Part shown: one piece after another, positions 1 through 64,000 of the stretch
Layout: each line of letters opens with the position of its first letter
Position numbering within the stretch: position 1 is the first letter of the stretch
NCBI RefSeq assembly: GCF_963921235.1
Contig: NC_086108.1
Coordinates: 620,001 to 684,000, forward strand
Reading direction: 5' to 3'
DNA from: Mobula hypostoma
Lineage: Eukaryota
Length of the DNA: 64,000 nt
Notes under the pieces: generated by a model
What the model was told of the DNA's origin: nothing
Databases searched by the model: none
Seen by the model: the letters and a program-made list of their open reading frames with translations, nothing else
Position numbers and translations under genes: made by a program

Positions 1-172
1 CTCTCTAAACCAGGCAGCATCCTGGTAAATCTCCTCTGTACCCTTATCCTTCCAAAGTGTACCACCTCACACTTCTCTGGGTTGAACTCCATCTGCCACT
101 TCTCAGCCCACTTCTGCATCCTATCGATGTCTCTCTGCAATCTTTGACAATCCTCTACACTATCTACAACCC
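1..172 (-). mobile_element. CR1 LINE RT C-terminal fragment
   Basis: Minus strand encodes a DIDRMQKWAEKWQMEFNPEKCEV-like segment, nearly identical to ~7480-7600. Confidence 0.85.
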
Positions 173-514
173 CTGTACACCCCTGCTTAATAGGGTTTTT
201 TTTGTCACCAAAATTTTTTTTCAATCTTTAAAATAATGATTTTTTCTTGAGACATTGTAAGTGTTGCTTACTTCGATGTACTCGTGTTAATTTTGGATAA
301 TAATAATAAAAAGATTTGAAAAGAGGAAAGAGCTTCTCTGAACTGTAAGAGTAGCCTTGCCTTGTGGATGTGGATATTCACCTCAGAGGCAACTAGACAT
401 GGGCTACAATATCCAACCTTGCAAAACTACTACTTCTTCTTCTTGGGCCCTTAGCTCCCAGTGAAGCATAGGTCATTGATGACCTCCTATTTCCATGGTC
501 CAAAGTCAATATTA

Positions 515-966
515 CGACGGGTGATTGATAAGTTTGTGGCCTACGGTAAATGAGTTATTAACTTCAAACGTTCTGCATAATCACTCAAAGCGTTGAACTG
601 CATGTGCATGTAACGAGAGCTGTATAACTCATCTCCTTCTAACTTAGGCCATGAACTTATCAATCACCCCTGCTGTGGACCACCTGGAGGTCCAAGATAC
701 TCTCGCTACCTGCACGTGTAGTTCAACTCTTTGAGTGAAAATGCAGAAAGTTTGAAGTTAGTAACGCATCTCCTTCTACCTCAGGCCACAAACTTATCAA
801 TCACCCCTGCTGTGGACCACTTCTACAAGGAAGTGATCCGTATGCTCCACAACTGCTGAACTAAGTGTGTACATGTAGGAGGGGACTATGTTGAAAAATA
901 AATGTGCTAGGTTTTCTAAAATTGACTCCTTCTACCTTAGGCCAGGAACTTATCAATCTTCCCTTG
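515..966 (+). mobile_element. Non-autonomous mariner element with TA TSD
   Basis: TA at 513-514 and 967-968. Left end CGACGGGTGATTGATAAGTTTGTGGCCT is inverted at the right end (AGGCCAGGAACTTATCAATCTTCCCTTG). ~818-902 reads like a mariner transposase C-terminus (HFYKEVIRMLHNC*TKCVHVGGDYVEK*). Confidence 0.8.
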
Positions 967-1842
967 TATGGTGGGAGTTCATCGATGTTTCTGTAATCCA
1001 TTGAATCCACTGTACAGAGGAGTGGCCTGTACAGCCTCACCCTTTGAGAGGCTTTCACCCTCATCAACCTTCCAGCCTTGTACTCTTTTCCCTTCCCTCA
1101 CCTTCATATTCCGGCTTCTTTCCCCTACTTTTCCAGTCCTGAAAAAGGGACTTGGCTCAAAACATCAACTCTTTATTCCTTTTTATCCTCCAGTATTTCA
1201 AAGGTTCATTTATTAGCAAATTGTACAACTCTGAAATTCTTCTTCTCCAGGTAGCCATGAAATCAAGAAAGAAAAGACCATTAATCCCTCCTCCCCGCAC
1301 AAAGAACACACAAAAATGGAACAGACACATTGAGTCGCAAATCCTCCTCCCCCACACTCAAAAAAACGAGAAAGATTAGGCAAAAAATACAGAATACAAA
1401 AAAATCATAAGACTAAAAAAGTTCACATCCAAAACACGGAAAACTTGGGCAACATTCTCCCTCCCCATGGCAGAGCAATCTCACCTGCGATAAAAAGGCA
1501 GTATTTTGTGTATGTTCCACCTGCAAGATTGGTAATGGTTTTAAAATACCTCTGATTCCTGTCAACTATTGTTATCTCTGTTGAAGGCTTGAAGAGAAAG
1601 GTGGACAAAATCGGGAGGCTGCAGAAGGTGTCCATGGATGATGGAATATCAGCCTGGAAAGTGGTGGAGTCAGCAGAGGATGAGTACGTAGTCACCCAGG
1701 CAGGTTAAATCTTTCCCAAACGGCATGAGAAAAGCAGCAAAAGAGGCGGAAAAGTGGGAAAGTGTACAACGTAGTTCCAGGATCCAAAAATGTATTGGTT
1801 GTAACCAAGAACAGAAGAAAGGAGCAAGAAGGGGCCACTCAC

Positions 1843-1961
1843 CATCAAATGTTGCCCTTCCAATAACATCACTTTTCCTCTCTTCCCATTTTCCGTTCCC
1901 GTCCATTGACTTTGACCCCAAATTGGTTTCACCCAAACGAGCCTCCTCAGTCCTCAGTGAA
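1843..1961 (-). CDS. Putative internal exon of an unidentified minus-strand gene
   Basis: Acceptor ttccctctcaactattcAG, donor ATG|GTGAGT. 119 nt, open frame SLRTEEARLGETNLGSKSMDGNGKWEERKSDVIGRATFD (phase 2 in, phase 1 out). Non-repeat sequence; no homology recognised. Confidence 0.35.
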
Positions 1962-2065
1962 CTGAATAGTTGAGAGGGAAGAGAGCTCCATCATTTATGA
2001 GCCTCCTCAGACCTCTGTGAACTGAATAGTTGAGGGGGGAGAGAGAGTTCCATAGTTTATGAGCC
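1939..2065. repeat. ~59-bp tandem duplication (2 copies plus partial)
   Basis: GAGCCTCCTCAG..GTGAACTGAATAGTTGAG.GGG..GAGAG..CCAT..TTTAT is repeated. Confidence 0.85.
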
Positions 2066-2145
2066 TTTAATTAAGAAAAGTAAAAAAAACTCAATGACAA
2101 GCCTTCTGTTCTTGGTACAATTGACCAGATTTTCATTTTCTCTTT

Positions 2146-3010
2146 CATAGAATCATAGAACACTACTGCACAGAAACAGGCCCTTCCACACATCTAGTTC
2201 ATGCCAAACTGTTATTCCACCCAGTCTCATCAACCCACACCCTGACCATAGCCCTCCGTACCTCTCCCATCCATGTCCTTATCCAAGCCTCTCCCTAGTC
2301 CCATCGCATCACACCTGGACCATAGCCCTCCATACCCCTCCCACCCATATACTTCTCGAAACTTCTCTTAAATGTTAAAATTAAATCTGTATGTACCACT
2401 TGTGCTCTCCCACAACTTCCGCACTCTCCCCACTCTCTGAGTGAAGAAACACCCCCTCATGTTCCTTTAAGTATTTCTCCTTTCACCCTTAATCCATGAC
2501 CTCTAGTTTTAGTCTCACCCAACCTCAGTGGAATAAGCCTGCTCTCATTTATCCTGTCTATGACCATTCATAATTATGTACATTCATTTTCTACGTCCCA
2601 AGGAATAAAGTTCAAACTTATTCAACCTTCCCCTACAACTCAAGTCCCAGCAACATTCTTGTAAATTTTCTCTGCACGCTATCTTATTAATATCTTTCCT
2701 GTAGATAGGTGAGCAGAACTGCACACAATACTCCAAACTTGGCCTCACCAGTGTCTTATACAACTTCAACATAATATCCTAACTCCATATTCTGTACTTT
2801 GACTTATGAAGGCCAATATGCCAAAAGCTCTCTTTACAACTCCATCTACCACTAATGCCACTTTCAAGGAATTATTGATCTGTATTCCAAGATCCATATT
2901 TTCTATTGCACTCTCCAGCACCCATCGTTCACAGTGTAAGCCCAACCCTGGTTTGTCATCTCAGAGTGCACATCACACTTGCCTCCTTTAAATTCCATCT
3001 GCCATTTTTA
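2146..3010 (-). mobile_element. Decayed CR1 LINE 3' portion
   Basis: ORF 2584-2772 (LYKTLVRPSLEYCVQF); (TTCTATG)-type tail at ~2146-2160. Confidence 0.85.
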
Positions 3011-3292
3011 GCCAGTCTTCCTTGCTGTCCACTGCACCCCCAATCTTTCTGGTACCTGTATCATTTTTCCCACCTTTTTTCCAGCTCTTCTCTTTTTTTT
3101 ATATTGAAATCAAGCCTTTCTTCAAGATAGCATACACAGGATCGATGATGGTCACTTGAGAATGCAGGTGGGACAGTACATCTTTTTTGTAACTCTGCTC
3201 TGCACTCCATGTAGTAAAGCTTATATTAAAGATTTACAGATTAGCTTTATTTGCCACACGTACATCGAAACATCAAAACATTAAAACGTGCA

Positions 3293-4690
3293 GGGGGATT
3301 AATGGATTTGTGGCTAAATTTGCCAATGATACAAAGATAGTTGGAGGAGCGGGTAGTGTTGAGGAAACAGAGAGCCTGCAGGGAGACTTAGATAGTTTAG
3401 GGGAATGGACAAAGAAGTGGCAAATGAAATACAATGTTGGAAAGTGTATGGTCATGCACTTTGGTGGAAGAAATAAACAGGCAGACTATTTTTTAGGTGG
3501 GGAGAGAATTCAAAATGCAGAGATGCAAAGAGACTTGGGAGTCCTTGTGCAGGATACCCTAAAGGTTAACCTCCAGGTTCAAAGATTCAAAAAACTTTAT
3601 TGTCATTCTAACCGTACATCAGCTCTGCAGGGCAGAATGAGACCGCGTTTCTCAGGAGCAGTGCAATCATAACATAACAAACGCAACACTAAATAATAAA
3701 CATAACAATAAATAGTAAAACACAACAGCCACATGTCAGTTAAAATCAAGTTATGAGTGTCCAGTGCAAGTTAAAAGTGTCCAAAGCAGAGTCAGATGGA
3801 GCAGCTATTTAGCAGTCTGGCTGCCTGTGGGAGGAAGCTGTTTAGTAGCTTTGCGGTTTTAGTTTTGATGCTCCTGTAACGTTTGCCTGATGGCAGAAGA
3901 ACAAATAGTTCATGGAGAGGGTGTGAGGGGTCTTTAATGATGTACCATGTCTTCTGGAGGCATCGACTCTGAAAGAGGTCTTGGACAGAAGGTAGGGAGA
4001 CCCCAATAACCTTCTCTGCTCCCCTAACCCCTAAGGTTGAGTCGGTGGAGAAGGACGTGAATGCAATGTTGGCATTCACTTCTAGAGGTACAGAATATAA
4101 GAGCAGGGATGTGATATTGAGGCTCTATAAGGCACTCGTGAGACCACACTTGGAGTATTGTGTGCAGTTTTGGTCTCCTTATTTTAGAAAGGATATACTG
4201 ACATTGGAGAGGGTTCAGAGAAGATTCACGAGAATGATTCCAGGAATGAAAGGGTTACTGTATGAGGAACATCTGGCAGCTCTGGGGCTGTATTTCCTGG
4301 AGTTCAGGAGAATGAGGGGGGATGTCATAGAAACATTCCGTATTTTAAAAGTCCTGAACATATTAGATTTGGCAAAGTTATATTGGTAGGGGAGTCTAGG
4401 ACACGAAGGCATGACTTCAGGATTGAAGGAAGTCCATTTAGAACAGAAATGTGGAGAAATTATTTCAGTCAGAGGATGTTAAATGTGTGGAATTTGTTGC
4501 CACGAGCGGAGACCAAGTCATTGGGTGTATTTAAAGGAGAGATAGATAGGTTCTTGAATAGTCAAGGTATGGGGAGAAGGCAGGGGAGTGGGGATGACTG
4601 GAAGAGTTGGATCAGCCCATGATTGAATGGCAGAGCAGACTCAGTGGGCCGAATGGTCTAATTCTGCTCCGATATCTTATGGTCTCATGC
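3293..4690 (+). mobile_element. CR1 LINE 3' portion interrupted by a Rex1-like insert
   Basis: ORFs AKFANDTKIVG..KWQMKYNVGKC and LYKALVRPHLEYCVQFWSP; CR1 3' UTR. Confidence 0.9.
3580..4033 (-). mobile_element. Rex1/Babar-type LINE 3' fragment
   Basis: ORF 3792-4079 (AEKVIGVSLPS..IIKDPSHPLHELFVLLPSGKRYRS..NSFLPQA). AGGTT is duplicated at 3575-3579 and 4034-4038. Confidence 0.85.
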
Positions 4691-4819
4691 AGTGGAATAT
4701 GTTGTTTGTGTCTTTTAAATGTTGTTATTATACATAGAACATAGCACAGTACAGCCCTTCGGCTTTCGGCCAATGACGCTCTTCCATCGTTTCAACCTAC
4801 TCTGAGATCAGTCTAACCC

Positions 4820-5685
4820 TTCCCCACTACTAAGCACATCTTTCCCTCTCCACCCCGTTCCACTTTCCGCAGGGATTGATCCCTCCGCGACTCACTTATC
4901 CGCACGTCCATCCCCACTGATCTCCCACCTGGCACTTATCCCTGTAAGCGTAAGTGCTACACCTGTCCCTACACCTCCTCTCTTGCCACCATTCAGGGCC
5001 CCAAACAGTCCTTCCAGGTGAGGCAACACTTCACTTGTGAGTCTGCTGGGGTCATCTATTGCATCCAGTGCTCCCGGTGCGGCCTCCTCTACATCGGTGA
5101 AACCCGACGCAGATTGGGGGACCGCTTGATCGAGCACCTCCACTTCGTCCGCCACAACAGACAGGATCTCCTGGTAGCCACCCAATTCAACTCTGCTTCC
5201 CACTTCAACTCTGCTTCCCACTCCCATTCAGTTATGTCCATACATGGCCTCCACTACTGCCATGATGAGGCTAAACTCAGGTTGGAGGAGCAACACCTCA
5301 TATACCATCTAGGTAGTCTCCAGCCCCTTGGTATGAACACAGAATTCTCCAACTTCTGGTAATTTCCTCCCCCTCCCTTCCTCTATCCCTATTTCACATC
5401 ACCTCCCTCATAGTTCCGCCTCCTTCTACTACTACTGCGCATTGTTCTCCTGCCAATCACCTCCCTGCTTCCCCTCCCCCACCCCTTTGTCTTTCAAATT
5501 ACTGTTTTTTTCAACTACCAGCATTCTTCAAATCCTCCCCAAAGTTCTTCCTTCAGTCCTGATGAAGGGTTTTGGCCCGAAACGTCGACTAATCTTTTCA
5601 ACTGATGCTGACTAACCTGCTGAGTTCCTCCAGCGCATTGTGAGAGTTCCTTTGACAACAGCATCTGCAGATTATTTTGTGTTAA
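4820..5685 (+). mobile_element. Penelope-like element 3' end: GIY-YIG endonuclease plus terminal repeat
   Basis: ORF 5018-5362 (VIYCIQCSRCGLLYIGETRRRLGDRLIEHL..RLEEQHLIYHLGSLQPLGMN), preceded by CKRKCYTCPY. Confidence 0.9.
5555..5590 (+). ncRNA. Minimal type I hammerhead ribozyme motif, intact core
   Basis: AGTC-CTGATGA-A-GGGT[TTTG]GCCC-GAAA-CGTC-GACT: stem I AGTC/GACT, stem II, and an ACGT palindrome in place of stem III. Predicted cleavage after C5586. Confidence 0.8.
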
Positions 5686-5699
5686 CCTTTCCTTCCCAC

Positions 5700-5892
5700 A
5701 AGTGCTTTCAGTCCCAACATAGCATGCCCACAACTTACTGACCCTAACTGGTTTTGGACAGTGGGAGGAAACCAGAGCCCCAGAGGAAACCCACACAGTC
5801 CTGGGGAGAACGTACAAACTGCTTACAGACAGTGGCGGGAATTGAACCCTGATTTCACAGCTGGCACTGTAAAGCATCACACTGCTGTGCCA
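5700..5892 (-). mobile_element. tRNA-derived SINE
   Basis: Minus-strand B-box GGTTCAATTCC followed by the shared CCGCCACTGTCTGTAAG..TCTGGTTTCCTCCCAC core. Confidence 0.7.
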
Positions 5893-5921
5893 GATATAAG
5901 ACAGAGATAACTAAGTCTTAC

Positions 5922-5968
5922 TTTTCACACCCTTTGACATTGTTCCATGTTTCTCCTCCAGGGAGCAT
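5922..5968 (-). CDS. Putative first coding exon of the minus-strand gene
   Basis: GCG-ATG at 5968 with an upstream in-frame TGA; MLPGGETWNNVKGCE, then AA|GTAAGA donor (phase 2), in phase with exon 1843-1961. Confidence 0.3.
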
Positions 5969-6279
5969 CGCCAACGAGCAATGAAACCCTTGAGATGGAC
6001 CATCAACTGCCCTCACATTAGGAACGTTTCACTGAAGTACGCTTTCTGAAGCACCTGCGTCTCAGGACTCAATGCCTTATCCACAATAACTTCTTTCTAA
6101 TTCCAGGAGAAGTACTCCTTCAAGCTGCTTTTGGTCAAATAACCATTTATTAATAAACAACGATCAGATTTTTGCCTCAGCTTGAGATTTCAAGTTAAAG
6201 TTTAAGTCTGTTTTCAGTCAACTGTACACCTGTTCACCACCAAAGCAAAGTTCTTCCAGGCCAAGATGCACAATGCAGT

Positions 6280-6431
6280 ACATACAACTCACACAAACAC
6301 ACAACTAACACACACTCACTCACAAACACAAACACACACACGCGTGTGCGTGTGCACACTCACTCACACGCACGGACACAACCCACCCAAACACTCACAC
6401 ACACCTACATATACACACTCACTCACTCACT

Positions 6432-6478
<47 letters not shown>

Positions 6479-6510
6479 ACACACACACACACACACAGAC
6501 CCACACTTGC
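6280..6510. repeat. (CA)n microsatellite / low complexity
   Basis: Long CA runs. Confidence 0.95.
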
Positions 6511-6740
6511 ACAAACATAGAAACACAGAAAACCTACAGCACAATACAGACCTTTCAGCCCACAATGCTGTGCCAAACATGTACTTACTTTAGAAATTAC
6601 CTAGGGTTTCCCATAGCCCTCTATTTTTCTAAGCTCCATGTACCTATCCAGGAGTCTCTTAAAAGACCCTATTTTATCCACCTCCACCATCGTCAGCAGC
6701 CCATTCCACACACTCACTACTCTCTGTGTAAAAAAACTTA

Positions 6741-9700
6741 CATAGAACATAGAACATAGAATAGTACAGCACAGTACAGGCCCTTTGGTCCACATTGTTG
6801 TGCTGACCCTCAAACCCTGCCTCCCACATAACCCCCCACCTTAAATTCCTCCATATACCTGTCTAGTAGTCTCTTAAACTTCACGGGTGTATCTGCCTCC
6901 ACCACTGACTCAGGCAGTGCATTCCACGCACCAACCACTCTCTGAGTAAAAAACCTTCCTCTAATATCCCCCTTGAACTTCATACCCCTTAACTTAAAGC
7001 CATGTCCTCTTGTATTGAGCAGTGGTGCCCAGGGGAAGAGGCGCTGGCTATCCACTCTATCTATTCCTCTTATTATCTTGTACACCTCTATCATGTCTCC
7101 TCTCACCCTCCTTCTCTCCAAAGAGTAAAGCCCTAGCTCCCTTAATCTCTGATCATAATGCATACTCTCTAAACCAGGCAGTATCCTGGTAAATCTCTCC
7201 AATGCTTCCGCATCCTTCCTACAGTGAGGTGACCAGAACTGGACACTGTACTCCAAGTGTGGCCGAACCAGAGTTTTATAGAGCTGCATCATTACATCGC
7301 GACTCTTAAACTCTATCCCTCGACTTATGAAAGCTAATACCCCATAAGCTTTCTTAACTACCCTATCCACCTGTGAGGCAACTTTCAGGGATCTGCGGAC
7401 ATGTACCCCCAGATCCCTCTGCTCCTCCACACTACCAAATATCCTACCATTTACTTTGTACTCTGCCTTGGAGTTTGTCCTTCCAAAGTGTACCACTTCA
7501 CACTTTTCCGGGTTGAACTCCATCTGCCACTTCTCAGCCCACTTCTGCATCCTATCAATGTCTCTCTGCAATCTTTGACAATCCTCTACACTATCCACAA
7601 CACCACCAACCTTTGTGTCATCTGCAAACCTGCCAACCCACCCTTCTACCCCCACATCCAGGTCGTTAATAAAAATCACGAAAAGTAGAGGTCCCAGAAC
7701 TGATCCTTGTGGGACACCACTAGTCACAACCCTCTAATCCAAATGTACTCCCTCCACCACCACCCTCTGCCTTCTGCAGGCAAGCCAATTCTGAATCCAC
7801 CTGGCCAAACTTCCCTGGATCCCATGCCTTCTGACTTTCTGAATAAGCCTACCACGTGGAACCTTGTCAAATGCCTTACTAAAACCCATATAGATCACAT
7901 CCACTGCACTACCCTCATCTATATGCCTCGTCAGCCCCTCAAAGAACTCTATCAGGCTTGTTAGACACGATCTGCCCTTCACAAAGCCATGCTGACTGTC
8001 CCTGATCAGACCACGATTCTCTAAATGCCCATAGATCTTATCTCTAAGAATCTTTTCCAACAGCTTTCCGACCACAGACGTAAGGCTCACTGGTCTATAA
8101 TTACCCGGACTATCCCTACTACCTTTTTTGAACAAGGGGACAACATTCGCCTCCCTCCAATCCTCCGGTACCATTCCCGTAGACAATGAGGACATAAAGA
8201 TTCTAGCAGCGGCTCAGCAATCTCTTCCCTCGCCTCGTGGTGCAGCCTGGGGAATATTCCGTCAGGCCCCAGCGACTTACCCGTCCTAAGGTATTTTAAT
8301 AACTTCAACACCTCCTCTCTCTTAATATCAACATGCTCCAGAATATCAACCTCACTCATATTGTCCTCACCGTCATCAAGTTCCCTCTCATTGGTGAATG
8401 CGCGGTTGGGAATCTTCCAGAGGGAAGGCCTCAAAATCCCCGGCTTTGCCTGCTGTTGGCGACCAAGATTGAGGTCGAATCGCTCGGACAGAGATGGCGC
8501 TCAGTACTCGGTGTCGGAGAGCTGATTCGGAGGCTCGAAGTTTTCGGATGACTCAGAGACGGATTGTGGTCGGGCATGGCAGGGAGAGTTTTTCTTCCTT
8601 CTCCCGTCTGCGTGAGATGTGGGACATTTGAGAAACTTTGAACTTTACTGTGCTCACGGACTTCTTCATCAAGTTATGGTATTGTTACACTGTTGTAACT
8701 ATATGTTATAATTATGTGGTTTTGTCAGTTTTTTAAGTCTTGGTCTGTCCTGTGTTTTGTGATACCACACCGGAGGAAATATTGTATCATTTCTTAATGC
8801 ATGCATTACTAAGTGACAATAAAAGAGGACTGCGTGTCTTCATAATCTAATCTAAATATTCATTGAGGACCTCGCTCACTTCCACAGCCTCCAGGCACAT
8901 CTTCCCACCTTTATCTCTAATTGGTCCTACCTTCACTCCTGTCATCCTTTTGTTCTTCACATAATTGAAGAATGCCTTGGGGTTTTCCTTTACCCTTCTC
9001 GCCAAGGCCTTCTCATGCCCCCTTCTTGCTCTTCTCAGCCCCTTCTTAAGCTCCTTCCTTGCTTCCCTATATTCCTCAATAGACCCATCTGATCCTTGCT
9101 TCCTAAACCTCATGTATGCTGCCTTCTTCCACCTGACTAGATTTTCTACCTCACTTGTCACCCATGGTCCCTTCATCCTACCATTCTTTATTTCCTCACC
9201 GGGACAAATTTATTCCTACCATCCTGCAAGAGATCTCTAAACATCGATCACATGTCCATAGTACATTTCCCTGCAAAAACATCATCCCAATTCACACCTG
9301 CAAGTTCTAGCCCTGTAGTCTCATAATTTGCCCTTCCCCAATTGAAAGTTTTCCTGTCCTTTCTGATTCTATCCTTTTCCATGATAATGCTAAAGGCCAG
9401 GGAGCAGTGGTCACTGTCCCCCAGATGCTCACCCACTGAGAGATCTGTGACCTGACCTGATTCATTACCTAATACTAGATCTAGTATGGCATTCCCCCTG
9501 GTCGGCCTGTCAACATACTGTGACAGGAATCTGTCCTGGACACACTTAACAAACTCTGTCCCATCCAAACCTTTGGAACTAATCAGGTGCCAATCAATAT
9601 TAGGGAAATTAAACTCACCCATGATAACAACCCTGTTATTTTTGCACCTTTCCAAAATCTGCCTCCCAATCTGCTCCTCTGTATCTCTGCTGCTACCAGG

Positions 9701-10497
9701 GGGCCTATAGAATACCCCCAATAGAGTAACTGCTCCCTTCCTGTTCTTGACTTCCACCCATATTGACTCAAAAGAGGATCCTGCTACATTACCCACCCTT
9801 TCTGTAGCTGTAATAGTATCCCTGACCAGTAATGCCACCCTTCCTCCTCCCCTTTTTCCGCCCTCTCTATCCCTTTTAAAGCTCTGAAATCCAGGAATAT
9901 TGAGAATCCATTCCTGCCCTGGTGCCAGCCAAGTCTCTGTAATGGCCACTACATCATAATTCCATGTATGTATCCAAGCTCTCAGTTCATCACCTTTGTT
10001 CCTGATGCTTCTTGCATTGAGGTACACACATTTCAGCCCTTCTACCTTACTGTCTTTACACCATTTATTCTGATTCTCTTTTCTCAAAGCCTCTCTGTAT
10101 GTTAGATCTGGCTTTACTCCATGCATTTCTTTCACTGCTCTATCTCTCTGGGTCCCATCCCCCTCGCAAATTAGTTTAAACCCTCCCGAACCATGCTAGC
10201 AAACCTACCTGCAAGGATATTGCTCCCCTCGAGTTCAGGTGCAACCCATCCAATCTGTACAGGTCCCACCTTCCCCAGAAGAGATCCCAATGATCTAAAA
10301 ATCTAAAACCCTGCTCCCTGCACCAACTCCTCAGCCACGCATTCAACTGCCATCTCCTTCAATTCTTACCATCACTATCACGTAGCACTGGCAGCAATCC
10401 TGAGAACGCCACCCATGACGTCCTGTTCTTCAGCCTTCTGCCTAGTTCCCGAAACTCACACTTCAGGACCTCATCCCTCTTCCTGCCTATGTCGTTG
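6741..10497 (-). mobile_element. CR1 LINE with ORF1 esterase C-terminus and frameshifted ORF2 (APE endonuclease + RT)
   Basis: ORFs 9248-10135 (YLNARSI, VAITETW, YRPP, SDH), 8847-9176, 7734-8195 (NYRPVSLTS) and 6810-7727 ([16 protein letters not shown]). SGNH-like DGLHLN at ~10230-10260. (TTCTATG)n tail at ~6741-6760. Confidence 0.95.
8400..8855 (+). mobile_element. 5'-truncated non-autonomous retroposon with (AATCT)n tail, inserted in CR1
   Basis: Interrupts CR1 between EVLNEY and FTNER. Its 3' end TGACAATAAAAGAGGACTG..CATAATCT is shared with ~46215-46250 and ~52360-52402. Confidence 0.7.
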
Positions 10498-11545
10498 ACA
10501 TCTCCTGACATCTCCTCTATACCTACCTCCAGGCATCTTAAAACTGTGTCCTCTCATGTTAGCCATTTCAGCCCTGGGAAAAAGCCTCTGACTATCCACA
10601 TGATCAATGCCTCTGATCATCTTATACACCTCTATCAGGTCACCTCTCATCCTCCGTCGCTCCAAGGAGAAAAGGCCAAGTTCACTCAACCTATTCTCAT
10701 AAGGCACACCCTCCAATCCAGGCAACATCCTTGCAAGTCTCCTCTGCACCCTTTCTATAGTTTCCACATCCTTCTTGTAGTGAGGTGACCAGAACTGAGC
10801 ACGGTACTCCGAGTGGGGTCTGACCAGGGTCCTATATAGCTGCAACATTACCTCTCGGCTCTTAAACTCAATCCCACTGTTGATAAAGGCCAATGCACCA
10901 TATGCCTTCTTAAACACAGTCAACCTGCACAGCAACTTTGAGTGTCCTATGGACTCGGACCCCAAGATTCCTCTGATCCTCCACACTACCAAGAGTCTTA
11001 CCATTAATACTATATTCTGCCATCATATTTGTCCTACCAAAAGGAACCACCTCACATATATCTGGGTTTAACTCCATCTGCCACTTCTCAGCCCAGTTTT
11101 GCATCCTATCGATGTCCCGCTGTAACCTCTGACAGCCCTCCACATGATCCACAAAGGTTATAAAAGACCTGGATGAGAAAGTGGAGGGATGGGTTTGTAC
11201 ACCTTTGTGTCATTACCAGATTTACTAACCCATCCCTCCACTTCCTCATCCAGGTCTCTTATAAAAAATCACAAAGAGTAGGGGTCCCAGAACAGATCCC
11301 TGAGGCACACCACTGGTCACCGACCTCCATGCAGAATGTGACCCATCTACAACCACTCTTTGCCTTCTGTGGGCAAGCCAGGTCTGGATCCACAAAGCAA
11401 TGTCCTCTTGGATCCCATGCCTCCTTACTTTCTCAATAAGCCTTGCATGGGTACCTTGTCAAATGCCTTGCTGAAATCCATATACACTACATCTACAGCT
11501 CTACCTTCATCTATGTTTGTAGTCACATCCTCAAAAAATTCAATC

Positions 11546-11962
11546 ACTCAATCACACACACCAACACATACAACATACACAATCACTCAGACATGCTCCC
11601 ACACACAGACAGGCACACATACTAATGCACTCTCTCACACACAACCACACACACTCACTCACACCCACACTCACACACACATACAGACACACACAAAAAC
11701 ACTCCTCACAGACACACACAGAAACCCACACATGCACACACGCGCACGCACAGACCGAACCACACACTTTTATCACACATACTCACTCACACACCAACAC
11801 ACACAGTCACAGACACATACTCATAGACAAACAGACATACACACTCACAACTCCACACACACACCTAAACATACACATACACTCACATATACACACACAC
11901 ACCCACATACACACACAAATTCACACACCACACACATACACAGACATACAGACAGACAGACA

Positions 11963-12001
<39 letters not shown>

Positions 12002-12421
12002 CAAGCGCACACACACTGCACACACATATTACACACACGCACACCCCACACCACACATATACACTGCCACACAGGCACATACAGAGACACACACACACTT
12101 ACACATTCAGTCACATACTCACTCACTCACTCACTCACACACACTCACACAACTGCAGACAAAAACACACACACGAATCACACAAACACACATGCACAAC
12201 CCACACCTACACATACCCACACAAACACACACACATTCACTAACACACACACTCACATACACACTCACTCACTCACACAATTGCTGCCAAAAACACACAT
12301 GCACAAATCACACAAACACACTGATACTCACACACACTACACACACACAATCACACACACACACACACATAGATATACGTATACCCACACACAGACACGC
12401 ACACATTCAGACACCATACAC

Positions 12422-12475
<54 letters not shown>

Positions 12476-12770
12476 TGCACATACAGCGAGAGAGAGAGAG
12501 AGACACACACACACACCACACATACACATATACACGCAGCCACGCGCAGCCACATACACACACATACACTGCACATATGGGGGGGGAGAGAGACACATGC
12601 CACACACACAAATATACAGAGAGAGATAGAGCCACACACACACCACAAATACACATATACACACAGCCACACACACACCACACATACAGAGAGAGAAACA
12701 CACACACCTCACACTCAAATACTGAAAGAGAGCGATAGAGACCACTCACACAAACATACAGAGAGAGATA

Positions 12771-12806
<36 letters not shown>

Positions 12807-13312
12807 GAAAGAGAGCAATAGAGAGAGACCATACACACAAACATACAGAGACACGTACCACACATATACACACACCACACACAAACATACAGACACGTAC
12901 CACACATATACACACACCACACACAAACATACAGAGACACGTACCACACATATACACACACCACACACAAACATACAGACACGTACCACACACACCACAC
13001 ACAAACATACAGAGAGAGACACACACACACACACACACTACACACAGACCCACTCACACCACACACATACCACATACACCCATACAGAAACACAACCTTA
13101 TACACACACTCAGACAAAAGCACACCCACAAATACACAACACATAACATACACACGCACACACACATACACCACACGCGCACATACACATACAGTCACAT
13201 ACTACACACATACACGCCCATACTAACACACACACCTATACACACACACCCACGAACACACTCCACTCACACATGCGCACGCACTTAAACACACACCAAC
13301 GGTCACACACAC
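11546..13312. repeat. 1.8-kb CA/GA-rich low-complexity tract
   Basis: CA and GA runs, with a ~42-bp unit (ACACGTACCACACATATACACACACCACACACAAACATACAG) repeated at ~12850-13010. Confidence 0.95.
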
Positions 13313-13334
13313 GTATCAGACAGTGCTTTGCATG

Positions 13335-13700
13335 AACCTACCTGTCTCTGTACAAAGCACATACCTACAACATCCCCCTATACGTGCCTCCAATCACCTT
13401 AAAGTTATTCTCCTTCATGTTAGCCATTTCGTTCTGGGAGACAATCTCTGGCTATCCACTCGATCTATGTCTCTTGTCACCTTGTACATTTCTGTCAAGC
13501 CACCTCTCATCCTCCTTCGCTCCAAAGATAGCTCACTCAACCTATCCCCATAAGACACGCTCTCTAATCCAGGCAGCATCCTGATAAATCTCCTCTGCAC
13601 TCTCTCTAAAGCTTCCACATCCCGCCTATAATGAGGTGACCAAAACTGATCACAACGTTCCAAGTGTGGTTGAACCAGAGTTTTATAGAGCTGCAACTTT
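13335..13700 (-). mobile_element. CR1 fragment
   Basis: ORF 13415-13696 (LYKTLVQPHLERCDQFWSPHY). Confidence 0.85.
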
Positions 13701-13938
13701 ATCTATGCTCCTTAGTTTTATTCCCTTTCTCTGGGAAAAAGACAATGTGTATCCACCCTAACCGTGTTATACACTCTTCATTCTCCCAGTGTGAGGCCTC
13801 CTTTGGTCAGAGACAACCATGGATGTTGCGTTTCAACTGTCCAGCTACAAAAGCCAGTGCAGTACAATATGGAGAGAACCCTGTTCCCCACGCAGCAAGC
13901 TCCCCCTCTCCACGCATCTGATGAACCCAAAGTAATGG

Positions 13939-16900
13939 GACCTCTTCTGGGGCAGGTGGGACCTGTACAAGAGAGACGGGTTACACTTGAACTACGGGGG
14001 ACCAATATCCTTTCATGGAGGTTTGTTACTGCTATTGGGGAGGCTTTAAACTAGATTTGCAGGGGGGTGGGAACCAGAGTGCCAGAGCTGACAGTGTGGC
14101 TGGGGTGAAAATAAATGATGTTAAAAGTTCAAGCAAAACCACTGATAGAAAGGTTGTGAGTGGTGGTAAAAATCTTCTGAGGTGTATATATTTCAATGCT
14201 AGGAGTATTGCGGGGAAGGCGGATGAGTTGAGGGCATGGATTGACACGTGGAATTATGATGTTGTAGCAATTAGTGAAACTTGGCTACAGGAGGGGCAGG
14301 ACTGGCAGCTTAATATTCCAGGGTTCCGATGTTTCAGATGTGATCGAGGCAGGGGAATGAAAGATGGGGGAGTAGCATTGCTTGTTAGGGAAAATATTAC
14401 AGCAGTGCTCAGGCAGGACAGATTAGAGGGCTTGTCTACTGAGTCCTTATGGGTGGAGCTGAGAAACAGGAAAGATATGGCCACATTAGTGGGATTGTAT
14501 TACAGACCACCCAATAGTCAACGAGACTTGGAAGAGCAAATCTGCAGAGAGATAGCAGGCAACTGCAGGAAATATAAAGTTGTGGTGGTAGGGGATTTTT
14601 ATTTTCCATACATTGATTGGGACTCCCATACTGTTAGGGGTCTAGACTGTTTAGAGTTTGTAAAATGTGTTCAGGAAAGTTTTCTAAATCAATATATAGA
14701 GGGACCAACTAGAGGGGATGCAATATTGGATCTCCTGTTAGGAAATGAGTTAGGACAAGCAATGGAAGTCTGTGTAGGGGAGCACTTTGGTTCCAGTGAT
14801 CATAACACCATTAGTTTCAATTTGATCATGGACAAGGATAGATCTGGTCCTAGGGTTGAGGTTCTGAACTGGAAGAAGGCCAAATTTGAAGAAATGAGAA
14901 AGGATCTAAAAAGCGTGGATTGGGACAGGTTGTTCTCTGGCAAAGATGTGATTGGTAGGTGGGAAGCCTTCAAAGGAGAAATTTTGAGAGTGCAGAGTTT
15001 GTATGTTCCTGTCAGGATTAAAGGCAAAGTGAATAGGAATAAGGAACCTTGGTTCTCAAGGGATATTGCAACTCTGATAAAGAAGAAGAGGGAGTTGCAT
15101 GAAATGTATAGGAAACAGGGAGTAAATCAGGTGCTTGAGGAGTATAAGAAGTGCAAGAAAATACTTAAGAAAGAAATCAGGAGGGCTAAAAGAAAACATG
15201 AGGTTGCCCTGGCAGTCAAAGTGAAGGATAATCCAAAGAGCTTTTACAGGTATATTAAGAGCAAAAGGATTGTAAGGGATAAAATTGGTCCTCTTGAAGA
15301 TCAGAGTGGTCGGCTATGTGCAGAACCAAAGGAAATGGGGGAGATCTTAAATGGGTTTTTTGCATCTGTATTTACTAAGGAAACTGACATGAAGTCTATG
15401 GAATTAAGGGAAACAAGTAGTGAGATCATGGAAACTGTACAGATTGAAAAGCAGGAGGTGCTTGTTGTCTTGAGGAAAATTAAAGTGGATAAATCCCCGG
15501 GACCTGACAGGGTGTTCCCTCGGACCTTGAAGGAGATTAGTGTTGAAATTGCGGGGGCCCTGGCAGAAATATTTAAAATGTCGCTGTCTACGGGTGAGGT
15601 GCTGGAGGATTGGAGAGTGGCTCATGTTGTTCCGTTGTTTAAAAAAGGATCAAAAAGTAATCCGGGAAATTATAGGCCAGTGAGTTTAACGTCGGTAGTA
15701 GGCAAGTTATTGGAGGGAGTGCTAAGAGACAGAATCTACAAGCATTTGGATAGACAGGGACTTATTAGGGAGAGTCAACATGGCTTTGTGCGTGGTAGGT
15801 CATGTTTGACCAATCTATTGGAGTTTTTCGAGGAGGTTACCAGAAAAGTGGATGAAGGGAAGGCAGTGGATATAGTCTACATGGATTTCAGTAAGACCTT
15901 TGACAAGGTCCCGCATGGGAGGTTAGTTAGGAAAATTCAGTTGCTAGGTATACATGGAGAGGTGGTAAATTGGATTAGACATTGGCTCAATGGAAGAAGC
16001 CAAAGAGTGGTAGTAGAGAATTGCTTCTCCGAGTGGAGGCCTGTGACTAGTGGTGTGGCAGAGGGATCAGTGCTGGGACCATTGTTATTTGTCATCTATA
16101 TCAATGATCTGGATGATAATGTAGTAAATTGGATCAGCAAATTTGCTGATGATACAAAGATTGGAGGTGTAGTAGACAGTGAGGAAGGTTTTCAGAGCCT
16201 GCAGAGGGACTTGGACCAGCTGGAAAAATGAGCTGAAAAATGGCAGATGGAGTTTAATACAGACAAGTGTGAGGTATTGCACGTTGGAAGGACAAACCAA
16301 GGTAGAACATACAGGGTTAATGGTAAGGCACTGAGGAGTGCAGTAGAACAGAGGGATCTGGGAATACAGATACAAAATTCTCTAAAAGTGGCGTCACAAG
16401 TAGATAGGGTCATAAAGAGAGCTTTTGGTACATTGGCCTTTATTAATCAAAGTATTGAGTATAAGAGCTGGAATGTTATGATGAGGTTGTATAAGGCATT
16501 GGTGAGGCCGAATCTGGAGTATTGTGTTCAGTTTTGGTCACCAAATTACAGGAAGGATATAAATAAGGTTGAAAGAGTGCAGAGAAGGTTTACAAGGATG
16601 TTGCCGGGACTTGAGAAACTCAGTTACAGAGAAAGGTTGAATAGGTTAGGACTTTATTCCCTGGAGCGTAGAAGAATGAGGGGAGATTTGATAGAGGTAT
16701 ATAAAATTATGATGGGTATAGACAGAGTGAATGCAAGCAGGCTTTTTCCACTGAGGCAAGGGGAGAAAAAAACCAGAGGACATGGGTTAAGGGTGAGGGG
16801 GGAAAAGTTTAAAGGGAACATTGGGGGGGCTTCTTCACACAGAGAGTGGTGGGAGTATGGAATGAGCTGCCAGACGAGGTGGTAAATGCGGGTTCTTTTT

Positions 16901-17058
16901 TAACATTTAAGAATAAATTGGACAGATACATGGATGGGAGGTGTATGGAGGGATATGGTCCGTGTGCAGGTCAGTGGGACTAGGCAGAAAATGTTTTGGC
17001 ACAGCCAAGAAGGGCCAAAAGGTCTGTTTCTGTGCTGCAGTTTCTATGGTTTCTATAG
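13939..17058 (+). mobile_element. Near-intact CR1 LINE (end of ORF1, full ORF2, 3' UTR)
   Basis: 738-aa ORF with APE endonuclease and RT (YFNARSI, SETW, SDH, NYRPVSLTS, FADDTK). One TGA at 16229-16231 where W is expected; the frame continues to ~16830. TTCTATGG tail; TAATGG at 13933-13938 and 17060-17065. Confidence 0.95.
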
Positions 17059-17277
17059 TTAATGGCAGAGACAGATACTGTTTGGCACCAGTGGCATCGC
17101 AGGAGTTGCTACTCAGCATTAAACTCAATGTGGGACTTCCTTGGGGACCTCAGCTCTGGATTTTTCCCTTGGGGTTTACTTCCAAAGCCTTCCCTTTGAG
17201 TGGGTACAATGGAGGTTTGAGATTAGTGTTTTCTTTCACCGAGATGAACTGCCAATCGTGGCTGATGAGCCTCACCT

Positions 17278-17683
17278 CTCTCTCTCTCTGTATCTTGTTT
17301 TACGGCGGTTGGTATCCAGCTTAATGGTGCATTACCGCCACCCTCTGTTCCAGAATGTGCACTAGACATACATTCTAAATCCCTTCACCCAATCACACAC
17401 ACACACACACACAAACCTACACTTCACCCTCCCATCTTTGACCATCCTAGTATCCTATTCCTGTTTATTCGTCATATTCTATAAAAAACCCTGTACCCCT
17501 TAAAAACGCTAAAAATACCCGGACTTGTGCTCTCTCACCCATGCCCAGCAACCCTTTTAATGTGAATTCCTGCATCCCCAACTCCCTTAATTTATTTCTC
17601 ATCATCTCTCTCTGTATCCCATACTTCCTGCAACTCAGAACTACATGTTCTACTGACTCCTCTTCCTGACATTCCTCACACAA
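17278..17683 (-). mobile_element. I/Nimb-like non-LTR 3' end with CCHC knuckle and 13-bp TSD
   Basis: CEECQEEESVEHVVLSC; 3' UTR TGGCGGTAATGCACC; GA tail. ATGAGCCTCACCT at 17265-17277 and 17684-17696. Confidence 0.75.
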
Positions 17684-17966
17684 ATGAGCCTCACCTGTTT
17701 GGAGCAACTGAATTTAAAGTGCCAGTAATCCACCTCTGTCCCTTCTCCTGTCACTAGAAACAGTTCTGCTGGGCTTAGTAGCTAAGCTACACGTGAAGGC
17801 CAGGAGCTGGACTTGGTTGTCAGAAGCTATTTGAGACGCACGCCACTGGAAGCATTTAATAGGTAGTGGGAGCTTATACCCATTACCACACCCAGCTACG
17901 ACAACCTTAAGGAACCATGCTCCCAGTATATCTTTCATAAGATCAAGTTATGAATCTGGGGACATG

Positions 17967-19234
17967 TGTCATGGTCCGGTCCGTGAAGTCCGCATTCTGG
18001 TTCACAGTCCGATCCATCGATCCCTTATTCTGGGTTTTCCTGTTTTCCCTTCTTCCATTAGGTGCCTTAATTGAGACACCTGATTCTCATTTTGGGCTGG
18101 TACATAAATACCTCTCAAACCAAGGATACCCTGCTGGGTTGTTCCCTTCCCCTCCCTTCTGAAGCCTTGCCCGTATCCCTGTCAAGTTCAACTGCTGGAG
18201 TGAGACCGGAGCCTTGCCACACTAAGTTAAGCAACTACCTATGGTTGAATTTGGAACTATTTCTTTGTGTCCCTGTGTTAGTGTCTGTGTCAAAGAAGAA
18301 TCCTGCCCCTAGGTCCTGTTCCCAAGGAGGGGTCCTGAATCTGTGTTCTGTGTTCCAAGTTCCAGGTGCTGTGTTCCAGTCCTGTGCAAGTCAAGGCTTT
18401 GTATTCTCATCCAGTCCAGGAGTCCCTTGGCAGTTCCCTCGGCAAGTGTCTTCGCCAGTCATCCTGGCCTTGTGTCCTAGAAGGGTCCTGCTGGCTCTGA
18501 GCCTGAGTAGGAGTCCTGGTTCTGTACCCCAGAGCCTATCCCAGCCAAGTCCAAGAGCTGAGCCAAATCTAGTTCAAGAGCTATGCCCAGCCCTGGAGAT
18601 TCCTCGCCCAGCCTGGAGCTGGAGTTTCCTTGTTCTGTCCAGGAGTCCCTCATCCAGTCCTGGAGCCCCTTGTCTAGTCCAGTCCACATCCAAGGCTCTG
18701 AGCGTCCAGTCCACATCCAAGGCTCTGTGTTCCTGTGTTCCAAGACCAAGTCCAGGTGTCGTGTTCCAGCCCTGTCCAAATCTGAGCTTTGTGTCCTCAT
18801 CTAGTTCCGGTGCCTCGCCCAGCCTAGGAGATTCCTCGTCCTGTGCTGGGGTACCTCGTCCTGTCTTGTAGCCACGTCCTGTCCTTGCCAAGATCCTAGT
18901 CCCAAGTCTTAGCCTAGACCTGGGTTCCGGGTCCTTGTCCAGGCTCTGGTTCCAGAGTTCTGTGTTCTGAGTCCAGGCTCCTAGTTCCATGTCCAGGTCC
19001 TGCATTCCTAGTCCAAGTCCTAGCCCAGGCCCTGAGTCCTAGTCTCGTCCAGGGCCTGTGTCTATGTCCAGCTGTGCTTCTTCCTGCTATGCTTTGGTCT
19101 CTCCCAGATTTCCCTCTGATCAATCCTTGCTTCCTGACTTCCCTTGCTTTCTTGATAAACTCATTGCCCAGTTCCTAGTACTTCAGTGTCTGTGTCTTGA
19201 ATTTGGGTCTGCCATCAGTGCCCACCTGATGACA
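17967..19234 (+). mobile_element. Solo LTR (Gypsy-type), 1268 bp
   Basis: TGTCAT...ATGACA termini; 5-bp TSD ACATG at 17962-17966 and 19235-19239; TATA-like TACATAAATA at 18101; internal short tandem repeats. Confidence 0.85.
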
Positions 19235-19429
19235 ACATGAGATTGGAATCTGGAGCAAGACATAAAGGTACTGAAGGAACTCAGCATGTTAAGTAGTGAC
19301 TGTGGAGGAAAATGGACAGTCAACACCTTTGGGTCCAGACAAAAGATCTCAATCCAAAATGTTGACTGTTCATTTCCCTGATCGACTGAGTTCCTCCAAA
19401 TTACAATCTGTGCCACTTTTATGGAAATA

Positions 19430-19980
19430 GTTTGACACTTGGAGTACTGTGAGCAATTTTGTGCCCCCTATCTAAGAAAGGATGTGATGTCATTGGAGAG
19501 GGTCCAAAGGAACTTCATGAGAATTATCCCAGGATTGAAAGAATTAATGTTCCAGTCTGTGGTGAGGAGGGCAAATGCAATGTCAGCATTCATGTCAACA
19601 GGACTAGAATATAAGAGTGAGGGTGTGATGCTGAAGTTTCATAAGGCATTCACTAGACTTCACTAGAAGTACTGAGTAGTTTTGGCCCCCTAGCTAAGAA
19701 AAGATGTACTGGCATTAGAGAGGGTTCAAAAGAGGATTATGAGAATGATTCCAGGAATGAGAAGGTTAATGACTTAGGAATGTTTGATGGGTCTGGACCT
19801 GTACTCACTGGGGTTTAGAAGAATGAGAGGTGGATCTCAGTGAAACCTATTGAATATTGAAAAGCCTAGATATAGTGGACATGGAGAGGATGTTTTCTGT
19901 AGTGGGAACCAGAGGGCGGAGCCTCAGAAAAGAGGGACTTCCTTTTAGATGAGATGAGAAGGAATTTCTTGAGCCAGAAA
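19430..19980 (+). mobile_element. Decayed CR1 fragments
   Basis: Two LEYCEQF/LERVQR-like segments. Confidence 0.75.
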
Positions 19981-20049
19981 GCTCTGATCTCAAACCTCCG
20001 CTGCCTTGTTACTATACCCACACATGGGGAAGGCTTCAGGAGTAAACTC

Positions 20050-23000
20050 TTGAGGAAAAATCCGGAGCTGGAGTCCTTAAGTGGAGTGTTTTGTACTCTG
20101 TGTAGGATGTGGGAAGTCTGGGAGGCCTCCAGGCTCCCAGATAGACCCATCTGCACCAGGCACACTCAGCTGCATCGCCTGAGAGAACGTATCGAGGAAC
20201 TGGAGCTGCAGCTCAATGATCATGAGGGAGAGGAAGTGACAGACAGGAGCTACAGGGAGGTAGTCACCCCTAGTTTGCAGCAGGCAGGTAACGGGGTGAC
20301 TGTCAGAAGAAGGAGGGGAAATGCACAGCCAGAGCAGAACTTAAGGTGTTATATTTAAATGTGTGCTGTATACAGAATAAGGTGGATGAACTTGTAGCAC
20401 AGTTAAAGATTGGCATGTACAATGTTGTAGTCATCACTGAATCATGGGTGAAAGAAGATTATAAAGGGAGCTTAATGTCACAGGATGCACATTGTATTGA
20501 AAGGACAGGCAGGAGGGGGTGGGGTGGGTTGCTCTGTTGGTTTAAAAAAAAGTTAAATCATTAGAAAGGGGTGACATAGGATTGGAAGGTATTGCATCAT
20601 TATGGATAGGGCTAAGGAACTGCAGGGGTAAAAAGACTGATGAGATTTAAATACAGACACCCAAACAAAAGGATGTGGTCTACAAATTACAATGGGAGAT
20701 AGAAAATGCATGCCAAAAGGGCAATGTTACAATAGTCATGGGGGATTTCAATATGCAGGTAGATTGGGAAAATCATGTTGGTGCTGGATTCCAGGAGGAG
20801 GAATTTCTAAAATGCCTACGAGATGACCTTTTAGAGTAGCTCGTGGTTGAGCCCACTAGGGGATCAACTATTCTGGATTAGGTGTTGTGCGATGAACTGG
20901 AATTGATCAGAGAGCTTAAGATAAAAGAACCCTGAGGAGAAAGTGCTGGAATTCACTCTGAATTTTGAGAAGTTAAAGTCAGATGTATCAGTATTACAGT
21001 GGTGCAAAGGGAATTACAGAGGCATGAGAGAGGAGTTGGCCAGAATTGATTGGAAAAGAACACTGGCAGGATGATGTCAGAGTAACAATGGCTGGAATTT
21101 ATGGAAGCACATCCCAAAGAGGAAGAAGTATTTTAAAGGTGAGGTGACACAACTGTGGCTAACAAGGGAAGTCAAAGCCAACTAAAAATAGTCATAGTCA
21201 TAGTCATACTTTATTGATCCCGGGGGAAATTGGTTTTCATTACAGTTGCACCATAAATAATAAATAGTAATAAAACCATAAATAGTTAAATAGTAATATG
21301 TAAATTATGCCAGGAAATAAGTCCAGGACCAGCCTATTGGCTCAGGGTGTCTGACCCTCCAAGGGAGGAGTTGTAAAGTTTGATGGCCACAGGCAGGAAT
21401 GACTTCCTATGATGCTCTGAGTTGCATCTCGGTGGAATGAGTCTCTGGCTGAATGTACTCCTGTGCCCACCCAGTACATTATGTAGTGGATGGGAGACGT
21501 TGTCCAAGATGGCACGCAACTTGGACAGCATCCTCTTTTCAGACACCACCGTGAGAGAGTCCAGTTCCATCCCCACAACATCACTGGCCTTATGAATGAG
21601 TTTGTTGATTCTGTTGTCTGCTGCCCCAGCACACAACAGCAAACATGATAGCACTGGCCACCACAGACTCGTAGAACATCCTCAGCATCATCCGGCAGAT
21701 GTTAAAGGACCTCAGTCTCCTCAGGAAATAGAGACGGCTCTGACCCTTCTTGTAGACAGCCTCAGTGTTCTTTGACCAGTCCAGTTTATTGTCAATTTGT
21801 ATCCCCAGGTATTTGTAATCCTCCACCATGTCCACACTGACCCTCTGGATGGAAACAGGGGTCACCGGTACCTTAGCTCTCCTCAGGTCTACTACCAGCT
21901 CCTTAGTCTTTTTCACATTAAGCTGCAGATAATTCTGCTCTCACCATGTGACAAAGTTTCCTACCGTAGCCCTGTACTCAGCCTCATCTCCCTTGCTGAT
22001 GCATCCAACTATGGCAGAGTCATCAGAAAACTTCTGAAGATGACAAGACTCTGTGCAGTAGTTGAAGTCCGAGGTGTAAATGGTGAAGAGAAAGGGAGAC
22101 AAGACAGTCCCCTGTGGGGCCCCAGTGCTGCTGATCACTCTGTCAGACACACAGTGTTGCAAGCACACGTACTGTGGTCTGCCAGTCAGGTAATCAAGAA
22201 TTCATGACACCAGGGAAGCATCCACCTGCATCGCTGTCGGCTTCTCCCCCAGCAGAGCAGGGCGGATGGTGTTGAATGCACTAGGGAAGTCAAAAAACAT
22301 GACCCTCACAGTGCTCACTGGCTTGTCCAGGTGGGCGTAGACATGGTTCAGCAGGTAGACGATGGCATCCTCAACTCCTAGTTGGGGCTGGTAGGTGAAC
22401 TGGAGGGGATCTAAGTGTGGCCTGACCATAGGCTGGAGCAGCTCCAGAACAAGTCTCTCCAGGGTCTTCATGATGTGGGAGGTCAATGCCACCGGTCTGT
22501 AGTCATTGAGGTCGCTGGGGCGCGGCATCTTCGGCACAGGGACAAGGCAGGACATCTTCCACAATACAGGAACCCTCCAGAGCCTCAGGCTCAGGTTGAA
22601 TACATGGCGAAGTACTCCACATAGCTGAGGGGCACAGACTTTGAGCACCCTGGTACTGACACCATCCGGTCCTGCAGCCTTGTTTGGGTTGAGACGTTTC
22701 AGCTGTCTTCTCACCTGTTCAGCTGTGAAGCCCACTGTGGTGGTTTTGTGTGGGGGTGGGGTATAGTCATTAGAGCAGGGTGGAGGACTGTGAGGAGGGG
22801 TAGGAGGGGAGAGTGGAATATGTGTTGGTTGGAGGCCGACAACAGCTGGCTCATGTGGGGGATGGGCAGGGGTCACAAAAAGCCAAAGAGAAGGCATATA
22901 ATGCATAAATTAGTGGAAAGTTGGAGGATTGGGAAGCTTTCAAATACCAAAAGAAGGCAAATAAAAAAGTAATTAAGAAAGTAAAGATGGAATATGAAAC

Positions 23001-24815
23001 TAAACTAGCCAATAACTTTAAAGAGGATACCAAAAGATTCTTCAGATACATAAAGTATAAAAGAGAGGTGAGAGTGGATATCAGATGCTGGAAAACAACG
23101 CTGAAGAGGTAGTAAAGGGGGTGGGGGGACAAGGAAATGGCGGACGAACCACATAACTATTTTGCATCAGTCTTCATAGTGGAAGACATAACAGTATGGT
23201 GCAAGTTCCAGGTCTCGGGGGTCAGAAAGTGCGTGAAGTAACCACTACTAGAGAGAAGGTTCTTGACAAACTGAAAGTTCTGAAAGTAGATAAGTCACCT
23301 GCACAAGATGGTGTACACCCCGGGGCTCTAAAAGAAGAGGCTGAAGAGATTGTGGAGGCATTAATAATTATATTTCTAGTATCACTAGATTCTGGAATGA
23401 TTCTGGAAGACTGAAAAATTGAAAATGTCAGTCCACTCTTCAAGAAGGGAGGGAGGCAGAAGAAAGGAAATTATATGCCAGTTACTCTGTCCTCAGTGGT
23501 TGGCAAGATGTTGGAGTTGATTGCTAAGGATGTGTTTTTGAGGTAATTGGAGGCACATGGTAAAATAGGCCATAGTCAACATGGTTTCCTCAAGGGAATG
23601 TCTTGTCTGACAAATCTGTTGGAATTCTCTGAAGAGTTAACAAGCAGGATAGACAAAGGAAAATTGGTTGATGTTGTGTATTTAGATTTTCAGAAGGCCT
23701 TTGACAAGGTACCACACACAAGGCTGCTTAATGAGCTACGAGCCCATGGTATCACAGGAAAGGTTCGAGCATGGATAAAGCAGTGGCTGATTGGCAGGAG
23801 GCAAGGACTGGGAATAAAGGAAACCTTTGGTTGGCAGCCGGTGACTAGTGGTGTTCCAGGGGTCTGTGTTGGGACCAATTCTTTTTATATTAATGTCAGT
23901 GACTTGGGTGATGGAATTGATGGCTTTGTTGCAAAGTTTGCAGATGGTATGAAGATCAGTGGAAGGGCATGTCGTTTTGAGGAACTAGAGAGACTACAAG
24001 ACAAATTAGGAGAATGGGCAAAGAAGTGGCAGATGGAATATAGTGTCAGGAAGTGTATGGTCATGCACTTTGGAAGAAAAAATGAAAGGGTTGACTATTT
24101 TCTAAGTGGAGAGAAAATACAAAAAATTTAGTTGCAAATGAAGTTGGGAGTGTTTGTGCAGGATTCCCTAAAGGTTAATGAGTAGGTCAAGTCTGTGGTG
24201 AGGAAGACAAATGCAATGTTAGCATTAATTTTAAGAGGACTAATATATTAAAGCAAGGATGTGATGTTGAACTTTACAAAGCATTGGTGAGGGCTCACTT
24301 GGACTACTGTGTGCAGTTTTGGGCTCACAATAAGAAAGGATGTGCTGAATTGGGAGAGTGTTCAAAGGACATTCACGAAAATAATTCCAAGTTTAATTGT
24401 CTTGTCATATGAAGAGCATTTGATGGCTGGAATTCAGAAAAATGAGGGGTGACCTCACTGAAACCTATTGAATGGTGAAAGGCCTTAATAGAGGATGTTT
24501 CCTATGGTGAGCGAGTCTAAGACTAGATGACACAGCCTCAGATTACAGGGGTGTCCTTTAAGAACGGAGATGAGGAGGAATTTCTTTAGCTAGTGAGTGG
24601 TGAATCTGTGGAATTCATTGCCATACGGGCTGTGAAGGCCAAGTCTTTATGTATACTTAAGACAGAGGATGATAAATTCTTGATTGGTCAGGGCATGAAG
24701 GGATATGGGGAGAAGGCAGGAGATTGGGGCTGAGAGTAAAATTGGATTAGCCATGATGAAATGGTGGAGCAGATTTGATGGGCCAAATGGCCTAATTCTG
24801 CTCCTATATCTAATG
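20050..24815 (+). mobile_element. Old CR1 (ORF1 remnant to 3' UTR) interrupted by Rex1
   Basis: ORF1-like CTLCRMWE..RIEELELQL; endonuclease (VITESW); RT (YLDFQKAFDKVPH, FADG); 3' UTR ending ~24815. Confidence 0.85.
21188..22877 (-). mobile_element. Rex1/Babar LINE, 5'-truncated, with RT domain
   Basis: ORFs LNDYRPVALTSHIMK, FFDFPSAFNTI, GAPQGTVLSPFLF, KFSDDS, RLYFLRRLRSF; (ATGACT)n tail at ~21188-21208. Confidence 0.92.
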
Positions 24816-25079
24816 GTATTATTCAGATTCGATTTTGATTTGATTTTGATTTAAAGATTTGGACTCTATGTTGTTTTCAACACTGGCAACTCCTGTGACA
24901 CCAATGGTGTCAAACTGTATCAGTCTCCGCTGTTCCTTTGGATTCATCAGATGTGTGAAGAGGGGGATCCTGCCACGTGGGCAACTGCTTGAATTCCATA
25001 TCGTACTCCCTTGGCTTGTATACCATGTAGACAGCTGGAACACTACATTTAAGGCCAATCCCCGCTGATGGGGGGCCTT

Positions 25080-26310
25080 ACCTCACTACTGATACATCTG
25101 GCTCTATCTGACCCACTCAAACTGCAGTGAATTATGATCACTGCCACCCAAGGGTTCCCTTACGTTAAGCTCCCTAATCAAATATGGTTCATTCCACAGC
25201 ACTCAATCCAGTATTGCCTGTACCCTTGTGGGCTCAACCACAAAATGCTATAAAAAGCCATCTTGGAGGCATTCTACACAAGAGATTCTGCAGATGCTGG
25301 AATTCCAAAGCAACACAAAATGTTGGAGGAACTTGGCAGATCAGGCAGCATCTGTGGAAATGAATGAACAGATGACATTTCAAGACAGACCCTTCAGGAC
25401 TGAAAAGAAGGGAGAAGACCCCAGAATAAAAAGGCAAGTGGAAGGGAAGAAGGATGGTTGGTGATGGGTGAAACCAGGCGTGTGGGAAAGGTAAAGGGTC
25501 AGAGAAGAATCTGATAGGAGAAGAGAGTGGATCGTAGAAGAAAGGGGAGGAGGAGAGGACCCAAGGGGAGGTGACTGGCCAGTAATAAGGGAAAAGAAGC
25601 CACAGTGGGGAATAGAAGAAGAGAGGAGGGGGAGGGAAATCATTTTACCAAAAGGAGAAATCAATATTCATGCCATCAGGTTGGAGGCTACCCAGACAGA
25701 ATATAAAGTAACACACACAAAATGCTGGAGGAACTCAGCAGGCTAGACAACATCTATGGAGAGGGGTAAACAGTCGATGTTTTGGGCCGAGACCCTTCTT
25801 CAAGACTAGAAGATAAGGTGAGGGTGGCCTCATTTTGGCACAGAAGGAGGGCGTGTACTGGCATGTTGGAATGGAAATGATAATCAGAACTAAAATGTTT
25901 GGCCACAGGGAAGCTGCACTTAGGCAGGTGGAGCAGGAGTGCTCGACGAAGCCGTCCTCAACTTACAACAGCTCTCACCAGTGTAGAGAGGTGAGGAAGG
26001 AGCCATCTTGTAGGCATTCTACAAATTCCCTCTCTTGAGATCCAGCATCAACATGATTTTCCCAAACTACCTGCATATTCAAATCCCCCACGACTACCAC
26101 AACATTTCCCTTATTACATGCCATTTCTATTTCCTTTTGAAATTTATATCCCGCATGTTGACTACTGTTTGGAGGCCTGTATATAACTTCCATCAGGGTC
26201 TTTCTACCCTTGCAGTTTCTTATCTCTACCCACAAGGATTCAACATCTTCTGATCCTATATCACCACTTTCTAAGGATTTGATTTCATTTTTTACCAACA
26301 GAGCCACCCA
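25080..26310 (-). mobile_element. CR1 endonuclease fragment with a PLE insert (25279-26000)
   Basis: ORF 25975-26307 (ESLWVEIRN..YRPP). The PLE-derived insert is flanked by a 23-bp duplication. Confidence 0.8.
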
Positions 26311-26399
26311 GTCTCGGTATACTGAGGGTATTCAAATATAACACCCTCAGTCCTGTACGCAGCACCTTTATCAATTTTGTCCCCAAGTTGCACTTCAGT

Positions 26400-26490
26400 G
26401 AATAAGCTCATCTCAGGCTTCCAGCTGGGTACAGGTATCGATTATAAGTAACGTTTCGATGCCAAACACTGCATCTTCTTCATCAACCAC
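26400..26490 (-). mobile_element. Second PLE-type terminal repeat with a degenerate hammerhead
   Basis: Minus strand: ATGAAGA-A-GATGC[AGTGTTTG]GCATC-GAAACGTT (perfect 5-bp stem II; C3 mutated). Confidence 0.5.
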
Positions 26491-26499
26491 ACTGGGAAA

Positions 26500-27650
26500 G
26501 TACTAGATCCTTTTGTTTTGCACTTCAACTCATCCCACTAACTGCAATTTTGTCCTATCATTAGCCTGTCCTTCCTCACAGTCTCACTGCACACTGCATC
26601 TACTTGGATACCAATTGCCTCATCCTCATCCTTATCACTCCAGTTCTGAAACCCCTGCCAACTTAGCTTAAACCCTCCCCAACAGCTCCGGCAGACATGC
26701 CCACAAAGGCATTGGTCATCCGCGGGTTCAGGTTTAATCTATCCTTTTTTGTACAGGTCATACCTTCCCCAGAAGAGATCCCAATGATCCAGAAACCTGA
26801 ACCCCTGCCACTTGCGCCACTTCCTCAGCCACTCATTCATCTGTACCATCATCCTTTTCTTGCCCTGATTGGCGCATGGTACTGGGAGTAATCCAGTGAT
26901 TACTACCTTGGAGGTCCTGCCTTTCAGCCATTTCCCTAACTCCCCAAACTCACTGCACAGAACTTCTTCCCCATTTCTACCTATGACATTGGTGACAATG
27001 TATACCACGACTTCTGGCTGCCCACACTTCCTCTTGAGAATCTTCTGAAGCCTCTCGGCGACATCTGGACCCCAGCACTTAGAAGACAGCACATCATCCT
27101 GACTCTTTTCCACAGCTATATAATCTCCTGTCTGTCCCCCTACAATTTAGTCCCCTTTCACTACTGCTCTGCCTGACTTCACCATTCCCTGCTGAGCCTC
27201 AGAGCCAGACATGGTGCCACAAGCCTGGCTGTTGCTGTTGTGCCCTGATAGGTCATACCCCCAGCAGTTTTCATAGGGTTACTTGTTACTGAGGCGAATT
27301 GGCACAGGAGAACCCTGCACTAACTGCTTACTCCCCTTGCTTCTCCTGGTGGTCACCCATCTACTATCGAAAGCCTGGACTCTGGGTGTGGCCACCTCAG
27401 TAAAAGACTCATCTGTGATGTTTTCAGCCTTCTGTATGGTCCTGAGTGCATCTAGCTCCAGCTCCATTTCCTTCACCTTGTCAGTCAAGGGGTGGAATTA
27501 GATGCACGTCCTGTAGATATAGTCATTGGGAAAACCACTAGGTCCCCTGATTTCCCACATTTCACAGGAGGAGCATTCCACTGCCTGAACTACCTGCCTA
27601 CACTTGTTATACCTCCAACTTCTCAAACTTAAGTTCTATCTAGCCTGTGC
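26500..27650 (-). mobile_element. CR1 ORF1 (coiled coil + SGNH esterase) fragment
   Basis: ORFs 27279-27488 (VKEMELELDALR) and 26739-27113 (VVITGLLPVP..FRFLDHWDLFWGR). Confidence 0.85.
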
Positions 27651-28864
27651 CTGTTCTCGCCCAAGCATGTTGAGACAAAGCCTTGCGACTCTAACACTGT
27701 CCACTTACACAATGCTCAAACCCTGTTTCTTTTCATCAGCCTTTGCAAATTAACCCCAGTTATTATTAACCCAGGCAATACCTCATTCCGTAGACAAGTC
27801 CGGACAGGCTCTGCTCGCTTTTTAAAACTGGTGCATTAAGTCCACAAGGAACCGTCTCCAACTCACTTTGCAACTTGCCACATCTCCAAATTCCAAGGAT
27901 TTAAGGGTTAGTAGATTAACTGGTCACATGAGAATAATTGGATAGTGTGGGCACATTAGGCCAGAGGGGCCTGTTATCATGCTGTCTTGTATGTACCTTG
28001 TGCTGCATGAGACTGTTGATACGGTGTTTTGCACCTTGGCCCCAGAGTAAAGCTGTTTCGTTTGGCTGTATTCATGTATGGTTGAATGATAATTAAACTT
28101 TAACTTTGAAATAAAATAAAAGTAAAACTTTTGTGGAGGATGGCAAGCAAGGAGACAGCTTAAACAACATACTTTGATGTACAAACATTTGTACCAGGAT
28201 CTCTGGGAAGTGAATTCCTTCTACTTGCCTATACCACGTCATCCAAAGCAACTGAACTCAATGTTTTGACGACAATTTAAGCCCCAAGCCAAATTGGAAA
28301 GGTTGGGTACAGGCCGAATTAAGGAGGCAGGGTCCAGGCTCCACAGCCTATCAAAGCAACTGAACCCAACGTTTGGATAACAATTTCCCACCAGGCAAGA
28401 CTTAAATGGTCGGGGTGCAGGACCGGAGGCAAGAGACAGGCTGGTTCAACTCACTGCTCTGCTCTGCACTGAACTAAGGGTCCGTGGACAAACTCTCTTT
28501 GTGGACTTCAGTTCAAAATACTATTTGCTTGCGTTTGTTGTGTGCATGATTTAGTTTTTTTGTTCTCTCTGCACATTGGGTGTTTGACAGTCATCTTTTG
28601 TTATGGTTTTTTGAGGTATCTTTCTTTCGTGGCTGCCTGTTTGGAAACAAATCTCAAAGTTGTATAATGTATACATTATAATAAACTTTCAACTTTGAAC
28701 CCCACTCCTCAACACCTGATCCACTGCAGAGTAAGCATCAGAGTAAGCAATTTAAATGGTTCAGCATGGATTATTAGATGGGCCAAATGGCCTGTTTCTG
28801 TACTGTGCTTTTCTAGTACTCCATAAAGATCCAAAAGTAATTTTTAAAAAAACTGCAGATGCTG

Positions 28865-29288
28865 TTCTCTAACTTCCGTTAATGCCCCACCTCTCCCTCG
28901 TACCCCATCCGTTATTTATTTATATACACACATTCTTTCTCTCTCTCTCCTTTTTCTCCCTCTATCCCTCTGACTATACCCCTTGCCCATCCTCTGGGTT
29001 TCCCCCCCTCCCCCTTTTCTTTCTCCCTGGGCCTCCTGTCCCATGATCCTCTCATATCCCTTTTGCCTATCACCTGTCCAGCTCTTGGCTCCATCCCTCC
29101 CCCTCCTGTCTTCTCCCATCATTTTGGATCTCCCCATCCCCCTCCCCCTCCCCTTCCCACTTTCAAATCTCTTACTAACTCTTCCTTCAGTTTGTCCTGA
29201 CCAAGGGTCTTGGCCTGAAGCGTCGACTGTACTTCTTCCTAGAGATGCTGCCTGGCCTGCTGCATTCACCAGCAGCTTTGATGTGTGT
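28865..29288 (+). mobile_element. Solo PLE terminal repeat with degenerate hammerhead
   Basis: Close copy of 57070-57487. TGCAGATG(C/T)TG is duplicated at 28854-28864 and 29289-29299. Confidence 0.85.
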
Positions 29289-30459
29289 TGCAGATGTTGG
29301 TAATCTGAAATAAATCAGAGAATGCTGGAGACACACTGCAGGTCAGGCAGCATCTGAGGAGAGAGAAGCAGAATGAAAAATTAACGTTTCATAAGAATGA
29401 TCTTTCATCAGAATAAATCTGGCATCAGGGTTCATGTGACTACATATCGAATCAATATTGGCAAACTCTGCTCCAGGGTACAGGCATTGATTTAGTCTGG
29501 TTCCATCGAAAGGAACCTGAACTGAATTCACTCTTTGTAATGTGGTTTCCTGATGCTTTCTGTTTAAGCTTGTTAAGTTTATTTTGATAGTCTTGGGGAT
29601 TCTGTGCTACTTGCATTATATAAATGGACGCCTGACCAGTGCTAATCGCAGCGTCCTAACTTTGAGAATGTGTCGCTTGGCTGAGCCGCTGATGTCCTGT
29701 TGGAATTGTTAGGAATCATGAAGTCAGAGCTGTCCTCCCAGGGTTTTGCTTGGTAGAGGACAAGTTTATTGTGGCAGTTCCTTTTTTCTGCACTCAAATG
29801 GATTCGGGGCCTCAGGTTGTGGGCTTGCTTGCTTTCCAGCCACCGGAGGAAGAGGCATCTGAGCCAGCACGCTGTACTGGGGGCGGCACAGTGCATTTGT
29901 GGCAACTGGAGATTTCCAAAGGACTGAGGGGTCTGGACTGTATACATACATATTTGTGTGGTTGTGTTTTTACTAATATTCTATATGTGCCTGTATATAC
30001 GAGGACTGAGCCTAAAAACCACGGTGTCACCTAGCGGGTATCAGGGTGGGTCGACAGATGATATCAAGTGGGCTGGGGAGAGGGGAATCTGGGCTATATA
30101 TATGCATATTCTGTATCGTTGTATTTACTGATATTCTGTATGGGTTTGTTGACTTGTATGTGCAAAGACTGGACATTAAGTCTCGACGGGGGGGGGAGGG
30201 GGGGAGTTGGGACTCTTATTACATGATTGTGTTCTTGTATGTGACTGATGTAATGTGTCTTCACACCTGGACCCTGGGGTAACATGGTAACATTGTCTCA
30301 CCTGGCTGTATTCATGAGTATTCGTTCATTGCTGAATGAATTGAATTAAATAAATTCCAGTCATCATCTCTACATTGGAGTCTGTCTTTCCTCCACACTT
30401 GGGTTCTGATATTGCCAGCGCACATGGTGACAGAACAGTGTTATGATCACAGAGAAATT

Positions 30460-30740
30460 GCACGGTCATAGATTAGGAGTGAAAGGTGAAGAGTTAAGGG
30501 GAACATGAGGAGGAACTTCTTCACTCAGAGGGTAGTGACAGTGTGGAATGAGTTGCCAGCACAAGTGGTGCATGTGAGCTCCATTTCAACGTTTGAGAGA
30601 GGTTTGGATAGGTACATGGATGGTAGGGGTATGGAGGGCTAGGGTCCCGGTGCAGGTCAATAGCACTGGGCAGTTTAAATGGTTTGGCATGGACTACATG
30701 GACTGAAGGGCCTGTTTCTGCACTGTACTTTTCTATGACT
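30460..30740 (+). mobile_element. CR1 3' end
   Basis: RNFFTQRVV-like coding remnant and CR1 3' UTR. Confidence 0.75.
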
Positions 30741-31502
30741 AAGTCAAAGTACCTTGATTATCAAAATATGTATGCAGTATACAACCCTGAAGTTCACCTT
30801 TGACTTGTTGTGGTGGAGAGGTTTGAGTTCCTGAGATCCTAAGAGTGATGCCGTCAGGAGTTTAGCTGCTGGTAGGGTCACACGTGGTGGTAAGGTCAAG
30901 GGTGAAGCTCTAGACCAAGAGCAATTCAACCGACGTCAACAGTGGTAGAGCTGGTGGAAGGTGATGACACATCACAACAGCACTGGGCAGAGGAAGGCTG
31001 CAGCAGTGAAGGCTCCCCAGCCATCTTGCATTCCATACCACTGGACCCTGACCCCCATCTGTCAAGGGCTGAGTGGTGGCTGCCAAAGCATCAGCCTCCC
31101 CAACTTCAACAAAGTCACACACAGGCATTCTCCACTAAGGGAATCTAATTTAACATCCCAGCTATGTGGATTCCAAACAGGCCTCTACAGCTACCTGGAG
31201 ACCCTTACAAAAACATCCCACTCAGCCTGAGTGATCATATGACTACTATTAGAGACAAAGGAGAATCTTCAAGGATGTGAGGGTAAAGGAGAAAGGAACC
31301 AATGTGTAAGGATTATTTCTGTGAAGCATATTTATTGAGTTACTGGCTCTGGGTGTGGAATTTTTTTAGTTATAGACAGTATTATTGTTAACCTTTGAGT
31401 CATACGTCTGGTATTCTGCCTTAAGTCATTCTGTCTTAACACAAAAGGTGAAGTTGGCATAAAACCAAGCTCATATTAAGTGGGCAAATGGTCATATTCC
31501 TA

Positions 31503-32020
31503 CAGCCAGTGTCCACTTTATTCAGTACACCTGCTTGTTAATGCAAATATCTAATTAGCCAGTCATGTGGCAGCAACTCAATATACGAAAGCATGCAGAC
31601 ACGGTCAAGAGATTCAATTGTAGTTTAGACCAAACATCAGAAAGGGGAAGGAATGTGATCTAAGTGACTTTGATTGTGGAATGATTGTTGGTGGCAGATG
31701 GGGTGGTTTGAGTATCTCAGAAATCGCTGATCTCCTGCAATTTTCATGCACAGCAGTCTAAAACTTATAGACAATGGTGTGAAAAACAAAAAAAAATCCA
31801 GTTCTGTGGGCAAAAAAAGAGCTTATTAATGAGAGAGGCAGAGGAGAAAGGCCAGACTAGTTCAAGCTGACAGGAAGGCAACAGTAACTCAAATAAACAC
31901 GTTTCAACAGTGCTGTGTGGAAGACCCATCTCTAAATGCACAACATGTCGAACCCTGAAGTGGATGGGCTAAGTGAAAATACACTTAGTGGTCACAGGAG
32001 GTATCTGATAAAGTGTGCAT
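31503..32020 (+). mobile_element. Internally deleted Tc1-like element
   Basis: TIR-like CAGTGTCCACTTTATTCAGTACACC. ~31640-31750 encodes GKECDLSDFDCGMIVGGRWGGLSISEIADLL (Tc1 HTH). Confidence 0.8.
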
Positions 32021-32329
32021 ATTATACAGAGCCTCGCTGGGTTACAGAAGACCTGACTTACAGAAAACCTACTTTATGCAAATTTTTCACAACAGGAATG
32101 TTCGTCATAGAAATGTAAGTATCTTCAGGTTATGGGATTGAACAAAAAGCTGGTAAATACAAAAGAGAACAAGCCTTCAGAGAAAAACAATTTACATATA
32201 ACTTTCCCACAGTAACCAGACAACATTAACTGTTCAGATCACAGGCTGTCGGTACACAGCCTGAGGCTACCTAATAAATATGCCACGGAAACTGACAAAG
32301 CAATAATTCTCTATTCAGACTTGTAAACT

Positions 32330-33910
32330 AAAGTTCAAAGTAGATTTATTATTGAAGTATTTATGTCACTGTATACAACTCTGAGATTTATTTTCTTTCG
32401 GGCATTCACAGTAGATGTAAAGAAATACAATAGAATCAATGAAAAACAACACAAACACACAAAGACTGACAAACAACCAATGTGCAAATGAACACAAACT
32501 GCAAATAATTAAATAAATAAGCAAACAAACAAATAATATTGAGAATGCAAGTTGTCAAGTCCTTGAAAGTGAGCCTGTAGGTTGTGGCAAACACAAGAAA
32601 ATCTGCAGATGCTGGAAATTCAAGCAACACACACAAAATGCTGGTAGAACACAGCAGGCCAGGCAGCATCTATAGGAAGAGGTACAGTCGACGTTTTGGG
32701 CCGAGATGTCAATTGTACCTCTTCCTATAGATGCTGCCTGGCCTGCTGTGTTCTACCAGCATTTTTGTGTGTGTTGCTGTAGGTTGTGGAATCAGTTCAG
32801 TGTTGAGGTGAGTGAAGTTATCTACGCCAGTTTGGGAACCTGATGGTGTAACTGTCCCTGAACCTGGTGGTGTGGAACCCAAGGCTCCAGTACCTCCTTC
32901 CTGATGGTAGCAGTGAGAAGAGATCATGGCCTGGATGGTGGTGGTCCTTGATGATCGATACTGCTTCCTTCTAGATATGCTCACAGGTGGCGAGGGTTTT
33001 TCCTGTAATGGTCTGGACTGCATCCACTACGTTTTGTGTATTTTCCATTCATGGGAATTGGTGTATCCATGATACAACCAATCATGATACTCTCTACTGT
33101 GCATCTATAGCAGTTCATCAAAGTTTTGGATGACTTACCAAATCTGTGCATACTTCTAAGAAAGTAGAGATCTTCTTTATAATGGCATTTACGTACAAAA
33201 TCTCTGAAATTACAACACCAAGGAATTTACAGTTAATGACCATTTCCACCCCCGATCACCTGATGAGGATTGGCTTATGGACCTCTGGTTTCCTTCTCCT
33301 GGTCAATAATCTGCTCTTTGGTTTTGCTGACATTGAGTGAGAGGTTTTTTTTTGGCACCCCTCAACCAGATTTTCAATCTCCTCCTATATTGCGATTTGT
33401 CACCAACTTTGATTTGGCCCAATGGTGTCATCAGCAAACTTAAATATGGCATTGGAGCTGTGCTTAGCCACAGAGTCATAAGTATAAAGGAAGCAGAGCA
33501 GGGGGCTAAGCACACAGCCGTGTTGCGCACTTGCACTGATGGAGATTGTAGAGGAAGTATTGTTGCCAATCTGAACTGACTGGGGTCTACAAGTGAGGAA
33601 ATCCGGGATCCATTTGCACAAGGGGTTATCATGGCCTAGGTCTTGGAGCTCATTGATTAGTTTTGAGGGGTGATAGTATGTAGTCAATGTGGAGGATCCT
33701 GATGTATGCATCTTCACTGTCTAGATGTTCCAGGACTGAGTGAAAAGCCAATGAAATGACATCTGCTGTTGTGACGAGGTAGACAAATTGGAGCAGGTCC
33801 GAGTCACTCCGTGGGGAAGGGTTGATCTGTTTCATGATCATCCTCGCAGAGCAGCTCATCACAGAGAATCCAAGTGCTACTGGATGATAATCATTGAGGC
33901 AAGTCACCAC
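32330..33910 (-). mobile_element. Decayed Rex1/Babar-like LINE
   Basis: LNDYHPVAL, WIPDFLTCRPQSV, HGCVLSPLL, FKFADDT. Confidence 0.8.
32588..32776. mobile_element. Miniature inverted PLE-end insertion (hairpin) with 13-bp TSD
   Basis: Arms ~32623-32692 and ~32706-32778 are reverse complements. CTGTAGGTTGTGG at 32575-32587 and 32777-32789. Confidence 0.85.
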
Positions 33911-34269
33911 ATAAATACTTTATCAGACAACGTAGGAGCCTTTATACTTTAAGATATTGAATGTGGAATGTGCTGGTTCAGTACCATTGTAACTGCACAG
34001 GGGAAGACAATACATAAACATTCACCTTACGTAATTCTTCTTACTCTGAGTCCTGAAGAAGGGTCTCAGCCCAAAACTGTTTATTCAGTTTCATAGATCT
34101 GACCTAAGGTGCTGAGTTCCTCCAGCATTTTGTGTGTGTTCCCCTGAATTTTCAGCATCTATAAAATCTCTTGTCTATATAATTCTTTTTTATATCTATT
34201 TTTGTCATTTTTTTGAATATTATTTATTTTGCATGTTGTGTTCTGACTAACACACAACAGCAATTGCTA

Positions 34270-35005
34270 ATATATGTAAATGTACACAGACCAATCCTCA
34301 TATAGGGGTCAGAAATGGAGAGAAGGAGCATGTTCAGGTTCTTAGCTGTCATTATCTCTGAGGACCTAACCTGCACACAACATACTGATGCAGCTACAAA
34401 GACGGTGAGGAAGCAGCTATATTTCATCCGCAGTTTGAGGAGATTTGGTTGTTAATTAAGACACTTGAAAACTTCTACAAATGTACTGTGGAGATCATTC
34501 TGACTGGCTGCATCACCGGGGGTGGCTACTGCACAAGATCGAAATAAGTTGAAATAATTTGAATAACTTGTAAAATTATTCAGCTCCATCATAGGTACTA
34601 GCCTCCATAGTATCCAAGACATCTTCAAGGATGGGTGCCTCAGAAAGGCGGCATCCATCATTAAGGAGTCCCATCACCCAGGACATGCCCTCGTCTCATA
34701 GTTACCATAGGGAAGGAGGTACAGAAGCCTGAAGGCACACACTCAACCATTCAGGAACAGCTTTGTCCCCTCTGCCATATGATTTCTGAATAGGCATTGA
34801 GCCCATGAACACCACCTCACTACTTTTTTATTTCTGTTGTTTTGAACTAATTATTTAATTTAACTATTTAATAGAAATACAGTATATATACTTACTGTAA
34901 CTTTTTCCCCTGTATTTATTTATCATGTATTGCATTGTACTGCTGCTGTAAAGTCAACAAATTTCAAGACATATTCCGGTGATATTAAACCTGATTCTGA
35001 TTCTG
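34270..35005 (+). mobile_element. Rex1/Babar-like 3' fragment
   Basis: FYKCTVEIILTGCIT and SIIKESHHPGHAL-like remnants; (CTGATT) tail. Confidence 0.7.
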
Positions 35006-35164
35006 TTTAAGGCAAATAAAGTTGATCCTTGACCCTCAATAAAACCATTCATTTCTCACTTAAAATCATCATTTTACCCAGCACGATATTTCCCTCAAAC
35101 TGTGCTATGTTACCTTTGTTCATATTTTCATGAAAATTGTGCGTAATTTATTAATTTATATTCT

Positions 35165-35440
35165 CCGGTAGAGTAGCGGTTAGTACAAAGCTTTACAGTG
35201 CAGGTGACTGGGGTTCAATTCCCCTCACTGCCTCCCCATGAGTACGGGGTACGTTCTCCCCGAGAGCTCCGGTTTCCTCCGACTGTCCAAGCCATACTTG
35301 GCACAGTCGGTAGGTTAATTGGTCCTTGTAAATTGTCCCATGGTTAGGCTAGGGTTAAACTGGGGATTGCTGGGTCAGCGCAGCTCGAAGGGCTGGAAGG
35401 GCTTATTCTGCGCTGTATCTCAATAGATGAATCAAATAAA
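35165..35440 (+). mobile_element. tRNA-derived SINE
   Basis: A-box-like TAGCGGTTAG, B-box GGTTCAATTCC, conserved core and AATA tail. Relatives at ~39755-40030, 46890-47195, 58092-58350 and 59095-59390. Confidence 0.8.
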
Positions 35441-35759
35441 TCCCTTCTTCTCACAGAAGCTGCATGACCTGTTGAGTTCTCTCTTTCTCTCAACAGTGTC
35501 CTGTACATCGTAGGTAGGGGAGGGAGAGGGCCATTGCTTTGCTGCTGCTTGTGCGTGGGAGGGGGGCTTTGGGGTTCTACCATTTTGACTGACACTCACT
35601 CATTCTTTGGGGCATTCTTCTGTTTCGTGGATGTCTGCTCAGAACAACAATTTCAGAGTGTATATTGTACACATTCCCTGATATGAAATGGAACTGTTGA
35701 AAGATGTAGATTTTAAGTAGGAATTAAACGCAATTGGAAACAGATCTAGGATTTTTTTA

Positions 35760-36349
35760 CCCGTAGTTGGAGGCGCGGCGCTGGGAATCGAACCCACAAC
35801 CTCTGAGCTGGCAGGGACGAGCCGGTTCTGTTTACTTCTTTTGCAAAATGGTTGCCGAGCCTGAGTTGCAGAAACCAATCGGCAGATTCGACAACACCTT
35901 CAATCGACGTTCGATAAATTACTAAAACTGAGCCAGAATCACTTCAAATATATTTATGATTGATTTAAATCCGCCAGGCGGTTCTGAATCAAGTTGTCGA
36001 GGCTGCCGATTTGTATTTGACCCAGTCTCGCTCCCAAGTGCTGCTGGACGAAAGTGCGGTTAGGAAGGAGACAGAGTTCGGGCCGCCTTTCCACCCGGAC
36101 AACAACCGGATCGATTTAGTTTGTGAGCGGCGGTGGCGTGTGAGCTCCGGTGGATTTCATGAGGCTGGGCGGCGTGGTCGAGACTGAGAGCAGCGGAATA
36201 GTCTAGGGAAGCATACAGGGGGCTTTAAGCATCAGCGGAGAGGCCGAGGCCCCGGCTGGGGGACTGTGGCACCAAGGTCGGGGTACGAGGCTGCATCGTT
36301 TCGGACCCCAGGGTCCAGGACAACATTGTCCCGGGCCCGGGGGTGGGGT
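35760..36349 (+). promoter_or_regulatory. CpG-rich promoter / 5' UTR of PPP1R37
   Basis: Abrupt CpG enrichment in non-repeat DNA just before the exon; CCAAT at 35875-35879; GGGCGG at ~36167. Confidence 0.7.
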
Positions 36350-37811
36350 ATGGAGGCCTGTGATACCCCTGAAGAGGGAGCCCATCCTTTTAGTCATAGG
36401 GACCCCACCAACCCGGCAGCAAGCAAGTGTCACGGTTCTCCAGGGGAAGTGAGGATAGCCGCACTCCAACAGGAGAGTAATGCTAACCTGATACGCGGTA
36501 GCTGCCACAGTCAGGTTAATAATAACCCGGGAGAGGCCCATCAGGAGGAGGTGAGGGTCAGCCACAGTCCTCTTAATGGTCAGTCACACCAGCAAGGAGA
36601 TAATGCTAACCTGGGAGGGGGCATTTGTCACGATCAGAGTAACAACAATGTGGAAGAGGCTGATCTGGGAGAGGTGGAGGTTAGTAACTGCCACCTGAAA
36701 AGGGTGTGGCCTCGGGAAGGGAATAATACGCGCGCTGAAGAGGGTTGGTGTCACAGTAGGGGTAGTACTTTACGAGAGGATGGAGGGTTCAGCCCTGGAA
36801 ATGGTAACCGCCGGTGTCAAGGGGAAGTGGAGGCTAGCGTAACGTTTAACAGCCGGTCGGAAGTGAAAGAGGGTGAGCAAGATGTTCACTTGCAAAATGG
36901 AAGAAGCCCAGAGGATGGATTGGGTAACTGCTTGCTAGAATTTGAGGGCTCAAAAGCTGAGCTGGAGAGAGAGCAGGTGCAGGCTGGAGTGAATGTGTTG
37001 GCAGCTGAAGGGAAAAGCAGTGAAGAGACTGGGAGAACTGAGGCAGCATCACGGTGTGCTGCGGAAAGCAGGGTGCCCACACGGGAGCCTGACAGAGCAT
37101 CACAAGAAGTGGGGGGGAATGAGGGCAAAGATATGTTGATGGGGAACAGAATGGAGGGAATGGGCCCAGAAGCTGGTCTGCCTGGGGTGAATAGTCTGAC
37201 AACAGAGAAGACACTAGAAGAACAAGGGGGAAGGCAGGAAGTTTGCATGAAAGAGGAGTTCACACAGAGTGCTTCACTGGCAAAGAATTTAGAAGATGAA
37301 GCTGTTGAGAAAAGAATACAGCAGACGAGAATTGGAGAAAGTGACAGAGAGGGTAGCAGCCAAGCCTTGGAACTGAGTGTGGTGCTGCAGGAGGCTAAAA
37401 GCATCTCTGAACAGACTCCTGCAGAGTACGATGTCAAGAAGGATTTTGAACTAATTTTGGAAGCAGAGAGCAGCGTGAATTTCCAGGGGAAGGACTGTGA
37501 GGAAATGGAATTGGGCAGTGAGGAGTTACAAACAGCAGCAAGCACTGACAGCTTGTCAACATCGCCCTGTGGCAATTGGCCTTTGCATTTTGCTCCTCCT
37601 CATGTATCATTGGATGTGCTCTCCCCCCTTGGAAGCAACATACCCCATCCGCTTGCCCTGATTCCCCCCAGCCCGGACCAGCCCGACGACTCCACATTAC
37701 TCTCACCCACTGCAGACTGCCGGGGAAAGCACGCTGTGAAGAGGGTAACCTTTCCCTCAGATGAGGCCATCGTTTCTGGTGCAGTGGAACCTAAAGATCC
37801 TTGGAGACACG
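36350..37811 (+). CDS. PPP1R37: Protein phosphatase 1 regulatory subunit 37 (LRRC68), coding exon 1
   Basis: The ORF ends KRVTFPSDEAIVSGAVEPKDPWRH, matching mammalian PPP1R37 KRVTFPSDEDIVSGAVEPKDPWRHA (RVxF motif, recalled from memory). Phase-1 donor CACG|GTAAAG; first in-frame ATG in strong context (GGTATGG). No exon 2 seen in the window. Confidence 0.9.
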
Positions 37812-37934
37812 GTAAAGCCTAGAATACCTTATTATTTATTTTTCTGGTGGTTCTTTCTGTTCTTTACTAACCTCATGGATAATATGTCCATACATTTCCC
37901 CTGCCAGACCCTGTGTATAATTGTTCCATGCTTC

Positions 37935-38560
37935 AAACTTCAAAGTAAGTCTTATAATCAGAGTACTTACAGGGCATCTCATACAACCCTGATATTCATT
38001 TTCCTGTGGGCATACTTAGCAAATCTATAGAAGAGTAACTATAAAAAGGATCAATGAAAGATTAAATAGAGCGTAGAAGACAACAAACTGTACAAGTGCA
38101 AATTTAAGTAAGGAGAGTGTGAAATAACAAGATAAAGAGTCCTTAAAGTGAGATCATTGGTTGTGGGAACATCTCAATGGATTAGTGTAGTTATCCTCTT
38201 TTGTTAAGGGCCTGATGGTTGAGGGATAGTAACTGGTCCTGAACCTGGTGGTGCGAGTCCTGAGCCTCTTGTACTTTCTATCTGATGGCAGCAGTGAAAA
38301 AAGAGCTGCATGGTGGGGATCTCCGATAGCAGATGCTGCTTTCCTGCAACAGCGTTTCATGTAGATGTGCTCAATGGTTGGGAGGGCTTCACCTCTGATG
38401 TACTGGACTGAAACCACTACCTTTTGTGGGATTTTCTGTTCAAAGGCATTAGTGTTTCCATACCAGGCCGTAATGCAGCCAGGCAATACACTCTCAACTG
38501 CACATCTAAAGAAGTTTGTCAGAGTTTTAGATAACATGCTGAATCTCTGCAAACTTATGA
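37935..38560 (-). mobile_element. Rex1/Babar-like 3' fragment
   Basis: ORF 38154-38663 (FFRCAVESVLPGCITAWYGN..TTRFRTSYYPSTIR). Confidence 0.85.
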
Positions 38561-40068
38561 CAGCCCTCAATACTGTAGGTGTTAGGTTCCTAGCCTCCGT
38601 TGGTGGTGTTGTACTTGTGGAGCTGGCAAAATGTGGAGATGTAATTTCTCTTGTACCTCCCAACTGAGTTACAACCTTTTTAACTTTTTATGCCATGGAC
38701 CCCTACCATTAACCAAGGGGTCTGAGGGCCCCAGGTCGGGAAACTCTGTCCTAGGTCTGAGGGAGCAGTCACCCTGCGTTCTCAGTCCAGCTCACTAAAC
38801 TTGCTGAGAAGTATGTGACTATCCTAGAGAGAATAATATTTTATATCATCTTGCAGCTCTAAAAACCCTGGTTAGACCACACTTAAATTATTGTCATCTC
38901 GTTAAGGATGTGTAAACACTAGACAGGGTAGAGAGGACATTTACCAGAATTCTGCCGAGATTAGAGACCTTGTTTTATGAGGATAGGTTGATTGAGCTAG
39001 GGCTTTTCTCTTTGGAGTGAAGGAAAATGAGAGGTGACTTGACAGAGGCATAGATCAAGCAGAAAGGGGCTTAATTTTAAGGCATTGGGAGGAGAGTATG
39101 CAAGGTGGGTTTTTAACACAGAGTGGTGAGTGAACGTTAAGTGGAAATAGACTCCAACTACTTTCTGTGTGATGTTTTAAATTTGCACTTTGAACTGAGG
39201 CTGAGGCTGTGGGCCTATTCTCACTGCTCCAGGCTTCGTGTCTACGGACTCAATTTCATTCTAAATGGTGTTGCTTGCTTTTATTCTTTACATTATTTGA
39301 GTTACATTGTTTTCTCCCTCTCTGCGCATTTGTCCGTCTTTTTTAAATGGATTCGTTCAGTTTCCTTGTTTTGTGGCTGCTGGTAAGGAGATGAATCACA
39401 GGGTTGTATAATTTGTACACACTTAGATAATGTACTTTGAATTTGAACTTAAAAGCATGAATGTTACATTTTTACATAATGTTTGCAGTGGTTTTGGCAG
39501 CAAATTTGCAGCTAGGTATGGTGGGAAAGGCAGATACATTTAAGGGACTCTTAGGCACATGGATGACAGAAAAATGGAGGGCTATGTGGGAGGGAAGAGT
39601 TAGATTGATCTTAGAGCAGGTTAAAAGTTCAGCACAACATTGTGGACTGAAAGGCCTGTACTGTGCTGTTGTTATGTTCTGTGTGCATGTACTTCGTTCA
39701 TACGATCCCAACGCCTTCTCAATTTGAACATAGTGGGTGAGACCAAGGTTGAATGTTCCGTGGCACAGTAGGGTAGGGTTAACACAACACTTTACAGTGC
39801 CAATGGCCAGGGTTCCGTTCCCACCACTGACCGTAAGAAGTTTCTGTGTTCTCTCCCCTTTGACTGCATGGGCTTCCTCCGGGTACTCATCTTTCCTCCC
39901 ACAGTTAATTGGTCATTGTAAGTTATCCCGTGATTAGCCAAAGGCTAAATCGGGGGTTGGTGCACGATATGGATCGAAGGCCTGGAAGGGCCTATTCCAA
40001 GCTGTCTCTCAATAAGTTAATAAATAAATACATTGAAGACTACCATGGTCAGATAGCTAGTGAATAAC

Positions 40069-40435
40069 TCGCTGACGGTGGTGTCTGAAAAGAGGATGCT
40101 GTCCAAATTGCATGCCATCTTGGACAATGTCTCCCATCCACTACATAATGTACTGGTTAGGCACAGGAATACATTCAGCCAGAGACTCATTCCACTGAGA
40201 TGCAGCACAGAGCGTCATAGGAAGTCATTCCTGCCTGTGGCCATCAAACTTTACAACTCCTCCCTTGGAGGGTCAGACACTCTGAGCCAATAGGCTGGTC
40301 CTGGACTTATTTCCTGGCATAATTTACATATTATTATTTAATTAGGTTTTATATTGCTATATCTATACTCTATTCTTGGTTGTGCAACTGTAATGAAACC
40401 CAATTTCCCTCGGGATCAATAAAGTATGACTATGA
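40069..40435 (+). mobile_element. Rex1 3' end
   Basis: Near copy of the 3' end of 21188-22877 (LSKLHAILDNVSHPLH); ATGACT tail. Confidence 0.88.
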
Positions 40436-41858
40436 ATATTGTGAGGGCCAGCAGACAACAAGGTATCATCCCCTCCTGAGCTTTTGAATCTTAACGTGTT
40501 CAAGAAGAACCTGCCTTCAGGGTAAATGCAGATTTGCTTGTTTTATTACAGTCAGCTGACGGTTTGACTGAGGTGCTCAAAATAAGTTACCTCCCTTCTT
40601 ATTCCATTTATTTGAAAATTGGTACTGAGGAGCCAACTTTCTGCTTACGTTTGCTCTGTTGGGTTTAATCAATGTTACTATGATGTTGCTAGGGGTGGGG
40701 GGGGGGCATGGTCACTATACATGTTATCCTGAAGGTCAACAGTGAAAAATAAATTTGTTGTGGTTGGAGATTTTAATTTCCCAAATATTGATTGGCATCT
40801 CCTTAGCGCAAGGGGGTTAGATGGGGTGGTGTTTGTTTGGTGTGTTCAAGAAGGTTTCTTGACACAATATGTAGAAAAGCCTACAGGAGGAGAGGCCGTA
40901 CTTGATCTGGTATTGGAAATGAACCTGGTCAGGTGTCAGATCTCTCAGTGGGAGAGCAATTTGGAGATAGTGATCACAATTCTATCTCCTTTACATATCA
41001 TTGGAGAGGGATAAGAACAGACAAGTTAGGAAAGCGTTTAATTGGATTAAGGGGAAATATAGGGCTATCAGGCATAAACTGGGAACAGATGTTCTCAGGG
41101 AAATGTATGGCAGAAATGTGGCAAATGTTCAGAGGATATTTGTGTGGCGTTCTGCATAGGTACGTTCCAATAGACAGGGAAAGGATGGTAAGGTAGAGGA
41201 ACCGTGGTGTACAAAGGCTGTTGAAAATATAGTCAAGAAGAAAAAAGCTTACGAAAGGTTCAAAAAGCTAGGTAATGATAAAGATCTGGATTATAAGGCT
41301 AGCAGGAAGGAGTTTAAGAATGAAATTAGGAGAGCCAGAAGGGGCCATGACAAGGCCTTGGTGAGCAGGATTAAGGAAAACCCCAAGGCATTCTACAAGT
41401 ATGTGAAGAGCAAGAGGATAAGACATGAGAGAATAGGACCAATCAAGTCTGACATTGGAAAAGTGTGTATGGAACTGGAAGAGATAGCAGAGGTACTTAA
41501 TAAATATTTTGCTTCAGTATTCACTACGGAAAAGGATCTTGGTAATTTGTAGGAAGGACTTGCAGCGGATTGAAAAGCTTGAGCATACAGACATTAAGAA
41601 AGAGGTTGTGCTGGAGCTTTTGGAAAGCATCAAGTTGGATAAGTCTCTGGGACTGGATGAGATGTACCCCAGGTTACTGTGGGAGGTGAGGGAGGAGATT
41701 GCTGAGCCTCTGGCAATGATCTTTGCATCATCAATGGGGATGGGAGAGGTTCCGGAGGATTAGAGGGTTGCAGATGTTGTTCCCTTATTCAAGAAAGGGA
41801 ATAGAGATAGCCCAGAAAATTATAGATCCGTGAGTCTTACTTCAGTGGTTGGTAAGTT

Positions 41859-42674
41859 ATAGAACATAGAATAGTACAGCACAGTACAGGCCCTTCGGCC
41901 CACAATGAGAGACAGACAGACTTTATTGATCCCGATGTGCCGACCCTTAAACCCTGCCTCCCATATAACCTCCCCCCACCTTAAGTTCCTCCATATACCT
42001 GTCTAGTAGTCTCTTAAATTTCACGAGTGTATCTGCCACCACCACTGACTCAGGCAGTGCATTTCACACACCAACCACTCTTTGAGTAAAAAACCTTCCT
42101 CTAATATCCCACTTGAACTTCCCACCCCTTACCTTAAAGCCATGTCCTCTTGTAGTGAGCAGTGGTGCCCTGGGGAAAAGGCACTGGCTGTCCACTCTAA
42201 CTATTCTTCTTAATATCTTGTATACCTCTATCATGTCTCCTCTCATCCTCCTTCTCTCCAAAGAGTAAAGCCCTAGTTCCCTTAATCTCTGATCATAATG
42301 CATACTCTCTAAACCAGGCAGCATCCTGGTAAATCTCCTTGTACCCTTTCCAATGCTTCCACATCTTTCCTATAGTGAGGCGACCAGAACTAGACACAGT
42401 ACTCCAAATGTGGCCTAACCAGAGTTTTACAGAGCTGCGTTATTACCCCGCGACTCTTAAACTCTATCCCTCGACTTATGAAAACTAACACTCCATAAGC
42501 TTTCTTAACTACCCTATCTACCTGTGAGGCAACTTTCAGGGATCTGTGGACACGTACCCCCAGATCCCTCTGCTCCTCCACACTACCAAGTATCCTACCA
42601 TTTACTTTGTACGCTGCCTTGGAGTTTCTCCTTCCAAAGTGTACCACCTCACACTTCTCCAGGTTGAATTCCAT
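41859..42674 (-). mobile_element. CR1 3' fragment nested in CR1
   Basis: Same subfamily as 6741-7530; AGTT at both junctions. Confidence 0.88.
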
Positions 42675-42789
42675 AGTTGATGGAAAAGATCCTGAGAGGC
42701 AGGATTTATGAACATTTGGAGAGGCATAATATGATTAGGAATAGTCAGCATGACTTTGTCAAAGGCAGGTCGTGCCTTACGAGCCTGAT

Positions 42790-43113
42790 CAGCCTGGGAG
42801 ACAATGTCTCCCATCCACTACATAATGTACTGGGTGGGCACAGGAATACATTCAGCCAGAGACTCATTCCTCTGAGATGCAACACTGAGCGTCATAGGAA
42901 GTCATTCCTGCCTGTGGCCATCAAACTTTACAACTCCTTCCCTTGGAGGGTCAGACACCCTGAGCCAATAGGCTGGTCCTGGACTTATTTCATAATTTAC
43001 TGGCATAATTTACATATTACTATTTAACTATTTATGGTTTTATTACTATTTATTATTTATGGTGCAACTGTAACAAAAACCAATTTCCCCTGGGATCAAT
43101 AAAGTATGACTAT
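42790..43113 (+). mobile_element. Rex1 3' end nested in CR1
   Basis: DNVSHPLHNVL..KSFLPVAIKLYN; ATGACT tail. Confidence 0.85.
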
Positions 43114-43565
43114 GATTGAATTTTTTGAGGATGTGACTACAAACATTGATAAAGGTAGAGCAGTAAATGTAGTGTATTTGGATTTCAGCAAGGCATTTGA
43201 TAAGGTACCCCATGTAAGGTTCATTGAGAAAGTCAGGAAGTGTGGGATCTAAGGGACCTTGCTTTATGGATCCAGAATTGGCTTGCCCACAGAAGGCAAG
43301 GAGTGGTTGTAGATGGGTCATATTCTGCATGGAGGTCAGTGAACAGTGGTGTGTCTCAGGGATCTGTTCTAGGACCCCTTCTCTTAGTGATTTTTAGAAA
43401 TGACCTGGTTGAGGAAGTGGAGGGATGGGTTAGTAAATTTGCTGATGACACAAGGGTTGGAGGTGTTGTGGATAGTGTGGAAAGCTGTTAGAGGTTACAG
43501 CATGACATTGATAGGATGCAAAACTGGGCTGAGAAGTGGCAGATGGAGTTCAACCCAGATAAGTG

Positions 43566-43683
43566 GTTAATTTACTATACATAGTTATGGGGCATTTCAA
43601 TCTTGTTTCTGTTTCCATAATATCATAACATGTTTTGTATTCGTCTATGCAAGTAATGAACAAAAATATTGAAAAAGAAAAAA
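43566..43683 (+). mobile_element. Short poly(A)-tailed retroposed insert (L1/Tx1-like 3' end)
   Basis: A-rich tail; 14-bp TSD AACCCAG(A/G)TAAGTG at 43552-43565 and 43684-43697. Confidence 0.7.
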
Positions 43684-43959
43684 AACCCAGGTAAGTGTGA
43701 AGTGGTTCATTTTGGTAGATCAAGTATGATGGCAGAATGTAGTATTAATGGTAAGACTCTTGGCAGTGTGGAGGATCAGAGGGATCCTGGGGTCCAAGTC
43801 TGTAGGACACTCAAAGCAGCTGTGCATGTTGACTCTGTGCTTAAGAAGGCATACGGTGCATTGGCCTTCATCAGTCATGGGATTGAGTTTAAGAGCCGAG
43901 AGGTAATGTTACAGTAGTATCGGACCCTGGTCAGACCCCACTTGGAGTACAGTGCTCAA

Positions 43960-46250
43960 ATTGCCTGAACAGGAGGAGGAGAAGATGGCAGCACGCGCGG
44001 CCACTTCGGTGGTGATGTCTGTTATCTGTCAAGTAGGGGACCGTGCACAATGCTGATTTGATGGAGACAGACGTGAGAGTATGGAGGAACATCTGGAAAA
44101 CTTCTGAAATGCCCGCTTCGGGCTGCCACTGCTACTGTGTGGTAACCAGAATCTCCAGAGCAGAAGGCCCCGAAATCCTCAGCTTTGCGTGTGTCAGTGG
44201 CCGGGGCGAGGTCGAAGGTGCTCGGGCGGCTGTATCAGAGAGGCTGGTGGGAAGCTCAAAGTTTTCGGAAGGATGGACTCCGTGTCGGCTGTGGTCAGCT
44301 GCTTCCACGGCATCGGCAAGTTGACGGTGCCTGGAGGTTTATGGCAGGGAGTTTCTCCCTTTTGCCGCCTGCTATCGGGGACTCGGGGACTTTTGAGACA
44401 ATTTACTGTGCCCATGGTTCGTTCTTCATCAAATTATGGTATTGCTTTGTACTGCTATAACTATATGTTATAATTACAGGTGTCACCCACTTTTCGAACG
44501 TTCGCTTTACGAAACCTCACTGTTATAAAAGACCTACATTAGTTGCCTGTTTCGCTAACAGAAGGTGTTTTCACTGTTACAAAAAAAATCAGTGTGCGAT
44601 AAAAATCAGCGCGCGCCCCGAGCAGCCGCTCTCCCCTGGATTCGGAACTGCATTCTCGCCGGCATTGCTTAAACATGTCCCTGTGAGCAGCCGTTAGCAA
44701 GATGAGTTTTGAGGTATCGGAAAAGCCTGAAGGAACTCGTAAGGGTGTTACACTTAGCGTAAAACTAGACATAATTAAGCGTTTCGATCGTGGTGAACGA
44801 AGTAAGGACAAAGTGAGTTTGACTTGTGGAAGTTGATGAAGATGATGTTGAAGAGGTTTTGGCATCCCGTGACCAAGAACTGACAGATGAAGAGCTGATG
44901 CAATTGAAAGGAAAGGATAACAATTGAAACCAAATACAGTAGCGACAGACCGAAAGTGAAGTCATCCAGGAACTGAACGTGAAGCAACTGCGTGAGATTT
45001 TCGCTGCAATGATAAAGTGCGACTTTAATTTTGAAATGGTACGTCAGTTTAGGGCATATTTACAAGATGGTTTGAGTGCTTACAAAGAACTATATGGTAG
45101 AAAAATGCACGAGGCTAGCAGTCAAGCATACTGTCATTTTTTTCAAGCCTTCCACAGCAGACGACGAACCTCGACCTTCGACATCGAGGCAGGCAGACAT
45201 AGAAGTAGATGACCTGCCTGCCCTGATCGACGATGAGATGACACCCCAGTGTCCTACCACCCCAACCCCCGGGCCACGGACAGATACTGATTCGCGGAGA
45301 ATGCAGTGGTAGCTGGGAGGCACCCAACACATCTTTAAGAAAAAAGCTGAAATAAACAAGCTAATTAATTAGGTGCCACTCGACATGTAATTGTCGGCCC
45401 AGATCAGAGGTGATTGCCGATTGCGTCGCCTCTGATCTGGGCCGACGTTTACGAACTGGGCGGCACCTAATTAATTAGCTTGTTTATATCGGCTTTTTTC
45501 TTGTAAGATGTGCTGGGTGCGTCCCAGCTACTGCTGTACCCCTGCATACTTCGCGGATCGGTATCAGGTCGCTGCCTGGAGGGTGGGGGCCACTGCACCA
45601 CCCCAACCTTCGACAACTCAGCCTAACACACCATTATCAGTGTGCTCGATGTCTTCCCGATTCCCGTAAGTGATACTACACTGTACATACATTATTTCTA
45701 CTTTATATCGGCTGTGTATTTTTAGGTGTTATTTGGTATGATTTGGCAGCTTCATAGCTTAAAGGTTACTGGAGAGAGTGTTTTTGCCGACAGCTCTTGC
45801 ATTAGATTTTCTGCCGACGGCGCTTGCGTGAGATTTTCGCTACGGAGAATAGTGTAGGCAATGATTGTGGAAAAGTATTTCTACTTTATATAGGCTGTGT
45901 ATTTATCATATCATTCCTGCTTTTACTATATGTTACTGTTATTTTTGGTTTTATGTGTTATTTGGCATCATTTGGTAGGTTATTTTTGGGTCTGCGAACG
46001 CTCACAAATTTTTCCCATATAAATAAATGGTAATTGCTTCTTCGCTTTACAACATTCCAGCTTACGAACCGTTTCATAGGAATGCTCTACCTTCAGATAG
46101 TGGGGGAAACCTGTATGTGGTTCTGTCAGTGTTAGTCTTTGGTTTGTCCTGTTTTCTGTAATAACACTCTGGAGAAACATTGTATCATTTCTTAATGCAT
46201 GTATGCATTTCTAAATGACAGTAAAAGAGGACTGAGTGTTCTCATAATCT
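43960..46250 (+). mobile_element. Non-autonomous retroposon (AAGATGGC start, AATCT tail) carrying a Tigger insertion
   Basis: Interrupts CR1 GTGCTCAA|TTCTGGTC; 3' part is homologous to 8640-8855. Confidence 0.7.
44477..46113 (+). mobile_element. Tigger/pogo DNA transposon, internally deleted
   Basis: TA TSD at 44475-44476 and 46114-46115; ends CAGGTGTCACCCAC / GTGGGGGAAACCTG. Transposase remnants MSFEVSEKPEGTRKGVTLSVKLDIIKRFDRGE (CENP-B-type HTH) and acidic EVDEDDVEEVLASRDQELTDEELMQL. Confidence 0.88.
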
Positions 46251-47265
46251 GATTCTGGTCACCTCACTACAGGAAGGATGTGGAAACTATAGAAAGGGAG
46301 CAGAGGAGATTTACAAGGATGTTTCCTGGATTGGGGAGAATGCCTTTTGAGAATAGATTGAGTGAACTCGGCCTTTTCTCCTTGGAGCGGCGGAGGGTGA
46401 GAAGTGACCTGATAGAGGTGTATAAGGTGATGAGAGGCATTGATTGTGTGGATAGTCAGAGGCTTTTTCCTGGGGCAGAACTGGCTAACATGAGAGGGCA
46501 CAGTTTTAAGGTGCTTGGAAGTAGGTACAGAGGAGATGTCAGGGGTAAGATTGTTACGCAGAGAGTGGTGAGTGTGTGGAATGGGCTGCCGGAGGAGGAT
46601 ATGATAGGGTCCCTTAAGAGACTCCTGGATAGATACGTGGAGCTTAGAAAAATAAAGGGCTATGGGTAACCTTAGGTAATTTCTAAATAAGTCGATGTTC
46701 GGCACAGCACTGTAGGTCGAAGGGCCTGCATTGTGCTTTAGGTTTTCTATGTTTCTAAGTCTTTCAAATTGTCCTCAAGTGTAACCCATCTTCTATATCC
46801 TTCCTCTCCCAGGGATGAGGTCTTTGGCCCCTTCTGTTCGCTTTTCTGTAGCTCTTGAGTTTTTACGGGATAGGATTGTTGGCCCTATGCACCACGGTAA
46901 CGTGGCGGTTAGTGCGATGCTGTTACTGTTTCGGAGTTCAGAGTTCTCCAGCGTCGTTCTGTGAGGTGCCTCTGTATGACCTTCCCGTGGAATGTGTGGG
47001 TTTTCCCCCGGATGCTCTGGTTTCTTCCCGCAGTCCAAAGACCTACCAGGTAGGTTGATTGTTAATTGTAAATTGCCTCATGATAAGGTTAGGGTTAGTT
47101 TGGTTTGTTGGGTCTGCTGGGGCAGCACGGCTCAAAGGGCCAGAAGGGCCTACTCCATGCTAGATTGCTAAATAAATAAATAAATAAATAAATAAATCAA
47201 TAAAATGCCCAATCCACCTCCTTTAGCATCTGGGCTTGAAAATCCGTGGCAGATTTTACACGTAA

Positions 47266-50200
47266 TGTAGGTTGAGTACCTGTTATCCAAAAAACTCCAA
47301 AATCTGAATTTCTTTCAAGTGCTGACATGATGTCACAGATGGAAAATTCCATAAGACGCCGGGAAGGTTCCCAGGTGATGCGCAGGTCTCTGCACACCAC
47401 AGACAGTTCTGAGAAGTGATCTCTCTTATGTAATCAACAGAAGTTAATGGAAAAAATAGAAAAGCTCTACATAAAGCGAAAAATGAAGAATCCAATGGTG
47501 TTTTGAAAGTGTTGATCTGTCCGTTCTGGAGTGAACATACAGTTGCAAGAAAAAGTTGCTGAACCCTTTTGCAATTCCCTAGTTTTCTGCATTAATTACT
47601 CAGAAAATGTCTGATTTTCATCTAATTATCAATAATAGACAAACACAATCTGCCTAAACTAATAGCACACAGACAATTGTAGTCGTCATATTGAATACAT
47701 TGTCTAATCATTCACAGTTCATGCTGGAAAAAATATGTGAAACCTTGTATTTAATAACTGGTAGAACTTCCTTTAGCAGCAATAACCTCCACCAAATGTT
47801 TCCTCTAGCTACTGATCAGACTTGCACAACAACAAGGAGGAATTTTAGACCATTCCTCCATACAAAACTGTTTCAATTCCTCAATATTTTTGGGATATCT
47901 TCCATGAACATCCCTCCTCAGGTCATGCCACAGCATCTCAATTGGGTTAAGGATCACTCAGCCAGTGGTTTCTTCCGCAGCGTCCTCCCATGAACACCAT
48001 TCTTATTCAGTGTTTTTCTTATAGTGGACACATGAACAAAGACTTCAGCAAGTTCTAAAGATTTCTGCTGATCTTTTGTTTTGTTACATAGAACATAGAA
48101 ATCTACAGCACATTACAGGCCCTTCGGCCCACGATGTTGTACCGATCATGTAACCTACTCTAGAAACTGCCTAGAATTTCCCTACCGCGTGGGTCTCTAT
48201 TTTTCTAAGCTCCTTTTACCTATCTAAAATTCTCTTAAAAGACCCTATTGTGTCTGCCTCTACCACCTTTGCTGGCAGTGCATTCCATGCACCCACCACT
48301 CTCTGTGTGAAAAACATACCTCTGACATCCCCCGGTACCTACTTCCAAGCACCTTAAAACTATTCCCCCTCATGTTAGCCATTTCAGCCCTGGGAAAAAG
48401 CCTCTGGCTATCCACATGATCAATGTCTCTCATCATATTGTACACCTCTGTCACGTCACTTCTCATCCTCCGACACTCCAAGGAGAAAAGGCCAAGTTCA
48501 CTCAACCTAAGGCATGCTCTCCAATCCAGGCAACATTCTTGTAAATCTCCTCTGCACCCTTTCTATAGTATCCACATCCTTCCTGTTACCCTTGGGTTCT
48601 TTTTCACCCCCTTCAGCATTGCAGGTTGTGCTGTTGGTGTGATCTTTGCAGGATGCCCGCTCCTTGTGAGAGTAACAACAGCAGTGAGTTTCCTCCGTTT
48701 GTAGATTATTTCTTTTGCCTTGGACTGGTGAACACTTAGGTCCTTAGAAATGCTTTTGTAGCATTTTCCAGCTTCACGCATCTCTACAATTCTTCTAATG
48801 TACCCTGATAGTTGGTGCATATAAACAGATCTTTCTTGAGAAGAGCAGGCTCTGTTAGTAATCTGACTTTATATACGGCTGGGCACCGAATTAAATGGAA
48901 TTGAATTGATTTTATTTCTTACATCCTTCATAACATGAGGCCTAAAAATCCTTACGTTACATCTCTGTCTAAATGTGCAATTTATAATAATTTATAATAA
49001 ATTGTATGTACAACAGGACAGTCAATCTAACATAGAATTATCAGCATGAATTTGTCAGTCTGATGGCCTGATGGAAGAAGCTGTTCCGGAGCTTGTTGGT
49101 CCTGGCTTTTATGCTGCTAGAACAGTTTACGGTTGGGGTGACTGGGGTCCCCAGTGATCCTTCAGGCCCTTTTTACACACCTGTCTTTGTAAATGTCCTG
49201 AATAGTGGGAAGTTCACATCTACAGATGTGCTGGGCTATCTGCACCACTCTCTGCAGAGTACTGCGATTGAGGAGAGTACAGTTCCCATACCAGGCAGTG
49301 TTGCAGCCAGTCAGGATGCTCTCAATTGTACCTGTGTAGAAAGTTCTTGGGATTTGAGGGGCCATAGCTTTTGCAGAAGGCATTACCCCAGAGGTTCGCC
49401 TACTTTTTTGAACTTAGACTGTGATTGTTCAAATGGTGTACTCAGTATTGCTGAGAAGTACAATTGTTTGTATGTTATTAGTTTAGGCAAATTGTGTTTG
49501 TCAGTTATTGTGACTAGTGCATATCAGACCACATTATGAATAATTAATGCAGAAAATTAGGTAATTGCAAAGGGTTCACATACTTTTTCTTGCAACTGTA
49601 TGCTGCTAAACAGCATGCTGACTAGATAAAAGCAAAGATCTATCTTGACAAACTAAAAATTGAAGGTAATTGTGAATACTCAGCAGGCTGGTTGCAGAAA
49701 TTTGAGGAAAGACATTAAATTTTAATTCTGATTCCCATTCTGACATGTCAGTGTGTGGCCTCCTCTTGTGTCATGATGAGGCCACCCTCAGGATGGTGGA
49801 GCAACACCTTATATTTCATCTGGATAGCCTCCAACCCGATGGCATGAATATCAATTTCTCCTTCCGGTAAACACATTTCCAGCCTCCCACTCCTCCTCTA
49901 TTCCTCATGCTGACCTTTTACCTCTTCTCACCTGCCTCTTGCTTCCCCTAGGTGTCCTCCTCCTTCCCTTTCTCGTACAGTCCACTCTCCTCTCCTGTCA
50001 GATTCCTTCTTCTCCGGCCCTAGACTTTTCCCACCAACCTGGCTCCACCCGCCACCTTCCAGCTAGCCTCCTTTCCCTCCCCCCCCCCCATCTTTTTATT
50101 CTGACTTCTTCCCCCTTCCTTCCCAGTCCTGAAGAATGATGCCGGCCCAAGCATCGACTGTTTATTCCTCTCCCTAGATGCTGCCTGACCTGCTGAGTCC

Positions 50201-50848
50201 CTCCAGCATTTTGTCTGTTGATGGTTGATCTAAAATTTTATAACATCTGCTGATCACAAAAATCTAGCAACAGAACAAGTTTACGGTGCTGATAGTTGTT
50301 ATAACTTACATAATGGCATTACATTTTTAAAGTATGACTGATGAAAATCTAACACCAGAATGCTGATTATTTTTATACGCTACATAAAACCTACAAAAAA
50401 GTAAAATACAAACACACCCAGAAAGCTGGAGGAACTCAGCAGGCCAGGAAGCATCTATGTAAAAGAGTACAGACGACATTTCAGGCCAAGACCCTTCTTC
50501 AGGACTACAAATACAGTGTATTGTAACCTTTTAATCAAAACACTGCATTATAGGTAGAGACCAAAAGCCTGCTGTTGTGTGTTATTGTTCAACAGCTGAT
50601 TCCGGTATTCTTCCGATGGTGCTGTGCTGCTTTTGTTACCCTGCACACTTTATATTTTCATTGCATTAATGGTATGTAATGTTCTTTACTGTTAAGTATA
50701 TATCTGTGATGAACAAGTGTAAGACAAAGTCTGCTTACCCATAGCACATAAACTCACAGTTGGAAATGATGGCTATCTCTTTATATATTCCAAAATCCAA
50801 AACACTTCCCCCCCCCCAAGCATTTCAGATAAAGTGTACTCAACCTAC
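47266..50848. mobile_element. Tigger4-like DNA transposon hosting Tc1 and PLE inserts
   Basis: Ends TGTAGGTTGAGTACCTGTTATCC and GATAAAGTGTACTCAACCTACA are inverted repeats. Confidence 0.65.
47540..49598 (-). mobile_element. Tc1-like transposon with nested CR1 (~48088-48582) and Rex1 (~48890-49360)
   Basis: TA TSD; TIR CAGTTGCAAGAAAAAGT. ORF 48563-48820 (IVEMREAGKCYKSISKDL..RSGHPAKIT). The CR1 insert is flanked by TGTTAC. Confidence 0.88.
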
Positions 50849-51724
50849 ATAAGTTAATCAGGTTCAGATTTGTTTATCATATGTACATTGAAACATACAG
50901 TGAAATGTGTGGTATGTACCACTGTGCTTTATACCCTGGTTTCAAGAAACATTTCCTCATCTGTATATACATGTATATAGTGAAATGACAACAAACTTGA
51001 CTTGTTAACACAAATGACACATTTCAAATGGATCACACACAAACAACAAACTAAAGTGCACAGATTAAATATTGTAAGGTACAGAACAAATAGCTGGTGA
51101 CACTTTGAATACGATGCTGCAGGGGTTTCGGAAGCCTATTGGCCTGAGGAAAGAAACTATTTCCCATCCTGACCGTTCTTTTTTTTTGTGTAAGATGTTA
51201 GAAAGTCTCCTGCCTGATGGTAGAAAGTCAAAGAGGATGCTGGATGGATGGGTGGATCCTTGATAATACCAAGGGCCCTGCGTAAGCAGTGCTCCTGATA
51301 ATGTCCCCGATGAATGGTAGTGAGGTGTCTGTGATCCTCTCAGCCATCCTCAGTCCTTTGTAGGGGCGTCTGGTCAACCAGCACAACCTAAAGATGTGGT
51401 GGGGACAAGTGTGCCAGTATAACATACCCACAATGTTCAGCAGAACAACACGAGTGGCAACAATAACACAACAAATCAAAACAACATCAGCAATTAATTA
51501 GTCATGATTGTCTGGTGGAGCAGACTCGATGGGCTGAATGGCCTAATTCTTCTGCTATATCTTATGGACATAGGTGGCTTACCCACCCCTGTCTGGGAGG
51601 TAGACGGCCATGTTTGTGAGAAACTTTGTGCCTCCGGCCAGTGTTTCACTCAGTTATTTGAGGATGTCAAAGAGTGAAATGCCAAACAGTGAGTGTTGTG
51701 GGTTGAGGAACAGGAAGAGGGCAG

Positions 51725-52460
51725 GCACCATAAGATATAGGAGTAGAATTAGGCCATTTGGCCCATCGAGTCTGCTCTACTATTTCATCATGGCTGGTCA
51801 ATATTTCCTCTCAGTTCCAATCTCCTGTTCTCTTCCCCGTATCCCTTCATGCCCCTGACCAGTCAAGAATCTTTCAACCTCTGCCTTAAATATACATAAA
51901 GACTTGGCCTCCACAGCCACCTGTGCCAACAAATTCTACAGATTCACCACCCTCTGGCTAAAGAAATTCCTCCTTATTTCCATTCCAAAAGGACGCCACT
52001 CTATTCTGAGGCTGTGTCCTCTGGCCCTGGACTCTCTCACCATAGGTAACAGCCTCTCCCCATCCACTCTATCGGGCCTTCCACCATTTATTAGGTTTAA
52101 TTATGTCACCCCTCATTCTTCTGAATTCTTGTGGCCCAGAGCCATCAAACGTTCTTCATATGACAAGTTGTTCAATCCCGGACTCATTTTTGTGAACCTC
52201 CTTTGAATCCTCTCCAGTGTCAGCACATCCTTTTTTAGATAAGGGGCCCAAAATTGCTTACAATACTTCAAGTGCTTCACCTGTGATTCATAAAGCCACA
52301 ACATCACATTCTTGCTTTTATATTCATTGTATCATTTCTTAATGCATGTATGCTTTTCTAAATGACAATAAAAGAGGACTGAGTGTTCTCATAATCTAAA
52401 TCTATATTCTAGTTCTCTTGAAATGAATGCTAATGCCGTTTTTGTCTTCCTCACCACCGA
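51725..52460 (-). mobile_element. CR1 3' fragment with a short AATCT-tail insert (~52327-52402, TSD TATATTC)
   Basis: QFWAPYLKKDVLTLERIQRRF. Confidence 0.8.
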
Positions 52461-54632
52461 ATCAACCCAAATCCATCCTTTAAGTCGGACCTAGTCACGC
52501 TCCTATCTCGAAATAAGAAGGCTCTGACTTCAACCCCTCCAGCTGTCAACTGAGTCTGAAAGGCATGAAACAGAGTCCTTGCATATATATGAAAGATTCC
52601 ACATAACTGTTTGAAAGAAGTTCTTTTTCCCCGACTGTTATTTAAACCTTGCTGAGTAGTGCTTGGATTATCCAGTCACCATCACATCTGTTTTTAGAAT
52701 CTTGCTGTGCATAGATTGCCTGCCACATTTCATGACTTTGTTATGTGTAAAATGCATTGGGATATTCTGAAAGGGATATAGAAGGTGAGGACTTTTCTGG
52801 GGGACTGATTCGTCAAGCACCTTTGCACCATCCGTCACGAGCGGAACTTCTTGGTAGCCAAATATTTTAATTCTCATTCCCATTCCGATGTGTTGGTCCA
52901 AGGCCTGCTGTTGGGCCAAGATGAAGTCACCCCAAAGGTGGAGGAGTAACACCTTGTATTCTGTCTTGGTAGCCTTCAACTCGATGGCATGAATATTGAT
53001 TTCTCCTGGTAAACAAATTCCACCACCCTCACCCCTCACTCTGACCTTTTACTTCTTCTCACTTTCCTGTCACTTCCCCCGGGTCCCCTCTTCCCCTATC
53101 AGATTCCTTCTTCTCCAGCCCTTGACCATTGCCACTCCCCCGCCCTGCCAGCTTCACTTTCCAGCTAGCCTCCTTCCCTTCCCCTTGCCCCCACCAAATT
53201 GTGTTTGTCTACTGCTGTGACTTGCGGTGAATATCAGACCACATCATGAGAAATTAATGCAGTAATTGCAGAGTTCACAAACTTTTTCTTGCAACTGTAT
53301 GCTGCTTAACAGCATGCTGACCATGAAACAAGCAAAGATCTATCATGACAAACTTAAAATTGAAGGTATGTGTGAATATTCAGCAGGCTGGTTGCAGAAA
53401 TTTAAGGAAAGACATTAAATTTTAATTCTGATTCCCATTCCAACATGTGGGTGTGTGGCCTCCTCTTGTGTCATGATGAGGCCACCCTCAGGATGGTGGA
53501 GCAACACCTTATATTTCATCTGGATAGCCTCCAACCCGATGGCATGAATATCAATTCCTCCTTCCGGTAAACGCATTTCCACCCTCCTCCACTCCTCCTC
53601 TATTCCTCACACTGACCTTTTACCTCTTCTCACCTGCCTCTTGCTTCCCCAGGTCTCCACCTCCTTCCCTTTCTGGTACGGTCCACTCTCCTCTCCTGTC
53701 AGATTCCTTCTCCTCCAGCCCTAGATTTTTCCCACCAACCTGGCTTCACCTATCACCTTCCAGTTAGCCTCCTTCCCCTCCCCCTCCCCCCCCCAGTCCT
53801 GAAGAAGGGTCTTGTCCCAAAAAGTCAACTGTTTATTCACTTGTAAAGATGCTGCCTGACCTGCTGAGTTCCTCCAACATTTTGTGTGTGTTGCTTTGGA
53901 TTTCCAGCATCTGCAGATTTTCTCTTGTTTAGTCTTTTTTAGTATCTGCCCCATCTGTACAACAGTGATTGAAAAATAGAAATTTCGCAGTAAGTCACTG
54001 ACTGGAAAGTGTAATGGGGTTGAGTGTTTTCTTGTCTGAGGCTAAACCAGACTGTTGCAACTTTAATTGTTTTGACTCGCTCCAAGCTGAGCTCTTTGAC
54101 CCTGTGTACTTGCTATTGGCCAAGCCTCTGGAGTTACTTATTCCAACAATCTCCTGGCTGGCCTCCCTCCTTCCGACCTCTGTTATTTAAAAAAAGGCTT
54201 CCAAAACTTGTTGTTTTCATCTTAACTCAAAACAATTCTCTTCCTGCCATCTATCTCCCCCTGTGTTGTCTCCATCATGTAGCAATTTTAAGAAGTTCTT
54301 TTTAAAAAAAACATTTAACAAATAAAGAATAAAGAATGTATAAAAATATAGTCATAACAAAGTACAGCACAGAAACCAGCACTTTGGCCCAACTAGTCCA
54401 TGCCAAACTATTTAAACTTCCTACTCACATCAACCTGCACCAGGACCATAGTCTTCCATAACCCTTCCATCGAGTGGCAGAGCAGACTCCTTGGGCCAAA
54501 AATGACCAAATGCTGCTCCTCTGTCTTAGCACCTAAACAACAGGAATTCTGCAGATGCTGGAAATTCAAGCGACACACATCAAAGTTGCTGGTGAACGCA
54601 GCAGGCCAGGTAGCATCTCTAGGAAGAGGTGC

Positions 54633-54668
54633 AGTCGATGTTTCAGGCCGAGACCCTTCGTCAGGACT
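54633..54668 (-). ncRNA. Minimal hammerhead motif (GUC changed to AUC)
   Basis: Minus strand: AGTC-CTGACGA-A-GGGT[CTCG]GCCT-GAAA-CATC-GACT. Confidence 0.65.
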
Positions 54669-57387
54669 AACTGAAGGAAGAGTGAGTAAGGGATTTGAAA
54701 GTTGGAGGGGGAGGGGGAGATCCAAAATGATAGGAGAAGACAGGAGGGGGAGGGATAGAGCCAAGAGTTGGACAGGTGATAGGCAAAAGGGGATACGAGA
54801 GGATCATGGGACAGGAGGTCTGGGAAGAAAGACAAGGGGGCGGGGGACCCAGAGGATGGGCAAGAGGTATATTCAGAGGGACAGAGGGAGAAAAAGGAGA
54901 GTGAGAGAAAGAATGTGTGCATAAAAATAAGTCACAGATGGGGTACGAGGGGGAGGTGGGGCCTTAGCGGAAGTTAGAGAAGTCGATGTTCATGCCATCA
55001 GGTTGGGGGCTACTCAGACGGAATATAAGGTGTTGTTCCTCCAACCTGAGTGTGGCTTCATCTTTACAGTAGAGGAGGCCGTGGATAGACATGTCAGAAT
55101 GGGAATGGGATGTGGAATTAAAATGTGTGGCCACTGGGAGATCCTGCTTTCTCTGGCGGACAGAGCGTAGATGTTCAGCAAAGCGGTCTCCCAGTCTGCA
55201 TTGGGTCTCGCCAATATATAAAAGGCCACATCGGGAGCACCGGACACAGTATATCACCCCAGTCGACTCACAGGTGAAGTGTTGCCTCACCTGGAAGGAC
55301 TGTTTGGGGCCCTGAATGGTGGTGAGGGAGGAAGTGTAAGGGCATGTGTAGCACTTGTTCCGCTTACACGGATAAGTGCCAGGAGGGAGATCAGTGGGGA
55401 GGGATGGGGGGGGGGGGGACGAATGGACAAGGGAGTTGCATAGGGAGCGATCCCTGCGGAATGCAGAGTGGGGGGAGGGAAAGATGTGCTTAGTGGTGGG
55501 ATCCCGTTGGAGGTGGCGGAAGTTACGGAGAATAATATGTTGGACCCGGAGGCTGGTGGGGTGGTAGGTGAGGACCAGGGGACGACTTTATCCGCTCAGG
55601 GGATCTCCCATCCACTGCTACCAACCTTATAGTTCCCACACCCGCACTTCCCGTTTCTACCTCCTACCCAAGATCCACAAACCTGCCTGTCCTGGCTGAC
55701 CTATTGTCTCAGCTTGCTCCTGCCCCACCGAACTCATTTCTGCATACCTCGACACGGTTTTATCACCCCTTGTTCAATCCCTTCCGACCTATGTTCATGA
55801 CACTTCTCACGCTCTTAAACTTTTCGATGATTTTAAGTTCCCTGGCCCCCACCGCTTTATTTTCACCATGGATGTCCAGTCCCTATATACTTCCATCCCC
55901 CATCAGGAAGGTCTCAAAGCTCTACGCTTCTTTTTGGATTCCAGACCTAATCAGTTCCCCTCTACCACTACTCTGCTCCGTCTAGCGGAATTAGTCCTTA
56001 CTCTTAATAATTTCTCCTTTGGCTCCTCCCACTTCCTCCAAACTAAAGGTGTAGCTATGGGCACCCGTATGGGTCCTAGCTATGCCTGCCTTTTTGTTGG
56101 GTTTGTGGAACAGTCTATGTTCCGTGCCTATTCTGGTATCTGTCCCCCACTTTTCCTTCGCTACATCGACGACTGCATTGGCGCTGCTTCCTGCACGCAT
56201 GCAGAACTCGTTGACTTTATTAACTTTGCCTCCGACTTTCACCCTGCCCTCAGTTTACCTGGTCCATTTCCGACACCTCCCTCCCCTTTCTAGATCTTTC
56301 TGTCTCTGTCTCTGGAGACAGCTTATCTACTGATGTCTACTATAAGCCTACTGACTCTCACAGCTATCTGGACTATTCCTCTTCTCACCCTGTCTCTTGC
56401 AAAAACGCCATCCCCTTCTCGCAATTCCTCCGTCTCCGCCGCATCTGCTCTCAGGATGAGGCTTTTCGTTCTAGGACGAGGGAGATGTCTTCCTTTTTTA
56501 AAGAAAGGGGCTTCCCTTCCTCCACTATCAACTCTGCTCTTAAACGCATCTCCCCCATTTCACGTACGTCTGCTCTCACTCCATCCTCCCACCACCCCAC
56601 TAGGAATAGGGTTCCCCTGGTCCTCACCTACCACCCCACCAGCCTCCGGGTCCAACATATCATTCTCCGTAACTTCCGCCACCTCCAAGTGGAACAAGTG
56701 CTACACATGCCCTTACACTTCCTCCCTTACCACCATTCAGGGCCCCAAACAGTCCTTCCAGGTGAGGCAACACTTCACCTGTGAGTCGACTGGGGTGATA
56801 TACTGCGTCCGGTGCTCCTGATGTGGCCTTTTATATATTGGCGAGACCCGACGCAGACTGGGAGACCGCTTTGCTGAACATCTACGCTCTGTCCGCCAGA
56901 GAAAGCAGGATCTCCCAGTGGCCACACATTTTAATTCCACATCCCATTCCCATTCTGACATGTCTATCCATGGCCTCCTCTACTGTAAAGATGAAGCCAC
57001 ACTCAGGTTGGAGGAGCAACACCTTATATTCCGTCTGGGTAGCCTCCAACCTGATGGCATGAACATTGACTTCTCTAACTTCCGCTAAGGCCCCACCTCC
57101 CCCTCGTACCCCATCTGTTACTTATTTTTATGCACACATTCTTTCTCTCACTCTTCTTTTTCTCCCTCTGTCCCTCTGAATATACCTCTTGCCCATCCTC
57201 TGGGTCCCCCTCCCTGCCCCCCGTCTTTCTTCCCGGACCTCCTGTCCCATGATCCTCTCGTATCCCCTTTTGCCTATCACCTGTCCAGCTCTTGGCTCTA
57301 TCCCTCCCCCTCCTGTCTTCTCCTATCATTCTGGATCTCCCCCTCCCCCTCCAACTTTCAAATCCCTTACTCACTCTTCCTTCAGTT

Positions 57388-57423
57388 AGTCCTGACGAAG
57401 GGTCTCAGCCTGAAACGTCGACT
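57388..57423 (+). ncRNA. Minimal type I hammerhead ribozyme motif, intact core
   Basis: AGTC-CTGACGA-A-GGGT[CTCA]GCCT-GAAA-CGTC-GACT. Predicted cleavage after C57419. Confidence 0.75.
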
Positions 57424-60400
57424 GCACCTCTTCCTAGAGATGCTGCCTGGCCTGCTGCATTCACCAGCAACTTTGATGTGTGTCGCTTGTCTTAGCACCT
57501 ATTTGTTCTGCTGTTACCAGTAATTTGTTTTATCATTTAAAGGTTGAGTGTTTTAGTGATAACAGCCATGACAACAGTTCAGTTAGGTGGAAAACCTGAA
57601 GCAAGGTTTTGGAACTGAATTTCCATTTCTCCTAAATTGTTCAAAGACATAGGAACAGAATTAGGCTATATAGCTAATCAAGTCTACTATGCCATTCCAT
57701 CAAGGCCAATTTATTACCTCCCTCAACCCCATTCTACTGCCTTCTTCCCATAAGCTTTGATCCCTTTACTAATCAAGTTCCTGTCACCCTCCGCTTTGGC
57801 CTCCACTGTTGAGTGTGACAAGGAATTACACAGATTCATCTTTCTCTGGAAAAAGAGCTCCTCTGCTATATCACTCTCATTTAAGTCCAAACAGTGAAAA
57901 ACAGAAGGAAATGGGGTAGACCACTCAGCTCCTCAAACAAGCCCCATCCCGATCATTCTTTACCATGGTTGATTTGCCTGGGCCTCGTCTGTGTCAGTTT
58001 CTCTTCAATCCCAATTCCTTCAAAGAATTTGTCTCCTACCTACTTAAAATCTTCATCTCCTCAACCCACTGGGGTAGTAAGTTCCACACATGTGTGGTAG
58101 CGTTGTGGTTAGGGTAACGCTTTACAGCAGTTGGAAGATCCGGATTCATTTTCTGCCACTGTCTGTCAGGAATTTGATTGTGACCGTGCTTGTTTCCTCC
58201 TGGCGGTCTGGTTTCCTCTCATACTCCAAAGATGTATGTGTTAGGGTTAGTAAATTGTGGGCGTGTTGGTGCTGAAGGCGAGGCGACCTTACATATCTTC
58301 AGTCTGTCTTGGCCATTGACACAAATGATACATTTCACTGTATGTTTCAATGATTAGCTTTGTCATATGTACTTCCAATCTGTCTAACCCCTAATCTCTC
58401 CCCCTGTGAGGAGGAATTCCTACACGCCTCAGGTTTAAATGATTGCCTACGTATCTTGTAAATATTAGCTAGGTACTTGTTTACTGACTCAGCCCTGCCC
58501 AATTGCTTAATCTTAGTTCTGCCAGTTTATTTGCTAAACAAAATTATTTTTAAATTATTGCCTGCAGCTATATATTGAAGCTTGTGTCTTGTACAGGAAT
58601 ATAGTGATACGGCTTGGAAACTGGCCCTTTGCCCCATCAAGCTTGTACTTATTGTCTATTATACCACTGGGGTTTAGGGCAGTAGTGAAGGTCCTCCAAG
58701 TCTGATGGTGCCCAGGACTTCCTTTGTCTTGTCGGTAGCTTCCACTCAGTTTTCACTACTACTAACCATGCAAGTCCTGGGTGGAGATTCAGAAATAACA
58801 GTTGTGCTCAGATGTAGAAGGATTCTTCTTGTAACAGTTTTGTTTGACCAGTCAGGGCTGTTAGCCTGAGCTGAACCCCCGAACCTGGAGGACTGGTGGA
58901 CTACTGTGAGTCTGGTCTCTACCCTTTGACCTGTTTGGCATGGGTGACCCTACCAGGAGCCCAATCATAAAGCCCTGACATAGCTCTCTGAATCATTGGG
59001 GCATGCAAGGTTGTGGTCCTTTTGGAGGATCACTCATCAAGCTTGTGCTGACCAATAAATTCCCATTTGCACTAATAGGTAAATGTGTGGCAGCGCAGCA
59101 TGGTGCAGTCACATAGCAGTTAGCACATCATTTAAAGTGCCAGTGATCACCAGTTAGGTTTCAATCCCACCACTGCCTGTAAGGAGTTTGTACATTCTCC
59201 CAGTGACCGTGTGAGTTTCCCCTGATTGTTCCAGTTTCTTCCCAAAGTCCAAAGGTGTACAGTTATTACGATTAGTGAGTTGTGAGCATGCTATATTAGG
59301 GCCAGAAACATGGCGACACTTGCAGGCTGACCAGCATATCCTGGCTGATTTGTTTTGAAGCAAGCAACATATTTCACTGCATGGTTCGATGTATATAAGT
59401 CCCATTTTTAAAATGCTTTTGTCATTCCCATCAACTCTGCCTCAGATTCTACCCCTCACTTGTACACTTGGGACAATTTACTGTGGCCATTCAACCTCCC
59501 TACCTACACAACCTTGGGATGTGGAAAAAAAAATTGGAACGCCAGAGGAAACCCATCCGGTCACAAGGAGAACGTGCGACCTTCATACAGACAGACTAAT
59601 GTCAGGATAGATCCCTGATCTCTACTTCCCTCATGGTCAGGGGGAGAACATACAGACAGCGGTGAGAATTAAACCCCAATCTTCCAATTGCTGGTGCCAT
59701 AGAGCGTCATGCTAACCATGCCATGTATCCATGCAGTGATGCAGCAGCTGTGGCGGTATACCACTGCAACCCAACCTTGCAGTACACAACCAATTTACGC
59801 AGGGGGTACAGTGTAATCTTGTGGCCGCATGTGGATTTTTCAAGGTTGCAGGCTCAAGGTGGATTTGTTATCAAAGTATGCGTGCAGTATACAACTCTGA
59901 GATTTGTCTTCTCCAAATAGCCACAAAACAAAGAACCATGGAAGTTGTTCAAAGAAAAACATCAACAAAAAACAAATCATGTAAATGGCACCAAGAATAT
60001 CAACCCCACTCTCCCACCTCCTTACACAAGAAATAAATCATGCTAAAGGTAACAAGAAAATCAAACCCAAACCCCTTCTTGCACAAAAATATAAAAACAT
60101 AAAACTGAAAGAGTCCAAGCGAACTGTAGTCCAATTAATAACTTGCAGATTGGAATTTAAGTGCTATCCTGCAACAGCATCGAGAGACAGTGAGAGCATT
60201 TGAATGCAGGGGCCTTCTCTCAGGGGCAACGAGCAAGAGACTGTCACACGCAGACACCTTCCTCTGGCAGTACTTGCTTGCTTTGATGTTTCAATCTTCC
60301 TCAAAGCATTAATCGACAAGATCAGCAAAAAAAAATGGAGTCGATCATGGTCTCTTAGCTTCTGGGCCTTGAGGCCACTCACCTCCTGGAATCTTCTCGG

Positions 60401-61334
60401 AGATAGCAAAGTGCAGATCACTCAACGGATCTTCAAACTGTAGATCACAGACCCTAACACAATGACCTCCTCTCCCTCTAGAACAGAGGTTCCCAATCTG
60501 GGCTTCATGGATCCCTTGGTTAATGATAACTCCTGTAAGAGAAACACCTGTTGATCAGAAGCCATGTCCTAATTGTAATGAAAGACCAGTCTTATAACAT
60601 TGTAAACCTTAACTGTCTTTTCACCTTAACTGCACTGTGAAAATGCCAAAGCTTTGCAACTGAAAGATCATGTTGTTTTCTCCCCTGAAGTGCCTAATCT
60701 TGTTCAGTTAGATATAGATTTTATCTCTGTGAAATGAGGTAATTCATGACATACCAGCTATCCAAAATATGTGATACAACACATACTGAGTTTTGTAGCT
60801 ATTTAATGTTAGCCAGCAGGTTTACAATTGTGGTGTAATGGCTGTCACGTCTGCATCCCAATCAGAAGGCTACCTATTGAAAACCTTCAGAGCTGTGCAA
60901 AAGTCTTGCGTAATATGCACTATGCTAACATTTGTGTAACATTTGCACAGTACTGTATTGGTCCACGAGTTTGTAAATCTGGCAGGAACAGAGGATCACG
61001 CAAACACGAGGAAATCTGCAGATGGTGGAAATTCAAGCCACACACATCAAAGTTGCTGGTGAACGCAGCAGGAATGTTGGGAATGGCGAGGGTTGAGCGC
61101 ACAGGAGAGGTGTGGGACAGGTGGCAGAGGAGAGTGCTGGGGTGCATTTAGCACAGGTACAGACACCCAGCCCTGAGACACCAGGCAAGGTTATTTGATT
61201 CTGAACATTTAGTTTATTGATCATTACAAAATGTCTCTCTGGTGCTTCCTCCCCCCTCCCCTCTCCCCTTTTCCAACCATGATTCCCCTCTCCCTGCCCC
61301 CTTCCCACTCTCAGTCCACAGTAGAGACCCGAAT

Positions 61335-61572
61335 CATAAGAACATAAGAAATAGGAGCAGGAGTAGGCCATCCGGCCCATCGAGCCTGCTCCACCATTCA
61401 ATAAGATCATGGCTGATCTGGCCATCGACTCATCTCCACCTACCTGCCTTTTCCCCATAACCCCTAATCCCCCTACTATACAAAAATCTGTCCAACCTTG
61501 TCTTAAATATATTTACTGAGGTAACCTCCACTGCTTCATTGGGCAGAGAATTCCATAGATTCACCACTCTCA
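61335..61572 (-). mobile_element. CR1 3' UTR fragment
   Basis: (TTCTTATG)n tail and CR1 3' UTR stem. Confidence 0.75.
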
Positions 61573-62106
61573 GAATCAGGTTCATCAGCACTCACATATG
61601 TCATTTTTTTGGTCGTAATACAGTGGAATACATAAAATTACTACAATACTGTGCAAAGGTCTTGGGCACCCTAACTGTAGGTGTGTGTATATATATAAGA
61701 TTTTTGCACAGTGCAGGGAGTTGAGCACAAAGATCTTAACCAATGCTATAGTATAGGGCAGAAGGAGTGCTGCAGTGTTAATTGTCCTTCATGTGACAGA
61801 AGGATGAGGCAACTTGTGTTCTAAATATAATTTATTTGCTTATTTATTACTATTGTTAATGTATATGCACAATTTGTCTTTTGCACATTGGTGTTTGTCA
61901 GTCTTTGTTCAATTGCTCTATTTAATATCAGAGAATGTACACAACCTGAAACCCTTACTCTTCACGGACATTCACGAAACAGAAGGAAATCCCAAAGAAT
62001 GAATGATAGAAAAATGTCAGAACCCCAAAGCCTCGCTTCTCCCCCCACCACCCCCCAGCCCATGGACAAGCAGCAGCATAGCATCAGTCCTCTCCCTCTG
62101 CTCACT

Positions 62107-63230
62107 TAGAAACATAGAAAGCCTACAACACAATACAGGCCCTTTGGCCCACAAAGCTGTGCCGAACATGTCCCCACCTTAGAAATTACTAGGCTTACCT
62201 ATAGCCCTCTACTTTTCTAAGCTCCATGTACCTATCCAAAAGTCTGTTAAAAGATCCTATCGTATCCGCCTCCACCACCGTCACCAGCAGCCCATTCCAC
62301 GCACTCACCACTCTCTGTGTAAAAAAACTTACCCCTAACATCTCCTCTGTACCTACTTCCCAGCACCTTAAACCTGTGTCCTCTTGTGGCAGCCGTTTCA
62401 GCCCTGGGAAAAAGCCTCTGACTATCCACACAATCAATGCTCTTCATCATCTTATACACCTCTATCAGGTCACCTCTCATCCTCCGTCGCTCCAAGGAGA
62501 AAAGGCTGAGTTCACTGAACCTGTTTTCATAAGGCATGCTCCCCAATCCAGGCAACATCCTTGTAAATCTCCTCTGCACCCTTTCTATGGCTTCCACATC
62601 CTTCTTGTAGTGAGCTGACCAGAACTGAGCACAATACTCCAAGTGGAGTCTGACCAGGGTCCTATATAGCTGCAACATTACCTCTCGGCTCCTAAATTCA
62701 ATTCCACGATTAATAAAGGCCAATACACCTTATGCCTTCTTAACTACAGCGTCAACCTGTGCAGCTGCTTTGAGTGTCCTATGGACTTGGACCCCAAGAT
62801 CCCTCTGATCCTCCACACTACCAAGAGTCTTACCATTAATACCATACTCTGCCATCATATTTGACATACCAAAATGAACCACTTCACACTTACCTGGGAT
62901 GAGCTCCATCTGCCACTTCTCAGCCCAGTTTTGCATCCTGTCAATGTCCCGCTGTAATCTCTAACAGCTTTCCACACTATCCACAACACCTCCAACCTTT
63001 GTGTCATCAGCGAATTTACTAACCCATCCCTCCACTTCTTCATCCAGGTCATTTATAAAAATCGCGAAGAGTAGGGATCCCAGAACAGATTCCTGAGGCA
63101 CCACTGGTGACCGGGACCGACCTCCATGCAGAATATGACCCGTCTACAACCACTCTTTGCCTTCTGTGGGCAAGCCAGTTCTGGATCCACAAAGCAACGT
63201 CCCCTTGGATCCCATGTCTCCTTACTTCCT
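62107..63230 (-). mobile_element. CR1 3' portion
   Basis: ORFs 62247-62723 and 62730-62936 (WAEKWQME, LYRTLVRLHLEYCAQFWS). Confidence 0.9.
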
Positions 63231-63399
63231 CCTTACTTGTTTCAGCAAGAAGCATCTGGCCCCACCCACTAAGCAAGCAATACCAAAGGCCCCCCAAAGA
63301 GACCATGTCTCTCTCTGTCTCTCCCTCTCTCTCCCTCCCCCCCCCCTTTGTCCCTCCCCTTCCACAGGGAGAGATCGCTGTTACAATGCAGCAGTCTTC

Positions 63400-63637
63400 A
63401 GCGTTGTTTATTCAAGCTCATCAAACTCAACAGCCAGCATACTTGGTGTGTAGCTTTTCATTGTGAAAATGTTGTTGCTCCTTTTCACGCCTTGTGGTGC
63501 ATCAGGTGGCATTTTTTGCCATTTCCTTAGCATTTGTCTGCTTTTTAATGGATGGCAAGTATGCAAGGAACTGTCCAAATTTGAACCCAGGACCATTTGC
63601 CTCGAAGTCCAGTGCTGATGCCACTACACCACTGGCT
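63400..63637 (-). mobile_element. tRNA-derived SINE (different family)
   Basis: Minus strand: GCCAGTGGTGTAGTGG (A box)..GGTTCAAAT (B box). Confidence 0.6.
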
Positions 63638-64000
63638 GACTCACTTCTCATTGATACTATTGTAAATCTTTGTTCTACTGTGAATGCCTGCAATTCAATG
63701 AATGTCAGGCTAGTATATGGTGACATATACTTACTTTGGCAATATATGCTTTGGCCTCTACTCTCCCAGCTAACACGGCTTTAGAAAAAAATCTCCAACA
63801 TTATTTTCAGGAAAAGCCAGAGAGTTGATCTTATGACTTCAGTAATATCTGTCCCTTAATTATTAATCTGGCAGTTATTATGTTGCTGTCCGTGGGGCTT
63901 GCACTGCACAAATTGTCTGCCTCCTTTCCCAGATTACAATGGATCTGAAACACTTCATCGGATCTTTCACTGTACCTGTGTTCATAAATACGTGGGTCAT

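What the first reader, a model, noticed from the sequence alone, without database searches (positions are those of the whole stretch)
1135..57423. Dispersed family of minimal hammerhead ribozymes spread by Penelope-like terminal repeats
Seen: the motif AGTC-CTGANGA-A-GGGT(N4)GCCY-GAAA-CGTC-GACT recurs about 13 times, plus one variant family. Intact cores are at 5555-5590 (+) and 57388-57423 (+); near-intact at 54633-54668 (-). Decayed copies are at ~1135, 19332, 25380(-), 25772(-), 29193, 32686(-), 34049, 50125, 50471(-) and 53795. Known: PLEs carry minimal type I hammerheads in which stem III is reduced to a short palindrome (here ACGT), thought to cleave as dimers; an extra A after A9 is a known variant. 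Inference: at roughly one copy per 5 kb, this genome could hold very many ribozyme-derived loci, some still active.
Basis: partly seen in the sequence, partly recalled or inferred. Interest (0 to 1): 0.8.

Follow-up and report, generated by a model that had tools for sequence, protein, structure and literature searches.

The report
Minimal hammerheads in Penelope-like element tails
The repeated motif is real and is the already described minimal hammerhead ribozyme motif that Penelope-like retrotransposons carry near their 3' ends, here amplified to tens of thousands of intact and roughly half a million decayed copies in a large cartilaginous-fish-like genome.

Summary
Confirmed. Two pass a full minimal-hammerhead descriptor (5555-5590, 57388-57423), against a mean of 0.01 hits in 100 shuffles. 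Two more are near-intact and nine are dead, mostly through CpG decay.

The motif lies 200-330 nt downstream of reverse-transcriptase/GIY-YIG endonuclease coding sequence in 7 of 13 copies. That places it in the 3' tails of 5'-truncated Penelope-like elements (PLEs).

The pair 54633(-)/57388(+) forms the two ends of one 2,954-bp PLE insertion. It has an inverted 5'-truncated arm, a 31-nt tail at one end only, and a 12-bp target duplication.

Elsewhere in the genome, one locus shows 197-bp direct repeats, each with the motif, flanking an 885-codon frame.

Anatomy matches the published PLE min-HHR: an extra base after A9, an ACGU palindrome replacing helix III, and a 4-5 bp helix I.

Genome-wide there are 55,943 exact intact 35-mers. 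Of these, 44,770 carry G10.1•U11.1 instead of G-C.

Cleavage itself is untested. Covariation, folding energies, insertion 5' ends and RNA data give no support. This is a known kind of element in a new host lineage.

The parts
5555..5590 (+). Complete minimal hammerhead motif: AGUC / CUGAUGA / A / GGGU-UUUG-GCCC / GAAA / CGUC / GACU, with G10.1-C11.1
   Evidence: 0 mismatches; passes descriptor
57388..57423 (+). Complete minimal hammerhead motif of the abundant subfamily, with N7=C and G10.1•U11.1
54633..54668 (-). Near-intact motif. The core is intact; the ACGU palindrome has changed to ACAU.
50471..50506 (-). Near-intact motif. The core is intact; it has AUGU and one helix I mismatch. It is a short 5'-truncated tail.
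1135..1170 (+). Decayed motif (G8A, G12A, ACAU, G1.1A)
19332..19367 (+). Decayed motif, joined head-to-head with an inverted tail piece at 19239-19340(-)
25370..25401 (-). Decayed motif with a 4-nt deletion. It is the tail of a PLE copy whose endonuclease coding remnants lie at 25654-25710 and 25814-25921.
25772..25807 (-). Decayed motif (C3U, G12A, ACAU) in a short tail copy (25686-25829) that sits between the two coding remnants of the older copy. This looks like a nested insertion.
29193..29228 (+). Decayed motif (G8C, A15.1G) of the abundant subfamily. Endonuclease coding end lies upstream at 28853-29008.
32686..32706 (-). 3' 21 nt of the motif only. The copy starts inside helix II and abuts an inverted tail copy (32708-32778 +).
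34049..34078 (+). Decayed motif (G12A; 6-nt deletion removes the cleavage site)
50125..50159 (+). Decayed motif. Endonuclease coding remnant lies upstream at 49715-49930.
53795..53830 (+). Decayed motif (G12A and others). Endonuclease coding remnant lies upstream at 53415-53651.
54536..57489 (.). One PLE insertion unit. It has an inverted 5'-truncated arm (54536-55582, minus strand) joined head-to-head to the main 5'-truncated copy (55582-57489, plus strand). The arms are 96.6% identical over 803 bp.
54524..54535 (+). Left copy of the 12-bp target-site duplication TCTTAGCACCTA
   Evidence: read directly (reverse complement) and compared
57490..57501 (+). Right copy of the 12-bp target-site duplication TCTTAGCACCTA
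54536..54566 (-). 31-nt 3' extension ('tail') present on the inverted arm only. The right arm stops at 57489.
   Evidence: A one-sided 30-40 bp tail is described for PLEs in PMC8557442 (passages).
54964..55587 (-). Open frame holding the GIY-YIG endonuclease (GVIY...YIGET) with an upstream Cys/His linker
   Evidence: GIY-YIG E 3.1e-4, 21.4 bits, just under the 22.6 cutoff; (92% identity to an uncharacterised ray protein)
55643..57196 (+). RT and endonuclease coding sequence of the main copy, in several frames, with an internal deletion relative to L028
   Evidence: RVT_1 E 2.8e-6, under cutoff
4823..5353 (+). Endonuclease coding end of the PLE copy whose tail carries the 5555 motif
   Evidence: GIY-YIG E 2.2e-4

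Best explanation
These are copies of the minimal type I hammerhead motif (min-HHR) that canonical, endonuclease-bearing Penelope-like retrotransposons carry in the non-coding stretch after their RT/GIY-YIG open frame. That stretch becomes the pseudo-LTR when copies lie in partial tandem.

Shown here:
- the motif and its copy number;
- its fixed place in PLE tails;
- the typical PLE insertion anatomy (5' truncation, inverted 5' arm, one-sided tail, target duplication);
- a pLTR-ORF-pLTR example elsewhere in the genome;
- the fact that the 36-nt block is the island subfamilies share, while both flanks differ.

Inferred from published work on this class, not tested here: a PLE transcript holding two copies, or two transcripts, pairs the ACGU palindromes into an intermolecular helix III and swaps the helix I strands. 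This builds a double hammerhead that cuts after GUC (between 5586 and 5587, and between 57419 and 57420). The reaction is slow and probably helped by the element's own protein. Its role would be processing of longer-than-unit PLE RNA.

Almost all genomic copies are dead-on-arrival truncations that then decay neutrally. Decay is fastest at the five CpGs inside the motif.
For: Motif and chance.

PLE context: RVT_1 and GIY-YIG hits. tblastn places EN/RT coding directly upstream of 7 of 13 copies. The GVIY...YIGET motif is present.

Single insertion: inverted arms, a 12-bp TSD and a one-sided 31-nt tail.

pLTRs: L028 has 197-bp direct repeats, 99.5% identical, each with the motif, 3,513 bp apart around an 885-codon open frame.

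Scale: 71 scored matches from 138,887 first-look candidates, with frames up to 1,043 codons.

Fit to the published class (PMC4209133): extra nucleotide between 9 and 10.1, palindromic 15.2-16.2, helix I of 4-5 bp, location in PLTRs, many single truncated copies, and pairs on opposite strands.

Conservation:
- In 57 copies sampled without regard to the motif, mean column identity is 0.88 for non-CpG motif columns and 0.92 for core columns. It is 0.60 upstream and 0.73 just downstream. N7 is the least conserved motif column at 0.35.
- In contigs of four public runs, only N7, a loop 2 base and 11.1 vary at 10% or more inside 57388-57423. Unlike sequence starts in many contigs exactly at 57388 (91/70/2/20 contigs) and 57424 (91/71/0/15).
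- blastn similarity between subfamilies is confined to coding sequence and an 83-nt block around the motif.
Against: - No Rfam hammerhead model matches, even at E<=10. RF00163 finds nothing in the genome, though that search rang nowhere, controls included.
- Covariation is weak: 86.9% of cells paired against 85.8% in shuffles (32 of 500 shuffles as high).
- There is no bias towards pair-keeping changes in helix II. The G•U-forming 11.3 C>T occurs 662 times and the pair-breaking 10.3 G>A 885 times.
- ViennaRNA prefers a rod that pairs GANG with CGUC (-10.1 kcal/mol) over the hammerhead secondary structure (-7.9). It also prefers an extended duplex (-25.1) over the double hammerhead (-14.7).
- The most abundant lineage has G10.1•U11.1 (44,770 against 11,173).
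- Of 100 listed tails, 97 run on upstream through the cleavage site, 3 break off further upstream (2 at about h50, 1 at h56), and 0 start at the site.
- Published: low in vitro activity (PMC4209133). In the anole PLE, cleavage needed the protein, ribozyme mutants still inserted, and no RNA-seq ends were found at the cut site (PMC11167929, passages).
Confidence: 0.82

Rival explanations
1. A hammerhead-derived relic or passenger. The block is kept in active PLE lineages for a reason other than self-cleavage, for example as a rod-like hairpin bound by the PLE protein, or as part of an internal promoter in the pLTR. The ribozyme would then be inactive or irrelevant in this genome.
For: The predicted MFE fold is a rod, not the three-way junction. 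The dominant lineage replaced G10.1-C11.1 by G•U and still reached at least 44,770 intact copies. No insertion 5' ends lie at the cleavage site. A second, non-hammerhead block of the tail (profile columns 81-120) is about as conserved, 0.84 against 0.88. Published: ribozyme mutants of an anole PLE still insert (PMC11167929). PLE clades without hammerheads proliferate well, and hammerheads 'may simply parasitize PLEs' (PMC8557442).
Against: A hairpin does not explain why the unpaired core letters (CU, the two A after G8, GAAA) stay fixed among subfamilies while N7 and loop 2 vary freely. That pattern is exactly the hammerhead's. The same core recurs in PLEs of distant phyla with unrelated stems (PMC4209133). 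G•U still pairs.
Confidence: 0.13
2. The copies are spread mainly by a short non-autonomous element (a retrozyme- or SINE-like derivative of the PLE tail), not by the PLE's own truncated insertions.
For: Six of 13 window copies are short tails with no coding sequence of their own upstream. One tandem pair of about 460-bp units, each with the motif, exists at L029. A preprint reports non-LTR retrozymes related to PLE pLTRs in vertebrates, including one cartilaginous fish (10.64898/2026.07.22.740005, Results read).
Against: The short copies start at scattered points (profile positions 3 to 90), as 5' truncation gives, not at one fixed 5' end. Seven of 13 continue upstream into endonuclease coding sequence. 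The L029 units also hold endonuclease coding remnants.
Confidence: 0.04
3. Chance resemblance of an abundant repeat to the hammerhead consensus.
For: A loose descriptor hits random sequence about once per 6 Mb (0.01 per 64 kb), so a 3.5-Gb genome would hold hundreds of chance hits.
Against: The motif sits in the same element class, at the same place, with the same unusual extras (bulged base after A9, palindrome instead of helix III) as the published class. Its variable positions are the ones a hammerhead leaves free.
Confidence: 0.01

Closest known systems
Min-HHRs of metazoan Penelope-like elements (Cervera & de la Pena 2014, PMC4209133; parts 1-2 of the text read)
   Same: Type I topology. 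CUGANGA...GAAA...UH core. One extra nucleotide between A9 and G10.1. No helix III but a palindrome at 15.2-16.2. Helix I of 4-5 bp. Location in PLE terminal repeats. Thousands of mostly single, truncated copies, with pairs on opposite strands 100-700 bp apart.
   Different: Helix II is only 4 bp (GGG-U with a 4-nt loop), against 6-8 bp described for fluke and fly. The majority subfamily has G10.1•U11.1 where the paper stresses a highly conserved G10.1-C11.1. Copy number (55,943 exact intact 35-mers) exceeds the roughly 4,000 (coelacanth) and 9,000 (Xenopus) reported. Cartilaginous fishes are not mentioned in that paper's main text; its supplements were not read.
Hammerhead of the anole Poseidon element PAc (PMC11167929; abstract and passages read)
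   Same: A vertebrate EN+ PLE with a hammerhead in the pLTR. 3' ends of insertions are variable ('tail'). Copies here end at two places about 31-35 nt apart.
   Different: In PAc the open frame starts inside the hammerhead. In L028 the first Met of the frame lies about 580 nt after the cleavage site. Protein-assisted cleavage is shown for PAc and untested here.
Canonical type I hammerheads (Rfam RF00163), such as those of newt and Schistosoma satellites and animal non-LTR retrozymes
   Same: Same catalytic core, same open helix I, and the same idea of acting as a double hammerhead through a weak, palindromic helix III.
   Different: There is no helix III hairpin at all and no loop 1/loop 2 tertiary contact. 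There is no match to the Rfam model. The copies are dispersed in a coding retrotransposon, not arranged in short tandem arrays; only one tandem pair was seen (L029).

Membership tests
PLE minimal hammerhead (min-HHR) | Conserved core C3 U4 G5 A6 N7 G8 A9 ... G12 A13 A14 A15.1 ... U16.1 H17 | tested here: met
   Met in full at 5555-5590 and 57388-57423. The core is also intact at 54633 and 50471. The other nine window copies are mutated.
PLE minimal hammerhead (min-HHR) | One unpaired nucleotide between A9 and G10.1 | tested here: met
   There is an A at that place. The column is at least 90% A in 39 aligned copies (column 19).
PLE minimal hammerhead (min-HHR) | Highly conserved G10.1-C11.1 pair | tested here: inconclusive
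   G-C at 5555 and in 11,173 genomic 35-mers. G•U at 57388, 54633 and 29193 and in 44,770 genomic 35-mers.
PLE minimal hammerhead (min-HHR) | No stable helix III; palindromic 15.2-16.2, so that two copies can pair | tested here: met
   A15.1-C-G-U16.1 = ACGU. The dimer structure can be drawn without conflict, but ViennaRNA does not favour it.
PLE minimal hammerhead (min-HHR) | Short helix I (4-5 bp), open (type I) | tested here: met
   AGUC/GACU, plus a fifth pair that is U•G in one subfamily and C-G in another.
PLE minimal hammerhead (min-HHR) | Lies in the repeats that flank an RT/GIY-YIG frame | tested here: met
   L028 has direct 197-bp repeats, each with the motif, around an 885-codon frame. 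In the window only the 3' side and an inverted arm are seen.
PLE minimal hammerhead (min-HHR) | Self-cleavage after H17, as a dimer | not testable with these tools
   No RNA run on record. The runs laid are contigs, which cannot show RNA ends.
Penelope-like element, canonical EN+ type | Single frame with RT followed by a C-terminal GIY-YIG endonuclease and a Cys/His linker | tested here: met
   RVT_1 and GIY-YIG hits, both just under Pfam cutoffs. The order RT then EN is seen on 55643-57196. GVIY...YIGET and CKRNKCYTCPY...H are present. No RT phylogeny was made.
Penelope-like element, canonical EN+ type | Insertion anatomy: 5' truncation, partial tandem (pLTR), adjacent inverted 5'-truncated copy, 30-40 bp tail at one end | tested here: met
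   Insertion 54536-57489 with a 12-bp TSD, inverted arm and 31-nt one-sided tail. pLTR in L028. The feature list is from PMC8557442.
Rfam Hammerhead_1 (RF00163) | Score at or above the family's gathering threshold | tested here: not met
   No hammerhead family among the window's hits, even at E<=10. This is expected for a motif without helix III.
Animal non-LTR retrozyme | Head-to-tail arrays of short non-coding units, each with a hammerhead | tested here: inconclusive
   None in the window. One two-unit tandem (about 460 bp, 90% identical) at L029, but its units hold endonuclease coding remnants.

The most novel reading that the evidence does not exclude
The lineage that amplified most (about 42,000 of the 44,770 intact U11.1 copies are inherited, not decayed) carries G10.1•U11.1 in place of the G10.1-C11.1 pair otherwise near-universal in hammerheads. 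The mirror CpG decay product, G12A, occurs only 2,750 times. So either a protein-assisted, dimeric PLE hammerhead tolerates a wobble next to the A9/G10.1 metal site, or a PLE with a crippled ribozyme out-competed its relatives. The second case would be natural in vivo evidence that the hammerhead is dispensable, or even costly, for PLE retrotransposition.
Probability: 0.3. Interest if true: 0.5.

Novelty: new member of a known kind. Interest (0 to 1): 0.3.

Why it matters
It confirms that a reader without tools recognised a real ribozyme-class motif and its carrier. For the field it adds a cartilaginous-fish-like genome to the hosts of PLE hammerheads. The copy number is several-fold above the published vertebrate figures.

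The genome also offers a built-in comparison for the open question of what these ribozymes do. It holds two large sister populations (C11.1, 11,173 copies; U11.1, 44,770 copies) and many open PLE frames. One could ask whether the ribozyme matters for PLE spread by comparing cleavage and transcript ends of the two forms.

For genome annotation, the motif block and its tail are a compact marker. By extrapolation from 204 kb, they mark on the order of 0.5-1 million PLE fragments.

Tried and rejected
- **Rfam.** Gathering thresholds gave 0 hits. At E<=10 there were 7 weak hits, none a hammerhead. RF00163 over the whole genome gave 0 matches from 73 scored of 380,711 candidates, and the control genomes rang nowhere, so this is uninformative.
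- **Covariation on 39 copies.** Weak.
- **Pair-keeping versus pair-breaking transitions at 10.3/11.3.** 662 against 885, so no structural bias. The planned 10.2/11.2 pair of counts was dropped.
- **Folding.** Neither the monomer nor the dimer hammerhead is favoured by nearest-neighbour energies.
- **Insertion 5' ends as a footprint of cleavage.** Of 100 listed tails, none starts at the cut site. In my 72 profile hits only L018:7749(-) starts there, with 3-nt microhomology.
- **RNA evidence.** No RNA holder is listed. The four runs laid are contigs with 'RNA' only a guess, so they say nothing on expression or RNA ends.
- **Tail downstream of the motif.** RNAalifold found no supported structure (-2.55 kcal/mol, 0 compensated pairs).
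- **1135 and 5555 as the two pLTRs of one element.** Rejected. The two are only 78% alike over 37 nt and belong to different subfamilies.
- **Earlier notes of this scan.** Nothing found.
Full report
**1. Observation**

The motif is there.
- The strict pattern has 7 matches at up to 3 mismatches, and none in 100 dinucleotide-preserving shuffles.
- A profile built from the motif and the roughly 100 nt that follow it finds 18 places in the window.
- I wrote a general minimal-hammerhead descriptor: CUGANGA, an optional bulge, helix II of at least 3 bp, GAA, an A-palindrome-U, H, and a 4-bp helix I. It passes two places, 5555-5590 and 57388-57423. Shuffled windows gave a mean of 0.01 hits.
- From alignment A2, 54633-54668(-) and 50471-50506(-) keep the core but have lost the ACGU palindrome (ACAU, AUGU). 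32686-32706(-) is only the 3' 21 nt. The other eight carry lethal changes such as G12A or G8A, or deletions.
- For N7 = C, the motif holds five CpG dinucleotides (profile columns 35-36, 45-46, 50-51, 55-56, 58-59). Most of the damage is of the CpG-to-TpG/CpA kind.

**2. What carries the motif**

- Pfam finds GIY-YIG at 4880-5362(+) and 54964-55587(-), and RVT_1 at 55700-56293(+). All three are just under the curated cutoffs.
- The 54964-55587(-) frame reads GVIYCVRCSRCGLLYIGET, preceded by a Cys/His cluster. It is 92% identical to an uncharacterised protein of a ray.
- Relatives found, used as tblastn queries, place RT/endonuclease coding sequence directly upstream of, and on the same strand as, seven of the 13 copies: 5555, 25370-25401(-), 29193, 50125, 53795, 54633(-) and 57388. 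The motif starts 200-330 nt after the frame ends. The other six are shorter truncations.
- An RT followed by a C-terminal GIY-YIG endonuclease defines canonical Penelope-like elements (PMC4209133; PMC8557442).

**3. Anatomy of one insertion**

- 54567-55365(-) and 56687-57489(+) are 96.6% identical inverted arms.
- The plus-strand copy runs from 55582 to 57489. It aligns to a full-length genomic copy at 95-98% identity, with one internal deletion.
- The minus-strand arm goes 31 nt further at its 3' end, to 54536.
- Immediately outside both ends stands the same 12-mer, TCTTAGCACCTA, at 54524-54535 and 57490-57501.
- So 54536-57489 is one insertion with a target-site duplication, an adjacent inverted 5'-truncated copy, and a 'tail' at one end only. 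PMC8557442 describes exactly this as typical of PLEs (passages).
- The two best-preserved subfamily-A motifs of the window are therefore the two outward-facing ends of one event.

**4. The wider genome**

- The window lies in a 3.48-Gb assembly.
- Exact intact 35-mers (helix I, core, helix II, any N7, any loop 2) number 11,173 with C11.1 and 44,770 with U11.1. The reversed-pattern controls gave 0.
- I took 140 kb at fixed coordinates, without regard to the motif. The tail profile hits it 39 times, and 18 of these hits hold the whole motif region. Adding the window gives 57 tails and 31 motif regions in 204 kb.
- By crude extrapolation from two chromosome ends, that is on the order of 1 million tails and 0.5 million motif regions.
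- A PLE protein query gives 71 scored matches from 138,887 first-look candidates, with open frames up to 1,043 codons.
- In one of four loci fetched (L028), 197-bp direct repeats (99.5% identical), each with the motif, lie 3,513 bp apart around an 885-codon open frame. A short inverted piece sits at the 5' end. This is the pLTR-ORF-pLTR form.
- In the window itself no direct pair of terminal repeats is present.

**5. Is it a hammerhead?**

Read directly, the sequence is: AGUC (helix I) / CUGAUGA / A / GGGU-UUUG-GCCC (helix II) / GAAA / CG / UC, then the cut, then GACU (helix I).

PMC4209133 lists four features that were not imposed by its search descriptor. Compared with this motif:
- A nucleotide between 9 and 10.1: present.
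- Palindromic 15.2-16.2: present (ACGU).
- A conserved G10.1-C11.1 pair: present in the minority, G•U in the majority.
- Families with covariation: weak here (see section 6).

The pattern of variation fits.
- Among 57 copies sampled without regard to the motif, non-CpG motif columns average 0.88 identity and core columns 0.92. The 24 columns upstream average 0.60 and the next 18 downstream 0.73. N7, the one free core position, is the least conserved motif column at 0.35.
- Contigs of four public runs laid on 57200-57520 vary at 10% or more inside the motif only at N7 (57396), loop 2 (57407) and 11.1 (57411). Many contigs turn unlike the window exactly at 57388 and at 57424. So other subfamilies share just this block.
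- blastn between two subfamilies aligns only coding sequence and an 83-nt block around the motif.

**6. Results that do not support catalysis**

- Rfam's hammerhead models do not match.
- Pair counts barely exceed shuffles: 86.9% against 85.8%, with 32 of 500 shuffles as high.
- At 10.3/11.3, the G•U-forming change (662 copies) is not commoner than the pair-breaking one (885 copies). This is what neutral decay of dead copies predicts.
- ViennaRNA prefers a rod pairing GANG with CGUC, and for two strands an extended duplex, over the hammerhead structures.
- I listed 100 tails anchored only on sequence 3' of the cut site. By my own reading of the list, 97 continue upstream into the motif, three break off further upstream, and none starts at the cut. 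So the templates of these insertions were uncut there, or were recircularised as PMC4209133 proposes.
- No RNA run is on record for this sequence.
- Published work agrees that the class is weak. Activity in vitro is low and seen only in dimers (PMC4209133). In an anole PLE, cleavage needed the element's protein, ribozyme mutants still inserted, and no RNA-seq ends were seen at the cut (PMC11167929).

**7. The U11.1 lineage**

- C11.1-G12 is a CpG. If U11.1 were decay alone, its mirror product G12A should be about as common. G12A is found 2,750 times, U11.1 44,770 times.
- In the 100 listed tails I count, by eye, 60 T, 36 C and 1 G at 11.1, with 3 not readable as the motif. The neighbouring CpG shows symmetrical decay: 11 AUGU and 10 ACAU.
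- So U11.1 was inherited from a founder, and that lineage became the largest. The window's 57388, 54633 and 29193 copies belong to it.
- This may be a founder effect. It neither proves tolerance of the wobble nor dispensability of the ribozyme. It does set up a clean comparison.

**8. Comparison and verdict**

This is the min-HHR class of Penelope-like elements, spread mostly as dead 5'-truncated tails.
- It differs from published examples in three ways: a short helix II (4 bp), the G•U majority, and scale.
- The main text of PMC4209133 does not mention cartilaginous fishes; I did not read its supplements. A 2026 preprint reports PLE-related retrozymes in one chondrichthyan.
- The paper by Lünse and colleagues on dimeric cleavage of small PLE hammerheads is known to me only from recall, and from its title appearing in the text of other papers. 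I did not read it.
- Statements about the roles of G12, G8 and the A9/G10.1 metal site rest on general knowledge of hammerheads, not on a call.

Noticed in passing
window 32590-32785; 19239-19404; L018:7650-7856; L018:2467-2703; L006:1429-1665: Tail copies are often joined head-to-head as inverted pairs. The junction lies inside or just upstream of the motif (profile positions about 11-59). Among the 100 tails listed, 7 pairs lie within about 110 bp on opposite strands. In one search some pairs of complete motifs are only 2-50 nt apart. This fits the known PLE habit of an adjacent inverted copy, but the clustering of junctions near the motif is unexplained.
   Followed up: partly
window 57464-57501 versus 54536-54580; L016:5585-5674; L018:7765-7855: Copies end at two alternative 3' points about 31-35 nt apart: after ...GTGTGTYGCTTG, or after ...CCAGCATCTGCAGAAT.... 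This recalls the two internal RT start sites and the 'tail' described for PLEs.
   Followed up: partly
tail profile columns 77-122, e.g. window 57438-57483: A second block of the tail (AGATGCTGCCTG.CCTGCTG...CCAGCA...TGTGTGTTGC) is about as conserved among subfamilies as the hammerhead block (0.84 against 0.88 mean identity). It has no supported secondary structure. It may be the RT recognition or start region.
   Followed up: partly
window 25654-25921: A roughly 140-nt tail copy (25686-25829, minus strand) sits between two contiguous pieces of endonuclease coding sequence of an older copy. This looks like a PLE tail nested in a PLE.
   Followed up: partly
window 52776-53196: A PLE copy (coding remnant at 52776-53006) loses similarity at 53196, exactly where its motif should begin. 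It is followed at once by another 5'-truncated copy (53195-53929).
   Followed up: no
L029:10-927 (genome C1): Two head-to-tail units of about 460 bp (90% identical), each with an endonuclease coding remnant, the motif and a tail. This is a direct pair that one transcript could carry.
   Followed up: partly
window 11147-11275: A near-perfect long hairpin gives sub-threshold hits on both strands to unrelated microRNA families (MIR408 at 49.5 bits against a threshold of 64; mir-3129). It is probably an inverted-repeat element, not a microRNA.
   Followed up: no
window 13991-16231 (+); 9248-10195 (-); 6810-7733 (-); 22202-22909 (-): LINE-type frames with an apurinic-type endonuclease (Exo_endo_phos) and RVT_1 above Pfam cutoffs. 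These are non-LTR retrotransposons unrelated to the PLEs.
   Followed up: no
window 11342-13288 (+); 36188-37822 (+): Long open frames (648 and 544 codons, stop to stop) with no Pfam match at E<=0.01.
   Followed up: no
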